Shown: positions 1 to 32,000 of the stretch, piece after piece
Layout: each line of letters begins with the position of its first letter
How positions within the stretch are numbered: the first letter of the stretch is position 1
Source: Flavobacteriaceae bacterium
GTDB taxonomy: Bacteria > Bacteroidota > Bacteroidia > Flavobacteriales > Flavobacteriaceae
Assembly (NCBI GenBank): GCA_965224465.1
Contig: OZ245049.1
Coordinates: 3,750,001-3,782,000 of the forward strand
Reading direction: 5' to 3'
Length of the DNA stretch: 32,000 nt
Translations under genes and position numbers: made by a program
The notes under the pieces: model-generated
Told to the model about the DNA's origin: nothing
Seen by the model: the letters and a program-made list of their open reading frames with translations, nothing else
The model's database searches: none

Positions 1-1
1 T

Positions 2-1708
2 ACGTTTAGAATGGACACACTTGAAGATCTAGAAGAAGAACTTGCAACCAACAGTAAGGAGTTTTTGGGGGAAACAATTTCCTTGCAAACGATTCCTGCA
101 AATGGTTTTGAAGACCGTTATGGCGAATTGACGTTTAAAGGTATTATTACCGAAATAAAAATCATAAAAGGGCATGAGGTAAGTGATGGTGATAAAGTAG
201 TTATAGTGGCAAAAAGCCCCGATTTTTTAACAAATGATGGTCCGCATTTTGCGTCTTACAACGATGTTTCCCTCTCAGAAATTATTGATAGTTCGTTTGA
301 AGGCTATGATACTTCAAAATTAGAAGTAGACATACGCCCTCAAAACAACCCTAGTTTGCATTATTCGGTACAGCATAACGAAAGTGCTTTTACGTATGTA
401 AGTAGACTTGCAGCACAATACGGAGAGTGGTTTTATTACGATGGAGCGAAATTAGTATTTGGAATGCCTGGTACCGAAGATTTAGAACTTACCTATGGAT
501 TTGATTTAGTAGAGTATCAGATACGTTTGATGCCTCAGTCCAACAATTACAAAATATTTGCAAATGATTATTTAACCGATGAGGTACAAGAAAAATCAAC
601 AAGCGAAATCAATGCCGGTTTAAGAGGTTTTGGAGGCTTTGTTTCTGAAAAATCAAATGCCATTTACAGAAAAGAAACAAAAATTTGGCACAATCTATAC
701 AGCGATACAGAAGTACAACAGCGTTTAGATACAGCAGTGGAATTACAGAAAAAAGCGATTGATGTAAAACAAGTAAAAGTACAGGGGGTTTGTGATAATC
801 CAGGGGTGAAAATTGGGAGTGTAGTTGTAATAGATGGGAATAGATACAGAATTATAGAGGTTACACATAGCAATAATGAAATTGGCGATTATACAAATAA
901 TTTTGAAGGAATCACCGCAGATATAAACGCATATCCATACACCAACATAAACGCATTTCCAAAAAGCGAAACACAGGTAGCTACCGTAAAAGAAAATGCA
1001 GATCCCGATGGATTGGGGCGCATAAGAGTGCAATTTCCATGGCAAGTGGAGTATAGCGAGTTAACTCCTTGGGTGCGCATTGTAACACCACATGGAGGAG
1101 CAAATAAAGGATTCCATTTTATACCAGAAATTGAAGAAAAAGTATTGGTAGGTTTTGAAGGTGGGAATGCAGAACATCCTTATATATTGGGGAGTTTGTA
1201 CACGGGAAATGCCAAACCCGAAGCGTTTAAAACCGACACCAACGATGTTAAAATTATAAGAACCCGCAGCGGACACACCATTGAACTAAATGATAAAGAT
1301 GGTGAAGAAAAAATACATATCTACGATAACGAAGGAAGTATCATCACTTTTGATACCCAAGCAAAATCCTTGTATATACAAGCTACGGAGAATATTGAAT
1401 TCCAAGCAAAGAATATTAAACTAAAAGCGAGCGAGAATATAGAACTAAACGCCGATCAAGAAATTAAAATAGCAGCAACGGGTAATGCATTATTAGCATC
1501 AGAGGCAGTTATAAACATACAAGCAGAAAGTGATGTTAACGTAAGTGCGAGTTCAAATATAACCATAGAAGCCACTAGTAATGCGAATTTTAAAGGACAA
1601 AGTGTTATTGTAGAAGGGCAAACATCAGCTGAATTTAATAGTGCCCAAACCAAAATTACGGGTAGTGGAATGATTGATGTTTCAGGAGGAATGATAAAAA
1701 TAAATTAA
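2..1708 (+). CDS. vgrG: VgrG (TssI) T6SS spike protein, 5' end cut by window edge
   Basis: The frame of ORF 11..1708 stays open to the window edge. Position 2 aligns to codon 37 of the complete copy at 16633..18447, with about ten aa differences. It carries the gp5-like OB-fold signature VRIVTPHGGANKGFHFIPEIEEKVLVGFEGGNAEHPYILGSLY, followed by beta-helix-like repeats (ENIEFQAKNIKLKASENIELNADQEIKI...). Confidence 0.9.
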   Translation, partial: TFRMDTLEDLEEELATNSKEFLGETISLQTIPANGFEDRYGELTFKGIITEIKIIKGHEVSDGDKVVIVAKSPDFLTNDGPHFASYNDVSLSEIIDSSFEGYDTSKLEVDIRPQNNPSLHYSVQHNESAFTYVSRLAAQYGEWFYYDGAKLVFGMPGTEDLELTYGFDLVEYQIRLMPQSNNYKIFANDYLTDEVQEKSTSEINAGLRGFGGFVSEKSNAIYRKETKIWHNLYSDTEVQQRLDTAVELQKKAIDVKQVKVQGVCDNPGVKIGSVVVIDGNRYRIIEVTHSNNEIGDYTNNFEGITADINAYPYTNINAFPKSETQVATVKENADPDGLGRIRVQFPWQVEYSELTPWVRIVTPHGGANKGFHFIPEIEEKVLVGFEGGNAEHPYILGSLYTGNAKPEAFKTDTNDVKIIRTRSGHTIELNDKDGEEKIHIYDNEGSIITFDTQAKSLYIQATENIEFQAKNIKLKASENIELNADQEIKIAATGNALLASEAVINIQAESDVNVSASSNITIEATSNANFKGQSVIVEGQTSAEFNSAQTKITGSGMIDVSGGMIKIN

Positions 1709-1724
1709 AACAAATAAATAAATT

Positions 1725-2417
1725 ATGCCAGGACCAGCAGCAACAATATCACACATGCACACATGCCCTATGTATAGTGGAACAAGCCCACATACTGGCG
1801 GCCCCATTATAGGCCCGGGAGTGCCAACAGTTTTAATAGGAGGAAAACCTGCCGCAGTAATGGGGGATCAATGTACCTGTTCGGGACCACCCGATGTAAT
1901 TGTAGAAGGTGTTTCTACCGTATTAATTGGCGGGAGACCCGCAGCTACTATGGGATCGAAAACAGGTCATGGAGGCGTAGTAAGCATTGGAGATCCTACC
2001 GTACTTATTGGTACAAGATGTAGTGCTCCTACCGCAATAATGCCCGTGAGTAAAATACCTTTTCCTAAAATATCTTTTAAAGATCGTATACTGACTTCTT
2101 TGTCGGGGAATTCATTGGCAGAAGCAGAAGCGAATCAAGCTGCTTTGAGAGAAGAAGAGGAAGGTGAGCCTCGTGTTTATAATTTACGTTGGATAAAAGA
2201 AGAAAGGCTAACCAAAAAATCTTCAGTACTAACACAAGTAACATTAAAGGCAAGTGTCGTTAATTTTGATGATGGAGAAAGTGTAACCTTTACTATTAAT
2301 TTACCAACCAAAGAAAAAGGAGGGGATACAGAACAGGTAACATTAACTGGAACAGTAAGAGATAAAGAAGTACAAGTGGTTTGGGAAACTAAGGATAAAC
2401 CAGAACAAACCTTATAA
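1725..2417 (+). CDS. PAAR-domain spike-tip protein with variable C-terminal extension
   Basis: Repeated PAAR-type motifs (LIGGKPAAVMGD, LIGGRPAATMGS, TVLIG) and Cys/His-rich loops. It starts 16 nt after vgrG. Codons 1-149 are near-identical to 18464..19177; the last ~80 aa are only distantly similar. Confidence 0.9.
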   Translation: MPGPAATISHMHTCPMYSGTSPHTGGPIIGPGVPTVLIGGKPAAVMGDQCTCSGPPDVIVEGVSTVLIGGRPAATMGSKTGHGGVVSIGDPTVLIGTRCSAPTAIMPVSKIPFPKISFKDRILTSLSGNSLAEAEANQAALREEEEGEPRVYNLRWIKEERLTKKSSVLTQVTLKASVVNFDDGESVTFTINLPTKEKGGDTEQVTLTGTVRDKEVQVVWETKDKPEQTL

Positions 2418-2422
2418 AAGAT

Positions 2423-5392
2423 ATGGCAGAGGTTGTAGAAGAAAAAAAAACAGGACAATATAATGGTATTCTGTATGAGTGTAGTTTTACGGCAGAGGGT
2501 AAAGGAGTTACCTGTGTAGAGCAGCCTGTACTTAAAGTGGTTAAACCAGGTGTGCGAATAAATTTGATGCGTATAGCCTTGATAAATAGAACACCTAAGT
2601 TTACGCCTTTAATGCTAGAGGGGGTTGGGAAAGATGAATTTATGCCATTGGAGACCCCAAAAGGTGCTCCAGACGTAGAAGGGTTAAGCAACTATGTATA
2701 TGCAAGTACAAGCTTAAGACCCGGGTTTTTATATGTAATCAACGAGAGTGATTCAGATGGTTGGAGTGAATGGGAAGTAGGATTAGGAGGGTGGCTTAAA
2801 GAGATAGATAAATCGCAAGCAGAAAGTGATTTTAGAAAAGTCACATCAGATGCTGTAGTAATTGATCAGTATGTTGCAGAACCTACAGATGTTTTGTGGT
2901 TTGCGTACTCAGAAATACAATGGAGTGCAGATTATTTTAAAAGCATGCGTGATGATAGTTCTAAACGGGGCACTCGTATGCAAAAATATGACTTAATTAA
3001 ACATGTTAATAATGAGTCTCAAAACGATGCAGCATCTTGGGATATAATGAAAAATAATTTTCTGATTATCCCCGAAAATAAATTGGATTATAATGTTACA
3101 CAACAAAATTATACAATAGCTTCTTTTGATGAAACCAATAATACCGAAAGTTATAAACTGGATGCTATCCTATGTCTACATGATCCAGTAGGGATATTTA
3201 TAGAACATTTTTGTTATCTAAAATACCTATGGAATAAGATGGATTATTTAATGATTTCATTAAAAATAGGGAAAGAAGTTAGCGATATAGAAAGAGCTTT
3301 GGCAAAAGGTCAAGATCCAAGATTATTACAAAACGCTGAAAAACTTGAGCAAATAGATGCGCTTTACAATATTGCTGTTAATATACGTGCTGTTGCTTTT
3401 TCAGATCAAGAAAGTATAGATAAAATAGGTGATAATATTGATGCAAAAAGGTTAAACAAAGTATTAGCTACTGAAGAACGATTGCTAATTAAAAATAAAA
3501 TTGTCAAAAGTAAAATGGTTTTTGCAAAATTTATTGAAAGTGATTATTTTAAAAGAATAAAGCAAGATTATTTTGAGAACACTCCTAATGTAATAATGGA
3601 AGGAAAATTTTTATTTGCTAGTTTAATGGTTGATTTGTGGAAACCTGCAAATTTTAAAGACAGTTTTTTAGAAACCGTTGACGAGAGTGCACAATGGAAT
3701 GCCAGTACAAAAGAAGGAAAAGAGTTTATTATAAAAGTATTAAATCGTAAAAATTTCTTAGGAAAATTATTTAATACCGTTACACTCTTAGAGGATGTTG
3801 AGGAAAATTCAAACAACCTAAAACTTATAAAGATTATCGATGCACTGTTTGATGTGGCAAAAGGGGTTGCTGAAGAGGGTGATGAAGTACTGAAACTGTG
3901 GGTTGCTATGATGAATAGTACTCGCTTAAAAATAAACGGGAAGGTGGTAGTAGCAACTTTTGAGCTTACTACAATGGCTAAAGAGTATAGGAAATCTTAT
4001 GTTGGGCGCTCCGACTTTGTGAAAAACACATTAAACATCAATAAAAAATCCTATAAAAAATTCAAAAAAGCAACAAATGAACTGAGTGAAGGGTTTATGG
4101 AACTTATGGAGTCCAAACAAATTAAGCTTACTGCTAGTTTTGAAAAAGCGATAAAAAGTGAAACTTTAAATGGCATGAAGAATTTTCAAGCTAGCTACTT
4201 CTGGAGGAAATTAATGCGTAGTCTTAGTTTTGTTAATCTTGCCTTGGCAACAGCTGCTCTTAGAAAGTCAGATAGTAAATTTCAAAAACTTTTAAATATA
4301 AGTAAATTTTTAACCGCTATTTCCGAGGTAAATGTACAGGTACGTAATGTAAAAGCAATGCGACTGGTTGGAGATGAATTAGAAGTTTTTAAAATAGCTA
4401 CAGAGAAGTTGTCAATTAGAGTGATGTATGCGGGAGCTGTGATTGATATAGCCGAAGCAGGGCTTAATTTTTGGGAACGCGATTACGATGCGGCTTCCGC
4501 GTATGCAGGAGCGGCGGTCACAGGATTATTGGCAGCTTTAATATTAGGGGGTACAATAAATATATGGAATCCAATAGGATGGGGATGTCTTATATTAGGA
4601 GCTTTGCTTGGTTTTTATGCAGCTTATTTGGAAGACTCCCCTTTAGAGCGTTTTGCTAAAAACGGAGTATTTGGTAGCATTCCTTCTAAGTATATATTTT
4701 GGAAAACTGTTGATTTTGATGAGAATAATGGTTATTTAAAGTATATAGAGGAGCATGTAAAAGAAACAACTAGAGTTGCTTTACATAAAACAGGCTTTGG
4801 TGATTGGGCAGACTATCCTACGCAATACAAGGATTTTATGAATATTTTAATAGGAGGTAGAATACATATTAAAATAAATAAAAATGATGAAGTAGAGATA
4901 GGCGAAACAATGAAAGCGGGTTCGTATGCCGATAAATCGAAAGTCATATTAAAAACATTTCTAATAAAAAAAATACAAGTGACTGCCTTTTTTGGTAGCT
5001 ATTTAACAGATAAAGAAGCATTAGAATATCATGTTTTTTACTTGCCTCAAGGTTTTGGAAAGGAAGCAGAAGAGGTAACTACTTTTTTATGCCAAAGTAA
5101 TATTACCATAAGTACTCTCAAAAGCCAAGTGCCAAAAGCACATTGGTCTATTGATTTAGAGTATCTTTATGATGTTAATAAATATTCTCAGATTATTATT
5201 ATGTGTCGTTTAAATATAAATAACAATCAATTTTTTCCAATTCCAAAAAAAACAATTCCACGTTATATTGCGGTAACAATACCTGTGATTCGAAATGATT
5301 CGCAGTCAGGATTTGTTTATAGAGATGGTCTCAATGATCGTGTTTATGTTGGGACACAACAAGAATTACTAAATAAAAAAATATGGAAATAG
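2423..5392 (+). CDS. Large T6SS effector, VasX-like N-region plus glycine-rich TM helices (putative membrane-disrupting toxin)
   Basis: 989 aa, starting 5 nt after the PAAR stop. N-region motifs are shared with 19189..22542: KPGVRINLMRIAL, LRPGFLYVINE, WSEWEV, LWFAYSEIQWS, LCLHDPVG. These resemble the VasX N-terminal / BTH_I2691-type effector pattern (PvRYal, lRxGwlYv, vqWs, lxDPxG). Hydrophobic Gly-rich helices lie at about 4430-4635 (AYAGAAVTGLLAALILGG...GWGCLILGALLGFYAAYL). Confidence 0.6.
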   Translation: MAEVVEEKKTGQYNGILYECSFTAEGKGVTCVEQPVLKVVKPGVRINLMRIALINRTPKFTPLMLEGVGKDEFMPLETPKGAPDVEGLSNYVYASTSLRPGFLYVINESDSDGWSEWEVGLGGWLKEIDKSQAESDFRKVTSDAVVIDQYVAEPTDVLWFAYSEIQWSADYFKSMRDDSSKRGTRMQKYDLIKHVNNESQNDAASWDIMKNNFLIIPENKLDYNVTQQNYTIASFDETNNTESYKLDAILCLHDPVGIFIEHFCYLKYLWNKMDYLMISLKIGKEVSDIERALAKGQDPRLLQNAEKLEQIDALYNIAVNIRAVAFSDQESIDKIGDNIDAKRLNKVLATEERLLIKNKIVKSKMVFAKFIESDYFKRIKQDYFENTPNVIMEGKFLFASLMVDLWKPANFKDSFLETVDESAQWNASTKEGKEFIIKVLNRKNFLGKLFNTVTLLEDVEENSNNLKLIKIIDALFDVAKGVAEEGDEVLKLWVAMMNSTRLKINGKVVVATFELTTMAKEYRKSYVGRSDFVKNTLNINKKSYKKFKKATNELSEGFMELMESKQIKLTASFEKAIKSETLNGMKNFQASYFWRKLMRSLSFVNLALATAALRKSDSKFQKLLNISKFLTAISEVNVQVRNVKAMRLVGDELEVFKIATEKLSIRVMYAGAVIDIAEAGLNFWERDYDAASAYAGAAVTGLLAALILGGTINIWNPIGWGCLILGALLGFYAAYLEDSPLERFAKNGVFGSIPSKYIFWKTVDFDENNGYLKYIEEHVKETTRVALHKTGFGDWADYPTQYKDFMNILIGGRIHIKINKNDEVEIGETMKAGSYADKSKVILKTFLIKKIQVTAFFGSYLTDKEALEYHVFYLPQGFGKEAEEVTTFLCQSNITISTLKSQVPKAHWSIDLEYLYDVNKYSQIIIMCRLNINNNQFFPIPKKTIPRYIAVTIPVIRNDSQSGFVYRDGLNDRVYVGTQQELLNKKIWK

Positions 5393-6252
5393 ATTTAGAA
5401 TACCAACATGCACAAAAATTTAAGAGTAAATACTTACGGCCTTTGCCTTTTGTAATTCGTACAGATTCACTTCAAATTGATATTAAAACCAAACAGAATA
5501 AAAAATTATACCCTATTTTTAATAACAATTGTATCAAACGATTTATTCCTTCAAATAAGAATATTTCAAAAATGGATATTTATATGCATATAGGTATTTG
5601 TTCCTTTTTTTGGATACTAATACCTATAATTGAACTTATAGATAATGGAGGTATTGATATGATCGTTTTTGCTTTTATAATTCCTTTAGGATTGCCTTTT
5701 CCTTTTATGGCTTATAGGTCTTTTAAACAATATAACATAGCTCCTGAACAAACTTTTGTTACTTTTGATCGGCTTAATAGCTTATTAACAATGCCTACAT
5801 CAGATGAACAAAGTTATTTTACCATACCTTTTTCACATTTAATCGCGGGAGAGGCTGTAACAGGAACCAAACATACTTATGGAGGTAAGTTTTTAGCTTT
5901 TATAAATGATACCAAACCTGTAATGTTCCGGCCATGGAGACCAGACGATTATATATCTTTAAATTATGCAGCTACTACCCCAAAAGAGATATGGTCATAT
6001 TACGTTTGGTATATGGATAAAAACCGTCCCTTACCTGAGTGTGAAGCTTTTGATGAGTTTAGAGAAAAAGATTTTGAGCGTCGTAAATTAGCAGGGTTTC
6101 CGCCACCGTTATTTAAGAGTAGGGTTCCAACCCCAGAGGCAAGCCTGGAACAACAATTACTACGTGAAACTTTTTGGAAAGACGAAGATTATATGGCTAC
6201 AAAAAACGAAGCTTTTCACAGTATATTTTTTAAAAGACCAAAAGAGAAATAG
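5383..6252 (+). CDS. Putative 2-TM membrane immunity protein (WYMDKNRPLP family)
   Basis: The ATG overlaps the effector stop (ATGGAAATAG). Two hydrophobic helices (GICSFFWILIPII, MIVFAFIIPLGLPFPFMAY). The C-terminal motif YVWYMDKNRPLPECEAFDEFREKDFERRKLAGFPPPLF is shared with 11926.., 13585.. and 22536... Confidence 0.6.
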   Translation: MEIDLEYQHAQKFKSKYLRPLPFVIRTDSLQIDIKTKQNKKLYPIFNNNCIKRFIPSNKNISKMDIYMHIGICSFFWILIPIIELIDNGGIDMIVFAFIIPLGLPFPFMAYRSFKQYNIAPEQTFVTFDRLNSLLTMPTSDEQSYFTIPFSHLIAGEAVTGTKHTYGGKFLAFINDTKPVMFRPWRPDDYISLNYAATTPKEIWSYYVWYMDKNRPLPECEAFDEFREKDFERRKLAGFPPPLFKSRVPTPEASLEQQLLRETFWKDEDYMATKNEAFHSIFFKRPKEK

Positions 6253-6308
6253 AGTGCTGTTTTTAAGTTGAATTCTAACAACTAAAAATCCTGTTAGCAC
6301 AAATCTAC

Positions 6309-6403
6309 AAGCAATGCATTCGCGCGGATTTTAAATCCGCGCCAGTAACTGATTGTCTGCTAAGAATGTTTCGCGGAAAGGTTTACGGAAAAAGGTGATT
6401 TAT
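6309..6403 (+). repeat. Conserved 95-nt junction element, copy 1 (21-nt palindrome 6322-6342, stop-TTG start, first 17 codons)
   Basis: aagcaatgcattcGCGCGGATTTtAAATCCGCGCcagtaacTGAtTGtctgct...aaaaaggtgatttat recurs at 14382-14476 and 23339-23433. It always follows a membrane-immunity gene. Confidence 0.85.
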
Positions 6404-6910
6404 GCATCATTAGAAAATACAGATGATGTTTTTGAGTTTTTAAGTAATGAAAAAAAAGATGGAAAAGAAGAACAATATTTTACAAATATTAAAGCAGGAA
6501 CAAAATTAAAAACAAGCCTATCTTACAAAGTAGACATTAAAGCAAATACACCCATAAAAGTACTTAAAATTAAAGGAGATTATGCACAAATAAAAGTAAC
6601 ATCTATTACTGCAACCTTAGTTAGAGATACCGATATTAATGATAACGTAAAACCATTTAATAGCAATAAACTTTATACTATCAAAAATCTTACTACGGTT
6701 AATAAAGCATTTAATGGTCTTGCAACTAAAGATGCCACATTCAATACAAAACAAGTAAAAGCACCAAGAAATTGGAGAACAAATTTAAACAGAACTGTTA
6801 CCTTTTACCCAAATGGCTATGGTAAAGTGATTTGGATAGAAAAAACATCTATTTCCAAAATAGCAGAAAAAATAAAAAAAATTAGATATAATTACCTCAA
6901 TTATTCCTGA
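6353..6910 (+). CDS. N-terminal ORF piece of the frameshifted PG effector
   Basis: 185 aa, near-identical to residues 1-176 of 23383..26361. The TTG start directly follows an in-frame TGA. The tail IRYNYLNYS is out-of-frame read-through. Confidence 0.6.
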
Positions 6911-7415
6911 CTATTTTTTAACAGATAAACAAAAATACGAAACAGTTGAAAGAGAAGCCAAAACAGGAGAAAAAACTACATTATATGTAGATGTATGTAA
7001 GGCATATATCGAAGTCCCTTTTAGAACCGATGTAGAAGAAGTAACTGTAGAAAAAGAAAAAGTAGTTGACTTACGTAAATTTAAAAAAGCAAAAGACGAT
7101 AAAAAAGACCTTTGGTATAAAGTAGTATTAGATGATACAACTAGTAGCCAATGTGTAGCAGTAAAAGGCTGGGTAAAAGAAAAGGATCTTGACAAATTTA
7201 GCGCTTACGATTGGCAAAAATTTGGTTTTAAAGATCTAGACGCAGGTAATGAATACATATACTCTGTAAAAGACTTACGTGAGGCAACAGATAGTGCCGA
7301 TTTTGTAACCGAAATTTGGGATAAAACAATAGATACAGATGGCAATAAAGTATTAGATATACTAGAGCTTATTAGAGCGTTTAGTAAACCAGAAATAGCA
7401 CAAAAACTATCTCGT

Positions 7416-9302
7416 TTGGTATGTAAGCACAAAAATGAATGGTCTTATACTATGGACGAAATAAAACCAGAAGTAAAAGAACGCTGTGATTTTGGTATAC
7501 AATTAGAAGAAGTTACAGCCGAAAAACAAAAACTAGAAACCCAAAGGGATGATAGTTTAGCCAAAATGGAAGCCAAAATAGAAAATTTAATGTGGTGGGA
7601 TGAGGCAAGTAAAAAAACCTACACAGCACCCGTAAAAGAAGAAGATAAAACAAAAACGAGTAGCACCAAAAGACCTTCTATGTTGCCAGAAGGTACAGTG
7701 GTAGAAGAAATACCACAAAAAGTTGTTGTACCTTTAGACAATAAAACAACAGCAGCTAAACCAGATGCTAAACCAACGGAAGATAGTATACCAACGACAA
7801 GTACAACCGCTGCTCCAGCACCAGAAACTAAAGTAGAAGAAAAAGAAGTGCCGCCAAAACGTATGTTTCCTAAAAGCAATATAGTACATCACTTTCATCC
7901 AATTGCTTGGGTGGAGCAGATGAAACGAATGTATGGAGATTGTAAAGTTTTGAAAAAAGGAGATAAAAACGAATTAGTTAGAGAAATAAATATCCGTTTA
8001 GCAGGTTTTGGAGGAAATGTACCAACTGACGAGTTTACACAACGTACCGTAGATATGGTTAAACAATTTCAAAAAGACTATATGAAAGTGGAGCAAACGG
8101 GTGTGGTATGTGGTAAAATGTTTAAAGCTATTGATGAGTTTGATGAAAAATATATTATTCCTTTTAATAAAATTAAATGTAGATGTGGTGGATGTACTGG
8201 TTTTGGCAAAGGGAAATTTACTTCTCAAAAACAAAAGGGAAATATTAAAGAACTGTACAGGAAATATGAGTACCCAGGTATTCATAAAACATTGTTATGG
8301 ACATTAAAATCAACTATGTTTTATCTCGCAAACAATGATAAATCACATAAATTAAAATTCGGTAAAATTTCCTCTGGATACAGATGTCATATAGATAACA
8401 CACAACATAATAGAAGTTCAACTAATCATATGGGGAAAGCTTTAGATGTGCATTTTTATAAAAATAATGCTACTTCATCTTCTGAAAAAAACTGCGATAT
8501 TGTAAGAGATAAAATTCTAATAAATAGATCTGGAGCTCAATTAAGATGGGGAAACAGTAATAAAATCTCTTTAGAACCTAGTGAGAAAGACAGAATTGGT
8601 AGTGAATTTATTGCAACAACATGGGTTCATTATGATGTTAGAGAGTTTGATTTAGAATTTTTAGATGACAAGTTCTTTATAAAAAAACTAGATGATAGTC
8701 TCGAAAATAAAATTCAAAATTTAGCAAAAAAAGAAGGGTACGATACTGAATGTAATTGTAATTCTAATGGAGATAATAATTCAACCCAAGATGAAAGAAT
8801 TGATCCTGAAATTTTAAAAACAAGTGAAAAAGGAATCCAATTTATTAAAGATTGGGAAAGTTTCAAGAGTGAAGCATATAATGACTCTAAAGATTATTGT
8901 ACAATAGGTTATGGACACTTAATTGCCTATGAAAAATGCGAAAACATTACTTTATCTGAAGATTTTAAAAATGGAATTACTAAAGAAAAAGCAACCGAAT
9001 TGTTTAAAGAACGTCTTGTCGAATTTGAAAAATCTATTCAAAAAGACATAACGGTTAACCTTTATCAATATGAATTTGATGCTTTAGTAAGTTTAGTATT
9101 CAATACAGGTAAAGCTTTTTTAAGGACAAAAGGAGCTGGTGGTGGAGATACCAAAATTAAAAAGAATATTAATGCTAAAAAATATACAGAAGGAGCTGAC
9201 GAATTTGGAGATGTTACTAATGGAGGAACTTCCGGTTTAGTTAAAAGAAGAAATGCAGAAATTAATATGTTTAAAAATGATATTTATGATTCAATACATT
9301 AA
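7416..9302 (+). CDS. C-terminal ORF piece of the frameshifted PG effector; could be translated from ATG 7452 like the orphan modules
   Basis: Coiled-coil, PT-rich linker and [12 protein letters not shown], followed by three domains. PG_binding_1-like: [22 protein letters not shown]...VKQFQKDY. M15-like zinc peptidase: CRCGGC...SGYRCHIDN...[13 protein letters not shown]...WVHYDV. GH24 phage lysozyme: [26 protein letters not shown]...[12 protein letters not shown]...[13 protein letters not shown]. Confidence 0.8.
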
Positions 9303-10254
9303 ATTATTATCTATTTTTATTTGTTTAACGTTAATGTTTACAGTCTCTTGCAAAGAGAATAAAAAACAAATTGACAAAATAAATAAACAAGATGTTGTAA
9401 TAGCCAAGCAAGAAAACACCACATATAATTGGCGTTTTTTGAATGCCTTTTCTTTAGATAATTCAACCAATGAAATATTAAACCTAAAATTTAAAATAAT
9501 AAAAGATAGTATTTTTATAAAGAATATTGGAAAAGAAGCACTTTACAAAGGTGAAATTAATTCTAAAAAGTACTTTAATCGTATCTATGACTATGAATAT
9601 TTAAAAAGGTTTCTAAGTGATAAATTTAACATTAAAATTAAAAATACTTTAATTTATTTAAGAAATAAAAATGCGCACAAAAAAGAATCAATTCTCAAAA
9701 AATATTTTGATGATGCGTTTATAATTGATAATTTATTATTTATAGTTAATGATGAAGATTTTGTTGTTTTTGAAAAAATGAATGTTAAATCAATTAATAA
9801 AGACACAATTACAAGTAACTATAAAATAAACAATTTACCGATAAGCTACAACTATGCAAATAATTTTATGCAAATACAATTACCAATTGCATGGGTAAGT
9901 TTAAAACCAAATGTATCTTTTGAAGATACCTTTATAGCATTATTACCAAAAGTAAAAGAATATCAACCAGTAATATTAACAGGAATGTATTCTGCTGGAA
10001 ATAGTGAAGAGTTTTTAGTAATCTTAAATAGTGAAAACAAAGAAACATCTAGAATTAAACTATATTACAACGATGCACCAGATGGAAATGTAGAAAATTA
10101 TAGTTATTCAACATATCAAATAGAAAAAAACTATACAATTAAGATTACAGTATATAAAGTAAAAGAAGATTTAGTAAATAACAAAATAACAGAAAAAAAA
10201 TCTTCCGATATATATTATACTATTAATAATAAAGGAATGATTGTGAAAAAATAA
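9253..10254 (+). CDS. Lipoprotein, putative periplasmic immunity protein for the preceding PG hydrolase
   Basis: Signal peptide plus lipobox ([18 protein letters not shown]|KENKK). The real start is probably ATG 9277 or 9286, just before or overlapping the effector stop at 9300-9302. It sits immediately downstream of the toxin. Confidence 0.7.
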
Positions 10255-10261
10255 AACCTAC

Positions 10262-10378
10262 AAAATATCAGGAGGGTTTACAACCGATGAAATTGCTTGG
10301 TGTGGTTCATTTGTAAACTGGGTAATGAAAGAAGCTAGCTATAGTAAAACTGTATCATCACCAGCAGGGGTTGTGTAA
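10262..10378 (+). pseudogene. 39-codon relic of an NlpC/P60-type (TIGR02594-like) toxin domain
   Basis: Translates to KISGGFTTDEIAWCGSFVNWVMKEASYSKTVSSPAGVV*. The IAWCGSFVNW core matches the catalytic-Cys motif DPWCAAFINYC of the domain at about 25770-26200. It is cut off where the IS debris begins. Confidence 0.4.
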
Positions 10379-10409
10379 TTTAAACTCTGTCTGCTTATTT
10401 TTTTCTACG

Positions 10410-10469
10410 TTTTAAAATAGTTCGATTTTCTCTTCATAAGGCTGCTTTAAAAATCGAACTATTTTAAAA
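10410..10469. repeat. Perfect 20-bp inverted repeat with 20-nt spacer
   Basis: ttttaaaatagttcgatttt (10410-10429) is the exact reverse complement of aaaatcgaactattttaaaa (10450-10469). It lies in the non-coding end downstream of the IS256-like transposase fragment. Confidence 0.8.
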
Positions 10470-10488
10470 TGAGCCCCAGCGGCTAGCG

Positions 10489-10659
10489 TCACGAACTGCT
10501 TCCGTTTTTATGTAAATCCAACGTTATTTGATCTTCAAATTTAATATATAATTGTTGAATTGTCAAGTACCAATTATGTAAAGGGTTTGTCCATTTTTTT
10601 TCGATATTTTTTGTTGCTAAGTAAACAATCTTCAATAGTGCCATATCACTGGTAAAAGG
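10489..10659 (-). mobile_element. IS256-family transposase C-terminal fragment (56 codons plus stop)
   Basis: The minus-strand translation is PFTSDMALLKIVYLATKNIEKKWTNPLHNWYLTIQQLYIKFEDQITLDLHKNGSSS*. This matches the conserved C-terminal block of IS256/Mutator-type transposases (..LLKLxYLAxxNIxKKWTxPIxNW..F..FEDR). The fragment is truncated at 10659 by the IS66-type end. Confidence 0.6.
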
Positions 10660-10857
10660 TATCCGTCCGACGAAGTACGTATAGGAATTAATAATACATA
10701 AAAAAACCTCGATTTTATTGATCGAGGTTTAAATTTTGTGGAAATAGCTCATTTAATTTTAGCGCATTGTAATCAGGAATTATATCCAGTACTTTTTTCA
10801 GCCATTTATAGGGGTTTACTTGGTGTTTTTTACAAGTCCCAAAAAAGGAATAGAACA
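10659..10857 (-). mobile_element. Truncated IS66-family element end, copy 1 (terminal ~199 bp only)
   Basis: About 95% identical to 10858-11055. It begins with the same terminus GTATCCGTCCGACGAAG and contains the last codons and stop hairpin of the transposase. Confidence 0.65.
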
Positions 10858-11434
10858 GTATCCGTCCGACGAAGCACGTATAGGAATTAAAAATACATAA
10901 AAAAACCTCGATTTATTGATCGAGGTTTAAATTTTGTGGAAATAGCTCACTTAATTTTTGAGCATTGTAATCAGGGATTATATCCAGTATTTTTTTCATC
11001 CATTTATAGGGGTTTACTTGGTGTTTTTTACAAGTCCCAAAAAAGGAATAGAACATCGCTGCATTTTTTGCAGCATCATGGCTACCTGCAAATAAATAAT
11101 TTTTACGTCCAATAGCTAATGTTCTGATAGATCCTTCTACTAGGTTATTATCTAGTTCTAAAGTACCGTCATACAGGTAGGCTTTTAAGTAGTCCCATCG
11201 TTTTAATGTATAAGTAATTGCTTTTCCTAGTGGACTTTTCGGTAAGCTTCCTTGGGTATTATGGATCAACCATTTTATAAATGTATCCATTATTGGTTGT
11301 GCTTTATCTAGGCGATAAGCATGCCGTTGCTCAGGAGTAAATTCCTGGTTTTTACAATGTCGTTCTATCCAAATTGGAGGTAATGATAGAGCTGGTGCTA
11401 CCTTTACTTCTGCCAATATTACAAGAGTAACCAT
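10858..11434 (-). mobile_element. Truncated IS66-family element end, copy 2, with transposase C-terminal ORF 10913..11434
   Basis: The 173-aa ORF carries the IS66 transposase C-terminal signature LELDNNLVEGSIRTLAIGRKNYLFAGSHDAAKNAAMFYSFFGTCKKHQVNPYKWM. The N-terminal two-thirds, including the DDE core, are missing. Its terminus abuts an internal point of copy 1. Confidence 0.8.
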
Positions 11435-11921
11435 CCAAACCTCATTCCGTCAATTTTTATGGTATGAAGATCAATATGAATATCAGTCTTTTATAGTAGA
11501 CACACGTACAGGTGCTTATGAAGAAATTCCTTTTGAAGAATTAAGAGGGGAAGTTAATATTGTAAAAGAAGAAGGTAGTATTCCTAGAACCGAAACAAGC
11601 ATACGTATACCTGAATGGGTACATGAGAAAAGGAAAAAACATGAATATAGGTTTACTGTTTTTCAACTAGTATTTGTATGTAGATTGCTACTAAATGAAC
11701 AACATAAAAAATATTATCCACATACTTATGTAGGCAAAGATCGCTATATGGGTATAAAAATGCAATTATCACAATCTAGAACTCATAATTTTAAAAACAT
11801 GAATGGATTACTATTCCCTCCGAAACCAACCGAGTTTAAAGGGTATTATCATAAAAATGTAGAGGTAGATACTCTAGATAAACTATTAAAATGGGCTAAA
11901 GAACCCGTATTAAATATATAA
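11433..11921 (+). pseudogene. 3' remnant of a third VasX-like effector gene, truncated by the IS66 fragment
   Basis: The frame of ORF 11685..11921 is open back to the IS boundary, with no start codon before TTG 11685. The tail LVFVCRLLLNEQHKKYYPHTYVGKDRYMGIKMQL parallels IIIMCRLNINNNQFFPIPKKTIPRYIAVTIPV (island-A effector) and MVLAIRVRINKEKNHYFPYRLLDKPERYIGAKFKL (island-B effector). Confidence 0.6.
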
Positions 11922-11925
11922 GTCT

Positions 11926-12621
11926 ATGGCAAAAATTAAAAAGCGTTTTGGTAAATGGGGAGGTTATTTGCCACATTGTATTGATGGACGACCTACAATA
12001 GATATAAAAAAAGAAGAAATGGATGGAGAATATTATATTAAAGCTAATGATGAGTTTTTTATAATGAATAATGATTTATTTGGTAATATATATCTATATA
12101 TAGGGTTAGCCCTTTATTTCTTTATGTTATTAACAATAGCAATAAGACTTTCTGCAGATAAAGATGTTGGTTTTATTTTTTTATTTTTTTTATTTTCTTT
12201 TGGAACATTATCTATCATATATAATTATACAGCTCCAGTAAAAAAGATTATTTTAGATAGACTCAATGGGATCGTTACTTTTCCCAACTTTTTATGGGGC
12301 AAACCTATTTGCATGCCTTTTAAAGATATGTTGGTAGCATGGTCAGTAAAAAATTCAGGAATCAACCCTTCAGGACCTTCGCTTTCTGCTTTTCATCCCA
12401 ACGGTTTTTTTAGCACCGATATTATGGGGGCAGATGTGTTGGAAGATTGGTATTTTATAGTATGGTATATGGATAAAAACCGTCCTTTACCTCCGGGTAC
12501 TGCTTTTGATGAATATCGTGAGAAAGATTATCTGCGAAGAAAATCTGAAGGCTTTCCAGAAGGGTTATATCCTTGTAGTATTCATATTCCAGAATACAAG
12601 CCTTCAAAAAAAAGAAAGTAA
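11926..12621 (+). CDS. Putative 2-TM membrane immunity protein (WYMDKNRPLP family), orphaned
   Basis: Starts 4 nt after the effector remnant. Two TM helices. Shared motifs: RLNGIVTFPNFLWGKPICMPF and IVWYMDKNRPLPPGTAFDEYREKDYLRRKSEGFPEGLYPC. Confidence 0.6.
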   Translation: MAKIKKRFGKWGGYLPHCIDGRPTIDIKKEEMDGEYYIKANDEFFIMNNDLFGNIYLYIGLALYFFMLLTIAIRLSADKDVGFIFLFFLFSFGTLSIIYNYTAPVKKIILDRLNGIVTFPNFLWGKPICMPFKDMLVAWSVKNSGINPSGPSLSAFHPNGFFSTDIMGADVLEDWYFIVWYMDKNRPLPPGTAFDEYREKDYLRRKSEGFPEGLYPCSIHIPEYKPSKKRK

Positions 12622-12685
12622 AAAACAAAGAATTGTAACTCTTATTAATTAGAAAATAATATGATAACTATTAAGAATTGTTAGT

Positions 12686-13591
12686 GTCTTTAATAAACGG
12701 GATGTTGACGCCAGTGTTGCTTGGAAGTTGGCAGGCGTTGCTTTTACAGTAAGTACTGCGGCAGGTATTTGGGGAGGAACTATTTTTTTATTATCAGGGC
12801 CTGTAGGTTGGATTGCCTTAGGAATTGGTTTAATAGGAGTGGTTTCAGCAAATATTTTTATAGACACAGACTTGGAATTCTATTTTAAACACTTTTTATT
12901 ATCCGATCATAAAAAATTACCTATTGGTAATAACAGTCCTATGGCATACAACCGTCTTGTCTATAAAAGTATTGAGACTTTAGTAGAGAGTGAGGATGAA
13001 GACATTAAAAATAGCCTAATGTATCCTGAGGATGCTATTGCTAGTTTACACGATCTTACGGTATGTACCAGCATTAATTACTATGTAGAAAACATGAAAA
13101 TGAAATTTGCAGGCAGACGTGGTAGAAGTACGGGTTATTATGTAAGTAGTTTTGGTATTACTATGAATTTTAATCATTTTTTATACGATGTAAATCAATT
13201 AGAAGTAAAAGGTATGATAGTGCGTCATACCTGGGTTAATAGTATTGGAAGTAATGCCGAAGAATTTAATTTAATATTAAAAGATGCCAAAATAGTAAGC
13301 CTGAAAAACGGACAACAACAACTTTTAGTAATTGTAGCAATACCTTACGAAAAAAGAAAATTAATAAAAGACGATAAAGATTTAGAAATGGTACTAGCCA
13401 TACGTGTAAGAATTAATAAAGAGAAAAACCATTACTTTCCTTATAGACTACTAGACAAACCTGAACGCTATATTGGTGCTAAATTTAAGTTATATAAAAA
13501 CATATACACTAATTCAGGGGAAAATAATACAGATAATCAAAATTTAGTTTTTGATACCTTAGCGAACTTAAAACTTGATAAAACATGGTAG
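12686..13591 (+). pseudogene. Orphan 3' fragment (last ~300 codons) of the island-B membrane effector
   Basis: 12688-13591 aligns to 21639-22542 at constant offset 8951 with few substitutions. The frame opens only at 12668, and no ATG occurs before codon ~70 (the track start 12728 is TTG). It begins inside the TM region (FNKRDVDAS..AGVAFTVSTAAGIWGG). Confidence 0.7.
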
Positions 13592-14367
13592 ATGCGACTT
13601 TTAATTACAAACGCCCTATAACCCATACCCAATACAAACATGGAGATAAAGAAACCAAAAAAGGAGGATTTAGCAGAATGCTGACCATGCGCATAACAGA
13701 TGATATGCATGTTATGAAAAAAAGTGATGTAGGTACTAAAGGGGGCTTTCCTTTTGCTACAGATGTTTTTTTAAAATGCCCTGTTGTTCCTAAGATAATG
13801 CCATTATGGTTGGGTAGCCTATTTTTATTTTTATTTTTATCGGGTATTTTAATTATGTTGAGACCTAGTCAGCTTAAAATTGAATTGCCAGTAATTATTA
13901 TGACGATAGTGTTTTTTCTAGGATTTTTGTTTTTTGCAACCTATTATTTTACGATGCCAACAAAAGAGCTTATTTTTAATAGAGCGGACGGTTTGGTTAC
14001 TTTTCCTGGGTTTATGTGGTGTAAAAACATAACAATGCCTATACATAAAATGATGTTTTCTATGTCATCGCCTAGTACGCAAGGAGGAGGCGCTTATATG
14101 TTGCAAATTGTACGACCAGACAGGACGTATTCTTTGTATTTATGTACAAGGGGCTATAGTTGTTATGAAGATTTATCATCTTATTTATGGTATATGGATA
14201 AGAACAGACCATTACCTACGGGGGAAGGTTTTGATCCGTGTCGTTTACAAGATTATGAACGTAGAAAATCTGAGGGTTTCCCTAAGCCATTATTTCCTTG
14301 TAGTTTTGAAACTCCAGAAGCTACGCTTGAACAACAGGCAGAACGTGAGCGTATTGGCGGTTGGTAA
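13585..14367 (+). CDS. Putative 2-TM membrane immunity protein, near-duplicate of 22536..23324
   Basis: The ATG overlaps the upstream stop (ATGGTAG). It is almost identical to the island-B copy except for a replaced patch at 13840-13917. It carries the YLWYMDKNRPLPTGEGFDPCRLQDYERRKSEGFPKPLFPC motif. Confidence 0.7.
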   Translation: MVDATFNYKRPITHTQYKHGDKETKKGGFSRMLTMRITDDMHVMKKSDVGTKGGFPFATDVFLKCPVVPKIMPLWLGSLFLFLFLSGILIMLRPSQLKIELPVIIMTIVFFLGFLFFATYYFTMPTKELIFNRADGLVTFPGFMWCKNITMPIHKMMFSMSSPSTQGGGAYMLQIVRPDRTYSLYLCTRGYSCYEDLSSYLWYMDKNRPLPTGEGFDPCRLQDYERRKSEGFPKPLFPCSFETPEATLEQQAERERIGGW

Positions 14368-14381
14368 AAGTTGATAGCGCA

Positions 14382-14476
14382 AAGCAATGCATTCGCGCGG
14401 ATTTAAAATCCGCGCCAGTAACTGAGTGTCTGCTAGGAATGTTTTGCGGAAAGGTTTACGGAAAAAGGTGATTTAT
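14382..14476 (+). repeat. Conserved 95-nt junction element, copy 2 (palindrome 14395-14415)
   Basis: Same element as 6309-6403 and 23339-23433. Here it is followed by different coding sequence. Confidence 0.85.
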
Positions 14477-14725
14477 ACATTAAGAGAAAATAGTGAAGAA
14501 GAAGATTTAATACCAAAAGTTTTAGACTACTACCTAACGGACCTTAATCGAAACAAAATAGATAAAACAAAAATAGGTGAGAAAGTTTTTTTGAATATTA
14601 AAACCAAAAAATTAATTGGCGAATTGCTATCTATTTCTTTGAATGATAAAAAGGCTGATTTTAAATATAAAAATGAAAGACGACCAAATGATACTATTAA
14701 CCTGTCTCGAATTTTTTGGAAATAA
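14426..14725 (+). CDS. Small ORF starting with the PG-effector leader ([17 protein letters not shown]), then divergent; possibly a decayed effector N-terminus
   Basis: The GTG start follows an in-frame TGA, as in the other junction copies. The first 17 codons are conserved, with only weak similarity afterwards (RENSEEED vs LENTDDVF). It overlaps the next ORF in another frame. Confidence 0.35.
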   Translation: MSARNVLRKGLRKKVIYTLRENSEEEDLIPKVLDYYLTDLNRNKIDKTKIGEKVFLNIKTKKLIGELLSISLNDKKADFKYKNERRPNDTINLSRIFWK

Positions 14726-14930
14726 TATCAAAGATGTAGAAATTAAGAATGGATATACAGTAGATAACTCTTTGAATAAGGGATTGATTAATTGCATCGA
14801 AATAGTCCTAACGGTTAGTGACACGAAGAATATTGATGATTTTGAGTGGGATTTTATTCAAAACAACCTGCTTTTGTACCTAAAAAAGAACGCAACATCA
14901 GTTTTTCCCTTTGTTATTAAAAAACACTAA
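14643..14930 (+). CDS. Small hypothetical ORF (95 aa); may be the frameshifted continuation of 14426..14725
   Basis: Overlaps the previous ORF by 83 nt around an A-rich stretch (aaatataaaaatgaaagacg). No recognisable motif. Confidence 0.3.
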   Translation: MIKRLILNIKMKDDQMILLTCLEFFGNNIKDVEIKNGYTVDNSLNKGLINCIEIVLTVSDTKNIDDFEWDFIQNNLLLYLKKNATSVFPFVIKKH

Positions 14931-15040
14931 AACCCGTTGCCTTACTGGCGAAATCAAGGGTTTTCTCTATGGTATAAAGGGCTGAATAGGGATGGAAATA
15001 ATATTTTTTGATTATTAAAAGGATATATGCTTTTTTTTAT

Positions 15041-15048
15041 TACATTTG
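15041..15048 (+). promoter_or_regulatory. Candidate Bacteroidota -7 promoter box TAcaTTTG upstream of hcp
   Basis: Exact match to the TAnnTTTG consensus, 60 nt upstream of ATG 15108 in a 177-nt AT-rich intergenic region. The nearest upstream TTTG (15007-15010) is too far away for a canonical -33 box. Confidence 0.3.
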
Positions 15049-15107
15049 ACATGTAAATATTTTTATATATATAAATATCTTATTATTAATTACTAAAATT
15101 TATTATT

Positions 15108-15494
15108 ATGTCTTTTAAAGCAAAATTAAAAGTAGGTGGACAAGAGTACAATGTATTGTCTTGTTCTTATGAATTACATCAAGAAACTGATGCAACTGGA
15201 AGACCATCTTCTATCACTAGAGGTGGGAAAATTAGATTAACGGTTGAGTCTACAGCAGACACAAGTTTGTCTGATTGGATGTTTAATAACTTTGAGCGTA
15301 GAGACGGTTCTATTGTTTTCTTAAAAAGAGATACCGAAGCTACTGCAAAGGAATTAAAGTTTTCTGAAGGTTATATGGTGAAATATCTAGAGAATTTTGA
15401 TTCTACAGGTAAAAATCCAATGTCAGAGTCATTTATCATTTCAGCAAAATCTGTTGCAATGGGGAATGGTGAACATGTAAATGATTGGGTGTAA
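15108..15494 (+). CDS. hcp: Hcp/TssD tube protein (Bacteroidota type)
   Basis: 128 aa with the typical short Bacteroidota TssD layout: MSFKAKLKVGGQEYNVLSCSYELHQETDATGRPSS..RGGKIRLTVEST.DTSL.DWM. It lies upstream of vgrG. Confidence 0.8.
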   Translation: MSFKAKLKVGGQEYNVLSCSYELHQETDATGRPSSITRGGKIRLTVESTADTSLSDWMFNNFERRDGSIVFLKRDTEATAKELKFSEGYMVKYLENFDSTGKNPMSESFIISAKSVAMGNGEHVNDWV

Positions 15495-15934
15495 TACCAA
15501 TTACAATCCAAAATGACCGATATAAATAGTTTATTTTACGTACTAGCGTTGTTAAAAAATAGAACGATAGCTAAGGCTATCCTTAGATTTTCCGCCTAGC
15601 TATACTACCAATTACAATCCAAAATGACCGATATAAATAGTTTATTTTACGTACTAGCGTTGTTAAAAAATAGAACGATAGCTAAGGCTATCCTTAGATT
15701 TTCCGCCTAGCTATACTACCAATTAAAATCCAAAATGACCTATATAAATAGTTTATTTTACGTACTAGCGTTGTTAAAAAATAGAACGATAGCTAAGGCT
15801 ATCCTTAGATTTTTCGCCTAGCTATACTACCAATTAAAATCCAAAATGACCTATATAAATAGTTTATTTTACGTACTAGCGTTGTTAAAAAATAGAACGA
15901 TAGCTAAGGCTATCCTTAGATTTTTCGCCTAGCT
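15492..15934 (+). repeat. Tandem repeat, 4 x 111 bp (last unit truncated by ~4 nt)
   Basis: Units start at 15496, 15607, 15718 and 15829. Units 1 and 2 are identical, units 3 and 4 are identical, and the two pairs differ at 3 positions. The array starts at the hcp stop codon. Each unit carries a stem: atagcta(a)ggc, a 16-nt loop, gcctagctat. Confidence 0.9.
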
Positions 15935-16036
15935 AGAACAAAAAATAATTCTATTTCTAAACCGTCACTTGGAAATCTAATTGGTAGAACATAAAATAAT
16001 TCTATTTCTAAACCGTCTATTGGAAATGCATTTGGT
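15935..16036 (+). repeat. Tandem repeat, 2 x 51 bp
   Basis: agaacaaaaaataattctatttctaaaccgtcacttggaaatctaattggt is followed by agaacataaaataattctatttctaaaccgtctattggaaatgcatttggt. The taattggtag in unit 1 is the reverse complement of the ctaccaatta that opens units 2-4 of the 111-bp array (unit 1 opens ataccaatta). Confidence 0.85.
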
Positions 16037-16077
16037 ATAATAGCGTTTTAGCTATAGTGTAACATATCTAATAAAAT

Positions 16078-16110
16078 AAAAAGGAAGTGTTACATAACAC
16101 TTCCTTTTTT
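16078..16110 (+). terminator. Intrinsic terminator (13-14 bp perfect stem, 4-nt loop, T-run)
   Basis: aaaaaggaagtgtt-acat-aacacttcctttttt. It is flanked by an A-run and a T-run, so it could act in both directions. It lies between the repeat array and the second hcp. Confidence 0.75.
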
Positions 16111-16151
16111 GCGTTTAATTTAATTAGTTTAACAAATATAAATACTATAAA

Positions 16152-16547
16152 ATGTCGTTTTTATCACAATTAACAATAGCCGATGATACCATGAATGTAT
16201 TGCGATGTTCTTTTAACTTTGAACAAGGTGCAGATGCTGCTGGTAAACCATCACAAAGACCAAGTGGAGGGAAACTCATAATTTTAATTGAATCTACCAG
16301 TAAAACAGATTTTTTGGAATGGATGATCTCTCCCAATATGACCAAAAATGGAGAAGTTGTTTTTTATAAAAGAGATAATATGTCTAGTTTAAAAACCATT
16401 ACTTTTAAAAATGCCTATTGTTTGAGCTATCAAGAAGATTTTGATGCAGAAGGAAACCAACCTTTAAAAACACGGATTGTTGTGTCTGCAAAAGAAATTA
16501 CAGTAAAGAATACTACCTTTTCCAATAACTGGTTTGATAGAGAATAA
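16152..16547 (+). CDS. hcp: Hcp/TssD paralogue
   Basis: 131 aa, collinear with 15108..15494 at roughly one-third identity. Shared pattern: MSF....L......NVL.CS......DA.G.PS....GGK....ES...T....WM. It ends 85 nt before the vgrG start. Confidence 0.75.
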   Translation: MSFLSQLTIADDTMNVLRCSFNFEQGADAAGKPSQRPSGGKLIILIESTSKTDFLEWMISPNMTKNGEVVFYKRDNMSSLKTITFKNAYCLSYQEDFDAEGNQPLKTRIVVSAKEITVKNTTFSNNWFDRE

Positions 16548-16632
16548 AAAATTAGAAGCATCCCCGATGCAATCAATTAAAATGAATTTATTATTGTAAT
16601 TTTTTTTAGAGAACACTATTAATTTAGAAAAT

Positions 16633-18447
16633 ATGGCGCTACAAAGCAACACAACTATAATTATTAAGAGACAAGAATTTTCAAGTTTTCAAAGCCTTAA
16701 CTTACATCAGGAAATTGATGCATCCCATTTGTTAACACTTACGTTTAGAATGGACACACTTGAAGATCTAGAAGAAGAACTTGCAACCAACAGTAAAGAG
16801 TTTTTAGGGGAAACAATTTCCTTGCAAACGATTCCTGCAAATGGTTTTGAAGACCGTTATGGCGAATTGACGTTTAAAGGTATTATTACCGAAATAAAAA
16901 TCATAAAAGGGCATGAGGTAAGTGATGGTGATAAAGTAGTTATAGAGGCAAAAAGCCCCGATTTTTTAACAAATGATGGTCCGCATTTTGCGTCTTACAA
17001 CGATGTTTCCCTCTCAGAAATTATTGATAGTTCGTTTGAAGGCTATGATACTTCAAAATTAGAAGTAGACATACGCCCTCAAAACAACCCTAGTTTGCAT
17101 TATTCGGTACAGCATAACGAAAGTGCTTTTACGTATGTAAGTAGACTTGCAGCACAATACGGAGAGTGGTTCTATTACGATGGCGCGAAATTAGTATTTG
17201 GAATGCCTGGTACCGAAGACTTAGAACTCACCTATGGATTTGATTTAGTAGAGTATCAGATAGGTTTGATACCTCAATCCAACAATTACAAAATATTTGC
17301 AAATGATTATTTAACCGATGAGGTACAAGAAAAATCAACAAGCGAAACCAATGCCGGTTTAAGAGGTTTTGGAGGCTTTGTTTCTGAAAAATCAAATGCC
17401 ATTTACAGAAAAGAAACAAAAATTTGGCACAATCTTTACAGCGATACAGAAGTACAACAGCGTTTAGATACAGCAGTGGAATTACAGAAAAAAGCGATTG
17501 ATGTAAAACAAGTAAAAGTACAGGGTGTTTGTGATAATCCAGGAGTAAAAATTGGGAGCGTAGTTGTAATAGATGGGAATAGATACAGAATTATAGAGGT
17601 TACACATAGCAATAATGAAATTGGCGATTATACAAATAAATTTGAAGGAATCACCGCAGATATAAACGCATATCCATACACCAATATAAACGCATTTCCA
17701 AAAAGCGAAACACAGGTAGCCACCGTAAAAGAAAATGCAGATCCCGATGGATTGGGGCGCATAAGAGTGCAATTTCCATGGCAAGTGGAGTATAGCGAGT
17801 TAACCCCATGGGTGCGCATTGTAACGCCACATGGCGGAGCCAATAAAGGATTCCATTTTATACCAGAAATTGACGAAGAGGTATTGGTGGGCTTTGAAGG
17901 GGGGAATGCAGAACATCCTTATATATTGGGGAGTTTGTACACGGGAAATGCCAAACCCGAAGCGTTTAAAACCGACACCAACGATGTTAAAATTATAAGA
18001 ACCCGCAGCGGACACACCATTGAACTAAATGATAAAGATGGTGAAGAAAAAATAAATATCTACGATAACGAAGGAAGTATCATCACTTTTGATACCCAAG
18101 CAAAATCCTTGTATATACAAGCTACGGAGAATATTGAATTCCAAGCAAAGAATATTAAATTAAAAGCGAGCGAGAATATAGAACTAAACGCCGATCAAGA
18201 AATTAAAATAGCAGCAACGGGTAACGCATTATTAGCATCAGAGGCAGTTATTAACATACAAGCAGAAAGTGATGTTAACGTAAGTGCGAGTTCAAATATA
18301 ACCATAGAAGCCACTAGTAAAGCAAATTTTAAAGGACAAAGTATTATTGTAGAAGGGCAAACATCAGCTGAATTTAATAGTGCCCAAACCAAAATTACGG
18401 GTAGTGGAATGATTGATGTTTCAGGAGGAATGATAAAAATAAATTAA
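16633..18447 (+). CDS. vgrG: VgrG (TssI) T6SS spike protein, complete
   Basis: 604 aa with the same OB-fold signature and C-terminal beta-helix repeats as 2..1708. Confidence 0.92.
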   Translation: MALQSNTTIIIKRQEFSSFQSLNLHQEIDASHLLTLTFRMDTLEDLEEELATNSKEFLGETISLQTIPANGFEDRYGELTFKGIITEIKIIKGHEVSDGDKVVIEAKSPDFLTNDGPHFASYNDVSLSEIIDSSFEGYDTSKLEVDIRPQNNPSLHYSVQHNESAFTYVSRLAAQYGEWFYYDGAKLVFGMPGTEDLELTYGFDLVEYQIGLIPQSNNYKIFANDYLTDEVQEKSTSETNAGLRGFGGFVSEKSNAIYRKETKIWHNLYSDTEVQQRLDTAVELQKKAIDVKQVKVQGVCDNPGVKIGSVVVIDGNRYRIIEVTHSNNEIGDYTNKFEGITADINAYPYTNINAFPKSETQVATVKENADPDGLGRIRVQFPWQVEYSELTPWVRIVTPHGGANKGFHFIPEIDEEVLVGFEGGNAEHPYILGSLYTGNAKPEAFKTDTNDVKIIRTRSGHTIELNDKDGEEKINIYDNEGSIITFDTQAKSLYIQATENIEFQAKNIKLKASENIELNADQEIKIAATGNALLASEAVINIQAESDVNVSASSNITIEATSKANFKGQSIIVEGQTSAEFNSAQTKITGSGMIDVSGGMIKIN

Positions 18448-18463
18448 AACAAATAAATAAATT

Positions 18464-19177
18464 ATGCCAGGACCAGCAGCAACAATATCACACATGCACA
18501 CATGCCCTATGTATAGTGGAACAAGCCCACATACTGGCGGCCCCATTATAGGCCCGGGAGTGCCAACAGTTTTAATAGGAGGAAAACCTGCCGCAGTAAT
18601 GGGGGATCAATGTACCTGTTCGGGACCACCCGATGTAATTGTAGAAGGTGTTTCTACCGTATTAATTGGTGGGAGACCCGCAGCTACTATGGGATCAAAA
18701 ACAGGTCATGGAGGCGAAGTAAGCATTGGAAATACTACCGTACTTATTGGTACAAGATGTAGTGCTCCTACCGCAATAATGCCAGTAAGCAAAATACCTT
18801 TTCCTAAAATATCTTTTAAAGATCGTATACTAACTTCTTTGTCGGGGAATTCATTGGCAGAAGCAGAAGCGAATCAAGCTGCTTTGAGAGAAGAAGAGGA
18901 AGGTGAGCCTGAAATATATGGTGTACAGTGGATTATAGGAGAACAAACAGTAAGAGAATCTCATGTGTTTTCTGAAGTAACTGTAAGGGCTAGGGTAAGA
19001 AATATTAATGATGGTGAAAAAATTACTTTTTCTATTAAAAAACCTCTTAGCACAACGGATAATAATGGAGTTAGTACTACTTCCGAAGAAGATATTATTG
19101 AGTTATCAGGTACAGTACAAGACAAAATAGTAGAGGTAACTTGGGAAATTGAAAAATCACAGGAAGAATCTAAATAA
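18464..19177 (+). CDS. PAAR-domain spike-tip protein with variable C-terminal extension
   Basis: PAAR motifs as in 1725..2417. Identity with that copy ends at 18910. The C-terminal ~88 aa are divergent. Confidence 0.9.
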   Translation: MPGPAATISHMHTCPMYSGTSPHTGGPIIGPGVPTVLIGGKPAAVMGDQCTCSGPPDVIVEGVSTVLIGGRPAATMGSKTGHGGEVSIGNTTVLIGTRCSAPTAIMPVSKIPFPKISFKDRILTSLSGNSLAEAEANQAALREEEEGEPEIYGVQWIIGEQTVRESHVFSEVTVRARVRNINDGEKITFSIKKPLSTTDNNGVSTTSEEDIIELSGTVQDKIVEVTWEIEKSQEESK

Positions 19178-19188
19178 AATAGCAGATA

Positions 19189-22100
19189 ATGGTTACGGAA
19201 GAAGTAATAAAATACCAAGAGGAAGGAGCAAAATTAGTTGATAGTAAATACACCGTAGTTGTATCAGGTTCAGGCGTGGTGAATGAAGAAAGACCAGTAT
19301 TTAAAGCATTATTACCAGGTATTAGATTGCATTTTCTTAGATATGGTTTGTTTGATAGAAACAAGGATAACGTAAGTTCGATTCGTATTAAAGATGATAC
19401 GGACGAAAAATACACAGCATCAGATACTGATGTGTCCAATGGCGACCTACAAACCACCAAAGACTTTAGAGTAATGGCTACGCTACTTAAGAAAGGATAT
19501 GTATATATTATTAATGCGGAAAATAAAAATGACTATCATGAATTAAAAGTTGGTGAATTTGGAATGCTTTACCCTATAATTTGGAATACTAAAAATTTAG
19601 AAAGTGATGGTAGAACCCCTAAAGACTTTAGAGAGATTAATGGTGAAAAATCACATTACAAACTCATTTCTAAAACAAAAAAAGAAGGTGGTAAAAAATA
19701 TTGGATAGGCTACAGCCCTGTGCAATGGTCGTACGAATTACATAAAAAAATGCTCGCTGCATCTGATGAAGATAAAAAGCAGAAGCACATGATTTTAGTA
19801 GAATGTAAAGGTATAAAAAAAGGAGAGGAAGAAGCCAATGAATATATTTTACCTTACAATAAAATAAATATAGCCTTTTATGAAGGCGAAGACACAGATA
19901 GTTTAGTAAGAAAAACGTTAAATCAAATATTTGCCACTGAAAAAAAAGAAGAAAAACGTGGTAATAATGAGCTTCTTGAAGATATGTTTATTACTCTGCA
20001 TGATCCTGTAGGCTGCCTTCATGATGTTGGAGGTGTTTTAAGTGAAAAAACTGTAGAGTTTAGAGCTTTGGTAGAAGCTATTCAATCTGGAGAAACAGAG
20101 ATTGAAGCCAGAAGAAGATATGCCAAAACTCCTCCTGAATTTGCTCCTAACCCTAGTGATAATTACAAAAACATGTTCTCACTGGCTCTGGCTAGCTATA
20201 AAATGGTGTATAGTAGTAAAGAAAATACTCAAAAATTTGATGGTGCTGAGGTAGGGTATAATTTAACAAAACGTAATCAAACTAATTTTCCATATCAACC
20301 AAATTCTAGCGCTTCGTATGAGTTTACTATTAATTCTTTCTCAAAAAGTGATTATGGAGTGATAATTAAAAAAAAAACTAATAATTACGTAGCTAATGAG
20401 CATATTGGTAGTGGGTTGCACCGTTTAAAAGTAGAGGGAATATTAGGTGTGCACCCACGAAGAAAAAAGAGAGCCCAGTTAATTAAATATCGTGACATAG
20501 TAGGTGAATTTATACAATCAGACTATTTAAAGAAGGGATTGGCCTTTTATTCTGAAAATTGTTCTGCTTACAAAATTTTTGGTATTGAAGAATTGTATAA
20601 ATATATTTTACTTTTATATACAAATCCGTATGGTATTGACCGTCATTTACTTTTAAACAAAAAAAATGATCTTGAAAAAGACGTTTATTATAGCAGTGAC
20701 CAGTGGATTGATTGGATAAATAAACAAAAAAAATTAAAAACTCCAAACAATCCCAATGACCCTTTAGACGTCTTATTGGTTCACGAAATTTCTATTGGTC
20801 AAAAATTATTAAATAAAAAGGTAGAATTATCTAATAAATTAGCCGCTGTTTTTTCTGCGAAATTAACACTGCACTCATTAAGCGAGGATTTTTTTAAATC
20901 AAAAAAAATTACAAAGGCTATCACAGGAAAAACAAACTACCAAAAAATTATTAATGAAGGCTATACTGAAATGATAGACCAGCTAAATAAAATTACGGTA
21001 ATTACAAAAAAAGGAGGTATACCTGAAAAAGTGTTTAGTTTTGGCAATACTCACGCAATAGAAATAAATGCAAAAGTATTAGGTGTAGATTTTGATCCTA
21101 ATGTAGATGTTATTATAAGAGGTCCTGATGGGAAAAATATAAAAGAATTTACTACGGATTTAATAAAACACAATAAATTAAATGGAAATAAAGCCACTGT
21201 TGCTGGTGGTGCACATGTGTTAGAAGTTGGTGACAATGTAGAAAACATAAGCAAATATGAATATGTAAGAAATAAAATTAATAAAAACGGAGCCAAACGC
21301 TTTAATCAAAAAGCATATAATGCTTTAAATTCTCGTGGATTTACAGTTTTTTTAGCGGGTTTAGAAGTGATTAATTTTTACTATGCAACTTTGGGGCTGT
21401 ATGAATCAATACGAAAGGAGGAGTCAATACTAGTTAGAGCTAAAGAAGTTATTAACACGGCCGGAATTGGAGCCGAACTAGTAGAAGCTTCCTTCCGAGT
21501 ACAAAAAGCACATTATATTGCAATAGGTGAGGAGCTTGCAGAAAGTACAGCCAAAGGTCTATCAAATAAAATTGCAATAGCAGGTGCTATTGGTGGTATT
21601 ATTACTGCTGGTATGTGTATTACAGAAGCTGTTATAGCCTTTAATAAACGTGATGTTGATGCCAGTATTGCTTGGGGATTGGCAGGTGTTGCTTTTACAG
21701 TAAGTACTGCGGCAGGTATTTGGGGAGGAACTGTTTTTTTATTATCAGGGCCTGTAGGTTGGATTGCCTTAGGGATTGGTTTAATAGGAGTGGTTTTAGC
21801 AAATGTTTTTATAGACACAGACTTGGAATTCTATTTTAAACACTTTTTATTATCCGATCATAAAAAATTACCTATTGGTAATAACAGTCCTATGGCATAC
21901 AACCGTCTTGTCTATAAAAGTATTGAGACTTTAGTAGAGAGTGAGGATGACGACATTAAAAATAGCCTAATGTATCCTGAGGATGCTATTGCTAGTTTAC
22001 ACGATCTTACGGTATGTACCAGCATTAATTACTATGTAGAAAACATGAAAATGAAATTTGCAGGCAGACGTGGTAGAAGTACGGGGTATTATGTAAGTAG

Positions 22101-22542
22101 TTTTGGTATTACTATGAATTTTAATCATTTTTTATACGATGTAAATCAATTAGAAGCAAAAGGTATGATAGTGCGTCATACCTGGGTTAATAGTATTGGA
22201 AGTAATGCAGAAGAATTTAATTTAATATTAAAAGATGCCAAAATAATAAGCATGAAAAATGGACAACAACAACTTTTAGTAATTGTAGCAATACCTTACG
22301 AAAAAAGAAAATTAATAAAAGACGATAAAGATTTAGAAATGGTACTAGCCATACGTGTAAGAATTAATAAAGAGAAAAACCATTACTTCCCTTACAGACT
22401 ACTAGACAAACCTGAACGCTATATTGGTGCTAAATTTAAGTTATATAAAAACATATACACTAATTCAGGGGAAAATAACACAGATAATCAAAATTTAGTT
22501 TTTGATACCTTAGCGAACTTAAAACTTGATAAAACATGGTAG
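19189..22542 (+). CDS. Large T6SS effector, VasX-like N-region plus glycine-zipper TM helices (putative membrane-disrupting toxin)
   Basis: 1117 aa. Motifs: LPGIRLHFLRYGL, LKKGYVYIINAEN, YHELKV, YWIGYSPVQWS, ITLHDPVG. TM/Gly-rich region at about 21340-21815 (AIAGAIGGIITAGMCI..., AGVAFTVSTAAGIWGGTVFLLSGPVGWIALGIGLIGVVLANVFI). Confidence 0.6.
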   Translation: MVTEEVIKYQEEGAKLVDSKYTVVVSGSGVVNEERPVFKALLPGIRLHFLRYGLFDRNKDNVSSIRIKDDTDEKYTASDTDVSNGDLQTTKDFRVMATLLKKGYVYIINAENKNDYHELKVGEFGMLYPIIWNTKNLESDGRTPKDFREINGEKSHYKLISKTKKEGGKKYWIGYSPVQWSYELHKKMLAASDEDKKQKHMILVECKGIKKGEEEANEYILPYNKINIAFYEGEDTDSLVRKTLNQIFATEKKEEKRGNNELLEDMFITLHDPVGCLHDVGGVLSEKTVEFRALVEAIQSGETEIEARRRYAKTPPEFAPNPSDNYKNMFSLALASYKMVYSSKENTQKFDGAEVGYNLTKRNQTNFPYQPNSSASYEFTINSFSKSDYGVIIKKKTNNYVANEHIGSGLHRLKVEGILGVHPRRKKRAQLIKYRDIVGEFIQSDYLKKGLAFYSENCSAYKIFGIEELYKYILLLYTNPYGIDRHLLLNKKNDLEKDVYYSSDQWIDWINKQKKLKTPNNPNDPLDVLLVHEISIGQKLLNKKVELSNKLAAVFSAKLTLHSLSEDFFKSKKITKAITGKTNYQKIINEGYTEMIDQLNKITVITKKGGIPEKVFSFGNTHAIEINAKVLGVDFDPNVDVIIRGPDGKNIKEFTTDLIKHNKLNGNKATVAGGAHVLEVGDNVENISKYEYVRNKINKNGAKRFNQKAYNALNSRGFTVFLAGLEVINFYYATLGLYESIRKEESILVRAKEVINTAGIGAELVEASFRVQKAHYIAIGEELAESTAKGLSNKIAIAGAIGGIITAGMCITEAVIAFNKRDVDASIAWGLAGVAFTVSTAAGIWGGTVFLLSGPVGWIALGIGLIGVVLANVFIDTDLEFYFKHFLLSDHKKLPIGNNSPMAYNRLVYKSIETLVESEDDDIKNSLMYPEDAIASLHDLTVCTSINYYVENMKMKFAGRRGRSTGYYVSSFGITMNFNHFLYDVNQLEAKGMIVRHTWVNSIGSNAEEFNLILKDAKIISMKNGQQQLLVIVAIPYEKRKLIKDDKDLEMVLAIRVRINKEKNHYFPYRLLDKPERYIGAKFKLYKNIYTNSGENNTDNQNLVFDTLANLKLDKTW

Positions 22543-23324
22543 ATGCGACTTTTAATTACAAACGCCCTATAACCCATACCCAATACAAACATGGAGATAA
22601 AGAAACCAAAAAAGGAGGATTTAGCAGAATGCTGACTATGCGTATAACAGATGACATGCATGTTATGAAAAAAAGTGATGTAGGTACTAAAGGGGGCTTT
22701 CCTTTTGCTACAGATGTTTTTTTAAAATGCCCTGTTGTTCCTAAGATAATGCCTTTATGGTTGGGTAGCCTATTTTTATTTTTATTTTTATTTTTTATTT
22801 ATCTATATCTTACACCAAGTGACAAAGACAATGGCGATTATATATTATTTTATTTAATAACTTTTCTTTCTTTTCTAGGATTTTTGTTTTTTGCAACCTA
22901 TTATTTTACGATGCCAACAAAAGAGCTTATTTTTAATAGAGCGGACGGTTTGGTTACTTTTCCTGGGTTTATGTGGTGTAAAAACATAACGATGCCTATA
23001 CATAAGATAATATTTTCTATGTCATCACCTAGTATTCAGGGAGGAGGTGCTTATATGTTGCAAATTGTACGACCAGACAGGACGTATTCCTTGTATTTAT
23101 GTACAAGGGGCTATAGTTGTTATGAAGATTTATCATCTTATTTATGGTATATGGATAAGAATAGACCATTACCTACGGGGGAAGGTTTTGATCCGTGTCG
23201 TTTACAAGATTTTGAACGTAGAAAATCTGAGGGTTTCCCTAAGCCATTATTTCCTTGTAGTTTTGAAACTCCAGAAGCTACGCTTGAACAACAGGCAGAA
23301 CGTGAGCGTATTGGCGGTTGGTAA
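22536..23324 (+). CDS. Putative 2-TM membrane immunity protein (WYMDKNRPLP family)
   Basis: The ATG overlaps the effector stop (ATGGTAG). 262 aa with two TM helices and the conserved C-terminal motif. Confidence 0.65.
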   Translation: MVDATFNYKRPITHTQYKHGDKETKKGGFSRMLTMRITDDMHVMKKSDVGTKGGFPFATDVFLKCPVVPKIMPLWLGSLFLFLFLFFIYLYLTPSDKDNGDYILFYLITFLSFLGFLFFATYYFTMPTKELIFNRADGLVTFPGFMWCKNITMPIHKIIFSMSSPSIQGGGAYMLQIVRPDRTYSLYLCTRGYSCYEDLSSYLWYMDKNRPLPTGEGFDPCRLQDFERRKSEGFPKPLFPCSFETPEATLEQQAERERIGGW

Positions 23325-23338
23325 AAGTTGATAGCGCA

Positions 23339-23433
23339 AAGCAATGCATTCGCGCGGATTTAAAATCCGCGCCAGTAACTGAGTGTCTGCTAGGAATGTT
23401 TCGCGGAAAGGTTTACGGAAAAAGGTGATTTAT
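23339..23433 (+). repeat. Conserved 95-nt junction element, copy 3 (palindrome 23352-23372)
   Basis: Same element as 6309-6403 and 14382-14476. Confidence 0.85.
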
Positions 23434-26361
23434 GTATCATTAGAAAATACAGATGATGTTTTTGAGTTTTTAAGTAATGAAAAAAAAGATGGAAAAGAAG
23501 AACAATATTTTACAAATATTATAGCAGGTACAAAATTAAAAACAAGCCTATCTTACAAAGTAGATATTAAAGCAAATACACCCATAAAAGTACTTAAAAT
23601 TAAAGGAGATTACGCACAAATAAAAGTAACATCTATTACTGCAACCTTAGTTAGAGATACCGATATTAATGATAACGTAAAACCATTTAATAGCAATAAA
23701 CTTTATACTATCAAAAATCTTACTACGGTTAATAAAGCATTTAATGGTCTTGCAACTAAAGATGCCACATTCAATACAAAACAAGTAAAAGCACCAAGAA
23801 ATTGGAGAACAAATTTAAACAGAACTGTTACCTTTTACCCAAATGGCTATGGTAAAGTGATTTGGATAGAAAAAACATCTATTTCCAAAATAGCAGAAAA
23901 AATAAAAAAAGAAGCAGGTATAATTACCTCAATTATTCCTGACTATTTTTTAACAGAAGAACAAAAATACGAAACAGTTGAAAGAGAAGCCAAAACAGGA
24001 GAAAAAACTACATTATATGTAGATGTATGTAAGGCATATATCGAAGTCCCTTTTAGAACCGATGTAGAAGAAGTAACTGTAGAAAAAGAAAAAGTAGTTG
24101 ACTTACGTAAATTTAAAAAAGCAAAAGACGATAAAAAAGACCTTTGGTATAAAGTAGTATTAGATGATACAACTAGTAGCCAATGTGTAGCAGTAAAAGG
24201 CTGGGTAAAAGAAAAGGATCTTGACAAATTTAGCGCTTACGATTGGCAAAAATTTGGTTTTAAAGATCTAGACGCAGGTAATGAATACATATACTCTGTA
24301 AAAGACTTATGTAAGGCAACAGATAGTACCGATTTTGTAACCGAAATTTGGGATAAAACAATAGATACAGATGGCAATAAAGTATTAGATATACTAGAGC
24401 TTATTAGAGCCTTTAGTAAACCAGAAATAGCACAAAAACTATCTCGTTTGGTATGTAAGCACAAAAATGAATGGTCTTATACTATGGACGAAATAAAACC
24501 AGAAGTAAAAGAACTCTATGATTTTGGTATACAATTAGAAGAAGTTACAGCCGAAAAACAAAAACTAGAAACCGAAAGGGATGATAGTTTAGCCAAAATG
24601 GAAACCAAAATAGAAAATTTAATGTGGTGGGATGAGGCAAGTAAAAAAACCTACACAGCACCCGTAAAAGAAGAAGATAAAACAAAAACGAGTAGCACCA
24701 AAAGACCTTCTATGTTGCCAGAAGGTACAGTGGTAGAAGAAATACCACAAAAAGATGTTGTACCTTTAGACAATAAAACAACAGCAGTTAAACCAGATGC
24801 TAAACCAACGAAAGATAGTATACCAACGACAAGTACAACCGCTGCTCCAACACCAGAAACTAAAGTAGAAGAAAAAGAAGTGCCACCAGAACGTATGTTT
24901 CCAAGTACAAATATAGTACATCACTTTCATCCTATTGCTTGGGTGGAGCAGATGAGGTTGATATTTGAAAAACAGACGGGAGAGTGCTATTGTAATAGAG
25001 ATTTTACTGTGGAAGAAGTTACAAGAATTATCAAAAGACTAAGAAAAAATGAAAACCTTAGTGGCAATTCTATATTAAGTCATGACAACTGTAAGATAAC
25101 CAATAAATCATTTGATAAACTTACAGAAGAACTAAATAAAACCATCGCTAAATACAAAATATCACAATGTATACAAAAAATACACTTTATAACTCAACTT
25201 TATCATGAATCTGCCAGATTTACTACTGGTCTAGAATTTGATAATGGAAATTATTACAATCCTAATGGAGGACATCCTGAAGCAAAAAACAATGGTAATA
25301 TTCAAAGTGGAGATGGGCCACGGTATAAGGGTCGAGGATTTATGCAATTGACATGGAGAAATACACAAATAAAATACTTAAAATATGCTTCTAAAAATAC
25401 AGAAGGGAAATTAAAAGGGAAAACAGATTCTGAATTGGAGTTACGAAGTAATAACTATCAAAAATATATTTCTGATGATTTAGGATATGCTATGGATTCT
25501 GCAGGTTGGTTTTGGAGTAATTATAAAAAAATAGAGTTTAGTAAAAAAGAAAATAAAAATAGATATGCACATATAATAAACAAACCTTTAAATGAGGTCG
25601 CTCTAAATGAAGATAAATATTTGAGTTTAATTTCCAAATTTATCAATGGAGGTAAAAAAGGGATTAAGAAGAGAGCAAATTATTATCAAATATTAAAAAG
25701 CGTCTTTAGATATGAGGTAGATTGTATTAATAATATTGCCTCATCAAAAGAAGAAGTAAATCAATCCTTACCACCTTGGTTGAAAGTTGCTTTTGAAGAA
25801 TACAATACTCATTTAGGATATATAGAAGAAGAGAAAACTTTAAAAAATCGCATAGAAAAAGTATATTTTGGCTCAACCCAAAATAAAAGTTTGAAATACA
25901 CGGATCCATGGTGTGCTGCTTTTATAAATTATTGTTATTTAAAAGGAGGTCTATCATATAAAAATTTAACAGGGATTCAAGTTAGGGCTTTTGAATGGGG
26001 ACCGTTTAATAATAAATTTTTAATTACCAAAAGAAAAAATATTGGAGGTTGGAAAGAAGGAGAAGATTATGGTAAACCTTTTCTTGGAGCATTAGCAATA
26101 TACTCTGGAAGTCATGTAGGTTTTGTTGTTGGTAAAAATACTAGAGGCAAAATAGTTCTGTTAGGAGGTAACCAAAATGGAGTTATTGGTAATACTAATG
26201 TTGGTGGAGATGAAAGTGTTTGTTTCTCATCATACCCAGCAAATAAAATACTTTTTTACATGAAGCCTAAGGGTTTTATTGTTCCTCCTGAAATAGATGA
26301 AGAAAATTTACCTATTATAAATATTAGTAACCCAACAGAAACATTTGCCTCACTTAGATAA
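23383..26361 (+). CDS. Modular PG-hydrolase T6SS effector (GH19-like muramidase + TIGR02594/NlpC-P60-like peptidase C-terminus), intact
   Basis: 992 aa. The GTG start directly follows an in-frame TGA, and the first in-frame ATG is codon 368. SH3b-like segments ([10 protein letters not shown]...[12 protein letters not shown]), coiled-coil, PT-rich linker and [14 protein letters not shown]19 motifs: HFITQLYHESARF...GPRYKGRGFMQLTWRNTQ. TIGR02594-like motifs: PPWLKVAFEEY...DPWCAAFINYC...SHVGFVVGKN...LLGGNQNG. Confidence 0.85.
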   Translation: MSARNVSRKGLRKKVIYVSLENTDDVFEFLSNEKKDGKEEQYFTNIIAGTKLKTSLSYKVDIKANTPIKVLKIKGDYAQIKVTSITATLVRDTDINDNVKPFNSNKLYTIKNLTTVNKAFNGLATKDATFNTKQVKAPRNWRTNLNRTVTFYPNGYGKVIWIEKTSISKIAEKIKKEAGIITSIIPDYFLTEEQKYETVEREAKTGEKTTLYVDVCKAYIEVPFRTDVEEVTVEKEKVVDLRKFKKAKDDKKDLWYKVVLDDTTSSQCVAVKGWVKEKDLDKFSAYDWQKFGFKDLDAGNEYIYSVKDLCKATDSTDFVTEIWDKTIDTDGNKVLDILELIRAFSKPEIAQKLSRLVCKHKNEWSYTMDEIKPEVKELYDFGIQLEEVTAEKQKLETERDDSLAKMETKIENLMWWDEASKKTYTAPVKEEDKTKTSSTKRPSMLPEGTVVEEIPQKDVVPLDNKTTAVKPDAKPTKDSIPTTSTTAAPTPETKVEEKEVPPERMFPSTNIVHHFHPIAWVEQMRLIFEKQTGECYCNRDFTVEEVTRIIKRLRKNENLSGNSILSHDNCKITNKSFDKLTEELNKTIAKYKISQCIQKIHFITQLYHESARFTTGLEFDNGNYYNPNGGHPEAKNNGNIQSGDGPRYKGRGFMQLTWRNTQIKYLKYASKNTEGKLKGKTDSELELRSNNYQKYISDDLGYAMDSAGWFWSNYKKIEFSKKENKNRYAHIINKPLNEVALNEDKYLSLISKFINGGKKGIKKRANYYQILKSVFRYEVDCINNIASSKEEVNQSLPPWLKVAFEEYNTHLGYIEEEKTLKNRIEKVYFGSTQNKSLKYTDPWCAAFINYCYLKGGLSYKNLTGIQVRAFEWGPFNNKFLITKRKNIGGWKEGEDYGKPFLGALAIYSGSHVGFVVGKNTRGKIVLLGGNQNGVIGNTNVGGDESVCFSSYPANKILFYMKPKGFIVPPEIDEENLPIINISNPTETFASLR

Positions 26362-26365
26362 AATT

Positions 26366-27376
26366 ATGAAAATAAAGATATTCTTATTAGCACTGCTAAT
26401 TATCATTTTCTCATGTAAAGAAAATAAAAAAGAAGTACATATTCAAGAAAAAAATGTAGATGTATTTAGATTAGAAATAATCAAATCAAAAAAAAATAAA
26501 AAATTTGGGTATGCAGAGAAAACGGTTTTTAAACTTTTAAATAATAATAAAAACATTGACAGTTTATCTGTAATAATACCCTATTCTGATTGTGAAAATA
26601 ATGAAACTATATGTGGTATTAATTATTTGAATGGCTCATTCAAAGTCTCAGATTTAAACAATGATTCTTTTAAAGAAATTCAATATGCTTACCACCATTA
26701 TATAAAATCAGAACAGTTGCCTAAAAGTTTAAAAATAATATTATTTGACACAAAAGATAATAAGAGGTATTTTATTGATGGTTTAGGTGTAAATAAATTT
26801 GATGAATTAACAATTGATAATCCAATAGGACAGATAATAGAAATAAGTAAAAAAACCCCAAAAATTTTCTTTAAGGCAATGAAAAACAAATGGATTAGTT
26901 ATTCTTTTGAACATAAATTACCAAAAATAAAAGAAGAAAAAAAAGTTCAAATAATTGTTATAGAAGAAAGTTCAAATAATAAATCTAATAATTTCGAATA
27001 TGAATTATTACCAAATATTAAGACAGTGAAATTAATTGGTGGAGATAAGGAAAATATAGAAATATTATTAAAAAACAATGAAATATATAAATTTGAAAAT
27101 CCTATTTTTCAAATAGATTATCACGAAATAGAACTTATAAAGAACAAGATTGTTAGATTAAAAAACATGGACAATAAACGTAGTTATATTGAAACATTTT
27201 GGTTTTTTGATGATAAAAAAAAATCATTAATTTTATTTAAATCATATGCAGAATCATATGATTTTGGTAAAATAACTAAATATAAACTTAATAATATTAA
27301 TTACGATATAAAAACAATTAATAGTGATGCGTTTTTTGATGAGATTTATAATTCAGATAATGAAATAACAGATTAA
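26366..27376 (+). CDS. Lipoprotein, putative periplasmic immunity protein
   Basis: The ATG lies 4 nt after the effector stop (the track start 26345 is an upstream TTG overlapping the effector). Signal plus lipobox MKIKIFLLALLIIIFSC|KENKK. Confidence 0.7.
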   Translation: MKIKIFLLALLIIIFSCKENKKEVHIQEKNVDVFRLEIIKSKKNKKFGYAEKTVFKLLNNNKNIDSLSVIIPYSDCENNETICGINYLNGSFKVSDLNNDSFKEIQYAYHHYIKSEQLPKSLKIILFDTKDNKRYFIDGLGVNKFDELTIDNPIGQIIEISKKTPKIFFKAMKNKWISYSFEHKLPKIKEEKKVQIIVIEESSNNKSNNFEYELLPNIKTVKLIGGDKENIEILLKNNEIYKFENPIFQIDYHEIELIKNKIVRLKNMDNKRSYIETFWFFDDKKKSLILFKSYAESYDFGKITKYKLNNINYDIKTINSDAFFDEIYNSDNEITD

Positions 27377-27519
27377 CATTAGAGGGGATTTAATATCTAA
27401 TTATGGAAGTCGGAAAGATGTGGCAGTAAATATTAGGATACACTAGAGCTTATTAGAGCGTTTAGTAAACCGGAAATAGTACAAAAACTATCTCGTTTGG
27501 TATGTAAGCACAAAAATGA

Positions 27520-29160
27520 ATGGTCTATACTATGGACGAAATAAAACCAGAAGTAAAAGAACTCTATGATTTTGGTATACAATTAGAAGAAGTTACAGCC
27601 GAAAAACAAAAACTAGAAACCGAAAGGGATGATAGTTTAGCCAAAATGGAAACTAAAATAGAAAATTTAATGTGGTGGGATGAGGCAAGTAAAAAAACCT
27701 ACACAGCACCCATAAAAGAAGAAGATAAGACAAAAACGAGTAGCACCAAAAGACCTTCTATGTTGCCAGAAGGTACAGTGGTAGAAGAAAAACCACAAAA
27801 AGATGTTGTACCTTTATACAATAAAACAACATTAGTTAAACCAGATGCTAAACCAACGGAAGATAGTATACCAACGACAAGTACAACCGCTGCTCCAGCA
27901 CCAGAAACTAAAGTAGAAGAAAAAGAAGTGCCACCAAAACGTATGTTTCCTAAAAGCAATATAGTACATCACTTTCATCCAATTGCTTGGGTGGAGCAGA
28001 TGAGGTTGATATTTGGGGAAGGTGGTGAAATTTCTGAAATCTGTTATGCAGAAGCAAGAGTTAAGGCATTTATGAGAATGTTGCGTATTGGGGAAGGATC
28101 TGTTGGTGAAAAAGGTTATTATACTTCTTATGGAGGTCGAACGATGACTAATTTAAGTACTCGTCAAGAAACTGTATATGAGGGCTCTAGTGCTTCAGGA
28201 GGGTACCAATTTATAAATAAAACTTATTGGGGAATGCAAGGGTTTACAGTTGTGAAAAATAAAAAAGTAGGAGACGCTGATCCTAAAAAAGACCTTATAA
28301 CAAGATATAAAATACCAGATTACGAACCATTATCTCAAGATAAGTTGTGTATTATCTATATGAAACATTACGGAAAAGGGCTAATAGAGTTACTTGCTGA
28401 AGGGCAAATAGAAAAAGCTATTAGAACAAAAGCGAGTAAAATTTGGGCTAGTTTACCTAATGAAGGTATACCTTTCGAACATAAAAAAAGTAGATACCTA
28501 ATGCCAGATGGTCTTAGGTATCAACCAGCAGAACATATGAGTGATAGCTGTTTGATGAATTACCGTAAGTTTTATAGAGAAGAAGTAAAAGGCATAACTG
28601 ACTTATATTTACAACCAGGTTTTTTAAAAGAATTTGGTTTTAATTGTTGTAAAGATGATGATACTTTATCTAATAATGAGGGTGGGTGGCCTGTTAGGAA
28701 ATCTCATAATGGTCATAAAAGAAGATTTGGAAGTCCTTTTGGACCTAGAAATGGAGGTCAACATCGTGGAATTGATATGAATTTTGGTTCTGGATATGAT
28801 GATTATGGTGCGCCTGTAATAGCTACACATGATGGCGTTGTGAGAAAAGCACAAGAAAATGATGATAAAACTGAAGGAGCAGGAAGAAGAGTAACGATAC
28901 AGTCTGAAGATGGGACTTTTCAAACAAAATATTTTCATTTAAGTGTTTTTTTAGTAGATATAGGAGATAAAGTAAAAAAGGGACAAATTATTGGTGAAAT
29001 AGGTTCTTCTGCTTTTGCTAAAGAAAATGGAACTGATTGTCACTTGCATTATGAAATACATAAAAAAAATTCAGCAGGAAAAATGGAGCATTATAATCCT
29101 ACCGAAGGGAAAGCTAACACAGGAGAAAACATAGTAGATCCACAAACTTGGATTAAATAA
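27520..29160 (+). CDS. Orphan PG-hydrolase toxin module (GH104 lambda-type lytic transglycosylase + M23 peptidase)
   Basis: Homology to the full-length gene starts about 27410. A 1-nt deletion at about 27528 relative to the other copies (tggtctatact vs tggtcttatact) puts a TGA just before ATG 27520. The MDEIKPE...[12 protein letters not shown] arm is conserved. Lambda-R-like motifs: RVKAFMRMLRIGEG, SASGGYQFINKTYW, IWASLPNEG..FEHKK. M23 motifs: HRGIDMNFG...YFHLS...GTDCHLHYEI. Confidence 0.8.
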   Translation: MVYTMDEIKPEVKELYDFGIQLEEVTAEKQKLETERDDSLAKMETKIENLMWWDEASKKTYTAPIKEEDKTKTSSTKRPSMLPEGTVVEEKPQKDVVPLYNKTTLVKPDAKPTEDSIPTTSTTAAPAPETKVEEKEVPPKRMFPKSNIVHHFHPIAWVEQMRLIFGEGGEISEICYAEARVKAFMRMLRIGEGSVGEKGYYTSYGGRTMTNLSTRQETVYEGSSASGGYQFINKTYWGMQGFTVVKNKKVGDADPKKDLITRYKIPDYEPLSQDKLCIIYMKHYGKGLIELLAEGQIEKAIRTKASKIWASLPNEGIPFEHKKSRYLMPDGLRYQPAEHMSDSCLMNYRKFYREEVKGITDLYLQPGFLKEFGFNCCKDDDTLSNNEGGWPVRKSHNGHKRRFGSPFGPRNGGQHRGIDMNFGSGYDDYGAPVIATHDGVVRKAQENDDKTEGAGRRVTIQSEDGTFQTKYFHLSVFLVDIGDKVKKGQIIGEIGSSAFAKENGTDCHLHYEIHKKNSAGKMEHYNPTEGKANTGENIVDPQTWIK

Positions 29161-29189
29161 AAACAATAATAAAATCTAAATTAAAAATC

Positions 29190-30116
29190 ATGTCTATTTT
29201 TATAAATCGAATTATTATAATTTGCACAATTATATGTTTATTTTCTTGTAAAATTAATGAGAAAGAAAAAAATGAAGGTGTCAAAATTCAATCAGATTTA
29301 CAAACATCTTCTAAAGTTACTTCAGAAAAAAAAACTAATACAGAATTTGTAACATACCTGTATTCAAAGAGAAAGTCGGATGGGGAAGGTGAAGAACACA
29401 CAATGCAAGAATTAAAAATACAATGGAATGATAGTCTTAATATAAAATTTAAGATAGTCATGAAAAACCTGATGTGTGAAATGAAAGATAAAGGAGAAGC
29501 TTCACTAATAGGAAAAAACACTTATCAAGTAAAAAATAATTCAGTTATAAAACAATTAAAATTTGATAATAATAAGAATGAAGTAGAGTTAGTTTGTAGC
29601 TATGGTAAGTATCAAGGTGAATGTGATCCTATGCAGCAATTGTTAATGACAACAACTTCTTTTACTGGTAAAAGTGAGTTGAGAAAAGATTTTTTGGAAA
29701 AGGAAGAAGCTATTACATATGAAACTATTTATGAGCTTAAAAAGAGGAAGTTTTCAACAGATTGTTCAAGTGATGATTATGTTTTCTTTTTAGTTGCTGG
29801 ACAGTTTATAACAAAAAATATTTTTTTTAATTCACGACTTAAAAGAATTAATGAGACAGAGTATTATATTTATTTTTCGCCACCATTATTAGCCCCTGTA
29901 CCAAGTAGTTTAAATGATGCCGCTTCTTTTTCTTTGAGTAAACCAATAGGTAAGATTGTTAATAATACAGAAGGTCAAATACAGTTTGAATGGTATGGTT
30001 TTTATAATAGAAAAACAAAAAAAAGAGAGTTTAAGCAAAACCCTTTTACAAATAAAATAGAGAATGGTTCTATTGTTTTAAAATGGTGTGATATAGGTAA
30101 TGTCGATGGTTTTTAA
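29190..30116 (+). CDS. Lipoprotein, putative periplasmic immunity protein
   Basis: Signal plus lipobox MSIFINRIIIICTIICLFSC|KINEKEK. It starts 29 nt after the toxin stop. Confidence 0.7.
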   Translation: MSIFINRIIIICTIICLFSCKINEKEKNEGVKIQSDLQTSSKVTSEKKTNTEFVTYLYSKRKSDGEGEEHTMQELKIQWNDSLNIKFKIVMKNLMCEMKDKGEASLIGKNTYQVKNNSVIKQLKFDNNKNEVELVCSYGKYQGECDPMQQLLMTTTSFTGKSELRKDFLEKEEAITYETIYELKKRKFSTDCSSDDYVFFLVAGQFITKNIFFNSRLKRINETEYYIYFSPPLLAPVPSSLNDAASFSLSKPIGKIVNNTEGQIQFEWYGFYNRKTKKREFKQNPFTNKIENGSIVLKWCDIGNVDGF

Positions 30117-30228
30117 TCCCCGATCCCGCCAGTTCAATGTTTTTAAGTTAAGAATTTAATCATTTAAAAATTAGTATTTTAAATTTACTTTAATCAAGTA
30201 TACATAAATAGCACAAAAACTATCTCGT

Positions 30229-31986
30229 TTGGTATGTAAGCACAAAAATGAATGGTCTTATACTATGGACGAAATAAAACCAGAAGTAAAAGAACGCTGT
30301 GATTTTGGTATACAATTAGAAGAAGTTACAGCCGAAAAACAAAAACTAGAAACCGAAAGGGATGATAGTTTAGCCAAAATGGAAACCAAAATAGAAAATT
30401 TAATGTGGTGGGATGAGGCAAGTAAAAAAACCTACACAGCACCCATAAAAGAAGAAGATAAAACAAAAACGAGTAGCACCAAAAGACCTTCTATGTTGCC
30501 AGAAGGTACAGTGGTAGAAGAAATACCACAAAAAGATGTTGTACCTTTAGACAATAAAACAAAAGCAGTTAAACCAGATGCTAAACCAACGGAAGATAGT
30601 ATACAAACGACAAGTACAACCGCTGCTCCAGCACCAGAAACTAAAGTAGAAGAAAAAGAAGTACCACCAAAACGTATGTTTCCTAAAAGCAATATAGTAC
30701 ATCACTTTCATCCAATTGCTTGGGTGGAGCAGATGAGACTTGTTTTTGGAGAGGGTGGCGGAGATTGTGAATCTCTTATTTGGGGAAATAAAGTAAGTTG
30801 TGAATTTAGAAAACGAGTAATTCAAATATCTAAACGTCTTGAATGCGATCCTAATCATTTAATGGGAGCTATGGCATTAGAAACTGGAGGGAAATTTGAC
30901 CCTAAGGTCGATAATGGTTTAGGTAAAGACAAAGATGGTATTGGTTACATCGGATTAATTCAGCTTGGAAATGATGCTATAAAAGATATGAATAGGAATT
31001 ATTTTCTACATAGGGCAAAAATTAAAAAGAAAGATTTAAGAGCAATGTCTGCCGTAGAGCAATTATGCTATGTAGAATATTATTTAGCCAAACATAAAGG
31101 TAAACTTAAAACCTTAGCAGATTTTTATTTAGCAATACTTTGGCCAGATGCAGTAGGTCACGGTAATGAACCTAATTATATTGTTTTCGATGATGAGGCT
31201 AGTGGTAATAAGAAAAGAGCATATTACTCAAACCCTACGTTTTTTAGAGAAGATGATGAGTTTAAGAAAAATAGTAAGGGAAAAATATACGAAAGACATG
31301 GTAAAACAGGAGGTAAAACGTATGTATGGGAAATAGCTGAAGCCATACAAGAATGGTATGATAAGGGAGTGCCTGAAAAAAACACTTCTAGTAACTGTAC
31401 TTGTAATACAAATTGCTCATGTTGTAAATGTATTGATTTAACAAATAAGGTTATTTGGATAAGTCAGTTTAACAAAAGTGAACGTAGAAGTAATGGCACT
31501 ATGAAAACAGATGGATGCTGGAGAACTTCCCAAAAATTATTAATTGATGCAGGCTTAAGTAAAACTTCGGGTTATAAAACAGGGATGATTATAACAGCAT
31601 TAGAGGATGATGCTCATACTTCTTTATCTTTGACAAAGAGAGTAAAAGATGGTGTCGATTATATTGACTCTGAACTAGAAAAAGGAAATCCTGTCTTAGT
31701 TGGTCTAAATCATACCATTAACTATAGACGCAATGGTAAAATAATTAATGCAGACTCCTCACTAGGAGACCCAGGAACTACAGATCATTATGTGGTTGTC
31801 ATAGGTAGAGGATGTGAAAAAAATAAAGTGTATTATCGTTTTTATGAAGTAGGTACAAGTTGGGCACATTATGGGCAAAACTCTAGAAATAAATTATTTT
31901 TAGGAAGTGACTTTTCTTTAAAGGGAAGTCCTGGAAATAATAAAGAAAAAAAATATACAGTAAGTCAAGTACGAAAAAATCAATAA
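30229..31986 (+). CDS. Orphan PG-hydrolase toxin module (SLT-like transglycosylase + papain-fold Cys peptidase/amidase)
   Basis: Homology to the full-length gene starts at about 30206, directly after an in-frame TAA. The first ATG is 30265 (MDEIKPE); the track start is TTG. The arm is conserved up to [15 protein letters not shown]-like motif: HLMGAMALETGGKFDP...GYIGLIQLG. Candidate Cys/His pair: TDGCWRTSQ ... GTTDHYVVVIGRG. Confidence 0.75.
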   Translation: MVCKHKNEWSYTMDEIKPEVKERCDFGIQLEEVTAEKQKLETERDDSLAKMETKIENLMWWDEASKKTYTAPIKEEDKTKTSSTKRPSMLPEGTVVEEIPQKDVVPLDNKTKAVKPDAKPTEDSIQTTSTTAAPAPETKVEEKEVPPKRMFPKSNIVHHFHPIAWVEQMRLVFGEGGGDCESLIWGNKVSCEFRKRVIQISKRLECDPNHLMGAMALETGGKFDPKVDNGLGKDKDGIGYIGLIQLGNDAIKDMNRNYFLHRAKIKKKDLRAMSAVEQLCYVEYYLAKHKGKLKTLADFYLAILWPDAVGHGNEPNYIVFDDEASGNKKRAYYSNPTFFREDDEFKKNSKGKIYERHGKTGGKTYVWEIAEAIQEWYDKGVPEKNTSSNCTCNTNCSCCKCIDLTNKVIWISQFNKSERRSNGTMKTDGCWRTSQKLLIDAGLSKTSGYKTGMIITALEDDAHTSLSLTKRVKDGVDYIDSELEKGNPVLVGLNHTINYRRNGKIINADSSLGDPGTTDHYVVVIGRGCEKNKVYYRFYEVGTSWAHYGQNSRNKLFLGSDFSLKGSPGNNKEKKYTVSQVRKNQ

Positions 31987-31990
31987 CTAA

Positions 31991-32000
31991 ATGAAAAAAA
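31991..32000 (+). CDS. Start of next ORF (ATGAAAAAAA..., MKK), probably the cognate lipoprotein immunity gene; cut by window
   Basis: The ATG lies 4 nt after the toxin stop, the same spacing as at 26366. Only 10 nt are visible. Confidence 0.3.

Follow-up and report, generated by a model that had tools for sequence, protein, structure and literature searches.

The shuffling of toxins by recombination is already known, and the orphans of the Rhs and CdiA systems are truncated at differing 5' points. The window analyzed here, by which we mean the whole stretch of 32,000 nt, belongs to a marine Flavobacteriaceae chromosome most closely related to Aquimarina and Tenacibaculum, and it contains two tandem T6SS auxiliary islands, A and B, that are neighbors in the same orientation. 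Both islands encode a VgrG, a tailed PAAR, a VasX-family pore-forming toxin and a membrane immunity protein, and behind them lies a series of predicted 5'-truncated PG-hydrolase toxin cassettes, each with a lipoprotein as putative immunity gene (all features are on the forward strand unless stated otherwise). Island B starts with two Hcp genes (15108–15494 and 16152–16547), both matching TssD PF17642 (E ~1e-52 to 2e-52 and ~1e-47 to 3e-47, respectively), which together with VgrG and PAAR bears out the Bacteroidota-type T6SS context proposed in an earlier note on this DNA. Island A carries in addition two displaced modules, each a toxin 3' remnant plus immunity gene, and an IS66 fragment. The two paralogous islands described in that note are thus both present, but they are not collinear, since their block order differs, and they are members of a larger paralogous family in the genome. 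Specifically, one contig of 5,241,564 bp bears the proteins of both islands, and the protein records place at least seven PAARs, at least six VasX_B-type versions and at least 12 PG cassettes on it; it is from such records that the other islands of the genome, and the full-length PG partner locus with its PAAR, are known. Tandem repeats lie at 15492–15935 and 10659–11055. We propose that recombination-driven modular toxin diversification among paralogous T6SS auxiliary islands is the best explanation of this locus, and we consider this likely.

The delivery parts of the two islands are near-identical while the toxins and lipoproteins are divergent or unrelated, as had been claimed. The vgrG_A gene (1–1708; ORF as listed 11–1708), which is cut by the window edge ~107 nt past its start, has 97.9% nucleotide identity to vgrG_B (16633–18447, 604 aa; Phage_base_V E = 1e-23, Phage_GPD E = 2e-10), and the two differ by 26 synonymous and 10 non-synonymous codons, the latter agreeing with an earlier count of about ten amino acid differences. 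The core (residues 1–97) and helical linker (98–149) of PAAR_A (1725–2171; PAAR_motif E = 2e-20) differ at three positions from those of PAAR_B (146/149 identical), whose gene (18464–19177, likewise with a Pfam hit) divides into core plus linker at 18464–18910 and tail B at 18911–19177. An AF2 model of PAAR_B (pLDDT 81), the core of which matches PDB 4jiw, has the core at residues 1–97, helices at 118–143 and a five-stranded beta domain at 150–231. In a self-BLAST of the window this first block of identity extends over 1–2299 versus 16740–19038, where its 5' end is the window edge and no biological boundary. Direct comparison of 1–2171 with 16740–18910 gave 46 mismatches and zero indels at an offset of 16739 throughout, exactly the constant offset noted previously, and a likelihood change-point scan put a step in the mismatch rate directly after 2171 (2.1% up to that position, 40% over the next ~130 nt and then ~71%), in accordance with the claim that identity there is lost stepwise rather than gradually. 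The ~130 nt past 2171 are homologous but divergent tail sequence, and the ~71% beyond is what random sequence gives. Position 2171 is PAAR codon 149/150, the start of the C-terminal beta domain or tail; tail A (2172–2417) is 36% identical to tail B.

Homologues of this PAAR fall in two classes, tailed proteins of ~230–260 aa and tail-less ones of ~150–160 aa. A VasX_N protein lies directly after all of the tailed PAARs that have enough downstream DNA (12/12), versus 0/~76 of the tail-less ones. Moreover, tail identity tracks the identity of the VasX N-terminus (Spearman 0.77, Mantel p = 0.0005), and within seven closely related loci (those of the window and five from the genome collection, L001–L005) the correlation is 0.73 (p = 0.0025); within the same seven loci, the PAAR core and linker correlate negatively with the VasX N-terminus. 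The toxins themselves are VasX A (2423–5392, 989 aa; VasX_N E = 3.6e-17, hydrophobic segments in residues 690–736) and VasX B (19189–22542, 1117 aa; VasX_N E = 1.2e-12, hydrophobic segments in residues 795–875). A profile search found no DUF4123, Eag or DUF2169-type adaptor in any ORF of the window, which upholds the earlier remark that adaptor- or chaperone-like genes are missing, and a Foldseek search with the tail gave zero significant matches, so that its fold does not identify a known adaptor. The PAAR tail probably does the job of an adaptor, which would explain the missing adaptor gene, and from the association and covariation we infer that it binds VasX physically, as a built-in adaptor choosing which toxin loads on an otherwise identical spike. 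The covariation could, however, stem from linkage alone, because the tail and the VasX N-terminus adjoin on the DNA. Finally, a patch at PAAR residues 85–91 and the PAAR class occur in all four combinations among at least seven paralogues on one contig, and this four-gamete incongruence supports gene conversion among them.

The second block (6309–7923 versus 23339–24955) is 97.8% identical with one indel. A single indel of 8 versus 10 nt had been reported; there is indeed one, but it is a complex replacement of 13 by 15 nt (6874–6886 / 23904–23918) that frameshifts the gene in island A. The end of the block at 7922/24954 is the final base of a conserved motif of 11 residues. The last ~550 nt are present in four copies (7340–7923, 24372–24967, 27421–28015 and 30203–30752), which had been missed, and the motif boundary is common to all four, to at least 12 genomic paralogues and to distant homologues. 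Both breakpoints, the PAAR linker/tail boundary and the pre-toxin motif, are module boundaries in their own right and recur within and between genomes. The earlier note's description of this block as an effector N-region does not hold; the region is internal, since full-length relatives bear ~330 extra N-terminal residues. Such relatives sit directly after a tail-less PAAR in loci L008, L007 and L010, and the same genome encodes a full-length paralogue, P0128. Because of these extra residues, all four PG-hydrolase genes of the window are, on sequence comparison, best described as 5'-truncated cassettes without the ~330-residue family N-terminus. Their truncation points differ from copy to copy. 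Cassette A (6353–9302; ORFs 6353–6910 and 7416–9302) has its motif at 7890–7922 and a toxin part with PG_binding_1 and phage lysozyme domains; its frameshifted junction is seen again in P0131. The putative immunity lipoprotein directly after it (9253–10254) has a signal peptide followed by a cysteine and zero Pfam hits. Cassette B (23383–26361) is a 992-aa ORF with the motif at 24922–24954 and a weak CHAP hit in the toxin part; family homology begins at residue 23 (TDDVFEFL), aligning near residue 330 of P0128, and its putative immunity lipoprotein (26345–27376) also has a signal peptide then a cysteine. Orphan cassette 1 (27440–29160; ORF 27520–29160, motif 27970–28002) encodes an M23-peptidase toxin, and orphan cassette 2 (30203–31986; ORF 30229–31986, motif 30703–30735) a lytic-transglycosidase-like part and a C39-like peptidase, with PDB sequence matches to 9udh (E = 3e-19) and 9jdd/9jg8 (E = 1e-26). 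The metagenomic locus L008, whose VgrG and PAAR are only 38% and 63% identical in amino acids to those of the window, shares the M23 toxin and immunity of orphan 1 at 83.5% nucleotide identity from the HFHPIA codons on; the putative immunity lipoprotein of orphan 1 (29190–30116) has 69% amino acid identity to that at L008:11738–12427. L008 also has its own orphan beginning at the linker. The sharing of a cassette that starts exactly at the motif suggests exchange between lineages.

Between the blocks the sequences had been described as distant homologues or unrelated, and this agrees with amino acid identities of ~20% for toxins A and B and ~37% for Imm_A (5383–6252, 289 aa) and Imm_B (22536–23324, 262 aa), and with lipoproteins that are essentially unrelated between the islands. 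Both immunity proteins, assigned as such by position, have hydrophobic segments and directly follow their toxin genes, and at least nine versions of Imm_B are in the protein records of the genome. The third block (12669/12686–14492 versus 21618/21637–23449 by self-BLAST, 95%) is interrupted by a ~95-nt divergent patch at 13836–13930, within the immunity gene. Its contents, an effector 3' end, an immunity gene and a junction, are as had been described, but the island A copy is not part of that island's own effector. It is a displaced 3' VasX remnant of B type (12688–13591; 287-aa ORF 12728–13591, 95% nucleotide identity to 21637–22542) with its immunity gene (13585–14367, 260 aa, 90% amino acid identity to Imm_B), beside a second remnant and the IS66 fragment. 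The B-type remnant is identical to P0203, and two further 287-aa versions are in the same genome. Hence position ~12688 is not a cargo-specifying boundary, as had been thought, but the truncation point of this remnant; that breakpoint is not accounted for by homology. The second remnant is the 3' end (162 aa, 11435–11925) of a third VasX-type toxin, with 59–60% blastx identity to the C-termini of P0181 (named toxin VasX of Tenacibaculum sp. in its source) and P0179 (toxin VasX of Tenacibaculum mesophilum), and is followed by an orphan immunity gene (11926–12621, 231 aa, two hydrophobic segments, 30–40% identical to Imm_A and Imm_B). The IS66-family transposase fragment (10913–11434, reverse strand, C-terminal 173 aa; DDE_Tnp_IS66 E = 1e-28, profile positions 185–283 only) truncates the 162-aa remnant on its 5' side. 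A 36-aa CHAP-type toxin remnant lies at 10259–10366 (blastx, 69% identity to residues 1091–1125 of P0132). The two toxin 3' remnants with immunity genes beside an IS66 fragment support displacement.

A single recent tandem segmental duplication, with ordinary divergence and diversifying selection on the cargo but no ongoing recombination, fits the adjacency and shared orientation of the islands, the fairly even block identity (95–98%) and the mostly synonymous changes in VgrG. It is nevertheless very improbable, as identity falls from 98% to ~60% to random from one position, the toxin domains and lipoproteins are unrelated and not merely diverged, block order differs, four-gamete incongruence is found among at least seven PAAR paralogues and a distant lineage shares one cassette from exactly the motif on; the present data point instead toward breakpoints at 2171 and the motif. 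Blocks of 0.5–2.2 kb at 95–98% identity are classic trouble for short-read assemblers, and in so repeat-rich a locus a mis-joined or duplicated repeat might have produced the duplication or some of the mosaic. Such an artefact is barely credible, however, given 46 well-spread, mostly synonymous substitutions between copies with intact ORFs, unique flanks for each copy, and the presence on one 5.24-Mb contig of both PAAR and VasX versions, two B-type immunity versions and more paralogues; moreover, assemblers usually collapse such repeats and do not create them.

The earlier note took the PG-hydrolase genes for complete functional effectors with their own start. On that view they would be loaded by another route, e.g., Hcp or VgrG, rather than being silent truncated cassettes. 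Cassette B is an unbroken ORF with its start codon inside the conserved junction, the start and first 22 codons within that junction are kept in three copies, an intact immunity gene accompanies each cassette, and each orphan has a start codon close to its 5' end and was annotated as a protein by gene callers; even lacking the family N-terminus, cassette B might indeed be expressed and delivered. We nevertheless regard this reading as unlikely, since all full-length relatives in other lineages have the ~330 N-terminal residues (three directly after a tail-less PAAR), as does P0128 in the same genome, the island A copy is frameshifted, with the same junction in P0131, and the truncation points vary as in Rhs and CdiA orphans. 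The junction, a 111-nt element whose presence in three copies in the window (6309–6419, 14382–14492 and 23339–23449) had not been reported, might instead be an attachment site for site-specific or transposon-linked cassette movement, as in integrons, with homologous recombination not the main driver. It lies at three module boundaries, contains a perfect 10+10 hairpin (GCGCGGATTT-N-AAATCCGCGC), has a GC content of 41% versus 32% for the window and comes after two different immunity genes and before two different downstream sequences, that after the second copy being unrelated; an IS66 fragment is also at hand. Yet no gene for an integrase or recombinase lies in the window, the IS66 copy there is a fragment, none of the 85 related loci contains the junction, the whole element folds no better than shuffled sequence (z = -0.1) and the best-supported breakpoints lie within coding homology, away from the junction, all of which makes such movement quite improbable. 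The junction element is not accounted for by homology.

The essence of the mechanism we favor, recombination among paralogous islands, is that homologous recombination and gene conversion would generate a mosaic of ~98%-identical and unrelated segments, in which incoming modules would displace old ones and leave remnants, and surviving crossovers would sit at module boundaries. One crossover site would be the PAAR linker/tail at codon 149/150, and the tail and the VasX toxin would therefore travel together. The other would be the ~33-nt motif-coding sequence, between the shared delivery/linker region and the variable double-enzyme toxin domains of the PG effectors. Truncated cassettes that keep the linker homology may be silent and form a reservoir. 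A full-length effector gene behind a tail-less PAAR at another site could then acquire a new toxin and immunity end from such a cassette, which would amount to actual switching. Within the known shuffling of toxins by recombination, these islands are a clear new example with two new details.

Every long ORF in the window but one lies on the plus strand, and the genes form an upstream island (A) and a downstream island (B). Island A consists of a vgrG whose 5′ end is cut by the window, followed by genes for a 230-aa PAAR protein, a 989-aa VasX_N protein (PF20249, E = 3.6e-17) and a 289-aa membrane protein, and then by a junction element and a frameshift-split peptidoglycan (PG)-hydrolase gene, cassette A (6353-6910 and 7416-9302), in which a PG_binding_1 and a phage lysozyme domain are encoded. 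Next come a lipoprotein gene and a 36-aa CHAP remnant, and an IS66 transposase fragment is encoded on the minus strand. The island is closed by a 162-aa C-terminal remnant of a third type of VasX (11435-11925) with its immunity gene (11926-12621), a 287-aa remnant of the C-terminus of the island B type of VasX (12688-13591), also with an immunity gene (13585-14367), and a second copy of the junction. This copy is followed, at 14493-15107, by a pair of short ORFs, of 99 and 95 aa, that may be additional decayed remnants of modules; they weakly resemble a PAAR tail (in the related locus L013, E = 5e-9) and the C-termini of VgrG (E = 1e-3 to 6e-6). Island B opens with a pair of TssD-type Hcp genes (15108-15494 and 16152-16547; PF17642, E = 2e-52 and 3e-47), vgrG (604 aa) and the PAAR gene (237 aa), the latter two with Phage_GPD, Phage_base_V and PAAR_motif matches. 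A 1117-aa VasX_N protein (PF20249, E = 1.2e-12), an immunity gene, the junction, a 992-aa PG-hydrolase with a weak CHAP match (cassette B) and a lipoprotein follow. Two further PG-hydrolase genes are orphan 1, an M23 peptidase toxin, and orphan 2, which combines a lytic-transglycosidase-like with a C39-like peptidase domain (PDB sequence relatives 9udh and 9jdd/9jg8). A lipoprotein gene stands after cassette A, cassette B and orphan 1, and the gene after orphan 2 is beyond the window end. The window has features of auxiliary islands of the Bacteroidota-type T6SS (T6SSiii), namely TssD-type Hcp (in island B) and, in both islands, a gp27/gp5-like VgrG and then a PAAR cone.

Self-comparison of the window recovers all three long blocks of near-identity that the earlier note had described between the islands. 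Block 1 (1-2171 and 16740-18910) runs at a constant offset of 16739 without indels, as had been read from the sequence, and contains 46 mismatches (2.1%); its 5′ limit is the window edge because vgrG_A is cut there. VgrG has exactly 10 residue differences, where about ten had been estimated, and 26 of its codons differ synonymously and 10 non-synonymously; three differences fall in PAAR residues 1-149. Gradual decay of identity, which would have spoken against a sharp boundary, is not what is seen: a likelihood change-point scan places a step exactly after 2171, with dense mismatches from 2172. A second, weaker step lies near 2305, beyond which the sequences are unrelated, and the ~130-nt shoulder between the two steps is residual homology of two divergent versions of one protein domain, not gradual decay. 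Block 2 (6309-7923 and 23339-24955) is 97.8% identical; the one indel reported for it is present, but it is a complex replacement of 13 nt by 15 nt (6874-6886 and 23904-23918) rather than a difference of 8 versus 10 nt. Block 3 (~12686-14492 and 21637-23449) is 95% identical. Inside its otherwise 98-100% identical immunity genes lies a patch of ~95 nt with ~50% identity and a 6-nt indel (13836-13930 and 22787-22886), which alters one transmembrane-proximal segment of the immunity protein and may be either a short tract of gene conversion or a stretch that sets specificity. The earlier note had missed that the last ~550 nt of block 2 are present four times in the window and the 111-nt junction three times, and also two tandem repeats.

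An AlphaFold2 model of the PAAR protein (mean pLDDT 81) comprises a cone (residues 1-97), two helices (118-143) and a separate five-strand beta domain (150-231), and its core matches PDB 4jiw in Foldseek (TM 0.80 normalised to the target). From this layout, the step at 2171 is the start of the C-terminal domain, termed the tail. PAAR homologues fall into two length classes, one of ~230-260 aa that covers the full query and one of ~150-160 aa that covers only residues 1-149. Across 85 fetched loci and the window, a VasX_N protein directly follows 12 of the 12 tailed PAARs that have enough downstream DNA, and none of ~76 tail-less PAARs; a metagenome scan by PAAR core patterns had yielded 80 loci, most of them with generic 96-aa PAARs that were used as negative controls. 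Tail identity is correlated with identity over the VasX N-terminal 260 residues in 11 non-redundant PAAR-VasX pairs (Spearman 0.77, Mantel p = 0.0005). Linkage alone could produce this correlation, given that the tail and the VasX N-terminus adjoin on the DNA. Among seven closely related loci, comprising the window and L001-L005 (five genome-collection loci from species other than the source), the correlation for the tail is 0.73 (p = 0.0025), and the correlations for the PAAR core and linker are negative and non-significant. Taken together, association and covariation favour a tail that moves with the VasX toxin and would specify it. The tail was also considered as a TTR or other known adaptor fold and this was rejected, as Foldseek gave no PDB match with E < 0.3 outside the PAAR core. 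Effector-recruiting PAAR proteins that are extended by a C-terminal domain (e.g., TTR-type) were reportedly described by Shneider and colleagues in 2013. The window PAARs resemble these in having a small cone with an extra domain, a gene that adjoins that of the cargo effector and no separate adaptor gene. They differ in that the ~80-aa five-strand domain has no significant PDB match and in that its proposed role is drawn from association and covariation. In L001 (Tenacibaculum caenipelagi, 18215-20689) and L004 (an uncultured Flavobacteriaceae MAG, 5110-8352), cargo is joined to this PAAR in a third manner, by direct fusion of the PAAR core and linker to Het-C / phospholipase-C-like toxin domains in proteins of 825 and 1080 aa.

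Both large toxins of the window are assigned to the pore-forming VasX toxin family by their N-terminal VasX_N (MIX-type) domain. V. cholerae VasX depends on a separate DUF4123 adaptor (VasW), whereas Pfam detects no DUF4123, Eag or DUF2169-type adaptor in window ORFs of at least 125 aa, which we regard as an accessory and not a defining feature. The VasX-family pore-forming T6SS toxins include VasX, Ptx2, Tke5 and the Bacteroidales toxin Bte2 (PMC12718326). Like them, the window toxins have the VasX_N N-terminus and a membrane immunity gene that adjoins the toxin gene; a long region with hydrophobic segments near the C-terminal third (2-3 hydrophobic 19-mers in a Kyte-Doolittle scan) may correspond to the transmembrane region of the family. 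The two are only ~20% identical to each other and, unlike the known members, toxins of the window type always stand behind a PAAR with a dedicated C-terminal beta domain. The VasX-type family has been described as having 'a lack of recognizable modularity' (PMC12718326), but here the N-terminus and the body have different nearest relatives, and C-terminal remnants and immunity genes persist as orphans. Specifically, the N-terminus of VasX_B, as well as its tail, is nearest to L001 and its body is nearest to L003, and thus the toxins are themselves mosaic. In the source genome the B-type VasX exists as a full-length gene, a split copy (400 + 708 aa) and three different 287-aa remnants, and its immunity protein has at least nine versions. 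A further VasX-family match of 24% identity (P0197, 1119 aa) was assembled from a eukaryotic transcriptome (eukprot, TRINITY), where it most likely stems from contaminating bacteria or from the transcripts of a symbiont.

The second boundary lies within the PG-hydrolase genes, where positions 7922 and 24954 are each the last base of the Met codon of a pre-toxin motif of the type HFHPIA[WF]xxxM. The motif is encoded on the plus strand in all four window copies (7890-7922, 24922-24954, 27970-28002 and 30703-30735), which are ~95-97% identical up to it and unrelated past it. It closes the common region in these four copies and in 12 or more paralogues recorded from the same 5,241,564-bp contig; beyond it lie lysozyme, CHAP, M23 or C39-like domains, and in distant homologues a degenerate HFHPIA[WF] likewise precedes differing toxin domains. 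The shared middle region has no Pfam match, and an exhaustive HMMER search with it against 1.84 billion representative proteins gave 139 clusters (50%-identity library), many of them full-length (900-1560 aa) and several of them short, with a start in the linker or at the motif. Whether 7922/24954 is a recurrent breakpoint had been raised as a check, and it does recur, within the genome in the paralogues and between genomes in L008, a metagenomic locus on a 572-kb contig. The M23 toxin and lipoprotein gene of L008 are 83.5% nucleotide-identical to those of the window over 1.9 kb; the similarity starts within 2 nt of the first HFHPIA codon, the upstream linker has no nucleotide similarity and the VgrG is just 38% identical. 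It is this single cassette that lends comparative support to a possible replacement of toxin tips by recombination.

Full-length members of the family (P0128 from the source genome and P0132, P0133, P0138, P0140 and P0141 from elsewhere) have ~330 extra N-terminal residues that include an SH3_3 domain. In the 992-aa ORF of cassette B, family homology begins at residue 23 (TDDVFEFL), where the 111-nt junction stops, and homology to the conserved region starts at 27440 in orphan 1 and at 30203 in orphan 2. The full-length N-terminus is encoded directly after a tail-less PAAR of 154-158 aa in L008, L007 and L010 (the order in L008 being VgrG, PAAR, full-length effector, lipoprotein, linker-start orphan, lipoprotein), and the source genome has at least four 153-aa PAARs. 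Given these full-length relatives behind tail-less PAARs and the 153-aa PAARs of the source genome, the window PG genes can be read as truncated, and we propose that all four are 5′-truncated cassettes that belong to a second effector class and have been deposited behind islands of the VasX class. The missing ~330 residues may be the part that is recognised by the tail-less PAAR. Within that region (residues ~1-330 of P0128, P0132 and P0133; 6468-7460 in L008) the motifs WHGGIHLEG ... ATHLEVF resemble, by sequence reading, a degenerate M23/LytM fold interrupted by the SH3_3 domain, and the C-terminus of the tail-less PAARs has a conserved GYLxDFxxS[ILM] ending. The PG copy of island A is frameshifted, and the same frameshift junction is found in the paralogue P0131. 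Homopolymer slippage or sequencing error is ruled out as its origin, as the 13-nt versus 15-nt replacement includes substitutions and the junction peptide recurs in P0131.

The 111-nt junction lies after three different immunity-gene copies and gives the next ORF its start codon and first 22 codons. It has 41% GC, compared to 32% for the window, and contains a perfect 10+10 GC-rich hairpin, GCGCGGATTT-N-AAATCCGCGC, at 6322-6342, 14395-14415 and 23352-23372. The hairpin is neither a tRNA fragment nor a known RNA, as no tRNA was detected by ARAGORN and the Rfam matches did not exceed chance level. An integron-like role for the junction would be a weak explanation, as the element is absent from all 85 fetched loci and its whole length folds no better than shuffled sequence. 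It is also unlikely that the duplication of the islands is an artefact of assembly, in that the copies are set apart by differences at 2% of sites, most of them synonymous, each copy has unique flanks, and the protein sets of both islands are recorded on the same contig. At least seven PAAR paralogues on this contig, whose protein records are the basis of the genome-wide comparison, are identical over residues 1-107 save for a three-residue patch at 85-91, and among them both patch types occur with both PAAR classes, tailed and short, in four combinations. In our view, these combinations, together with VasX_B and its immunity versions and the remnants in island A, speak for ongoing exchange and against one single duplication. 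Other repeats were seen in the window. Four tandem copies of a 111-nt unit (15492-15935; 96-99% identical), which begin at the Hcp1 stop codon, fill the Hcp1-Hcp2 spacer and are followed by two copies of a ~55-nt unit (15936-16046); this spacer is only ~100 nt in L002, L004 and L005, the three related loci where it is readable. A 199-nt direct tandem duplication (10659-11055) overlaps the IS66 transposase fragment at its 3′ end, and a perfect inverted repeat of 20 nt around a loop of 20 nt (10410-10469) is located just downstream of the lipoprotein gene. Neither the 111-nt tandem unit nor the 199-nt repeat has a counterpart in the 85 fetched loci.

In the auxiliary clusters of V. cholerae, T6SS effector-immunity modules undergo sequential displacement (Kirchberger et al., 2017; PMC5361080). 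There, as here, the hcp-vgrG 5′ part is conserved and the effector-immunity 3′ part is variable, incoming modules take the place of the effector and shift the former immunity genes, together with 3′ ends of effectors, downstream, mosaic clusters arise by homologous recombination, and orphan modules resemble active pairs elsewhere. The trailing region of island A fits this model, with its IS66 fragment and two modules (11435-12621 and 12688-14367) that are effector 3′ remnants with orphan immunity genes downstream of the active pair. The differences are that this is T6SSiii in Flavobacteriaceae and not T6SSi in Vibrio, that the upstream crossover is inside PAAR at a domain boundary, that one genome has many paralogous islands, and that a second class of toxin, with truncated cassettes, is added on. 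The PG-hydrolase genes share with Rhs, CdiA and MafB toxins a conserved delivery region, a short pre-toxin motif and a variable toxin with a cognate immunity gene, as well as 5′-truncated downstream orphans that are homologous up to the motif, so that toxin-tip swaps by recombination are possible. In contrast to Rhs and CdiA, they have no YD repeats, VENN or DPxGL (no Pfam match) and by sequence belong to neither family. These systems also differ in motif, which here is HFHPIA[WF]xxxM, and in toxin type, which here is a double PG hydrolase whose immunity protein is a lipoprotein. In addition, the full-length gene codes for a cargo effector and follows a tail-less PAAR, and the orphans of the window adjoin islands that carry another effector class. 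Bifunctional PG-hydrolase T6SS effectors are known from Acinetobacter (PMC11796386) and among the WHIX double-toxin effectors (PMC12135965); these also join a glycosidase or lytic-transglycosylase-like domain to a peptidase domain in one cargo effector, but they differ in delivery region, phylum and cassette/orphan organisation. By analogy, the mechanism might work like orphan-cassette toxins of the Rhs/CdiA type combined with a V. cholerae displacement array.

The essence of our tentative scheme, which we consider possible but somewhat short of an even chance, is two-level cargo selection and toxin switching on one nearly invariant spike, by means of a PAAR-tail adaptor plus a silent cassette library. 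At the first level, the ~80-residue PAAR beta domain would be a previously undescribed built-in adaptor that replaces DUF4123-type chaperones for Bacteroidota VasX/MIX toxins. At the second, the more than 12 5′-truncated PG-hydrolase cassettes behind islands would form a silent library, and recombination at the 33-nt motif-coding sequence would bring them into the full-length effector gene, a toxin variation analogous to cassette switching of the pilE/pilS type. Recombination-driven toxin diversification, orphan cassettes and displaced immunity genes are already established in Proteobacteria. The strictly VasX-coupled PAAR beta domain and the HFHPIAW-delimited PG-hydrolase effector family both appear to be undescribed, as no description of the domain or of the family and its motif was found in the literature searched; as the coverage of this literature was incomplete, the negative result is weak evidence of novelty. 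Cargo choice and loading in the Bacteroidota-type T6SS are poorly understood, and the two islands amount to a natural experiment, in which 10 of 565 VgrG residues and 3 of 149 PAAR core residues differ and just the tail and the adjacent VasX diverge. As only these differ on near-identical spikes, tail swaps could test cargo specificity directly. If the tail is an adaptor, PAARs that are alike in their core would load different VasX toxins via the tail alone. The PG-hydrolase effectors constitute a polymorphic family of ~139 clusters outside Pfam with a sharp pre-toxin motif, and this motif could be used for mining toxin-immunity pairs in marine Flavobacteriaceae, including the fish pathogen Tenacibaculum.

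Follow-up and report, generated by a model that had tools for sequence, protein, structure and literature searches.

Four open reading frames (ORFs) of a type VI secretion (T6SS) island of marine Bacteroidota are best explained as putative inner-membrane immunity proteins against VasX/Bte2-type pore formers, in which the tip of a transmembrane (TM) hairpin would set specificity and an invariant C-terminal tail would serve a role independent of the toxin. We assign this reading a probability of roughly 0.68. It is read as immunity because the genes are syntenic with effectors and translationally overlap them, because they occur in arrays and as orphans, and because they are remotely similar to the validated Bfi2/Bti2 family. 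VasX/Bte2-type pore formers rank with the most widespread toxins of the T6SS, and the family described here represents a natural dissection of the mechanism of immunity to them. The genes and their neighbours are arranged as follows in the window, i.e., the whole stretch of 32,000 nucleotides that was analysed.

11-1708: VgrG before the PAAR protein and effector 1 (Pfam Phage_base_V/GPD)
1725-2417, plus strand: PAAR protein upstream of effector 1 (Pfam PAAR_motif)
2423-5392, plus strand: effector 1, a VasX/BTH_I2691-type T6SS effector of 989 aa (Pfam VasX_N, E 3.6e-17; NCBIfam BTH_I2691_fam)
5383-6252, plus strand: putative immunity paralog A, 289 aa, in cognate position after effector 1; TM hairpin at about residues 59-119 (nt 5557-5739), invariant block at nt 6001-6138 (ORF list, alignment, hydropathy, AF2)
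10913-11434, minus strand: IS66-family transposase fragment (Pfam DDE_Tnp_IS66, E 1.3e-28)
11361-11918, plus strand: remnant of a third VasX-type effector, last ~188 aa (tblastn, 58% identical to residues 897-1082 of the effector at locus L042)
11926-12621, plus strand: putative immunity paralog B, 231 aa, orphan behind the effector remnant; TM hairpin at about nt 12088-12222, invariant block at nt 12457-12594 (ORF list, alignment, hydropathy, tblastn)
12728-13591, plus strand: C-terminal remnant of effector 2, 287 aa (97.6% aa identity to effector 2 residues 831-1117)
13585-14367, plus strand: putative immunity paralog C, 260 aa, orphan inside the duplicated cassette; hypervariable hairpin patch at nt 13819-13918, invariant block at nt 14182-14319 (ORF list, alignment)
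16633-19177, plus strand: VgrG (16633-18447) and PAAR protein (18464-19177) upstream of effector 2 (Pfam)
19189-22542, plus strand: effector 2, a VasX/BTH_I2691-type T6SS effector of 1117 aa (Pfam VasX_N, NCBIfam BTH_I2691_fam)
22536-23324, plus strand: putative immunity paralog D, 262 aa, in cognate position after effector 2; TM hairpin at residues 71-125 (nt 22746-22910), patch differing from C at residues 79-114 (nt 22770-22877), invariant block at nt 23139-23276 (ORF list, alignment, hydropathy, AF2)

An earlier note on this DNA had described the four ORFs as paralogs with a common invariant block. The ORF list and a four-way alignment with 36 invariant columns, including W-Y-M-D-K-N-R-P-L-P, F-D, R, D, R-R-K, and G-F-P, confirmed both points, and the ranges given there for the motif lie close to the exact block coordinates listed above. 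Each ORF was also correctly placed after a VasX-like effector or a remnant of one: A and D stand behind intact effectors, the start of A overlapping the stop of effector 1 by 10 nt and that of D the stop of effector 2 by 7 nt, and B and C stand behind remnants. By hydropathy, the two intact effectors have hydrophobic helices near residues 690-736 (effector 1) and 800-875 (effector 2). The effector upstream of B is truncated by the IS66 fragment. The four ORFs are real, but a family of four independent members is not, as C and D lie within a 1.8-kb, 95% identical duplication (12669-14492 vs 21618-23449); three independent lineages (A, B, and C/D) are therefore present in the window. The VgrG-PAAR segment at 16633-19177 is a 96% duplicate of positions 1-2299.

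The block shared by all four paralogs, WYMDKNRPLP…FD..R..D.xRRK..GFP, spans 46 aa without gaps, and outside it the three lineages are only 12-30% identical. Synonymous sites of the block are near saturation between the lineages (pS 0.49-0.67), yet its 10-residue core is still invariant, so its conservation is due neither to chance nor to recent gene conversion. The C-terminal module is under purifying selection at the protein level. Among 149 family members from other genomes, the module has a mean identity of 63%, compared with 15-26% elsewhere in the protein, and the tail that follows W-Y-M, ~45-55 near-invariant residues of the form DKNRPLPPG-helix-FERRKxEGFPxPLF…TPEATPEQQ, is conserved across orders of Bacteroidota. 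Over residues 204-240 the mean top-residue frequency is 0.84, and ~13 charged or polar residues are invariant or nearly so; they resemble a surface for binding or function more than an inert scaffold, a point against the reading preferred here.

The proteins consist, in order, of an N-terminal segment of ~55-75 aa, a tight TM hairpin, a β-rich domain of ~70 aa capped by a helix that ends in W-Y-M, and the invariant tail. The proposed 2-TM architecture was borne out by hydropathy, which gave two hydrophobic helices with a short loop between them in each of the four paralogs. Two TM helices were predicted in 131 of the 149 members, and in 127 of these 131 the flanks carry more lysine and arginine than the loop; no signal peptide was evident in the family members. 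Both termini, and hence the β-rich domain and the tail, are predicted to be cytoplasmic, and only the tip of the hairpin would face towards the periplasm. Contrary to the claim that the N-termini are unrelated, these divergent segments align family-wide (Y-K-R..T-H..Y and L/I columns), and AlphaFold places an N-terminal strand in the same domain. A second motif claimed to follow the hairpin, R(L/A)(N/D)G.VTFP, is readily recognised in B, C, and D, whereas A keeps only part of it. The AF2 models show a single domain plus the hairpin with confidence (D, pLDDT 91.5 and pTM 0.88; A, pLDDT 89.8 and pTM 0.86). Foldseek against the PDB returned nothing at E<=1e-3, the best values being 0.078 for model D and 0.087 for model A (EROS, 8kei_D); there was also no fold match in BFVD and no match to the Pfam bPH families.

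On the immunity reading, the toxin would reach the periplasm and then insert its hydrophobic helices into the inner membrane, where the immunity protein would meet it inside the bilayer through the outer-leaflet half and the loop of its hairpin. The hypervariable, cassette-like part of the hairpin would decide which toxin variant is neutralised, and the β-rich domain with its invariant tail would form a toxin-independent cytoplasmic platform, with candidate roles in orienting the hairpin, in oligomerisation, in contacting the inner leaflet through a basic cluster, or in contacting a constant partner. The C-terminal third of the toxin and the immunity gene would move jointly as an exchangeable cassette, and surplus copies would build up as orphan immunity genes.

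Variation among close paralogs is concentrated at the tip. Across hundreds of homologs, a patch of ~30 residues varies like a cassette while the rest of the protein stays nearly identical. In 30 near-identical within-array pairs, drawn from 11 loci, differences affect 68-78% of positions 81-110 and at most 7% of those after position 121. C and D show the same pattern, with pS 0.36 and pN 0.45 in the hairpin patch and pS 0.08 and pN <=0.013 in the flanks. The hypervariable tip could instead reflect weak constraint, in which any hydrophobic hairpin suffices, together with recombination, rather than selection for specificity; a pN/pS of ~1.25 is compatible with either. Moreover, C and D carry different tips although the toxin C-termini that precede them share 97.6% identity, a pairing that a tip-only model of specificity does not obviously predict. 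When pairwise identities were correlated with those of the effector C-terminal third, an analysis in which phylogeny and the small variance of the module are confounding factors, rho was 0.02-0.14 for the C-terminal module, 0.58-0.78 for the β-rich domain, and 0.37-0.53 for the hairpin. The suggestion that the module does something other than recognise the toxin thus gains indirect support, both from this lack of co-variation and from the location of the paralog differences at the hairpin tip. The earlier note had named membrane insertion or anchoring, or sensing, as candidates for such a function.

The tail may provide docking for a conserved partner in the cell on which immunity depends, which we consider unlikely as matters stand. 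The partner might be the T6SS apparatus, a protease of membrane quality control, or the membrane complex that serves the toxin as receptor, which is Rnf in gut Bacteroidales and may be the homologous Na+-NQR in other groups; docking would either place the hairpin where toxins insert or pass a captured toxin on for disposal. The extreme conservation of the module and its many fixed charged and polar residues, the purifying selection on it, and its lack of co-variation with the toxin all fit this idea, as does the predicted cytoplasmic location of the tail, where it cannot meet an incoming soluble toxin. It is also known that Bte2-type toxins make use of a conserved complex in the membrane (PMC12718326). 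However, no partner was identified, and no conserved neighbour gene was seen besides the effector. The presence of the module also does not track that of Rnf, as Marinilabilia has both Rnf and the module and the Flavobacteriaceae are without Rnf, and the retention of the module in lone orphans in unrelated contexts fits docking and a scaffold equally. If docking were true, the family would represent a previously unrecognised two-part immunity to pore formers, in which a constant adaptor carries an exchangeable tip that lies in the membrane and sets specificity, and with partner-dependent positioning or disposal instead of simple one-to-one binding of the toxin.

The immunity reading also draws evidence from gene neighbourhoods. 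The family comprises 564 representatives at 50% identity, all from Bacteroidota. A neighbourhood census, which the earlier note had proposed, covered 175 motif-bearing ORFs in 73 genome loci; an effector or a remnant of one was found in 48 of these loci, a PAAR protein in 27, and VgrG in 20. In all 39 arrays whose directly upstream ORF has at least 800 aa, a homolog of effector 2 occupies that place (E 1e-17 to 1e-301), and the overlap is usually 7 nt. Tandem arrays of two to six paralogs are common, e.g., at loci L003, L015 (five copies), L063, and L069 (six copies), as are lone orphan copies, which retain the module and adjoin housekeeping genes. In the window, two orphan copies (B and C) stand behind effector remnants. 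The putative immunity function named in the earlier note is therefore well supported by the 39/39 synteny, the stop overlap, the arrays and orphans, and the remote similarity to Bfi2/Bti2.

The same gene order would also suit an effector-specific accessory protein or chaperone that holds the hydrophobic effector in the producer before it is loaded onto VgrG-PAAR. Such a protein would not confer immunity. In its favour, the genes always come right after the effector, with translational coupling, and a cytoplasmic constant domain is predicted. No DUF4123/Tap-type adaptor is found between PAAR and effector in the window. We nevertheless regard this explanation as very improbable, since arrays of up to six copies with hypervariable tips, copies kept where the effector is truncated, and solitary copies beside housekeeping genes typify immunity genes and not chaperones, and the proteins are remotely homologous to the Bfi2 immunity proteins.

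Immunity arrays lacking cognate effectors, with copies behind remnants, are also found among the AID arrays of gut Bacteroidales (Ross et al. 2019, as cited in PMC7604300). The present arrays differ in being paralogs of one family that directly follow the effector and vary mainly in one short patch. They also differ from the rAID type in that the window shows no recombinase association and contains only the IS66 fragment; one ISL3 transposase was seen at L041, and no integrase was seen.

The closest known relative of the family is, remotely and as judged by profile matches, the Bfi2/Bti2 immunity family of Bacteroides fragilis. NF053700 (bfi2_fam) was matched by 37 of 99 members at E<=0.01 (best E 4.2e-9), and each of the other NCBIfam and Pfam families by at most 3 of 99. 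The scores of 14-35 bits (28 for D, 35 for P0069) lie far below the curated cutoff of 350 bits for equivalog membership. The mapping is colinear and consistent in five members, with profile positions 112-281 corresponding to the pre-TM segment, the hairpin, and the β-rich domain; of the 294 profile positions, 148-238 align with residues 79-168 of D, 149-281 with residues 82-211 of P0069, and 122-280 with residues 38-203 of the L071 protein. The similarity ends at WYMDK. Like the present genes, bfi2/bti2 of the B. fragilis GA3 T6SS directly follow a VasX/MIX-type effector of Bacteroidota, and they can occur in tandem (bti2a,b) or as orphans. In contrast, the segment before TM1 is ~70 aa here and ~147 profile positions in Bfi2, and the Bfi2 profile ends ~13 positions past the WYMDK equivalent, so that the invariant tail appears to be absent there. 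The toxin paired with Bti2/Bfi2, Bte2/Bfe2, is a pore former of the VasX family that acts on the inner membrane from the periplasmic side, and an adjacent "immunity (bti2)" has been scored as present in Aquimarina, Tenacibaculum, Cellulophaga, Zobellia, and other genera (Ratner et al. 2025, Dataset S3; PMC12718326). The view that this is not a described immunity family accordingly holds in part: the family is unnamed, has no Pfam model and no NCBIfam membership, and its motif has no published description, but it is remotely related to Bfi2, and Ratner et al. had already scored an adjacent immunity in these genera.

TsiV2 (for VasX) and Tki5 (for Tke5) are likewise small proteins encoded beside a VasX-family toxin, and immunity proteins of the proteobacterial VasX/BTH_I2691 type neutralise the pore-forming α-helical region (PMC12909789). 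The constant domain may contact a part of the toxin that does not vary, for instance the cytoplasm-exposed loop between the inserted hydrophobic helices, and plug or cap the pore from inside, with the variable parts supplying affinity for variable toxin surfaces. This is quite unlikely in our estimate. The most conserved 100-aa window of the toxin does hold the hydrophobic helices (residues 801-900, mean identity 0.38), and Tki5 neutralises the α-helical pore-forming region of Tke5 (PMC12909789). EROS (CYBC1), a 2-TM membrane-protein chaperone that clamps the TM helices and the cytosolic face of its partner, resembles the family in having a TM hairpin followed by a helix-capped β-rich domain; its top-ranking but non-significant match to model A (E 0.087, TM 0.23/0.34, rmsd 6.9 Å), which Foldseek did not find with model D, makes it no more than an analogy and a lead. 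Against the plug, B. fragilis Bfi2 appears, from the end of its profile, to protect against a VasX-type toxin without the tail.

As compared through family models, no Pfam or NCBIfam match links TsiV2 or Tki5 to the present family. The immunity proteins of pore-forming colicins (e.g., Cai and Cei) are integral proteins of the inner membrane and presumably recognise the hydrophobic helices of the toxin within the bilayer, just as is proposed here for the hairpin tip. They are unrelated to this family in sequence, have three to four TM helices, and are without a large cytoplasmic domain or an invariant soluble module.

The signature MDKNRPLP / FERRKxxGFP can serve to annotate effector-immunity cassettes of the VasX type and orphan immunity arrays in marine Bacteroidota, among them the Tenacibaculum fish pathogens, in which such genes are currently labelled "hypothetical".

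The G+C content of the window is ~31%, and two VgrG-PAAR-effector clusters lie on its + strand. Four ORFs, A to D, each code for two strongly hydrophobic helices with a 4-15-residue loop between them, followed by the WYMDKNRPLP...RRK..GFP module.

ORFs with the hairpin and the C-terminal module
A, 5383-6252, + strand: 289 aa; ungapped 46-aa block at 6001-6138
B, 11926-12621, + strand: 231 aa; ungapped 46-aa block at 12457-12594
C, 13585-14367, + strand: 260 aa; ungapped 46-aa block at 14182-14319
D, 22536-23324, + strand: 262 aa; ungapped 46-aa block at 23139-23276

The motif that the earlier note had read across these ORFs is real, as their alignment has 36 invariant columns, among them WYMDKNRPLP, FD, R, D, RRK, and GFP. 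It is also correct that each ORF follows an effector or a remnant of one. A overlaps the stop codon of effector 1 (2423-5392, 989 aa) and D that of effector 2 (19189-22542, 1117 aa), both VasX_N (PF20249)/BTH_I2691-type proteins, and B and C lie behind remnants. Upstream of B, an IS66 transposase fragment has truncated a third VasX-type effector, of which 11361-11918 encodes the last ~188 aa, and upstream of C is a 287-aa ORF with 97.6% identity to the C-terminus of effector 2. The proposed four-member family does comprise four ORFs, but because C and D are a recent duplicate (12669-14492 versus 21618-23449, 95% identity), these represent three lineages rather than four independent members. 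The N-termini, described as unrelated, are instead divergent, judging from the family alignment and the AlphaFold2 models.

A 198-bp unit present twice at 10659-11055 (95% match) overlaps the 3' part of this IS66 fragment (10913-11434, - strand); it is probably debris of an IS end, sitting at the breakpoint where the effector upstream of B was cut short. The two VgrG-PAAR modules (1-2299 and 16740-19038) have 96% DNA identity, yet the effectors behind them have only ~22% aa identity in their N-terminal regions, which suggests that the delivery module was recently duplicated with different toxin cargo.

Between lineages A, B, and D, the 46-aa block has pS values of 0.49-0.67 and pN values of 0.24-0.27, and its ten core codons carry synonymous differences only. 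The block is under protein-level purifying selection. Recent duplication does apply to C versus D. As the cause of motif conservation across lineages A, B, and C/D, however, it is rejected, as is recent gene conversion, because synonymous sites are near saturation. In a 99-sequence family alignment, the top residue has a mean frequency of 0.84 at residues 204-240, 0.74 in the tail, 0.48 in the β region, and 0.35-0.38 in the N-terminus and TM helices. The invariant residues (D numbering) are R135, W204, M206, N209, R210, P211, P213, R222, D225, R229, K230, and F234.

Searched with a profile, 5.8 billion proteins yielded 145 matches, every one annotated as hypothetical, in Tenacibaculum, Aquimarina, Olleya, Flavivirga, Labilibaculum, and similar genera. 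When HMMER was run exhaustively over 1.84 billion representatives at 50% identity, 564 matched at E<=1e-3 (253 at E<=1e-30), and the hairpin and module are kept in all of the best 150 of the 564. Scanning one genome per species confirmed 182 stretches in 73 loci, essentially all in Bacteroidota (Flavobacteriaceae, Marinilabiliales/Bacteroidales, Fulvivirga, Capnocytophaga, and Tannerellaceae). Two further paralogs in the genome of the window, P0004 and P0093, come from the same 5.24-Mb contig. The sole locus outside Bacteroidota (L037, JADGEY010000171.1) comes from an alphaproteobacterial MAG labelled Emcibacteraceae, on a contig of 2.6 kb, and is therefore probably a binning contaminant rather than a case of true horizontal spread. 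Architectural variants also occur (L030:2647-3792, L066:547-1611, L071:5974-6990, and P0105), some with a ~140-aa N-terminal extension bearing zinc-ribbon-like CxxC…C motifs, others with a ~80-aa C-terminal extension past the invariant tail. A Pfam scan of A-D and 99 family members assigned no family, giving scattered TM-noise matches only; a profile search of PDB sequences gave nothing below E 0.5; and a literature search on Flavobacteriia, Tenacibaculum, and Aquimarina found no description of the family.

The 73 loci hold 175 motif-bearing ORFs. Directly upstream of 39 arrays is an ORF that is 800 aa or longer and, as in the window, usually overlaps by 7 nt; phmmer identifies every one of the 39 as a homolog of effector 2. 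An effector or remnant is present in 48 loci, PAAR in 27, and VgrG in 20. Tandem arrays are common (six genes in L069, five each in L015 and L063), and some lone orphan copies adjoin housekeeping genes or a transposase. Such synteny, together with the arrays and orphans, is classic for an immunity family with orphan immunity genes among its members, and the same features argue against the family proteins being chaperones. In Labilibaculum filiforme (NZ_MVDD01000007.1, 6043-6510), a truncated 155-aa member is present, with a 420-aa ORF of unknown function 356 nt upstream of it; this species was scored as lacking a Bte2 immunity gene in Dataset S3 of Ratner et al. 2025 (PMC12718326).

The AlphaFold2 models are confident for D (pLDDT 91.5, pTM 0.88) and A (pLDDT 89.8, pTM 0.86). 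They comprise an N-terminal strand, two long TM helices, and a six-to-seven-stranded β region, followed by a capping helix with WYM at its end, the DKNRPLPxG loop, and two more helices, the first of them FD..R..DFERRK and the last C-terminal. Foldseek gave no match at E<=1e-3 for A and D against the PDB or for D against BFVD. The top, non-significant PDB match of model A was EROS (E 0.087), a membrane chaperone with two TM helices and a β domain, whose likeness we keep as an analogy only. Exactly two hydrophobic peaks are found in 131 of 149 members. Mean K+R counts are higher in the flanks (N-flank 1.7, C-flank 3.5) than in the loop (1.0), a bias seen individually in 127 of the 131. From this bias, and from the N-terminal CxxC…C extensions of some variants, which also favour a cytoplasmic N-terminus, the β domain and invariant tail are predicted to lie in the cytoplasm, with the hypervariable hairpin tip facing the periplasm, where the toxin arrives.

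Variation is concentrated in that tip. Among 30 near-identical within-array paralog pairs from 11 loci, 68-78% of positions differ in 81-110, from the distal half of TM1 through the loop into the start of TM2; the figure is 22-30% in a second variable zone (41-70) and no more than 7% past position 121. C matches D fully over residues 1-78 and at 95-99% identity past residue 115, with 47 of 100 nt differing in 13819-13918. The values in this patch (pS 0.36, pN 0.45), set against those of its flanks (pS 0.08, pN <=0.013), mark it as an imported mosaic segment. The L069 paralogs have hairpin and N-terminal segments that assort independently, on a scaffold that is otherwise 96-100% identical.

Across 34 effector-immunity pairs, the identity of the β domain and hairpin tracks that of the effector C-terminal third (rho 0.5-0.78), which contains hydrophobic helices at 800-875, but not that of the effector N-terminal MIX region; the C-terminal module varies independently of the toxin (rho 0.02-0.14), in an analysis confounded by phylogeny and by the low variance of the module. 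The breakpoint of the window duplication, near effector residue 811-831, agrees with this result: the toxin C-terminus and immunity gene travel as one cassette. As a caveat to a specificity role of the tip, C and D differ in the tip yet their toxin C-termini are nearly identical. The remnant upstream of C and effector 2 have seven aa differences, three of them in hydrophobic helices, which are too few to test co-variation with the changed tip.

Sub-threshold but specific and colinear matches to NF053700, the NCBIfam profile of the Bacteroides fragilis immunity proteins Bfi2/Bti2, came from 37 of 99 members, and other families were matched by at most 3 of 99 each. Of its 294 profile positions, matches reach up to ~281, at the WYMDK-equivalent residue (P0069 82-211; L071 38-203). 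The link to Bfi2 is through these NCBIfam profile matches. Bfi2-type proteins seem, from the profile coordinates, to end where the invariant tail starts, and the tail looks like an addition to, or a retained feature of, this branch. Bti2 is the partner of Bte2/Bfe2, a divergent pore former of the VasX family that acts from the periplasm and needs the target's Rnf complex (Ratner et al. 2025, PMC12718326). Dataset S3 of that study lists Bte2 orthologs in Aquimarina, Tenacibaculum, Cellulophaga, Zobellia, Spongiivirga, Olleya, and Capnocytophaga, all without rnf and with an adjacent "immunity (bti2)" gene. An immunity role was thus already predicted at the presence/absence level, and the earlier note's undescribed immunity family is new in its features rather than in that role: as far as we found, neither the frozen C-terminal tail nor the cassette-like hypervariable hairpin tip has been described. 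Flavobacteriaceae carrying the family lack rnf; the idea that the tail compensates for missing Rnf is weakened by Marinilabilia salmonicolor, which has both rnf and module-bearing members.

The finding is real, and its interpretation as a family of Bfi2-related immunity proteins to VasX/Bte2 toxins is well supported; we put the probability of an immunity function at about 0.85. The family proteins are most likely inner-membrane immunity proteins that would catch the membrane-inserting helices of VasX-type toxins. Interception would occur through the outer-leaflet tip of the hairpin, which we lean towards as the main specificity determinant, with the cytoplasmic β domain and tail serving as a constant platform. 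The many invariant charged residues of the tail suggest a binding surface. Candidate contacts are inner-leaflet lipids, another copy of the protein, a constant cytoplasm-exposed toxin element, or a conserved host partner, each of them a tentative assignment at best.

Four genes downstream share a 5' module of ~550-1600 bp (95-98% nt identity), and resemble polymorphic effectors that degrade peptidoglycan and have their N-terminal domain in common.

Copies of the shared 5' module and the ORFs that carry it
6309-7923: lysozyme-domain ORF, 7416-9302
23339-24955: CHAP-domain ORF, 23383-26361
27421-28015: M23 peptidase ORF, 27520-29160
30203-30779: ORF 30229-31986

The first copy is split into a 185-aa ORF (6353-6910) and the 628-aa lysozyme ORF, whereas the paralogous region 23383-26361 is a single continuous 992-aa ORF; the split may be a frameshift/pseudogene or a different fusion point. 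Directly 3' of A, C, and D lies the same conserved sequence (6309-6419, 14382-14492, and 23339-23449, respectively), which could be a downstream recombination anchor for cassette exchange. Finally, a perfect-looking 111-bp tandem repeat (15495-15935, four copies, 99% match) lies upstream of the second VgrG, in the intergenic stretch that separates ORFs 15108-15494 and 16152-16547.

Follow-up and report, generated by a model that had tools for sequence, protein, structure and literature searches.

The window analysed here is a 32,000-nt stretch of a Flavobacteriaceae genome (32% GC) and represents a Bacteroidota-type T6SS effector region. It contains two genes each for Hcp/TssD, VgrG and PAAR proteins, the last with C-terminal extensions, together with two full VasX_N-type effectors, one 3' fragment of such an effector, and four two-TM genes that are paralogous to one another and occupy the immunity position. 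The genes follow the order VgrG (PF04717/PF05954), PAAR (PF05488), VasX_N effector (PF20249), two-TM gene and then a short repeated element, with Hcp/TssD (PF17642) close to this series (Table 1). The immunity-type genes encode two hydrophobic segments, and their homologues are named 'Transmembrane protein' in two database sources.

An initial annotation of the sequence had described the same 95 nt at 6309-6403, 14382-14476 and 23339-23433, always right after a membrane-immunity gene. Both observations were confirmed: the copies are 95–99% identical and start 56, 14 and 14 nt past the stop codons of the immunity genes that precede copies 1, 2 and 3, respectively, with an element present behind three of the four immunity-type genes in the window. 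Alignment using blastn extended the three-way similarity to 6419/14492/23449, with pairwise identities of 93–99% over these longer copies. The near-identical three-way core has its right end at ...GGTGATTTAT, and over the last 18-19 nt of the element copy 2 matches copies 1 and 3 at only 14/19 positions.

Within the 95-nt core only four positions vary across the three copies: the central base of a palindrome, the first base of a TTG/GTG codon, AAG/AGG, and TCG/TTG. The palindrome, GCGCGGATTT(T/A)AAATCCGCGC, is exact in all three copies as previously described, and no occurrence of its 21 nt (GCGCGGATTTnAAATCCGCGC) was expected from 100 shuffles of the window, even at three mismatches. The reported start-capable codon abutting an in-frame TGA was likewise found (TTG at 6353 in copy 1, GTG at 14426 and 23383 in copies 2 and 3), as were the 17 shared codons, with the peptide MSA(K/R)NV(S/L)..., and the lack of an early ATG in the effector ORF. 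The first in-frame ATG of the 992-codon ORF behind copy 3 is codon 368, and its only other start-capable in-frame codons are 15 (a second in-frame GTG), 159 and 356.

Table 1 Features of the T6SS effector region and of the repeated element (window coordinates)
Feature	Position	Strand	Remarks
Element copy 1	6309..6419	+	core 6309-6401; less conserved tail 6402-6419 ends in TTAGAAAATA
Element copy 2	14382..14492	+	core 14382-14476
Element copy 3	23339..23449	+	core 23339-23431; homology to the L031 full-length effector from 23449
Palindrome, perfect 10+1+10 (copy 1)	6322..6342	.	central T
Palindrome (copies 2 and 3)	14395-14415, 23352-23372		central A
In-frame TGA then GTG, adjoining (copy 3)	23380..23385	+	
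In-frame TGA-GTG (copy 2)	14423-14428		
In-frame TGA-TTG (copy 1)	6350-6355		
Decapitated peptidoglycan-hydrolase effector	23383..26361	+	992-codon ORF, weak CHAP match
Copy-1 effector	6353-6910, past a frameshift on to 9302		phage-lysozyme toxin domain
Decapitated Hcp-extension toxin fragment	14426..14725	+	99-codon ORF
Small ORF overlapping the 99-codon ORF	14673-14930		likely immunity gene, by position alone
Two-TM immunity-type gene before copy 3	22536..23324	+	
Immunity paralogue before copy 2	13585-14367		
Immunity paralogue before copy 1	5383-6252		~71% nt identity in 3' part
Fourth immunity paralogue	11926-12621		no element after
VasX_N-type effector of cassette	19189..22542	+	
VasX effector paralogue	2423-5392		C-terminal part differs
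VasX 3' orphan fragment	12669-13591		
PAAR protein with C-terminal extension	18464..19177	+	paralogue 1725-2417

Truncated toxin genes behind the element

As initially reported, the sequence following the element is near-identical for copies 1 and 3 and different for copy 2. In both contexts, what lies downstream is a toxin gene without its N-terminal part, of which a longer, intact version exists elsewhere. The 992-codon ORF behind copy 3 corresponds to codons 337 onward of P0002, a protein of 1264 aa that is the intact form and is encoded on the metagenomic contig L031; the first 22 codons of the ORF are supplied by the element. The N-terminal third of its product has a single relative cluster among 5.8 billion proteins. 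The common segments of L031 and the window share 96–99% nucleotide identity, dispersed repeats aside. In L031, the P0002 gene lies directly after a 153-aa PAAR gene, which provides an anchor of 375 nt at 96–97% identity to the window. Similarity to this PAAR stops at 18810/2071 in the window, which, judged from the alignment, is the left edge of an inserted cassette, and homology to the P0002 gene begins at 6419/23449, equivalent to L031 11009 and codon 337. Compared with L031, the window therefore carries 'PAAR extension-VasX-immunity-element' in place of 'PAAR tail + effector codons 1-336'.

Behind copy 2, residues 18-99 of the 99-codon ORF are 85% identical to the C-terminal extension of an Hcp/TssD-fusion paralogue, P0006; the homology is confined to this extension, the Hcp part being missing. 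With truncated homologues behind copies 1 and 3 on the one hand and copy 2 on the other, the element therefore precedes a beheaded toxin in both independent contexts. The place expected for immunity genes behind the truncated toxins is occupied by ORFs at 26345-27376, 9253-10254 and 14673-14930, which gave no family match and would, by position alone, be immunity genes.

In copy 1, an A-run (AAAAAATAAAAAAA) at ~6870-6885, the counterpart of which lies at 23900-23915, has lost 2 nt, and the ORF consequently ends at 6910. A full-length genomic paralogue (P0001) is annotated as ending at the same A-run, and the break may be either a homopolymer sequencing error or a slippage-prone tract. Elsewhere in the effector gene, a sub-block of ~235 nt (23626-23860 vs L031 11186-11477) could not be aligned by blastn, the rest of the gene being 97–98% identical; only distant similarity is retained at the protein level, and the sub-block therefore marks another mosaic joint inside the gene. 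The region behind the copies 1/3 hydrolase effector forms a classical orphan toxin/immunity array, in which a pre-toxin block of ~590 nt occurs four times (7340-7923, 24372-24967, 27421-28015 and 30203-30752), and a different toxin domain stands behind each copy (phage lysozyme, CHAP/GH19-like, peptidase M23, unknown), along with a lipoprotein-like ORF. The block begins near the first in-frame ATG of the 992-aa ORF.

Conservation and distribution of the element

The element coincides exactly with the overlap of two duplication blocks, one comprising 6309-7923 and 23339-24955 (97.8% identical) and the other 12669-14492 and 21618-23449 (95.1% identical). The initial claim that it is conserved whatever follows holds in that it precedes two different downstream ORFs, but its identity is no higher than that of the surrounding blocks (95–98%). 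What looks like a left 'edge' at 6309 is where divergence between the homologous immunity genes changes abruptly, homology continuing upstream at ~71%. Between copies 2 and 3 the core is slightly better conserved, with 1 difference in 95 nt, compared with about 5% in the upstream block (Poisson p about 0.05). The identity of 93–99% among the copies would reflect recent duplication or gene conversion rather than selection on the element. Both amino-acid differences within the 17 codons are non-synonymous, the remaining codon difference being that of the start codon, and pN/pS between the two decapitated effector copies is 0.84, not distinguishable from neutral (p = 0.51). On these comparisons, nothing points to selection on the 17 codons.

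No occurrence of the complete element was found outside the window in searches of representative genomes, metagenome, viral and plasmid sequences, and proteins. A blastn search of plasmids gave no match to the element, the exact 31-mer of its non-palindromic half had 0 occurrences in metagenome contigs and the 20/24-mers 0 in viral contigs, and an nhmmer profile of the same half reached a best E of 1.6 in 112 loci, 79 of them encoding immunity homologues. Absence from homologous loci in relatives, which the initial annotation had named as counting against its proposal, was observed: no element follows the immunity gene in these 79 metagenomic loci or in two MAG loci with VgrG-PAAR-VasX-immunity order (L113 and L114), where similarity to the window ends at the immunity stop codon. 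The element was also absent after 121 homologous immunity-gene ends in other genomes. As far as these searches extend, it is confined to one marine flavobacterial lineage.

The palindrome was also searched for by itself in other genomes, as the initial annotation had proposed. A scan of 185,579 representative genomes, the source genome not among them, revealed 30 loci, none with the flanks of the element; with its flanks unrelated, the palindrome alone is therefore not diagnostic. Many of the loci are intergenic hairpins near stop codons (often within 30 nt) or parts of local repeats, and some are extended by A/T tracts as a bidirectional terminator. The 21-nt palindrome was observed in clustered intergenic repeats of two Gillisia genomes and in a multi-copy repeat of one Chloroflexia MAG (8 loci on 5 contigs), possibly REP-like families with a common hairpin core (Gillisia and Chloroflexia palindromes: L008 5493-6110, L019 6403-7177, L009-L011, L013, L016, L018, L024 and L030). 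A weak extension of similarity to the Gillisia repeat was rejected, being driven by the pre-selected palindrome and aligning poorly beyond it. Like intergenic GC-rich hairpins and REP-like repeats of Flavobacteriia and other bacteria, the element carries the identical palindrome in intergenic DNA. Unlike them, it has no flank similarity; all three palindrome copies in the 32-kb window lie in the same context, within the element, and none is found in the 23.8 kb of L031. With its copies so few and bound to the element, the palindrome would therefore probably not form a dispersed repeat family in this lineage, judging from the window and L031.

Several other repeats were noted in the window. The 10-mer TTAGAAAATA occurs four times (6410, 12649, 16624 and 23440; 0.58 expected), in all cases on the + strand and at junctions. 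Two of the occurrences form the right edges of element copies 1 and 3, a third lies in the spacer that separates the orphan VasX fragment from the fourth immunity gene, and the remaining one abuts a VgrG ATG. A relationship of the element to the Hcp-VgrG intergenic region or to the spacer after the fourth immunity gene was rejected, since these regions share just this 10-mer and no similarity beyond it was found. Between the two Hcp genes (15381-16046), a 111-nt unit is repeated five times in tandem, with a 28-codon mini-ORF per unit. Copies of this unit are scattered over the opposite strand of L031, a close relative (2045-2088, 3485-3591, 5683-5760 and 9206-9261), and the unit therefore represents a lineage-specific dispersed repeat family. 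An IS66-family transposase remnant at 10656-11434 (ORF 10913-11434 on the - strand) is 99% identical to the IS66 copies of L031 and shows a 199-nt tandem duplication (10659-10857 / 10858-11055); a perfect inverted repeat with 20-nt arms lies just upstream, at 10410-10469.

Hairpin, start codon and leader peptide

Folding predicted a stem-loop with a 9-bp GC stem and a 3-nt loop (centroid -14.5 kcal/mol), located 27-69 nt past the immunity stop; the hairpins of the three window copies range from -14.8 to -16.4 kcal/mol. The fold of the whole element was no better than that of shuffled sequences (z = -0.11), the hairpin being its only significant structure. A terminator or attenuator, one of the roles initially considered, is a weak proposal: a GC hairpin follows the stop codon as in an intrinsic terminator, but the stem is followed by CAGTAACTGAGTG and not by a U-rich tract, and a terminator scan of 22500-24000 returned 0 terminator-like sites. 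With Rfam 15, the whole window gave 0 matches at gathering thresholds, the best sub-threshold match being STnc410 (20.3 bits, against a threshold of 50).

In its fullest form, this proposal would make the element a regulatory RNA, in which a terminator/attenuator uncouples the VasX-immunity operon from the downstream genes, the CGCGGA repeats provide an alternative pairing, and a mini-ORF senses translation. Consistent with this, a strong hairpin stands right behind the immunity gene in a region of otherwise 32% GC, its 3' arm UCCGCG could pair instead with the downstream CGCGGA at 23402-23407, and an in-frame ATG mini-ORF (ATG 23344; 6-12 codons) spans the hairpin in copies 2 and 3. In copy 1, however, the central T cuts the mini-ORF to 6 codons; covariation is impossible, since the stems are invariant; and a hairpin of <= -12 kcal/mol was found at just 1 of the 121 homologous gene ends, so that a general rule of hairpins after immunity genes was rejected. 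Given also the lack of a U-tract, of terminator-like sites and of an Rfam family, and the unexceptional fold of the whole element, we consider a regulatory RNA improbable. On the reading favoured below, the GC hairpin may act at the RNA level, as a 3' end or as a stabiliser or insulator of the VasX-immunity transcript.

Other candidate signals were examined and rejected. A tRNA or tmRNA fragment with the palindrome as an anticodon-like arm was not detected by ARAGORN, and a stem of 9-10 bp is not tRNA-like. The -7 motif of a Bacteroidota-type promoter (TTG...TAnnTTTG) is absent inside the element; one TAGTTTTG lies 81 nt upstream, within the immunity gene, in copies 2 and 3 only. A sigma-70-type match at 23412-23440 was at chance level.

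The TGA-GTG/TTG 'start' and the 17-22 codons that follow probably represent the downstream frame running back into the junction. The initial annotation had suggested that the 17 conserved residues are a short N-terminal loading tag, and the same basic peptide does stand at the head of two unrelated toxin bodies, as a T6SS loading or targeting signal might. Comparison with other genomes lent this no support, the peptide not recurring on other cargo: a profile of the 30 N-terminal residues, run against 1.84 billion representative proteins, gave 2 matches, namely P0005, the window's own 99-aa ORF, and a eukaryote-like LRR protein, which was rejected as spurious. Where the presumed tag sits, the intact homologues have either an Hcp domain or, next to PAAR, an N-terminal region of 336 aa. 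We regard a role as a loading tag as unlikely, with chances close to negligible. The element is not a conserved regulatory or targeting element.

Origin of the junction

At about an even chance, we favour reading the element as the segment that bounds a VasX-immunity cassette on its 3' side, where this cassette has been joined to two decapitated toxin modules; in kind, it would be an orphan-module junction of a mosaic T6SS island. The decapitation seen against L031 and the Hcp fusion leads to this reading of the element as a cassette boundary. It also supports the initial suggestion of a sequence marking cassette boundaries, the element being the block overlap where the VasX/immunity cassette meets two N-terminally truncated toxin genes. 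Sequence comparison establishes the anatomy of the element, shows that both downstream genes are decapitated and, as far as searched, places the element in one lineage only; the core would then be the boundary of incoming DNA.

In the proposed pathway, a cassette consisting of 'PAAR-extension / VasX-type effector / membrane immunity', with the element running ~95-110 nt from just past the immunity stop, would have been joined to two unrelated T6SS toxin genes, which would have lost their 5' parts in the process. Partner 1 would be the PAAR-linked peptidoglycan-hydrolase effector cut at codon 337, where copies 1 and 3 represent one common junction, later duplicated with the whole VgrG island; partner 2 (copy 2) would be the Hcp-toxin fusion, cut immediately ahead of its toxin extension. 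The join may have involved recombination anchored in conserved upstream sequence together with an illegitimate or microhomology join downstream, and/or segmental duplication, as in the 'displacement' that yields orphan toxin/immunity modules in polymorphic-toxin loci. The source genome contains at least 9 immunity paralogues and at least 3 copies of a 287-aa VasX 3' fragment, and joining events would therefore be frequent there. At 12622-12690, the fourth immunity paralogue is followed after ~48-70 nt by the VasX 3' fragment (homology from ~12669-12690), and this spacer contains neither the element nor a hairpin (best -6.2 kcal/mol); cassette joints in the island therefore do not all use the element.

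The arrangement resembles the orphan toxin/immunity modules found downstream of CDI (cdiA-CT/cdiI) and Rhs loci, most of which are without initiation signals (PMC3150448). In common with these, truncated toxin genes are stacked downstream of an intact effector-immunity pair in a secretion-system island, each with a small ORF in the place of a putative immunity gene, and the window's four ~590-nt pre-toxin blocks each precede a different toxin domain. In contrast to them, the genes behind the element have a start-capable codon that derives from the junction (TTG/GTG after TGA, with GTG at codon 15). They also lack homology to the VasX-type main effector upstream, and therefore could not be re-activated by simple homologous recombination with it. 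In the T6SS of Vibrio cholerae, effector genes are sequentially displaced by incoming effector-immunity modules, for which homology-facilitated illegitimate recombination has been proposed (PMC5361080). The two systems share a conserved upstream anchor (here the PAAR domain), a new module between this anchor and the remains of the resident effector, and a downstream shift of old modules that results in a mosaic island. They differ in that usually just orphan immunity genes survive in V. cholerae, whereas here most of the resident effector is retained (codon 337 to end), and in that the same 3' flank of about 95 nt of the incoming module here abuts two different residents. Like the attC sites of integron cassette arrays, the element is a short conserved palindromic sequence at the boundary of exchangeable cassettes. 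Unlike attC, its palindrome comprises 21 of ~100 nt, its ends (AAGCAATG... / ...GGTGATTTAT) are not inverted core sites in an R''-L''...L'-R' architecture, its boundaries do not lie at the palindrome, and no integrase ORF is present in the window.

Certain features count against a boundary scar. On the right-hand side, no more than about 18 nt separate the two independent joins, and both use the only frame of the element that has a start-capable codon and is open to the 3' end (about 1/9 by chance for the frame alone), a coincidence that would be rare among random illegitimate joins. In addition, the start varies only between TTG and GTG, the ORF of copy 3 is unbroken over 992 codons, and the core differs slightly less between copies 2 and 3 than the block upstream of it. 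A diverged remnant of the deleted 5' part of the effector was considered as a source of the element, because such an origin would remove the coincidence of the joins; the similarity proved to be at chance level, with 53/300 shuffles scoring at least equally at the DNA level and, for an anchored protein alignment with shuffle p = 0.03, 32/282 other windows of the same protein equalling it. The coinciding joins, the frame and the TTG/GTG alternation therefore keep two rivals alive. The element may have been kept as an adaptor providing a start and a short basic leader to decapitated toxin modules and to the immunity genes that follow; translation would begin at codon 1 (TTG/GTG) or codon 15 (GTG), and stand-alone proteins would be the products. 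In addition to the shared frame, the TTG/GTG variation preserving start capacity and the long intact ORF, this is favoured by the lack of any further start-capable in-frame codon before codon 159 and of any ATG before codon 368, by public annotation, which calls these starts (P0005 and P0136 are exact entries of the protein collection), and by a dN/dS of 0.33 (22 substitutions) between copy 3 and the relative's intact gene. Yet the pN/pS between the decapitated copies fits neutrality, copy 1 is frameshifted, the leader has no synonymous change that could reveal constraint and appears in no other protein family, and the context CCAGTAACTGA before TTG/GTG is unlike the A-rich context ahead of the window's VgrG and Hcp ATGs. 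Non-ATG starts are a minority in bacteria, which also counts against a start-supplying role. Orphan toxin fragments, moreover, are usually without initiation signals (PMC3150448). On balance we regard such an adaptor as unlikely, although it is the strongest of the rivals.

The second of these rivals is that the element is the end of a site-specific or mobile unit, integron- or IS200-like, with the palindrome as a recombinase core or subterminal hairpin and ...GGTGATTTAT as a defined end. The coincidence of the right edges of two independent contexts within 18 nt, the perfection of the 21-bp palindrome apart from its central base, which alone varies, and the same palindrome in the clustered repeats of Gillisia and a Chloroflexia MAG are consistent with this. 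Against it, the window contains no recombinase, integrase or Y1 transposase, its only transposase being the IS66 remnant, and there are no terminal inverted repeats, target duplications or attC-type R''/R' architecture. The similarity boundaries lie 13 nt to the left and about 60-77 nt to the right of the palindrome and not within it, the left one being a mere change in divergence between homologous immunity genes; L031 has no copies in 23.8 kb, and palindrome loci elsewhere have no common flanks. We give a mobile end only a slim chance. Similarly small is the chance that the core of ~95 nt serves as a portable adaptor whose right end is defined (...GGTGATTTAT) and which is joined in frame by an end-directed or site-specific mechanism, giving beheaded toxins a start. 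If true, a marine flavobacterium would possess an integron-like system for the capture and expression of T6SS toxin fragments, and many further immunity paralogues of the source genome would each carry a copy.

If the junction supplies a working start, the decapitated toxins would be expressed without their PAAR- or Hcp-linked loading domains, and how, or whether, they are delivered would then be in question. Most likely, such junctions are an ordinary by-product of the reshuffling of weapon loci in bacteria. If the element is indeed a boundary scar, it would be a clear, datable trace of the diversification of a Bacteroidota-type T6SS island, in which two unrelated effectors lost their heads to a VasX/immunity cassette while toxin/immunity modules remained in usable form. 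The displacement would be heterologous, with incoming and resident effectors unrelated, and the picture of orphan modules and displacement known from Proteobacteria would extend to marine Flavobacteriia.

Follow-up and report, generated by a model that had tools for sequence, protein, structure and literature searches.

The combination of a peptidase and a glycosidase in one T6SS effector has already been published for the WHIX effectors, for Tse4 and for Tae17. The WHIX effectors of subclass II were described as 'double-blade' effectors, with Awe1 of Aeromonas jandaei as an example (Fridman et al., PLoS Biol 2025, PMC12135965), and in the tables of the same paper peptidases or amidases (Tae3-like, NlpC/P60, M23, M15) are joined to glycosidases (GH19, lambda-lysozyme-like and others) in one protein. 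Tse4 of Acinetobacter baumannii was described as a lytic transglycosylase joined to an endopeptidase and Tae17 as a lytic transglycosylase joined to an amidase; for Tae17, both activities were shown to add to killing (PMC11796386). Bifunctional effectors of the Tse4/Tae17 type appear, in the account given by Fridman et al., to need a single cognate immunity protein (PMC12135965).

Here, a stretch of 32,000 nucleotides from a Flavobacteriaceae bacterium, referred to as the window, is compared with these systems. A first-pass annotation of the same DNA had proposed that four C-terminal toxin regions each pair a glycan-cleaving with a peptide-cleaving domain.

T6SS islands, effector genes and their carrier

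The window contains two duplicated auxiliary islands of a Bacteroidota-type T6SS, with the gene order Hcp, VgrG, PAAR, VasX-like toxin with its immunity protein, and polymorphic cargo effectors. The effectors are encoded beside the T6SS spike and tube genes, with Hcp, VgrG and PAAR upstream, and their C-terminal toxins are all of peptidoglycan hydrolase types. For island B, Pfam matches were obtained to TssD (2e-52 and 3e-47), Phage_base_V (1e-23), PAAR (2.4e-20) and VasX_N (1.2e-12).

11-6252, plus strand: T6SS context of island A
11-1708, plus strand: VgrG
1725-2417, plus strand: PAAR
2423-5392, plus strand: VasX_N-type toxin
5383-6252, plus strand: membrane protein of this toxin
15108-23324, plus strand: T6SS context of island B
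15108-15494 and 16152-16547, plus strand: Hcp
16633-18447, plus strand: VgrG
18464-19177, plus strand: PAAR
19189-22542, plus strand: VasX_N-type toxin
22536-23324, plus strand: membrane protein of this toxin
6353-9302, plus strand: effector A, a full-length paralogue of effector B interrupted by a frameshift (ORF pieces 6353-6910 and 7416-9302)
23383-26361, plus strand: effector B, the sole uninterrupted long copy, 992 aa
27520-29160, plus strand: orphan cassette C, 5'-truncated, with only about 595 nt of linker homology kept
30229-31986, plus strand: orphan cassette D, 5'-truncated
7890-7910 (A), 24922-24942 (B), 27970-27990 (C) and 30703-30723 (D), plus strand: HFHPIAW junction motif

Effector B begins with an SH3-like part, which is followed by a low-complexity linker and the toxin. 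Positions 6309-7923 of A and 23339-24955 of B share 97.8% nucleotide identity over 1617 nt, and the linker of B is also matched by C (27421-28015) and D (30197-30737) with 96-97% nucleotide identity. All four junctions lie just past HFHPIAW, which is invariant in relatives from other genera, and the toxin sequences part about 10 residues beyond the motif. The nucleotide homology among the four genes thus ends where the first-pass annotation had placed the cassette starts. In the two orphans, linker homology of about 550 nt is kept, and neither has a credible start of its own; their 'start' codons are codons for Leu and Met in the homologous stretch of B. The features of a polymorphic toxin locus are present: the 5' region is conserved, the junction is sharp, and toxin-immunity pairs that are truncated at the 5' end but keep homology lie downstream.

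The toxins of both orphans were also identified elsewhere in the genome. Toxin C is 99.5% identical to the toxin of P0133 (905 aa) and toxin D 99.3% identical to that of P0132 (944 aa), and both proteins share the short N-terminus of A and B. This N-terminus, MSA(K/R)NV..., is kept by four or more copies, each about 900-990 aa long.

Effector A is interrupted at about position 6881, where an A8 tract (6874-6881) is found in place of the A7 tract of B; by three-frame translation, the reading frame behind it stays open from about 6882 onwards. A deletion of two nucleotides, as indicated by a 2-nt gap in the BLAST alignment, was ruled out, since the bases show A8 where the in-frame allele needs A7. 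The frameshift is a change of a single base in a homopolymer, with phase variation or an error of long-read sequencing as possible causes.

The carrier was related to the WHIX class through longer relatives. In the long relatives L001, L003 and L004 and in P0129 from the same genome, a first WHIX region with WHxxxH was identified, which shares 33-37% identity with aa 31-130 of the Vibrio WHIX effector Va01435 (BLAST E values of 1e-13 to 2e-15). The same comparison ruled out a degenerate M23/LytM domain at the N-terminus of these long relatives. Similarity to the second WHIX region (Va01435 aa 271-476) is suggestive but not significant, with an hhalign E value of 0.14 and a probability of 0.44; FIVKHPTDW is aligned to LVCKHKNEW, and the real HMM score was reached by 25 of 2000 shuffles. 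By eye, WHYWPF and HFHPIA are collinear. Effectors A and B are devoid of the WHxxxH region; the start of B corresponds to about aa 345 of L001, downstream of this region, and sequence coding for WHGGxH was not found anywhere in the window. Delivery of the window's own copies of A and B is uncertain in the absence of this region.

Domain pairs of the four toxins

The following domains and catalytic motifs were assigned to the toxins.

7968-8108, plus strand: toxin A, PG_binding_1-like domain (Pfam 3.8e-4, 21 bits against a cut-off of 23)
8109-8750, plus strand: toxin A, M15-like (LAS-type) zinc peptidase domain, assigned by motifs and by profile matches of homologues
8178-8195 (CxCxxC), 8373-8387 (SGYRC), 8424-8447 (NHMGKALD) and 8622-8636 (WVHYD), plus strand: motif sites of the M15-like domain
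8847-9260 (aa 478-615), plus strand: toxin A, GH24 phage-type lysozyme domain (Phage_lysozyme PF00959, 6.5e-27)
8850-8864 (DWESF, Glu), 8877-8894 (YNDSKD, Asp) and 8898-8915 (CTIGYG, Thr), plus strand: Glu/Asp/Thr triad of the GH24 domain
25111-25698, plus strand: toxin B, GH19-like lysozyme/chitinase-fold domain, with YHESARF at 25201-25221 and TGLEF at 25225-25239
25795-26271, plus strand: toxin B, TIGR02594/CHAP-like papain-fold peptidase domain, with Cys in PWCAAF (25906-25923) and His in SHVGFV (26110-26127)
28048-28494, plus strand: toxin C, lambda-lysozyme-like (GH104-like) domain, with Glu in RIGEGS (28084-28101)
28720-29109, plus strand: toxin C, M23 domain, with QHRGID (28759-28776) and CHLHYE (29038-29055) as HxxxD and HxH
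30778-31287, plus strand: toxin D, lytic-transglycosylase domain (PDB 9udh, 1.3e-19), with Glu in ALETGG (30874-30891)
31423-31980, plus strand: toxin D, C39-like papain-fold domain, with Cys in DGCWRT (31510-31527) and His in TDHYVV (31780-31797)

The GH24, M23, lytic transglycosylase and C39-like domains are strongly supported. The GH19-like, lambda-lysozyme-like and TIGR02594/CHAP-like domains have moderate support, and the M15-like domain has the least. For toxin A, the GH24 domain reached 94.8 bits with PF00959 (cut-off 22.3) and matched endolysins in the PDB at 4e-14 (8app). The PG_binding_1 match of the window protein stays below its cut-off, and in the paralogue P0128 the same domain is above it with 29.1 bits. 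The M15-like domain, the least certain of the eight, stays below curated thresholds. Its region in the window protein gave no direct sequence match in Pfam or the PDB, and a profile of 21 sequences had no match in the PDB; however, Peptidase_M15_3 (PF08291) was matched by 10 of the 21 homologues, with a best value of 8.2e-5, and VanY by two of them. Among these 21 homologues, a motif stretch of 13 residues and WVHYD are invariant, as are R92, H107, D113, H174 and D176, and S89, G90 and Y91 are at least 90% conserved. The zinc ligands H-x(3-6)-D with the distal His, together with SGYR, are all present in toxin A. An AF2 model of this domain had a pLDDT of 84.6, and a Foldseek search with it against the PDB and BFVD gave nothing significant, the best matches being MepA with an E value of about 2 and a phage 'Peptidase M15A' with 0.18-1.

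For toxin B, both domains have moderate support. The GH19-like domain matched phrog_181 (9.9e-14) and the endolysin in PDB entry 9ms7 (3.9e-7), other GH19-type endolysins being weak matches. A Pfam match to GH19 was not obtained for B, and the paralogue P0130 matches PF00182 at 1.4e-4, which is under the cut-off. Both catalytic-type glutamates (HES and GLE) are in place. The domain shares 32% identity (2.6e-18) with the C-terminal domain of Va01435, and both open with C(F/Y)CNRD. The second domain was matched by TIGR02594 (4e-10, 40.1 bits, below the cut-off of 70.55), by CHAP (1.4e-4, 22.7 bits, below the cut-off of 26) and by phage lysin families with 2.4e-9 (phrog_21357) and 1.3e-7.

In toxin C, the M23 domain was identified with PF01551 (2.7e-19, 69.6 bits against a cut-off of 28.7), M23 entries of the PDB (7e-11), and lysostaphin and LytM (1e-10). 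The lambda-lysozyme-like domain of C matched 1am7/3d3d at 5e-5 in the C-terminal half of the domain, and its paralogue in P0127 matched lambda lysozyme over the full length (residues 9-148) at 9e-16; RIGEGS aligns with AWSEGT of lambda lysozyme, which contains the catalytic Glu19. Neither domain of toxin D had a Pfam match, and strong support for both came from solved structures. ALETGG aligns with AFETGE of 9udh, a 'lytic transglycosidase', and the C39-like domain matched 9jdd at 3.1e-27 (a 'Peptidase C39-like domain-containing protein', found along with 9jg8/9jg9) with the Cys and the TTDH motif aligned. Together, 9jg8/9jg9/9jdd and 9udh are the closest solved relatives of the two domains, with catalytic Cys, His and Glu aligned; no alignment was obtained between the transglycosylase domain of D and residues 1-412 of 9jg8_C, a chain of 617 aa.

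The pairing proposed in the first-pass annotation was thus recovered in all four toxins, each with one lysozyme-superfamily domain and one peptidase domain, and with the families it had named: PG-binding, M15 and GH24 for A, GH19-like and TIGR02594/NlpC-P60-like for B, GH104 lambda-type and M23 for C, SLT-like and a Cys/His papain fold for D. The catalytic motifs are intact in eight of eight domains, and no domain class lacked profile support in several cassettes. The annotation had also spoken of four independent family combinations which converge on this logic. The common pairing stands; however, the combinations are shuffled modules of three superfamilies (lysozyme-like, LAS metallopeptidase and papain-like) and not four separate inventions.

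In the 5.24-Mb source genome, the same linker was found fused to 13 distinct toxins in seven combinations, and all 13 of these cassettes join a glycosidase to a peptidase. A rule for every cassette holds for those found in this genome but not beyond it, since single-domain cassettes were identified in Olleya, in Aquimarina and in metagenome relatives. Outside the source genome, the M15-like domain has GH24, GH108, lambda-like and GH19-like partners. Partners are also exchanged among the effectors: the lambda-like domain has M23, C39-like or M15-like partners and the transglycosylase C39-like or TIGR02594-like ones, and the domain order varies between combinations. Among about 10 classified combinations, no pair of the same class, either two glycosidases or two peptidases, was found. 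Such strict pairing over shuffled combinations is indirect evidence for an advantage of double cutting in interbacterial killing.

Predicted immunity lipoproteins

9253/9286-10254, plus strand: ImmA, two-module, with its start overlapping the end of toxin A
aa 34-173 and aa 183-333 (approximate, numbered from the ATG at 9253): N-module and C-module of ImmA
26345/26366-27376, plus strand: ImmB, N-terminal module at about aa 64-192
29190-30116, plus strand: ImmC, 308 aa

ImmA, ImmB and ImmC are predicted lipoproteins, with a leader and lipobox Cys read from the sequence; their hydrophobic leaders end in SC|K (TVSC|K, IFSC|K and LFSC|K). The annotated arrangement of one large lipoprotein behind each cassette was found for A, B and C, while after D the expected gene falls past the end of the window.

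The expectation that one lipoprotein would handle two activities is supported by the predicted two-module composition of ImmA and ImmB. The halves of ImmA are common to proteins with a different other half, at 68-79% identity; such half-sharing homologues are P0136, P0137 and P0140, and P0138, P0139 and P0141 consist of the C-module only. The M15-only toxins P0070 and P0062 are followed by lipoproteins of 175 and 189 aa which are homologous to the ImmA C-module (2e-21 and 3e-17). At locus L011, a near-identical GH24 domain is combined with a divergent M15 subtype, and the following protein is an ImmA N-module fused to a different C-module. By comparison of these loci, the modules of ImmA co-vary with individual toxin domains, the predicted N-module with GH24 and the C-module with the M15-like domain. 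The assignment of the C-module to the M15-like peptidase was made because single-domain versions exist and because domains and modules recombine in step.

The N-module of ImmB occurs alone and in other fusions. No toxin domain could be matched to it; its candidature as an anti-TIGR02594 unit was dropped, since its HMM misses the small immunity proteins of TIGR02594-only toxins. In Olleya, the protein behind the same toxin shares 79% identity with ImmC, and a metagenome protein shares 72%; half-sharing relatives were not found for it, the metagenome scan having given one full-length relative only.

The size of the immunity protein tracks the number of toxin domains, with 158-189 aa for single-domain and 262-350 aa for two-domain toxins. 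An exception is one single-domain YkuD cassette with a downstream protein of 317 aa. Structure prediction, which had been proposed as a check for a two-domain immunity protein, did not confirm one: the AF2 model of ImmA from an alignment of eight sequences had a pLDDT of 53.8, with only the C-module confidently folded, and Foldseek with this poor model gave an uninformative match list. No relatives of the immunity modules were found in Pfam or the PDB, and the modules are candidates for new inhibitors of lysozymes and peptidoglycan peptidases. The recombination of toxin domains and immunity modules in step would allow inhibitor modules to be assigned to enzyme families by comparative genomics alone.

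Interpretation and comparison with known systems

The best explanation, which we consider probable, is that these are T6SS effectors with swappable two-hydrolase toxins, a carrier of the WHIX class and lipoproteins in which two inhibitors are fused. Domain identities, catalytic motifs, T6SS context, domain shuffling, and the modularity and co-variation of ImmA come from the present analysis. The conserved carrier and linker, which end at HFHPIAW and are of WHIX class by their long relatives, would be secreted with an exchangeable toxin behind them, in which a lysozyme-superfamily enzyme would cut the glycan strand and a metallo- or cysteine-peptidase the stem peptide or cross-link. In the periplasm of a rival, the two activities would act in synergy and break the sacculus in both dimensions. 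The producer would be protected by one periplasmic lipoprotein per cassette with two fused inhibitor modules, one for each enzyme, and toxin domains and immunity modules would recombine as matched units. The orphans C and D may be swapped into a full-length gene through their linker homology and may supply extra immunity.

As for what selection acts on, a combinatorial weapon with two keys is about as likely as not: selection would keep a glycan cutter and a peptide cutter together, both freely exchanged, with a matching library of inhibitor modules in one lipoprotein, so that a rival must match both halves. It is somewhat doubtful that the window's cassettes are mostly undeliverable remnants: A is frameshifted, C and D are orphans, the inserted VasX-like module would have cost A and B the first half of their WHIX carrier, the immunity lipoproteins would be kept by selection against the toxins of neighbours, and the toxins would serve as recombination stock. 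The A8-tract frameshift in A, the missing WHGGxH coding with the late start of B, the missing starts of C and D, and the presence of the same toxins on full carriers of the B type (short form) elsewhere in the genome would all fit such an archive. However, the catalytic motifs are intact in toxin ORFs which stay open for 1.2-1.4 kb each, the repeated retention of the short N-terminus suggests a working variant, and the frameshift itself may be a sequencing error or phase variation.

The pairing might also be a matter of inheritance rather than of selection in the T6SS, if two-domain blocks had been captured whole from phage lysins. There are phage families which span both domains, namely phrog_28672 (397 positions) with the lambda-like (16-156) and M23 (276-378) domains, and phrog_21656 with M23 (636-735) and transglycosylase (841-931), and further matches were to baseplate-hub and tail-lysozyme families. 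Capture of whole blocks is nevertheless unlikely to account for a family in which partners and order are reshuffled, the M15-like domain occurs with at least four glycosidase families, same-class pairs are missing among about 10 classified combinations despite the shuffling, and each exchange of toxin domains is paralleled by one of immunity modules. Degenerate lytic domains are known as binding modules in cell-wall enzymes, for example in LytM-type activators, and the M15-like and TIGR02594-like domains are divergent. It is nonetheless very improbable that only one domain of each pair is a toxin and the other an inactive module for cell-wall binding or targeting, since each of the eight domains keeps its metal ligands or nucleophile, which are invariant across homologues, and the M15-like domain is followed by a dedicated immunity module even as the sole toxin domain, which would be pointless for a harmless module. 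If the two-key weapon is the right reading, WHIX-class effectors would here be described from Bacteroidota for the first time, together with the first tandem double-toxin form of the class, and the loci would provide a lookup table of new inhibitor folds against GH24, M15, GH19, lambda-lysozyme, M23 and papain-fold hydrolases.

Glycosidases and endopeptidases are also joined in phage lysins, such as phi29 gp13 (lysozyme and M23) and mycobacteriophage LysA. Phage virion-associated hydrolases and modular endolysins share with the window's toxins the domain families and the layout of glycosidase plus endopeptidase; however, phage lysins are not known to be accompanied by immunity genes or an Hcp/VgrG/PAAR context, or to contain a conserved carrier or junction motif. 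In Rhs and CdiA proteins, a conserved N-terminal region is followed by variable C-terminal toxins behind a motif-marked junction, with downstream 5'-truncated toxin/immunity pairs which retain homology. Their junctions are marked by VENN or PxxxxDPxGL, whereas in the window the motif is HFHPIAW, and unlike in Rhs and CdiA the toxins of the window's family are exclusively peptidoglycan hydrolases, always as two-domain pairs in the source genome.

Compared by description, Tse4 and Tae17 resemble the window's effectors in combining a glycan-cleaving with a peptide- or amide-cleaving domain in one cargo effector. However, they are single fixed proteobacterial effectors, called unusual among T6SS peptidoglycan hydrolases in the consulted part of PMC11796386, whereas the window's cassettes belong to a library that is shuffled. 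For neither of the two is a modular immunity protein described in the same part of that paper (PMC11796386).

The proteobacterial WHIX 'double-blade' effectors are the closest published kind, followed by Tse4 and Tae17, because the long relatives carry the first WHIX region. Like the window's effectors, WHIX effectors are polymorphic T6SS cargo with toxins directed mainly against peptidoglycan (PMC12135965). The 'double-blade' hosts are Proteobacteria, whereas the window comes from a flavobacterium with a Bacteroidota-type T6SS; Bacteroidota are not mentioned in the consulted parts of Fridman et al. and its supplements (PMC12135965). The idea of one effector with two cell-wall activities is thereby extended to another phylum and another T6SS subtype. 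In subclass II the toxin domains flank WHIX, whereas in the window both are C-terminal in tandem, 30-100 residues apart. Subclass II has two separate immunity proteins, whereas in the window one fused lipoprotein is predicted per cassette, with two modules in ImmA and ImmB. The problem of immunity would thus be solved differently, through fusion of the inhibitor modules into a single protein.

T6SS islands and their effector cassettes

All long open reading frames of the window are encoded on the plus strand, in which two nearly duplicated T6SS auxiliary islands (A and B) were identified:

11-1708, plus: VgrG, island A
1725-2417, plus: PAAR, island A
2423-5392, plus: 989-aa VasX_N protein (Pfam), island A
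5383-6252, plus: 289-aa membrane protein, island A
6353-9302, plus: effector A
9253-10254, plus: lipoprotein ImmA
10913-11434, minus: IS66 transposase fragment (Pfam, 1e-28), between the islands
11926-14367: remnants of the VasX-type module, between the islands
15108-15494 and 16152-16547, plus: two Hcp genes, island B
16633-18447, plus: VgrG, island B
18464-19177, plus: PAAR, island B
19189-22542, plus: 1117-aa VasX_N protein (Pfam), island B
22536-23324, plus: 262-aa membrane protein, island B
23383-26361, plus: effector B
26345-27376, plus: lipoprotein ImmB
27520-29160, plus: cassette C
29190-30116, plus: lipoprotein ImmC
30229-31986, plus: cassette D

The Hcp proteins match Pfam model PF17642 (TssD; 2e-52 and 3e-47), and further matches were obtained to Phage_base_V (1e-23), PAAR (2.4e-20) and VasX_N (1e-12 and 4e-17). 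Since the Hcp model is PF17642 and all identified relatives belong to the Flavobacteriaceae, the system is probably a Bacteroidota-type T6SS.

The IS66-family fragment adjoins an orphan C-terminal VasX-like toxin fragment (12728-13591), which is near-identical to the end of the VasX_N protein of island B, and the VasX-associated membrane protein is present in two further copies (11926-12621 and 13585-14367). Orphan remnants of toxin and immunity genes are thus left by the VasX-type module as well. The PAAR proteins of both islands comprise 230-237 aa, with C-terminal extensions that are unlike between the islands, while PAAR proteins of relatives without a VasX-like insertion comprise 158-162 aa; the extension may be an adaptation of the spike to VasX-like cargo.

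Upstream of the toxins, A (6309-7923) and B (23339-24955) share 97.8% nucleotide identity, and C (27421-28015) and D (30197-30737) are 96-97% identical to the B linker. All four toxin regions start where this homology ends, at the boundaries drawn in the first-pass annotation, and the motif HFHPIA[WF], common to all family members, directly precedes the break.

The four cassettes are not equivalent. Effector A, paralogous to B over the full length, is split by a frameshift: T6873 is followed by eight A's (6874-6881), of which an in-frame reading would take seven. This run could be a long-read homopolymer error, or could reflect phase variation or transcriptional slippage. The equivalent site in B is 23904-23910, and gene calls of paralogues elsewhere in the genome begin or end at the same A-rich site (the end of P0129 and, in a shifted frame, the start of P0122). 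C and D retain no more of the linker than its final 540-600 nt, and their apparent start codons are merely codons for Met and Leu in the homologous sequence of B. Their toxins have near-identical counterparts in two proteins of the same genome, the 905-aa P0133 (99.5% identity to C) and the 944-aa P0132 (99.3% identity to D), both of which begin with the short N-terminus seen in A and B. The toxin and immunity gene of cassette C recur together in Olleya sediminilitoris (81% identity for the toxin, 79% for the immunity protein) and in a metagenome contig.

Pairing of glycosidase and peptidase domains

The first-pass annotation had proposed that each C-terminus combines a glycan-cleaving with a peptide-cleaving domain. 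This observation was confirmed; neither a class without support in several cassettes nor a loss of catalytic residues was seen, the motifs being found in all eight toxin domains, and the interpretation of paired glycan and peptide cleavage is supported. In A, the GH24 domain matches PF00959 (6.5e-27) and PDB endolysins (4e-14), and PG_binding_1 scores slightly below the Pfam cut-off (3.8e-4). B contains a GH19-like domain (PDB 9ms7, 3.9e-7; phrog_181, 1e-13) and a peptidase domain matching TIGR02594 (4e-10, under the cut-off) and CHAP (1.4e-4). C matches lambda lysozyme (5e-5; for its paralogue P0127, 9e-16 across the whole enzyme) and M23 (2.7e-19; PDB, 7e-11), and D matches lytic transglycosidase 9udh (1.3e-19) and the C39-like 9jdd/9jg8 (3e-27).

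The weakest call is the M15-like domain of A. Pfam and PDB sequence searches gave no direct match for the window protein, a profile of 21 sequences matched nothing in the PDB, and a Foldseek search with the AF2 model (pLDDT 84.6) returned nothing significant (MepA, E about 2; phage 'Peptidase M15A' proteins, E 0.18-1). Despite the missing direct matches, the assignment is supported, but not proven, by the 21 homologues, of which ten match Peptidase_M15_3 (best 8.2e-5) and two VanY; R92, H107, D113 and H174 do not vary among all 21, and conservation is at least 90% at S89, G90 and Y91 (SGYR motif). The domain also carries an invariant CxCxxC cluster (about 8178-8195). Cysteine-rich stretches occur in the linkers between the catalytic domains of A-D, for D directly upstream of the C39-like domain (31423-31980), and in the first residues past the junction motif (CNCNSNG, FNCCKDD, NCTCNTNCSCCKC, ECYCNRD); they may be disulfide or metal sites of importance in the periplasm.

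A search with the linker identified 13 proteins, all on one 5.24-Mb contig. Pooled with the window cassettes, these gave 13 distinct toxins.

Domain pairs of the 13 distinct toxins
M15-like + GH24: A, P0041, P0013
M15-like + lambda-like: P0128
GH19-like + TIGR02594-like: B, P0124
GH19-like + CHAP: P0130
lambda-like + M23: C
lambda-like + C39-like: P0123, P0127
transglycosylase + C39-like: D, P0121, P0122

In another genome, a Flavobacteriaceae MAG, a transglycosylase + TIGR02594-like toxin was found, and outside the source genome the M15-like domain is paired with GH108, lambda-like, GH19-like and one unassigned partner. None of about ten classified combinations is a same-class pair, an outcome that would have a chance of roughly 0.5^10 under a random draw of partners from pools of similar size, a crude value as the combinations are not independent. 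The domain order varies, M15-like domains standing first in their pairs and other peptidases last. The rule is not universal, since relatives with single-domain cassettes exist: TIGR02594-like only (in Aquimarina and Olleya), CHAP only, YkuD only, M15-like only and N-acetylmuramidase only (PF11860, 4.5e-39). Among the matches P0046-P0117, the whole PG-binding + M15-like + GH24 module is also found in Oxalobacteraceae (Rugamonas, Pseudoduganella), fused to LysM domains, which indicates a transfer of the entire two-enzyme block between phyla.

Modularity of the putative immunity lipoproteins

The modular build of the immunity proteins is the chief addition to the paired-toxin finding. ImmA has few relatives. 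The identity of P0137 (319 aa) and P0140 (341 aa) to ImmA (68-78%) is confined to aa 12-173, that of P0136 (300 aa; 79%) to aa 183-333, and P0138, P0139 and P0141 (196-228 aa) represent the C-terminal module by itself. Downstream of P0070 and P0062, toxins with M15 as their only domain, lie lipoproteins of 175 and 189 aa homologous to this C-module (2e-21 and 3e-17). The toxin at locus L011 combines a divergent M15 subtype with a GH24 domain near-identical to that of A, and P0137, encoded after it, joins the ImmA N-module to an unlike C-module. The immunity protein for the GH24 + M15 toxin of L006 matches the ImmA N-module (2.6e-11) and, with its C-half, the immunity protein of L007 (9e-29), where M15 has the unassigned partner; that of L005 (M15 + GH108) matches the C-module family (8.7e-10). 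From these genomic associations it was concluded that the C-module is a predicted anti-M15-like unit; the N-module was assigned, by co-variation and elimination, as the predicted partner of GH24.

A similar modularity was seen for ImmB: beside four full-length relatives, there are proteins of 140-268 aa with its N-module (aa 64-192) alone, and this module also forms part of the 262-aa immunity protein of the transglycosylase + TIGR02594 toxin. Downstream lipoproteins comprise 158-189 aa for single-domain toxins (n=6) and 262-350 aa for two-domain toxins (n=10), the sole exception being a YkuD single-domain cassette (317 aa); these sizes agree with one module per toxin domain. In a structure prediction, proposed earlier as a check of a two-domain build, the beta-rich C-module was the only confident part of ImmA, and a fold search with the predicted structure gave no match.

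The G+C content of the immunity genes (9286-10254, 26366-27376 and 29190-30116) is 21.8%, 20.8% and 26.9%, compared to 32-36% for carrier/linker regions and 29-34% for toxins. At L011 (2652-3206), the two-module immunity gene is followed by an extra 184-aa lipoprotein, apparently a spare anti-M15 module, with similarity (1.6e-6) to the C-half of the immunity protein of L007. At L008 (4429-5370), a gene after a small immunity protein encodes a 313-aa product with GHGH and HKDHGH motifs.

Relation to WHIX and other bifunctional effectors

An N-terminal WHGG[IVL]H region, followed by an SH3_3 domain, is present in P0129 of the same genome and in three other long-form relatives:

L001, 2579-6244
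L003, 4090-7095
L004, 13-2982

The published AlphaFold file was used to rebuild the sequence of Va01435, a WHIX effector from Vibrio alginolyticus. Residues 31-130 of Va01435 are 33-37% identical to these four N-termini (E 1e-13 to 2e-15). For the second WHIX region, the similarity is no more than suggestive (hhalign E 0.14; real score reached by 25 of 2000 shuffles), with FIVKHPTDW paired with LVCKHKNEW. The GH19-type toxin of Va01435 is 32% identical to that of B (2.6e-18). On these grounds the term WHIX-like fits the family best, though A and B, whose starts correspond to about residue 345 of L001, do not contain the WHxxxH region. Given the homology of the long-form N-termini to the first WHIX region, WHIX-like effectors seem to occur in Flavobacteriaceae, encoded immediately downstream of VgrG and PAAR.

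A glycosidase and a peptidase in one effector are already known. WHIX subclass II 'double-blade' effectors carry peptidase or amidase and glycosidase domains in one protein, in which the toxin domains flank WHIX and two separate immunity proteins are required (PMC12135965). According to the Acinetobacter report, T6SS peptidoglycan hydrolases mostly contain just one catalytic domain, and Tse4 and Tae17 are bifunctional (PMC11796386); such effectors appear to require one immunity protein, as stated in the WHIX paper citing Le and colleagues (PMC12135965). Bacteroidota are not mentioned in that paper or in the part of its supplements that was covered (PMC12135965). The same domain pairs are covered by phage lysin families (PHROG matches). 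Compared to WHIX subclass II, Tse4/Tae17 and phage lysins, the window toxins differ in the C-terminal tandem arrangement of their domains, in forming a strictly hetero-class shuffled library within one genome, in the fused modular immunity lipoprotein and in their Bacteroidota host.

Follow-up and report, generated by a model that had tools for sequence, protein, structure and literature searches.

A putative WHIX secretion domain in Bacteroidota T6SS loci ends at the junction to variable cell-wall toxins

Results

Organization of the locus

Here we analyse a window of 32,000 nucleotides from a Flavobacteriaceae bacterium (assembly GCA_965224465.1, contig OZ245049.1, positions 3,750,001–3,782,000), with the focus on a gene hereafter referred to as gene B (positions 23383–26361 of the window; all features listed with a strand are on the forward one). 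Two Bacteroidota-type Hcp (TssD) genes (15108–16547, forward strand) identify the window as a T6SS auxiliary region, and its spike components comprise two Hcp, two VgrG and two PAAR genes. Upstream of gene B, and on the same strand, lie a VgrG gene (16633–18447), a PAAR gene (18464–19177), a VasX_N-type effector (19189–22542) and the immunity gene of that effector (22536–23324), which directly precedes gene B. A set paralogous to this VgrG–PAAR–VasX_N–immunity series is found at 11–6252. The nearest matches of the context genes indicate Flavobacteriaceae close to Tenacibaculum (Hcp 92% and VgrG 67% identical to those of T. geojense). An IS66 fragment and other remnants are also present in the window. 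Rfam and tRNA scans found nothing in the window, and promoter and terminator scans of it remained at chance level.

Reading frame and domains of gene B

Gene B (forward strand) is open for 992 codons from a GTG start and is identical to the protein annotated by NCBI (P0161). Its first 24 codons are borrowed: they are part of a 118-nt repeat (23339–23456, forward strand) that also contains a GC-rich hairpin (23352–23372) and the GTG start, and of which further copies lie at 6309–6426 and 14382–14499. Homology to the full-length relatives described below begins at the 3′ edge of this repeat (position 23456). The leader that the initial annotation had counted as part of the gene's own architecture is thus a repeat found at three places in the window. 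The idea that it represents the N terminus of an intact neighbouring gene was rejected; the region 14382–14930 is a mosaic in its own right, one piece of which is what remains of the C-terminal end of a 607-aa gene. Only two start candidates precede residue 159, both of them GTGs within the borrowed leader, and the first methionine after the start is residue 368, with no ATG before that codon. The methionine-free N-terminal region noted earlier is therefore real (probability ~0.0015, given 1.8% Met in the neighbouring ORFs), but it is not a trait of the family: the equivalent region of P0017, read by eye, contains methionines.

The borrowed codons are followed by beta-rich domains, a 13-residue EF-hand-like loop and a 12-residue element (residues ~25–368; 23455–24486, forward strand), which correspond to that part of the family constant region located after the HxEVF strand. 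A helical hairpin (residues 368–420) and a disordered Pro/Thr/Lys linker (residues 432–497) come next in the predicted model (24484–24918, forward strand), in agreement with the coiled coil and linker proposed before, and form most of the homology arm that gene B has in common with the orphan cassettes described below. The 12-residue boundary motif (24919–24954, forward strand) separates this region from the toxin module (24955–26361, forward strand), which is composed of a GH19/chitinase-like muramidase and then a CHAP-like peptidase (CHAP/TIGR02594). The GH19-like part is 34% identical (E 1e-14) to the toxin of the WHIX prototype from V. alginolyticus.

The AlphaFold model of gene B has a mean pLDDT of 76.7 and includes the motif strand in its fold. 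Small beta barrels are predicted in this model, and their sole fold match is a weak one to SH3 (probability 0.21). Pfam SH3 gave no match in gene B even at E 10, and the SH3_3 matches in relatives fall upstream of gene B's start point. What stands of the two SH3b-like segments assigned previously is thus small beta domains with a weak SH3 fold match and no HMM support. Residues 1–529 returned nothing significant against Pfam, NCBIfam and PDB sequences, Foldseek gave no match of the model to the PDB at E ≤ 0.001, and no deposited WHIX structure was apparent.

Four motif copies with different toxins

The coding sequence of the boundary motif occurs exactly four times in the window (at 7887, 24919, 27967 and 30700), as against 0 matches in 100 shuffles. 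Copy A (6309–9302, forward strand) had been taken for a short C-terminal copy; it is the same truncated gene as gene B, with an arm (6309–7923) that spans the same ~1.6 kb and is 98.0% identical to gene B over 1615 nt. Its frame is broken where a poly-A tract differs by 2 nt, reading A8 (run ending at 6880) in copy A and A7-G in gene B. The motif of copy A is followed by PG_binding_1, an M15-like stretch (read by eye and unscored) and a phage lysozyme. Orphan cassette C (27421–29160, forward strand) consists of a 595-nt arm from the 3′ end of the gene (27421–28015, 96.5% identical to gene B) and a lambda-lysozyme-like plus M23 toxin; its ORF (27520–29160) is P0007, and a 1-nt deletion is present at 27526. 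Orphan cassette D (30197–31986, forward strand) has a 541-nt arm (30197–30737, 96.9% identical) and encodes a lytic transglycosylase and a C39-like peptidase (ORF 30229–31986, P0005). PDB entries 9jg8, 9jdd and 9udh match toxin module D only and not the arm, and we found no paper on them.

In gene B coordinates the arms of A, C and D end at 24955, 24967 and 24956, that is, 0–4 codons past the motif, and identity beyond these points is ~25–40%, the random level. Both the loss of similarity within a few codons of the motif in all four copies and the presence of four different peptidoglycan hydrolase sets behind it, as described initially, are thus confirmed. The toxin ORFs are all open (378–477 codons) and paired with intact lipoprotein genes. 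Candidate immunity lipoproteins are encoded on the forward strand for A (9253–10254), for B (26345–27376, lipobox LIIIFSC, overlapping the end of gene B) and for C (29190–30116), and they are mutually unrelated. Codon differences between the arms have a non-synonymous to synonymous ratio of ~3:1, but their number is too small to demonstrate relaxed selection. Homopolymer errors in a long-read assembly could account for the frameshifts in A and C.

Relationship to WHIX and TseP

A word-indexed protein search with gene B returned same-genome paralogues only and suggested a genome-restricted family, a view that was overturned by an exhaustive HMMER search, which found a wider family. The WHIX domain is bipartite, and its C-terminal end lies at residue 476 of the V. 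alginolyticus protein WP_005373349.1, which is one of its prototypes together with A. jandaei Awe1 (Fridman et al. 2025, PLoS Biol). The V. alginolyticus prototype (sequence from S1 File of Fridman et al. 2025) matched the family profile with an hhalign probability of 99.7% (E 2.7e-26), is collinear with Pseudomonas members of the family (E 1e-44 to 1e-25), and aligns on the boundary motif with its residues 443–477. TseP-like proteins of A. dhakensis matched the profile at ~E 1e-57, and gene B itself matched the TseP-like P0166 at E 1e-10, with TseP 460–550 aligned to gene B 268–364. Direct comparison of the Bacteroidota profile with the Vibrio prototype gave a weak score (12.4 bits); the link of gene B to proteobacterial WHIX region 2 is mainly transitive, through full-length relatives. 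KHKNEW of gene B corresponds to KHPTDW, and HHFHPI to WHYWPF at V. alginolyticus 471–476. Gene B thus keeps the second WHIX region (V. alginolyticus 271–476) minus its first ~37 residues and, like WHIX effectors, is fused to a C-terminal peptidoglycan-targeting toxin and followed by a lipoprotein gene. It stands beside T6SS spike genes, but a VasX_N effector/immunity pair intervenes after PAAR.

On the basis of these sequence comparisons, we assign the gene B family to the WHIX/TseP class of cell-wall-attacking T6SS effectors, the N-region of gene B to the second half of the WHIX domain, and the boundary motif to the C-terminal end of that domain (the equivalent of V. alginolyticus W471–F476). 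The constant region and motif, unrecognised in the initial annotation, are by this assignment a known secretion domain and its end. The WHxxxH half and region 2 together form the spike-binding cavity (Fridman et al. 2025); this cavity binds the C-terminal tail of VgrG, and T6SS-dependent secretion through that contact has been shown experimentally for Awe1 and TseP only. With an N-region assigned to WHIX, how the protein is loaded is therefore not mysterious for the family as a whole. We considered P. chlororaphis Tse1 and rejected it; Tse2 of the same strain ('M23 with EF-hand'), going by its description, may be the WHIX member.

Gene B lacks the first half of the domain

Full-length relatives carry ~320 extra N-terminal residues with WHxxxH; one of them is a 1047-aa paralogue encoded in the same genome. 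In P0014, also from this genome and 94% identical, residues 322–842 align to gene B 9–528 with WHGGIH upstream, and the start of gene B is equivalent to P0014 residue ~344 (V. alginolyticus ~308). WHxxxH is absent from gene B and present in P0014 (as WHGGIH) and in 42 Bacteroidota loci. Gene B, described earlier as the intact form, is thus without the WHxxxH half that every full-length relative has. Its position differs as well: a PAAR gene directly precedes 41 of 41 full-length WHIX genes of Bacteroidota (including L007, whose gene start shares 8 nt with the PAAR match), and gene B instead follows the VasX_N effector and its immunity gene. Two proteins, P0030 and P0066, align from query residue 28, about where gene B starts; they may be fragments from short contigs.

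The motif as a constant/variable junction across the family

The boundary motif is present in about 80 representatives of the family. In a set of 73 representatives (clustered at 50% identity), the region preceding the motif is related in 92% of pairs and the region behind it in only 9%, and the post-motif parts fall into 15 clusters. The domains found there across the family are M23, CHAP, GH19, GH24, pesticin, GH108, YkuD, SLT and DUF5675. Arrays were observed in 18 of 75 loci, all from Bacteroidota and from many genera, with 2–4 motif sites each: a full-length gene comes first, followed by one to three short-armed orphan cassettes, each with its own downstream gene, and the arm always ends at the motif. 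The genome scan required a motif ending in AF, which places the window genome (AW) outside it. In L075, a locus of a near-identical strain, the order is PAAR, a 1264-aa WHIX gene, immunity gene, a 420-aa orphan with an 83-nt arm, and immunity gene, and IS66 copies flank this array. P0177 of the window genome shows 100% identity to the toxin of P0176, whereas the orthologous P0012/P0002 gene there has another toxin; instead of a true orphan, P0177 might be part of a gene that is frameshifted. At least 16 ORFs in one genome bear the motif, and the cell-wall enzymes they encode come in many different pairs. The view of a polymorphic peptidoglycan-targeting family, with a conserved motif at the junction to C termini that vary in other genomes too, is thus supported.

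Discussion

The family resembles the WHIX effectors of Fridman et al. (2025) in its bipartite domain, with WHxxxH in region 1 and a region 2 ending in W/Y-H-F/Y-x-P-hydrophobic, in its C-terminal peptidoglycan toxins (mostly chitinase/GH19-like, pesticin or lysozyme types), in the downstream immunity gene with a signal peptide, and in the adjoining spike genes. Bacteroidota (T6SSiii) members and orphan arrays go unmentioned in the text of that paper and in its accessible supplements, and the Bacteroidota proteins differ in several respects. Their domain is enlarged internally by ~350–500 residues (SH3, beta domains, EF-hand loop, helical hairpin and PT linker), and many have two enzymes in tandem after the domain rather than one on each side. 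The proteobacterial loci examined follow VgrG and have no PAAR match, whereas in Bacteroidota all 41 follow PAAR. Bacteroidota genes are followed by orphan cassette arrays, and gene B itself is without region 1. TseP of Aeromonas dhakensis, carried by VgrG (Liang et al. 2021; Wang et al. 2025, eLife), contains WHGGIH, HLEVF, the EF-hand loop, KHSSEW and VWHFSPIG in the same order, and its experimental N/C boundary (603/604) falls at the motif. It differs in that it stands as a lone gene, with no array of orphans behind it, and encodes one pesticin-like lysozyme; the Zn-dependent amidase activity reported for its N-domain is inapplicable to gene B, which is without those residues.

The initial annotation had likened the motif to the demarcation motifs of Rhs and CdiA proteins (PxxxxDPxGL and VENN), and the likeness holds: a conserved motif precedes a variable C-terminal toxin, and downstream orphan modules keep a homology arm (595 nt in C and 541 nt in D at about 97% identity; 83 nt in L075) together with their own immunity gene. 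By contrast, the constant regions are unrelated, the boundary would here be the end of a spike-loading domain rather than a cage plug as in Rhs or a pretoxin domain as in CdiA, every toxin acts on periplasmic peptidoglycan, and autoproteolysis at the motif is not evident.

The explanation that we favour, and consider probable, is that the motif is the WHIX end, which in marine Bacteroidota anchors spare toxin/immunity cassettes, and that copies A and B are truncated cassettes, silent or crippled. The full-length protein would comprise an M23-like WHxxxH half, lineage-specific inserts and a second WHIX half ending in xHFHP(I/V)AF, and then one or two peptidoglycan hydrolases. The WHIX module would load the protein onto the spike or PAAR, by analogy with Awe1 and TseP of Aeromonas; in Bacteroidota the PAAR gene is always directly upstream. 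The hydrolases would be delivered to the target periplasm, and the lipoprotein encoded downstream would protect the producer. The motif would lie at the junction of delivery domain and toxin because it is the last structural element of WHIX. Orphan cassettes retain 83–600 nt of the WHIX 3′ end, motif included, and homologous recombination in this arm may swap a toxin together with its immunity gene, a process we infer from the arms and arrays rather than from any event caught directly. Copies A and B have lost the first ~343 codons, that is, the WHxxxH half, and open with 24 codons of the repeat after a VasX-type effector/immunity pair; for this reason they are most likely long, silent or crippled cassettes and not loadable effectors. 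Two other genes of this genome, located elsewhere in it, would then probably be the functional acceptors: P0014 and the P0012/P0002 gene.

It is also conceivable, if unlikely, that gene B encodes a shortened effector that works, with translation from either of two GTGs (23383 or 23425). The T6SS would still load it through residual VgrG or PAAR contacts, through the VasX-type effector encoded alongside, or because it pairs with a full-length WHIX protein. The ORF is annotated, is intact throughout and could be expressed, it overlaps a lipoprotein immunity gene in an operon-like manner, as effector–immunity pairs do, both paralogous clusters have retained the truncated junction, and P0030 and P0066 start at about the same residue. 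The predicted model folds, motif strand included, and for the C-domain of TseP alone, binding to VgrG2 and weak secretion have been reported, so loss of half of WHIX need not abolish delivery. However, gene B is missing the half that makes up the spike-binding cavity jointly with region 2, the start candidates lie only in the repeated junction element, the sister copy A is frameshifted, gene B departs from the PAAR order of its full-length relatives, and P0030 and P0066 may be contig fragments. Very improbable, in our view, is a reading of the repeats as decaying pseudogene debris left by IS66 activity and by duplication of the T6SS auxiliary cluster. They would then play no part in toxin exchange, and the sharp motif boundary would only record past fusion points of unrelated toxin genes. 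Frameshifts in A and C, the IS66 fragment and other remnants, the ~3:1 ratio in the arms and the IS66 copies around the L075 array would all fit such decay, but the same architecture recurs in 18 loci of many genera with the arm always ending at the motif, the toxin ORFs are open and paired with intact lipoprotein genes, and an identical toxin lies behind a full-length gene in one strain and in a short ORF in another.

If the anchored-cassette explanation is extended, the WHIX genes of marine Bacteroidota could constitute a programmable toxin-switching system, in which a PAAR-linked acceptor is re-armed by recombination with silent cassettes that share the WHIX end motif, and its expression is gated by the slippery intragenic poly-A tract, where A7-G and A10 are in frame and A8 and A9 are out of frame. 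We regard this as speculative and rather doubtful. If true, it would mean phase-variable control of a T6SS weapon through DNA or transcriptional slippage, and the long truncated copies would be donors that also replace internal domains.

Gene B carries a warning for annotation: even when an 'effector' gene is long and open, it can be no more than a remnant, truncated and without half of its secretion domain. As judged from sequence, the WHIX class, described in 2025 from Proteobacteria, extends to the distinct T6SSiii apparatus of Bacteroidota, and the strict PAAR–WHIX gene order there hints at a different loading partner. The use of the C-terminal end of WHIX as an anchor for orphan toxin cassettes corresponds to a mode known for Rhs and CdiA and not reported for WHIX. 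The genome with 16 or more motif-bearing ORFs is a compact natural library of peptidoglycan hydrolases and their matching inhibitors.

Four copies diverge at a shared boundary motif

A pair of parallel T6SS auxiliary modules of Bacteroidota type lies in the window (11-6252 and 16633-23324), both encoding VgrG, PAAR, a VasX_N-type effector and an immunity protein. Between them sit two genes for TssD/Hcp, and one WHIX-family gene follows each module. The boundary motif, a conserved 12-residue element, is encoded at four sites (7887, 24919, 27967 and 30700), with no match in 100 shuffles. In local alignments with the long gene B (23383-26361), the arms preceding the motif are 98.0% identical in the second long copy A (6309-7923) and 96.5% and 96.9% identical in the orphan cassettes C (27421-28015) and D (30197-30737). 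Every arm stops 0-4 codons past the motif, and identity further on is random. Four differing pairs of peptidoglycan enzymes follow, one per copy (7923-9302 in A, 24955-26361 in B, 28003-29160 in C and 30736-31986 in D), bearing out the initial annotation, which had described four motif copies, a sharp end of similarity and four differing enzyme sets. The orphans C and D exactly match P0007 and P0005, which share one 5,241,564-bp contig with the annotated protein of B, P0161. Copy A has the length of B, but a poly-A tract that reads A8, versus A7-G in B, shifts its frame; C has a 1-nt deletion. Differences among the arms are non-synonymous to synonymous at ~3:1, which, the counts being small, is compatible with weak constraint.

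Each toxin module pairs a glycosidase with a peptidase in tandem, yet a single lipoprotein immunity gene (308-343 aa) follows it; 'double-blade' WHIX effectors differ in having one toxin on each flank of WHIX, with two immunity genes. The lipoprotein gene lies downstream of the toxin modules, and the three genes compared are mutually unrelated.

The motif closes a WHIX secretion domain

WHIX is a two-part domain for T6SS secretion, marked by WHxxxH; it is fused almost exclusively to peptidoglycan-targeting toxins and has been proposed to cap the VgrG C-terminal tail (Fridman et al. 2025). The WHIX prototype sequence, taken from S1 File of that paper, matches our family profile (hhalign probability 99.7%, E 2.7e-26) and is collinear with Pseudomonas family members (E 1e-44 to 1e-25), its final WHIX residues S-L-W-H-Y-W-P-F(476) aligning to V-H-H-F-H-P-I-A. 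TseP-like proteins of A. dhakensis are matched by the profile (E ~1e-57) and one of them by B (E 1e-10); in TseP, VWHFSPIG is the site of the experimental N/C split (603/604). Judged from the prototype alignment, the TseP match and the split position, the boundary motif thus forms the C-terminal end of a previously described secretion domain. The initial annotation had recognized neither the N-region nor the motif; both are already known, so its central claim of novelty fails by its own measure. The text and some supplements of Fridman et al. 2025, and other WHIX-mentioning literature, make no mention of Bacteroidota members, their large internal WHIX insertions, strict PAAR linkage, tandem double enzymes behind WHIX or orphan arrays anchored at the WHIX end.

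Residues 1-529 of B have no match in Pfam, NCBIfam or PDB, and a word-indexed protein search with B returned same-genome paralogues only; an exhaustive HMMER search yielded 127 cluster representatives. About 80 of these carry [VF][YWH]HFHP[IV]AF[VI]E[QH]M[KR], 600-1100 residues from the N-terminus and with 160-460 residues remaining behind. Of the pairs formed by 73 representatives, 92% are related ahead of the motif and only 9% behind it, where M23, CHAP, GH19, GH24, pesticin, GH108 + PG_binding_3, YkuD, SLT and DUF5675 domains occur across the family. A motif scan of genomes gave 74 loci in marine Bacteroidota plus Pseudomonas, Pantoea, Buttiauxella and other Proteobacteria; in P. siliginis, the family gene is preceded by TssM, PppA, PpkA, VgrG and a Sel1 protein. 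A PAAR gene (~150-230 aa, with a C-terminal extension) lies directly upstream in all 41 Bacteroidota loci with a WHxxxH region (from L001-L043, L056, L063 and L075). This adjacency suggests that in T6SSiii loading may go through PAAR rather than the VgrG tail.

Gene B lacks half of the domain

The full-length relatives, among them P0014 (a paralogue of 1047 aa from the same genome, 94% identical to B), have ~320 further N-terminal residues, with NxWHGGxHxE...YSNxFxLIQH...FYSLYxHL and an SH3_3 domain. Homology of B to these proteins begins at residue ~25, immediately past HLEVF, the closing strand of the M23-like half, and B is preceded by a VasX_N effector/immunity pair, as against the PAAR directly upstream of full-length Bacteroidota genes. 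B therefore lacks one half of the domain which, according to the WHIX paper, forms the spike-binding cavity. A 118-nt repeat carrying a GC-rich hairpin takes in the first 24 codons of B and the 44 nt ahead of them; it is found at 6309, 14382 and 23339, always just behind a VasX-type immunity gene, and unrelated remnants follow the copy at 14382. Before residue 159, candidate starts are limited to two GTGs, both inside this repeat, and the first ATG is codon 368. The Met-free N-region noted initially is a real stretch (P ~0.0015), peculiar to this lineage rather than general; SH3b-like segments, also proposed for B, found no HMM support. An AlphaFold model of residues 1-529 (mean pLDDT 76.7) comprises beta domains and a helical hairpin, with residues 432-497 as a disordered linker and the motif modelled confidently as a strand plus helix; it has no significant PDB neighbour.

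The hairpin, GCGCGGATTT(A/T)AAATCCGCGC, is perfect at 6322-6342, 14395-14415 and 23352-23372, in a region of 31% GC. At all three sites it lies just past the VasX-type immunity gene and ~10 nt ahead of the GTG of the common 24-codon leader. Its role could be that of a terminator, regulatory element or recombination landmark. The same leader opens an ORF at 14426-14725 within a mosaic of remnants (14426-14930); an overlapping ORF (14643-14930) corresponds to the final ~95 residues of a 607-aa gene preceding hcp in Tenacibaculum geojense (L018, 2823-4646). Between the two hcp/tssD genes, the spacer (15495-16037) contains a 111-nt unit four times (99% identity), then a 51-nt unit twice.

Orphan arrays and possible toxin exchange

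Two to four motif sites occur in 18 of 75 loci, in Bacteroidota only: a single full-length gene comes first, and the orphans behind it retain 11-293 codons in frame ahead of the motif. In L075, from a strain near-identical to the window genome, the order is PAAR, a 1264-aa WHIX gene, an immunity gene, a 420-aa orphan (83-nt arm), a second immunity gene and IS66. This WHIX gene has a toxin that matches P0177 of the window genome at 100% identity, but the orthologue there (P0012 plus P0002, frameshifted at A9) bears a different toxin; the pattern fits, and does not prove, that toxins are replaced through recombination in the arm. IS66 copies flank the L075 array, and the window has a minus-strand IS66-family transposase fragment (10913-11434, within 10701-11434) with a 157-nt direct repeat (10701-10857 and 10899-11055). 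The poly-A tract is out of frame in A (A8, 6872-6879) and in the P0012/P0002 gene (A9, inferred), and in frame in B (A7-G, 23902-23908) and L075 (A10, about 11520-11530); these differences could reflect phase variation, slippage during transcription or sequencing error in the homopolymer. An orphan copy of the VasX_N-type effector C-terminus with its immunity gene (12679-14367) is 95-96% identical to 21630-23324, so the VasX-type effector also has a spare cassette.

The main rival reading is that B is a shortened effector that can still be delivered. Its frame is open over 992 codons and identical to P0161; set beside the missing half-domain and the VasX_N pair in the place of PAAR, we consider this reading unlikely. 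A, B, C and D instead probably serve as a reserve of toxin-immunity cassettes for the full-length WHIX genes at other places in this genome, with B a truncated remnant.

Follow-up and report, generated by a model that had tools for sequence, protein, structure and literature searches.

The array at the 3′ end of the window (the whole stretch of 32,000 nucleotides analysed here) appears to consist of orphan toxin/immunity cassettes that derive from the C-terminus of a polymorphic peptidoglycan effector linked to the T6SS and are exchanged via homologous recombination, a reading that is supported by sequence comparison. It had been proposed in a preliminary description of the locus, and is now backed by the transfer of cassettes between genera, the occurrence of the same toxins on longer genes, the different cassettes of other strains and the existence of independent arrays. 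The region as a whole is probably the tail of a polymorphic-toxin locus on a Bacteroidota-type T6SS island (Hcp/TssD, VgrG, PAAR) of a marine flavobacterium. The window contains two TssD matches (PF17642; E = 2e-52 and 3e-47), the OB and GPD domains of VgrG and a PAAR match (PAAR_motif; E = 2e-20), that is, the hcp-vgrG-PAAR island characteristic of a T6SS cargo effector, and a second independent scan agrees on the T6SS context. The features on which the argument rests are the following:

23339-23449, + strand: 111-bp junction element, one of three copies that are 93-97% identical (the others at 6309-6419 and 14382-14492)
23383-26361, + strand: head ('main') peptidoglycan effector gene, short-N form, 992 aa (P0147 of the 5,241,564-bp contig)
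24372-24967, + strand: conserved pre-toxin segment common to the head gene and the orphans, junction motif at 24916-24954
26366-27376, + strand: putative immunity lipoprotein of the main toxin, 336 aa from ATG (P0148), lipobox IFSC (...LLIIIFSC/KENKK)
27421-28015, + strand: conserved segment kept by orphan 1 (595 bp), junction motif at 27964-28002
27520-29160, + strand: orphan 1 ORF, 546 aa (P0007), comprising linker, junction and toxin
29190-30116, + strand: putative immunity lipoprotein of orphan 1, 308 aa, lipobox LFSC (...IICLFSC/KINEK)
30203-30737, + strand: conserved segment kept by orphan 2 (535 bp), junction motif at 30697-30735
30229-31986, + strand: orphan 2 ORF, 585 aa from TTG (P0005), with an ATG (MDEIKPE) at 30265
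31991-32000, + strand: start of the next ORF, only 10 nt (ATGAAAAAAA), cut by the window end

Self-BLASTN of the window aligns 24372-24967 with 27421-28015 (96.0%, 597 columns, E = 0), 24422-24956 with 30203-30737 (97.0%, 535 columns, E = 0) and 27474-28047 with 30206-30779 (95.3%, E = 0). The preliminary description had claimed that two orphan modules start inside the conserved region of the main gene, and the repeats, at 96-97% identity to that gene, bear this out. The longest stretches of perfect identity to the head-gene segment measure 128 bp in orphan 1 and 145 bp in orphan 2, and the pre-toxin segment is a predicted direct-repeat substrate for homologous recombination. In a four-way alignment, similarity in all four window copies ends no more than a few bases past GTGGAGCAGATGAG (VEQM), in agreement with the 0.5-0.6 kb of homology up to VEQM reported earlier; the 5′ ends of the orphan copies are scattered and the 3′ end of homology is fixed at the junction. 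The 13-residue junction motif (consensus VYHFHPIAFVEQM) is kept in relatives that are only 31-37% identical. It has been found in 85 proteins, in which unrelated sequence follows the motif, and the only recognised domains after it are cell-wall ones. The family with this junction comprises about 129 clusters; neither the carrier nor the junction has a Pfam/NCBIfam model or a PDB relative. Among the conserved segments of the window dN/dS is 0.4-0.8 with few substitutions, which fits relaxed constraint.

Past the junction, each module carries a different toxin, as had been stated, and the three are unrelated peptidoglycan hydrolases: endolysin/GH19-like plus CHAP in the main gene, lambda-lysozyme-like plus Peptidase_M23 in orphan 1, and lytic transglycosylase-like (9udh) plus C39-like cysteine peptidase (9jdd/9jg8) in orphan 2. 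An ORF lies immediately 3′ of each toxin, and the complete ones are lipoprotein-type immunity candidates. A lipoprotein gene of its own had been ascribed to each module; a lipoprotein-type ORF does follow orphan 1, and for orphan 2 only the 10-nt ORF start is seen, which presumably belongs to its immunity gene. In Aquimarina longa, a homologous GH19/CHAP toxin gene has behind it a homolog of the lipoprotein ORF of the main toxin (24% identity, E = 5e-15). The upstream stops noted before were likewise recovered, with TGA at 27517-27519 immediately before the ATG at 27520 and TAA at 30205-30207 closing orphan 2. The TGA is in frame only because of a 1-nt deletion in orphan 1 near 27526 (alignment column 148), and in the reading frame that the upstream homology follows, orphan 1 is closed by TAG at 27434-27436. 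Owing to this frameshift, a crossover upstream of about 27526 would make a dead fusion. The in-frame ATG (MDEIKPE) that the preliminary description had located in each orphan is present, that of orphan 1 at 27532.

Comparison with other loci points to the movement of whole cassettes. Window positions 27943-30117 align with 10379-12544 of the Olleya sediminilitoris locus (L005) at 84.7% over 2176 bp, as against 68% for VgrG, and dS between the window and Olleya is 0.37 for the toxin and 0.39 for the immunity gene, compared with 2.0 for VgrG, 1.3 for PAAR and 1.25 for the pre-junction part. The orphan 1 toxin shows an omega of 0.30 relative to the Olleya copy, itself likewise an orphan; the putative immunity protein is identical at 243 of its 308 residues to the product of L005 11617-12543 (dS 0.39, omega 0.33), and inter-genus homology stops at the stop codon of the orphan 1 lipoprotein gene. 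As read from these divergences, the unit of junction, toxin and immunity gene is shown to travel between genera as a block. Both orphan toxins also occur nearly unchanged on longer genes of the same genome, the conserved parts of which differ more: P0015 (944 aa) departs from orphan 2 at 15 sites in the 170-aa conserved part and 2 in the 415-aa toxin (18 differing alignment positions), and P0016 (905 aa) from orphan 1 at 8 sites in the conserved part and 1 in the toxin (9 differing positions). Polymorphisms across the conserved parts of same-genome copies form mutually incompatible mosaics, from which we infer recombination between cassettes. The comparison between strains called for in the preliminary description gave a concordant picture, as L007 has a carrier that is 97-99% identical but holds another terminal toxin and another orphan. 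Carrier and toxin are therefore found in varied combinations among loci and strains when their sequences are compared. Arrays of the same kind comprise one long gene and 2 orphans in Aquimarina longa, one long gene, 3 orphans and a remnant in Olleya, and up to 4 cassettes within 5.4 kb in the metagenome Ga0256840; the stumps before the junction in other arrays range from 4-17 aa up to 213 aa.

The 992-aa effector is organised as a beta-rich carrier, a helical region, a disordered Lys/Glu/Thr/Pro linker (55 residues in the structure model, next to the beta-rich and helical domains), the junction motif and the toxin. It had been described as intact and full-length, which did not hold up. As judged against the family norm, the head gene is itself 5′-truncated, and it appears to have arisen earlier by the displacement process that is proposed below for the orphans. 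It lacks an M23-like/SH3 N-terminal region of ~320-390 aa (about 340), which is present in 23 of the 27 family representatives reaching the N-terminus of the head gene and also in the same-genome paralog P0017; no ATG precedes codon 368, and the reading frame begins with a GTG that immediately follows a TGA. Codons 1-22 are supplied by the 111-bp element, in which a hairpin (GCGCGGAT-TTAAA-ATCCGCGC; -22.1 kcal/mol, z = -2.56) is followed by TGA and then GTG, and homology to long-form effectors begins only at 23449. This element terminates a VasX_N effector-immunity module. Long-form relatives lie directly 3′ of PAAR in L002, L005 and L007, and the C-terminal tail of PAAR co-varies with the effector type downstream. 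Upstream of the head gene, the tail of PAAR fits another type of effector, and the N-terminal domain with which the matching PAAR tail occurs is missing from the peptidoglycan genes of the window. A toxin swapped onto the head gene may therefore not end up in a secreted effector, as both the N-terminal domain of the family and a PAAR tail to match are missing there. At the L008 locus, a peptidoglycan-effector stump lies behind a different PAAR-toxin module.

It can be postulated that an incoming cassette would enter through a crossover inside the conserved pre-toxin DNA and an illegitimate join at its 3′ end, and that the resident toxin-immunity pair, still attached to a conserved stump of variable length, would be shifted downstream in a process of serial displacement. 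The direct repeats of 0.5-0.6 kb would then permit RecA-type deletion, duplication and gene conversion, events that could return a stored toxin to a carrier, whether at this locus or in a paralog of another VgrG island, and the kept immunity genes might guard against kin still firing old toxins. At the head gene, the PAAR tail and ~336 codons at the 5′ end of the peptidoglycan effector may have given way to the VasX_N effector-immunity module, which has a PAAR tail to match. No recombinase is present among the ORFs scanned in the window, where the sole mobility gene is an IS66 fragment.

Alternatively, the truncated copies could be inert relics of past displacement, and the head gene might be one as well; they would no longer serve as toxin donors, and at most their immunity genes would be kept against kin. 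No Bacteroidetes-type -7 box and no evident promoter of their own are found upstream of the orphans, and the frameshift in the orphan 1 stump, the missing N-terminal domain and ATG start of the head gene, two short-N paralogs broken at an A-tract, the low-constraint omega across the shared segments and the L008 stump without a full-length gene in cis all agree with such decay. What makes it rather unlikely is that the toxin reading frames (381 and 415 codons) run uninterrupted through DNA of 68% A+T, that the orphan 1 toxin shows an omega of 0.30 since the split from the Olleya orphan, and that near-identical toxins sit on longer carriers of the same genome, indicating that cassettes were re-joined or copied recently. 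Independent expression of the orphans as short effectors, in which the internal ATG would give a helix-linker-toxin protein that is delivered or acts alone, seems improbable. The MDEIKPE codon is in frame in both orphans and forms the first ATG of all copies, the 992-aa gene among them; the lack of any + strand terminator-like site between the genes makes read-through transcription possible, and internal promoters can drive the expression of orphan Rhs modules in Salmonella (PMC7043789). Against this, the methionine is not kept in the family consensus, the widely varying stump lengths elsewhere suggest random truncation and no defined start, and the products would be without the whole beta-rich carrier.

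A scenario in which the effector-immunity pair was duplicated locally in tandem and the copies then diverged, without any cassette arriving horizontally, is already contradicted by the sequence comparisons and retains very little probability. Large recent duplications do occur in the window (self-BLASTN pairs 1-2299 with 16740-19038 and 6309-7923 with 23339-24955), but the three toxins differ in their domains and share no detectable DNA similarity past the junction while their stumps remain almost identical, and the orphan 1 cassette is far nearer the Olleya cassette than the host genes are. The preliminary description had also considered that complete N-terminal regions for the orphans might exist elsewhere, as an assembly artefact would give through mis-joined repeats that pasted the C-termini of distant full-length genes here. 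Complete N-terminal regions with the same toxins do exist in P0015 and P0016, and frameshifts in homopolymers, which are typical long-read errors, are seen at A8 6874-6881 and as TT>T near 27526; yet these two genes are no evidence of misassembly, given that they are distinct paralogs called on the same contig as the orphans and separated from them by the differing positions counted above. Furthermore, the 5′ breaks of the orphans abut unique ends of immunity genes, and the same layout recurs in independent assemblies (Aquimarina longa, Olleya sediminilitoris, an ENA contig and JGI contigs), so that an artefact is exceedingly improbable.

With displacement and exchange of cassettes as the preferred reading, the observations might be joined, tentatively and with more doubt than confidence, into an undescribed, self-contained polymorphic effector system of marine Flavobacteriaceae with docking, junction, takeover and library parts. 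The short PAAR tail (...GYLSxFxxS[IF]) and the M23-like N-terminal domain of the effector would form a matched docking pair, and the 13-residue strand-helix element would act as a processing or folding boundary and as a recombination anchor. Rival modules (VasX_N, PAAR-toxin fusions) would seize the PAAR tip by replacing tail and N-terminal domain together, and successive takeovers would stack nested 5′-truncated copies that are both a takeover record and a genome-wide toxin library for the long-form genes.

The carrier family with its fixed junction and only cell-wall toxins is new; for the orphan-cassette principle, Rhs and CDI loci already provide examples. Orphan rhs-CT/rhsI modules have been described in E. 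coli, Salmonella Typhimurium and the bee-gut symbionts Snodgrassella and Gilliamella (PMC3150448, PMC3967940, PMC5727410), and in Salmonella T6SS-dependent killing by an orphan toxin was obtained after selection (PMC3967940). As in Rhs, the array is T6SS-linked, a short conserved motif borders a conserved 5′ part and a variable C-terminal toxin, a cognate immunity gene (here a candidate) lies directly downstream, 5′-truncated copies keep a stretch of the core, and recombination between core repeats can deploy an orphan in Rhs and might do so here. Unlike Rhs, it has no YD/RHS repeats, PxxxxDPxGL motif or shell, and no copy gave an RHS/YD match in Pfam/NCBIfam; the carrier proceeds from a beta-rich SH3-like part through a helical one to a disordered linker. 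Its recognised toxins all act on the cell wall, often as two-enzyme fusions, in place of the cytoplasmic nucleases, NADases and others of Rhs, its immunity candidates are putative lipoproteins and its host T6SS is of the Bacteroidota type. CDI loci share a fixed border motif (VENN in the place of the motif found here) and tandem orphan CT/immunity pairs that keep a piece of the upstream conserved sequence (PMC3150448), but the array does not belong to two-partner secretion: Pfam detected no CdiB, TPS domain or FHA repeats, and VENN is absent from all translations.

The T6SS auxiliary clusters of Vibrio cholerae resemble the array in their horizontally acquired effector-immunity modules, for which homology-facilitated illegitimate recombination has been proposed, and in the pushing of older modules towards the 3′ side; there mostly only immunity genes survive, whereas here the complete toxin part and a carrier stump are kept (PMC5361080). 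The acquired interbacterial defence (AID) islands of Bacteroidales, in the same phylum, likewise accumulate immunity genes against T6SS toxins, and they are described as toxin-free immunity genes with a recombinase (mentioned in PMC10470768), in contrast to the toxins retained here. A Vibrio-type orphan immunity array or an AID island was accordingly rejected as a description of the locus, on the grounds of its complete toxin ORFs and its lack of a recombinase among the scanned ORFs. The array fits the definition of polymorphic toxins by Zhang et al. 2012 (PMC3482391), namely multi-domain secreted proteins whose C-terminal toxin is swapped with stand-alone cassettes and followed by an immunity gene: a conserved part is joined to non-homologous toxins at a fixed junction, and orphans without the 5′ part, each keeping a conserved stretch, follow a longer copy on the same strand. 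Peptidoglycan hydrolases, a minor toxin class in the survey of Zhang et al. 2012 (PMC3482391), are the sole class here.

The window (30-35% G+C) carries two paralogous T6SS spike islands, modules A and B, both on the + strand and composed of the following genes.

Genes of the two T6SS spike islands
11-1708, + strand, module A VgrG
1725-2417, + strand, module A PAAR
2423-5392, + strand, module A VasX_N-type effector
5383-6252, + strand, module A VasX_N immunity gene
6353-9302, + strand, module A peptidoglycan (PG) effector
9253-10254, + strand, module A lipoprotein gene
15108-15494 and 16152-16547, + strand, two module B Hcp genes
16633-18447, + strand, module B VgrG
18464-19177, + strand, module B PAAR
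19189-22542, + strand, module B VasX_N effector
22536-23324, + strand, module B VasX_N immunity gene
23383-26361, + strand, module B PG effector (main gene)
26366-27376, + strand, module B lipoprotein gene

Pfam and NCBIfam models identified TssD (PF17642, E = 2e-52 and 3e-47), the OB and GPD domains of VgrG, PAAR_motif and VasX_N. Because of the Hcp type and of the window's relatives, which are marine Flavobacteriaceae (Olleya, Aquimarina, Cellulophaga and MAGs), the system is probably a Bacteroidota-type T6SS.

It had been proposed that two modules downstream of the main gene form an orphan-cassette array, each repeating a segment of that gene before a different toxin, and both self-BLASTN and a four-way alignment confirmed this. 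Orphan 1 repeats 24372-24967 at 27421-28015 (96.0%), and orphan 2 repeats 24422-24956 at 30203-30737 (97.0%). The same conserved segment is found in the module A copy, and in the four-way alignment all copies cease to align a few bases 3' of GTGGAGCAGATGAG (VEQM); the 5' ends of the two orphans differ from each other. The upstream stops reported for both orphans are located where they had been placed, with the refinement that the TGA before 27520 is in frame solely through a 1-nt deletion in orphan 1 near 27526; when the orphan 1 stump is read in frame with the homologous stretch, it closes at TAG 27434-27436. The longest runs of perfect identity in the direct repeats of the window are 128 and 145 bp, ample for RecA recombination. 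The dN/dS values among these repeats (0.4-0.8) derive from 16-29 substitutions only and are not decisive.

The carrier family to which these segments belong is small. When the conserved 528 aa were compared with 5.8 billion proteins, 13 were found, all on one 5,241,564-bp contig; three of them are ORFs of the window (P0005, orphan 2; P0007, orphan 1; P0009, the module A toxin part). At the protein level, the source genome has at least 16 ORFs with the junction motif and, in addition, three N-terminal fragments (P0012, P0014 and P0145). Across 1.84 billion cluster representatives, an exhaustive HMMER scan returned only 129 relatives. The strongest feature common to the family is a 13-residue junction with the consensus VYHFHPIAFVEQM, after which the C-termini are unrelated and span roughly 170-630 aa. 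Among 52 members, the Pfam domains recognised past the junction are exclusively of the cell-wall type: M23 (9), CHAP (7), GH19 (4), phage lysozyme (3), pesticin (2) and YkuD (2), together with GH108, SLT and PG_binding_3. Neither Pfam nor NCBIfam has a model for the carrier itself, and the PDB contains no sequence relative, SH3_3 in the long forms excepted. An AlphaFold model of main gene residues 1-539 (mean pLDDT 80.9) predicts beta-rich domains at 20-300, helices at 317-434, a disordered Lys/Glu/Thr/Pro linker at 435-489 and, across the junction (511-528), a confident strand-helix; a fold search with this model against the PDB gave nothing at E < 0.001. A plausible Ca-binding-like loop, DTDGNKVLD, is encoded at ~24340-24380, a short way upstream of the point where orphan 1 breaks; EF-hand Pfam models match 4 of 52 family members somewhere along their length. 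Three copies of the linker segment also contain an 86-codon antisense ORF on the minus strand (7619-7879, 27699-27959 and 30432-30692), which most likely arises as a side effect of the Lys/Glu/Thr/Pro-rich sequence encoded on the + strand.

According to their domain matches, the three toxins of the array are three different two-enzyme cell-wall hydrolases. The main gene ends in an endolysin/GH19-like domain plus CHAP, orphan 1 in a lambda-lysozyme-like domain plus Peptidase_M23 (E = 3e-19), and orphan 2 in a lytic-transglycosylase-like domain (9udh, E = 1e-19) plus a C39-like cysteine peptidase (9jdd/9jg8, E = 3e-27); the module A PG effector toxin has Phage_lysozyme and PG_binding_1. ORFs with a signal peptide and a lipobox directly follow the main toxin and orphan 1, and of the ORF after orphan 2 the window holds ATGAAAAAAA only.

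Evidence for cassette movement comes from other species, from paralogs in the source genome and from related loci. The span 27943-30117 begins ~60 nt ahead of the junction, takes in the toxin and ends with the stop codon of the immunity gene; it is 84.7% identical over 2176 bp to an Olleya sediminilitoris orphan cassette (L005, 10379-12544), VgrG being 68% identical. Synonymous divergence between the two loci is 0.37 for the toxin and 0.39 for the immunity gene, versus 2.0 for VgrG and 1.3 for PAAR, and reaches 1.25 in the pre-junction part of the orphan 1 ORF. In the same codon comparison, omega values of 0.30 (toxin) and 0.33 (immunity) demonstrate purifying selection on the orphan 1 cassette. 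In the source genome, two proteins encoded on the same contig as the window carry the orphan toxins on complete short-N carriers, i.e., without the N-terminal region of the long forms: P0015 (944 aa) has the orphan 2 toxin, with 15 differences in the 170-aa conserved part and 2 in the 415-aa toxin, and P0016 (905 aa) has the orphan 1 toxin, with 8 differences up to three residues past the junction and 1 in the remainder. These identities (P0005/P0015 and P0007/P0016) were established by explicit counts of differences; a free-end-gap global matrix gave a spurious 100% for unrelated toxins. The variant patterns of the conserved part are mosaic and mutually incompatible. Comparison with other strains, suggested in the preliminary description, supported shuffling: a 78.7-kb ENA contig (L007) is 97-99% identical in PAAR and carrier, yet has a different terminal toxin, and pre-junction homology in its single orphan is down to 83 bp. 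Arrays of one long gene and two orphans (Aquimarina longa) or one long gene, three orphans and a remnant (Olleya) also occur, and the JGI metagenome Ga0256840 has many contigs with up to four cassettes in 5.4 kb, in which every cassette precedes a small ORF, in many cases one with a lipobox.

The possibility that the orphans are an assembly artefact was rejected, as they differ from P0015 and P0016 at 18 and 9 positions and the layout recurs in independent assemblies. In-situ duplication followed by divergence was rejected as well: the toxins differ in their domains, the stumps are 96-97% identical, and the orphan 1 cassette is far nearer to an Olleya cassette than the host genes are. At the level of sequence comparison, what can be taken as demonstrated is the architecture, the fixed junction, the movement of junction, toxin and immunity gene as a block, and the varied combinations of carrier and toxin among loci and strains. 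The retained stumps range from 4-17 aa up to 213 aa, with scattered 5' breaks and a 3' end fixed at the junction, as would result if insertion were anchored by homology at one end and illegitimate at the far one, the route put forward for Rhs and for the auxiliary clusters of V. cholerae (PMC5361080).

The main gene had been described as full-length, which holds only relative to the orphans, since the long-N region is missing in 23383-26361. Of the 27 representatives matching as far as the N-terminus of the main gene, 23 have an extra 250-390 N-terminal residues. These residues comprise an M23-like domain (WHGGIHxEG ... FYSLYxHL ... HxEVF) and SH3, and the source genome itself encodes this long form (P0017, 1047 aa). 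Homology of the main gene to the long forms starts at 23449, i.e., codon 23 or L007 residue 337; its ORF has no ATG before codon 368, its candidate starts being GTG 23383, GTG 23425 and ATG 24484, and codons 1-22 are supplied by a 111-bp element, each copy of which lies after a VasX-type immunity gene.

Copies of the 111-bp element
6309-6419, after a VasX-type immunity gene
14382-14492, after a VasX-type immunity gene
23339-23449, after a VasX-type immunity gene

The element consists of a GC-rich hairpin (GCGCGGAT/ATCCGCGC; -22.1 kcal/mol, z = -2.56), then TGA, then GTG (TTG in the module A copy), and gives the first 22 codons of the next ORF, twice a PG effector and once a 99-aa ORF; the 14382 copy has unrelated sequence downstream. 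It may mark the end of a module, act as a terminator or be a recombination scar. The C-terminal tails of the PAAR proteins co-vary with the type of downstream effector, and those preceding long-form PG effectors have in common a short tail, ...GYLSxFxxS[IF].

PAAR genes with the short tail
L007 (ENA contig), 4873-5334
L005 (Olleya sediminilitoris), 3487-3978
L002 (Aquimarina longa), 6638-7102

The window PAARs diverge from that of L007 at residue 115 and have a different tail, ~75 aa longer, ahead of a VasX_N effector; it is also inside this tail that modules A and B lose homology to each other (2299/19038), at the point where their VasX_N effectors part. Most simply, the original PAAR tail and the first ~336 PG-effector codons would have given way to a block made up of PAAR tail, VasX_N effector, immunity gene and 111-bp end, which would make the array three nested truncations rather than one intact gene and two orphans. 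On a JGI metagenome contig (L008, Ga0256840_1005666), positions 4171-8695 hold a VgrG island with PAAR fused to a 1075-aa toxin protein and then an immunity-like ORF. A PG-effector stump follows, starting ...RAFNKPEIA at nearly the same point as orphan 1 and keeping 186 pre-junction residues; orphans of the family therefore exist without a full-length copy in cis. This arrangement points to the same kind of takeover by a different intruder, a PAAR-toxin fusion with its immunity gene.

The short-N copies are intact in the main gene, P0015 and P0016, and broken at an A-tract in module A and in P0002. In the module A PG effector (6353-9302) the frameshift lies at ...ATAAAAAAAATTAGAT, in an A8 tract (6874-6881); its counterpart in L007 reads KKKLD in frame, and P0002 of the same genome is an A9 variant. 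The module A break could reflect slipped-strand on/off switching, decay or a long-read homopolymer error. A second orphan series at 12669-14492, made up of the C-terminal 287 codons of the 1117-aa VasX_N effector together with its immunity gene, repeats 21618-23449 at 95% and lacks the 5' part, so VasX_N effectors have orphan cassettes too. Upstream of it, 11926-12621 is another immunity-like ORF with the C-terminal motif WYMDKNRPLP in common.

The array may have arisen by serial displacement, and its 0.5-0.6 kb repeats would let RecA-type deletion, duplication or conversion rejoin stored toxins to carriers, possibly mainly to paralogs elsewhere. For an in-frame fusion, the crossover in orphan 1 must lie 3' of ~27526, and ~490 of the 595 bp qualify. 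The toxins would act in the periplasm and be neutralised by the lipoproteins, and retained immunity genes would be protective. Stand-alone expression, which had been considered conceivable, appears unlikely to make the orphans independent effectors: their internal Met is not conserved across the family, and neither orphan has a Bacteroidetes -7 box (TAnnTTTG) ahead of it on the + strand. The box occurs at chance frequency overall, and its absence there is no proof of silence. Nor is silence proven by the counts of sigma-70 promoters and terminators, which show no excess over the shuffled level. Terminator-like sites occur only on the minus strand, inside the repeats; with none between genes on the + strand, read-through transcription is possible.

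Orphan toxin cassettes are textbook features of Rhs and CDI. The locus works like the Rhs and CdiA orphan arrays (PMC3150448, PMC3967940, PMC5727410) and falls under the general definition of polymorphic toxin systems (PMC3482391). Membership of the Rhs or CdiA families was rejected, their defining repeats and motifs being absent. The locus differs from the V. cholerae immunity arrays and from the Bacteroidales AID islands in that whole toxin genes are kept. Literature searches found no paper on this carrier family or on orphan T6SS cassettes in Flavobacteriaceae, nor on T6SS in Aquimarina or Kordia effectors of this kind; the principle is known from Rhs/CDI, and the carrier family in a Bacteroidota-type T6SS of marine Flavobacteriaceae is apparently undescribed. 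Worth following up are the invariant junction motif, a simple handle for mining marine metagenomes for new peptidoglycan hydrolases and lipoprotein inhibitors, and the apparent matching of PAAR tail and N-terminal domain with module takeover. The locus offers a clean natural system for the diversification of two-enzyme cell-wall toxins that presumably act in the periplasm. Its long-N and short-N forms with co-varying PAAR tails bear on which part of a T6SS cargo effector loading needs, and on the competition of effector modules for one spike tip.

Directly after the stop of the first hcp gene, a 111-nt non-coding unit is repeated four times in tandem (15495-15935, 99% identical); Rfam gave no match for this repeat or in the whole window. 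L007 contains two partial matches to the unit (56-80 nt, 88-91%), at 1028-1105 and 4551-4606, both on the upstream side of its PAAR gene. Directly 3' of the module A lipoprotein gene, 10256-10376 is a 40-codon fragment resembling a CHAP/TIGR02594 motif (..DEIAWCGSFVNWV..), which looks like the remnant of a further cassette. Beyond it, the region 10659-11434 has a 199-bp tandem duplication and a truncated IS66 transposase gene on the minus strand (10913-11434); the same IS66 is also present (99%) 3' of the array in L007.
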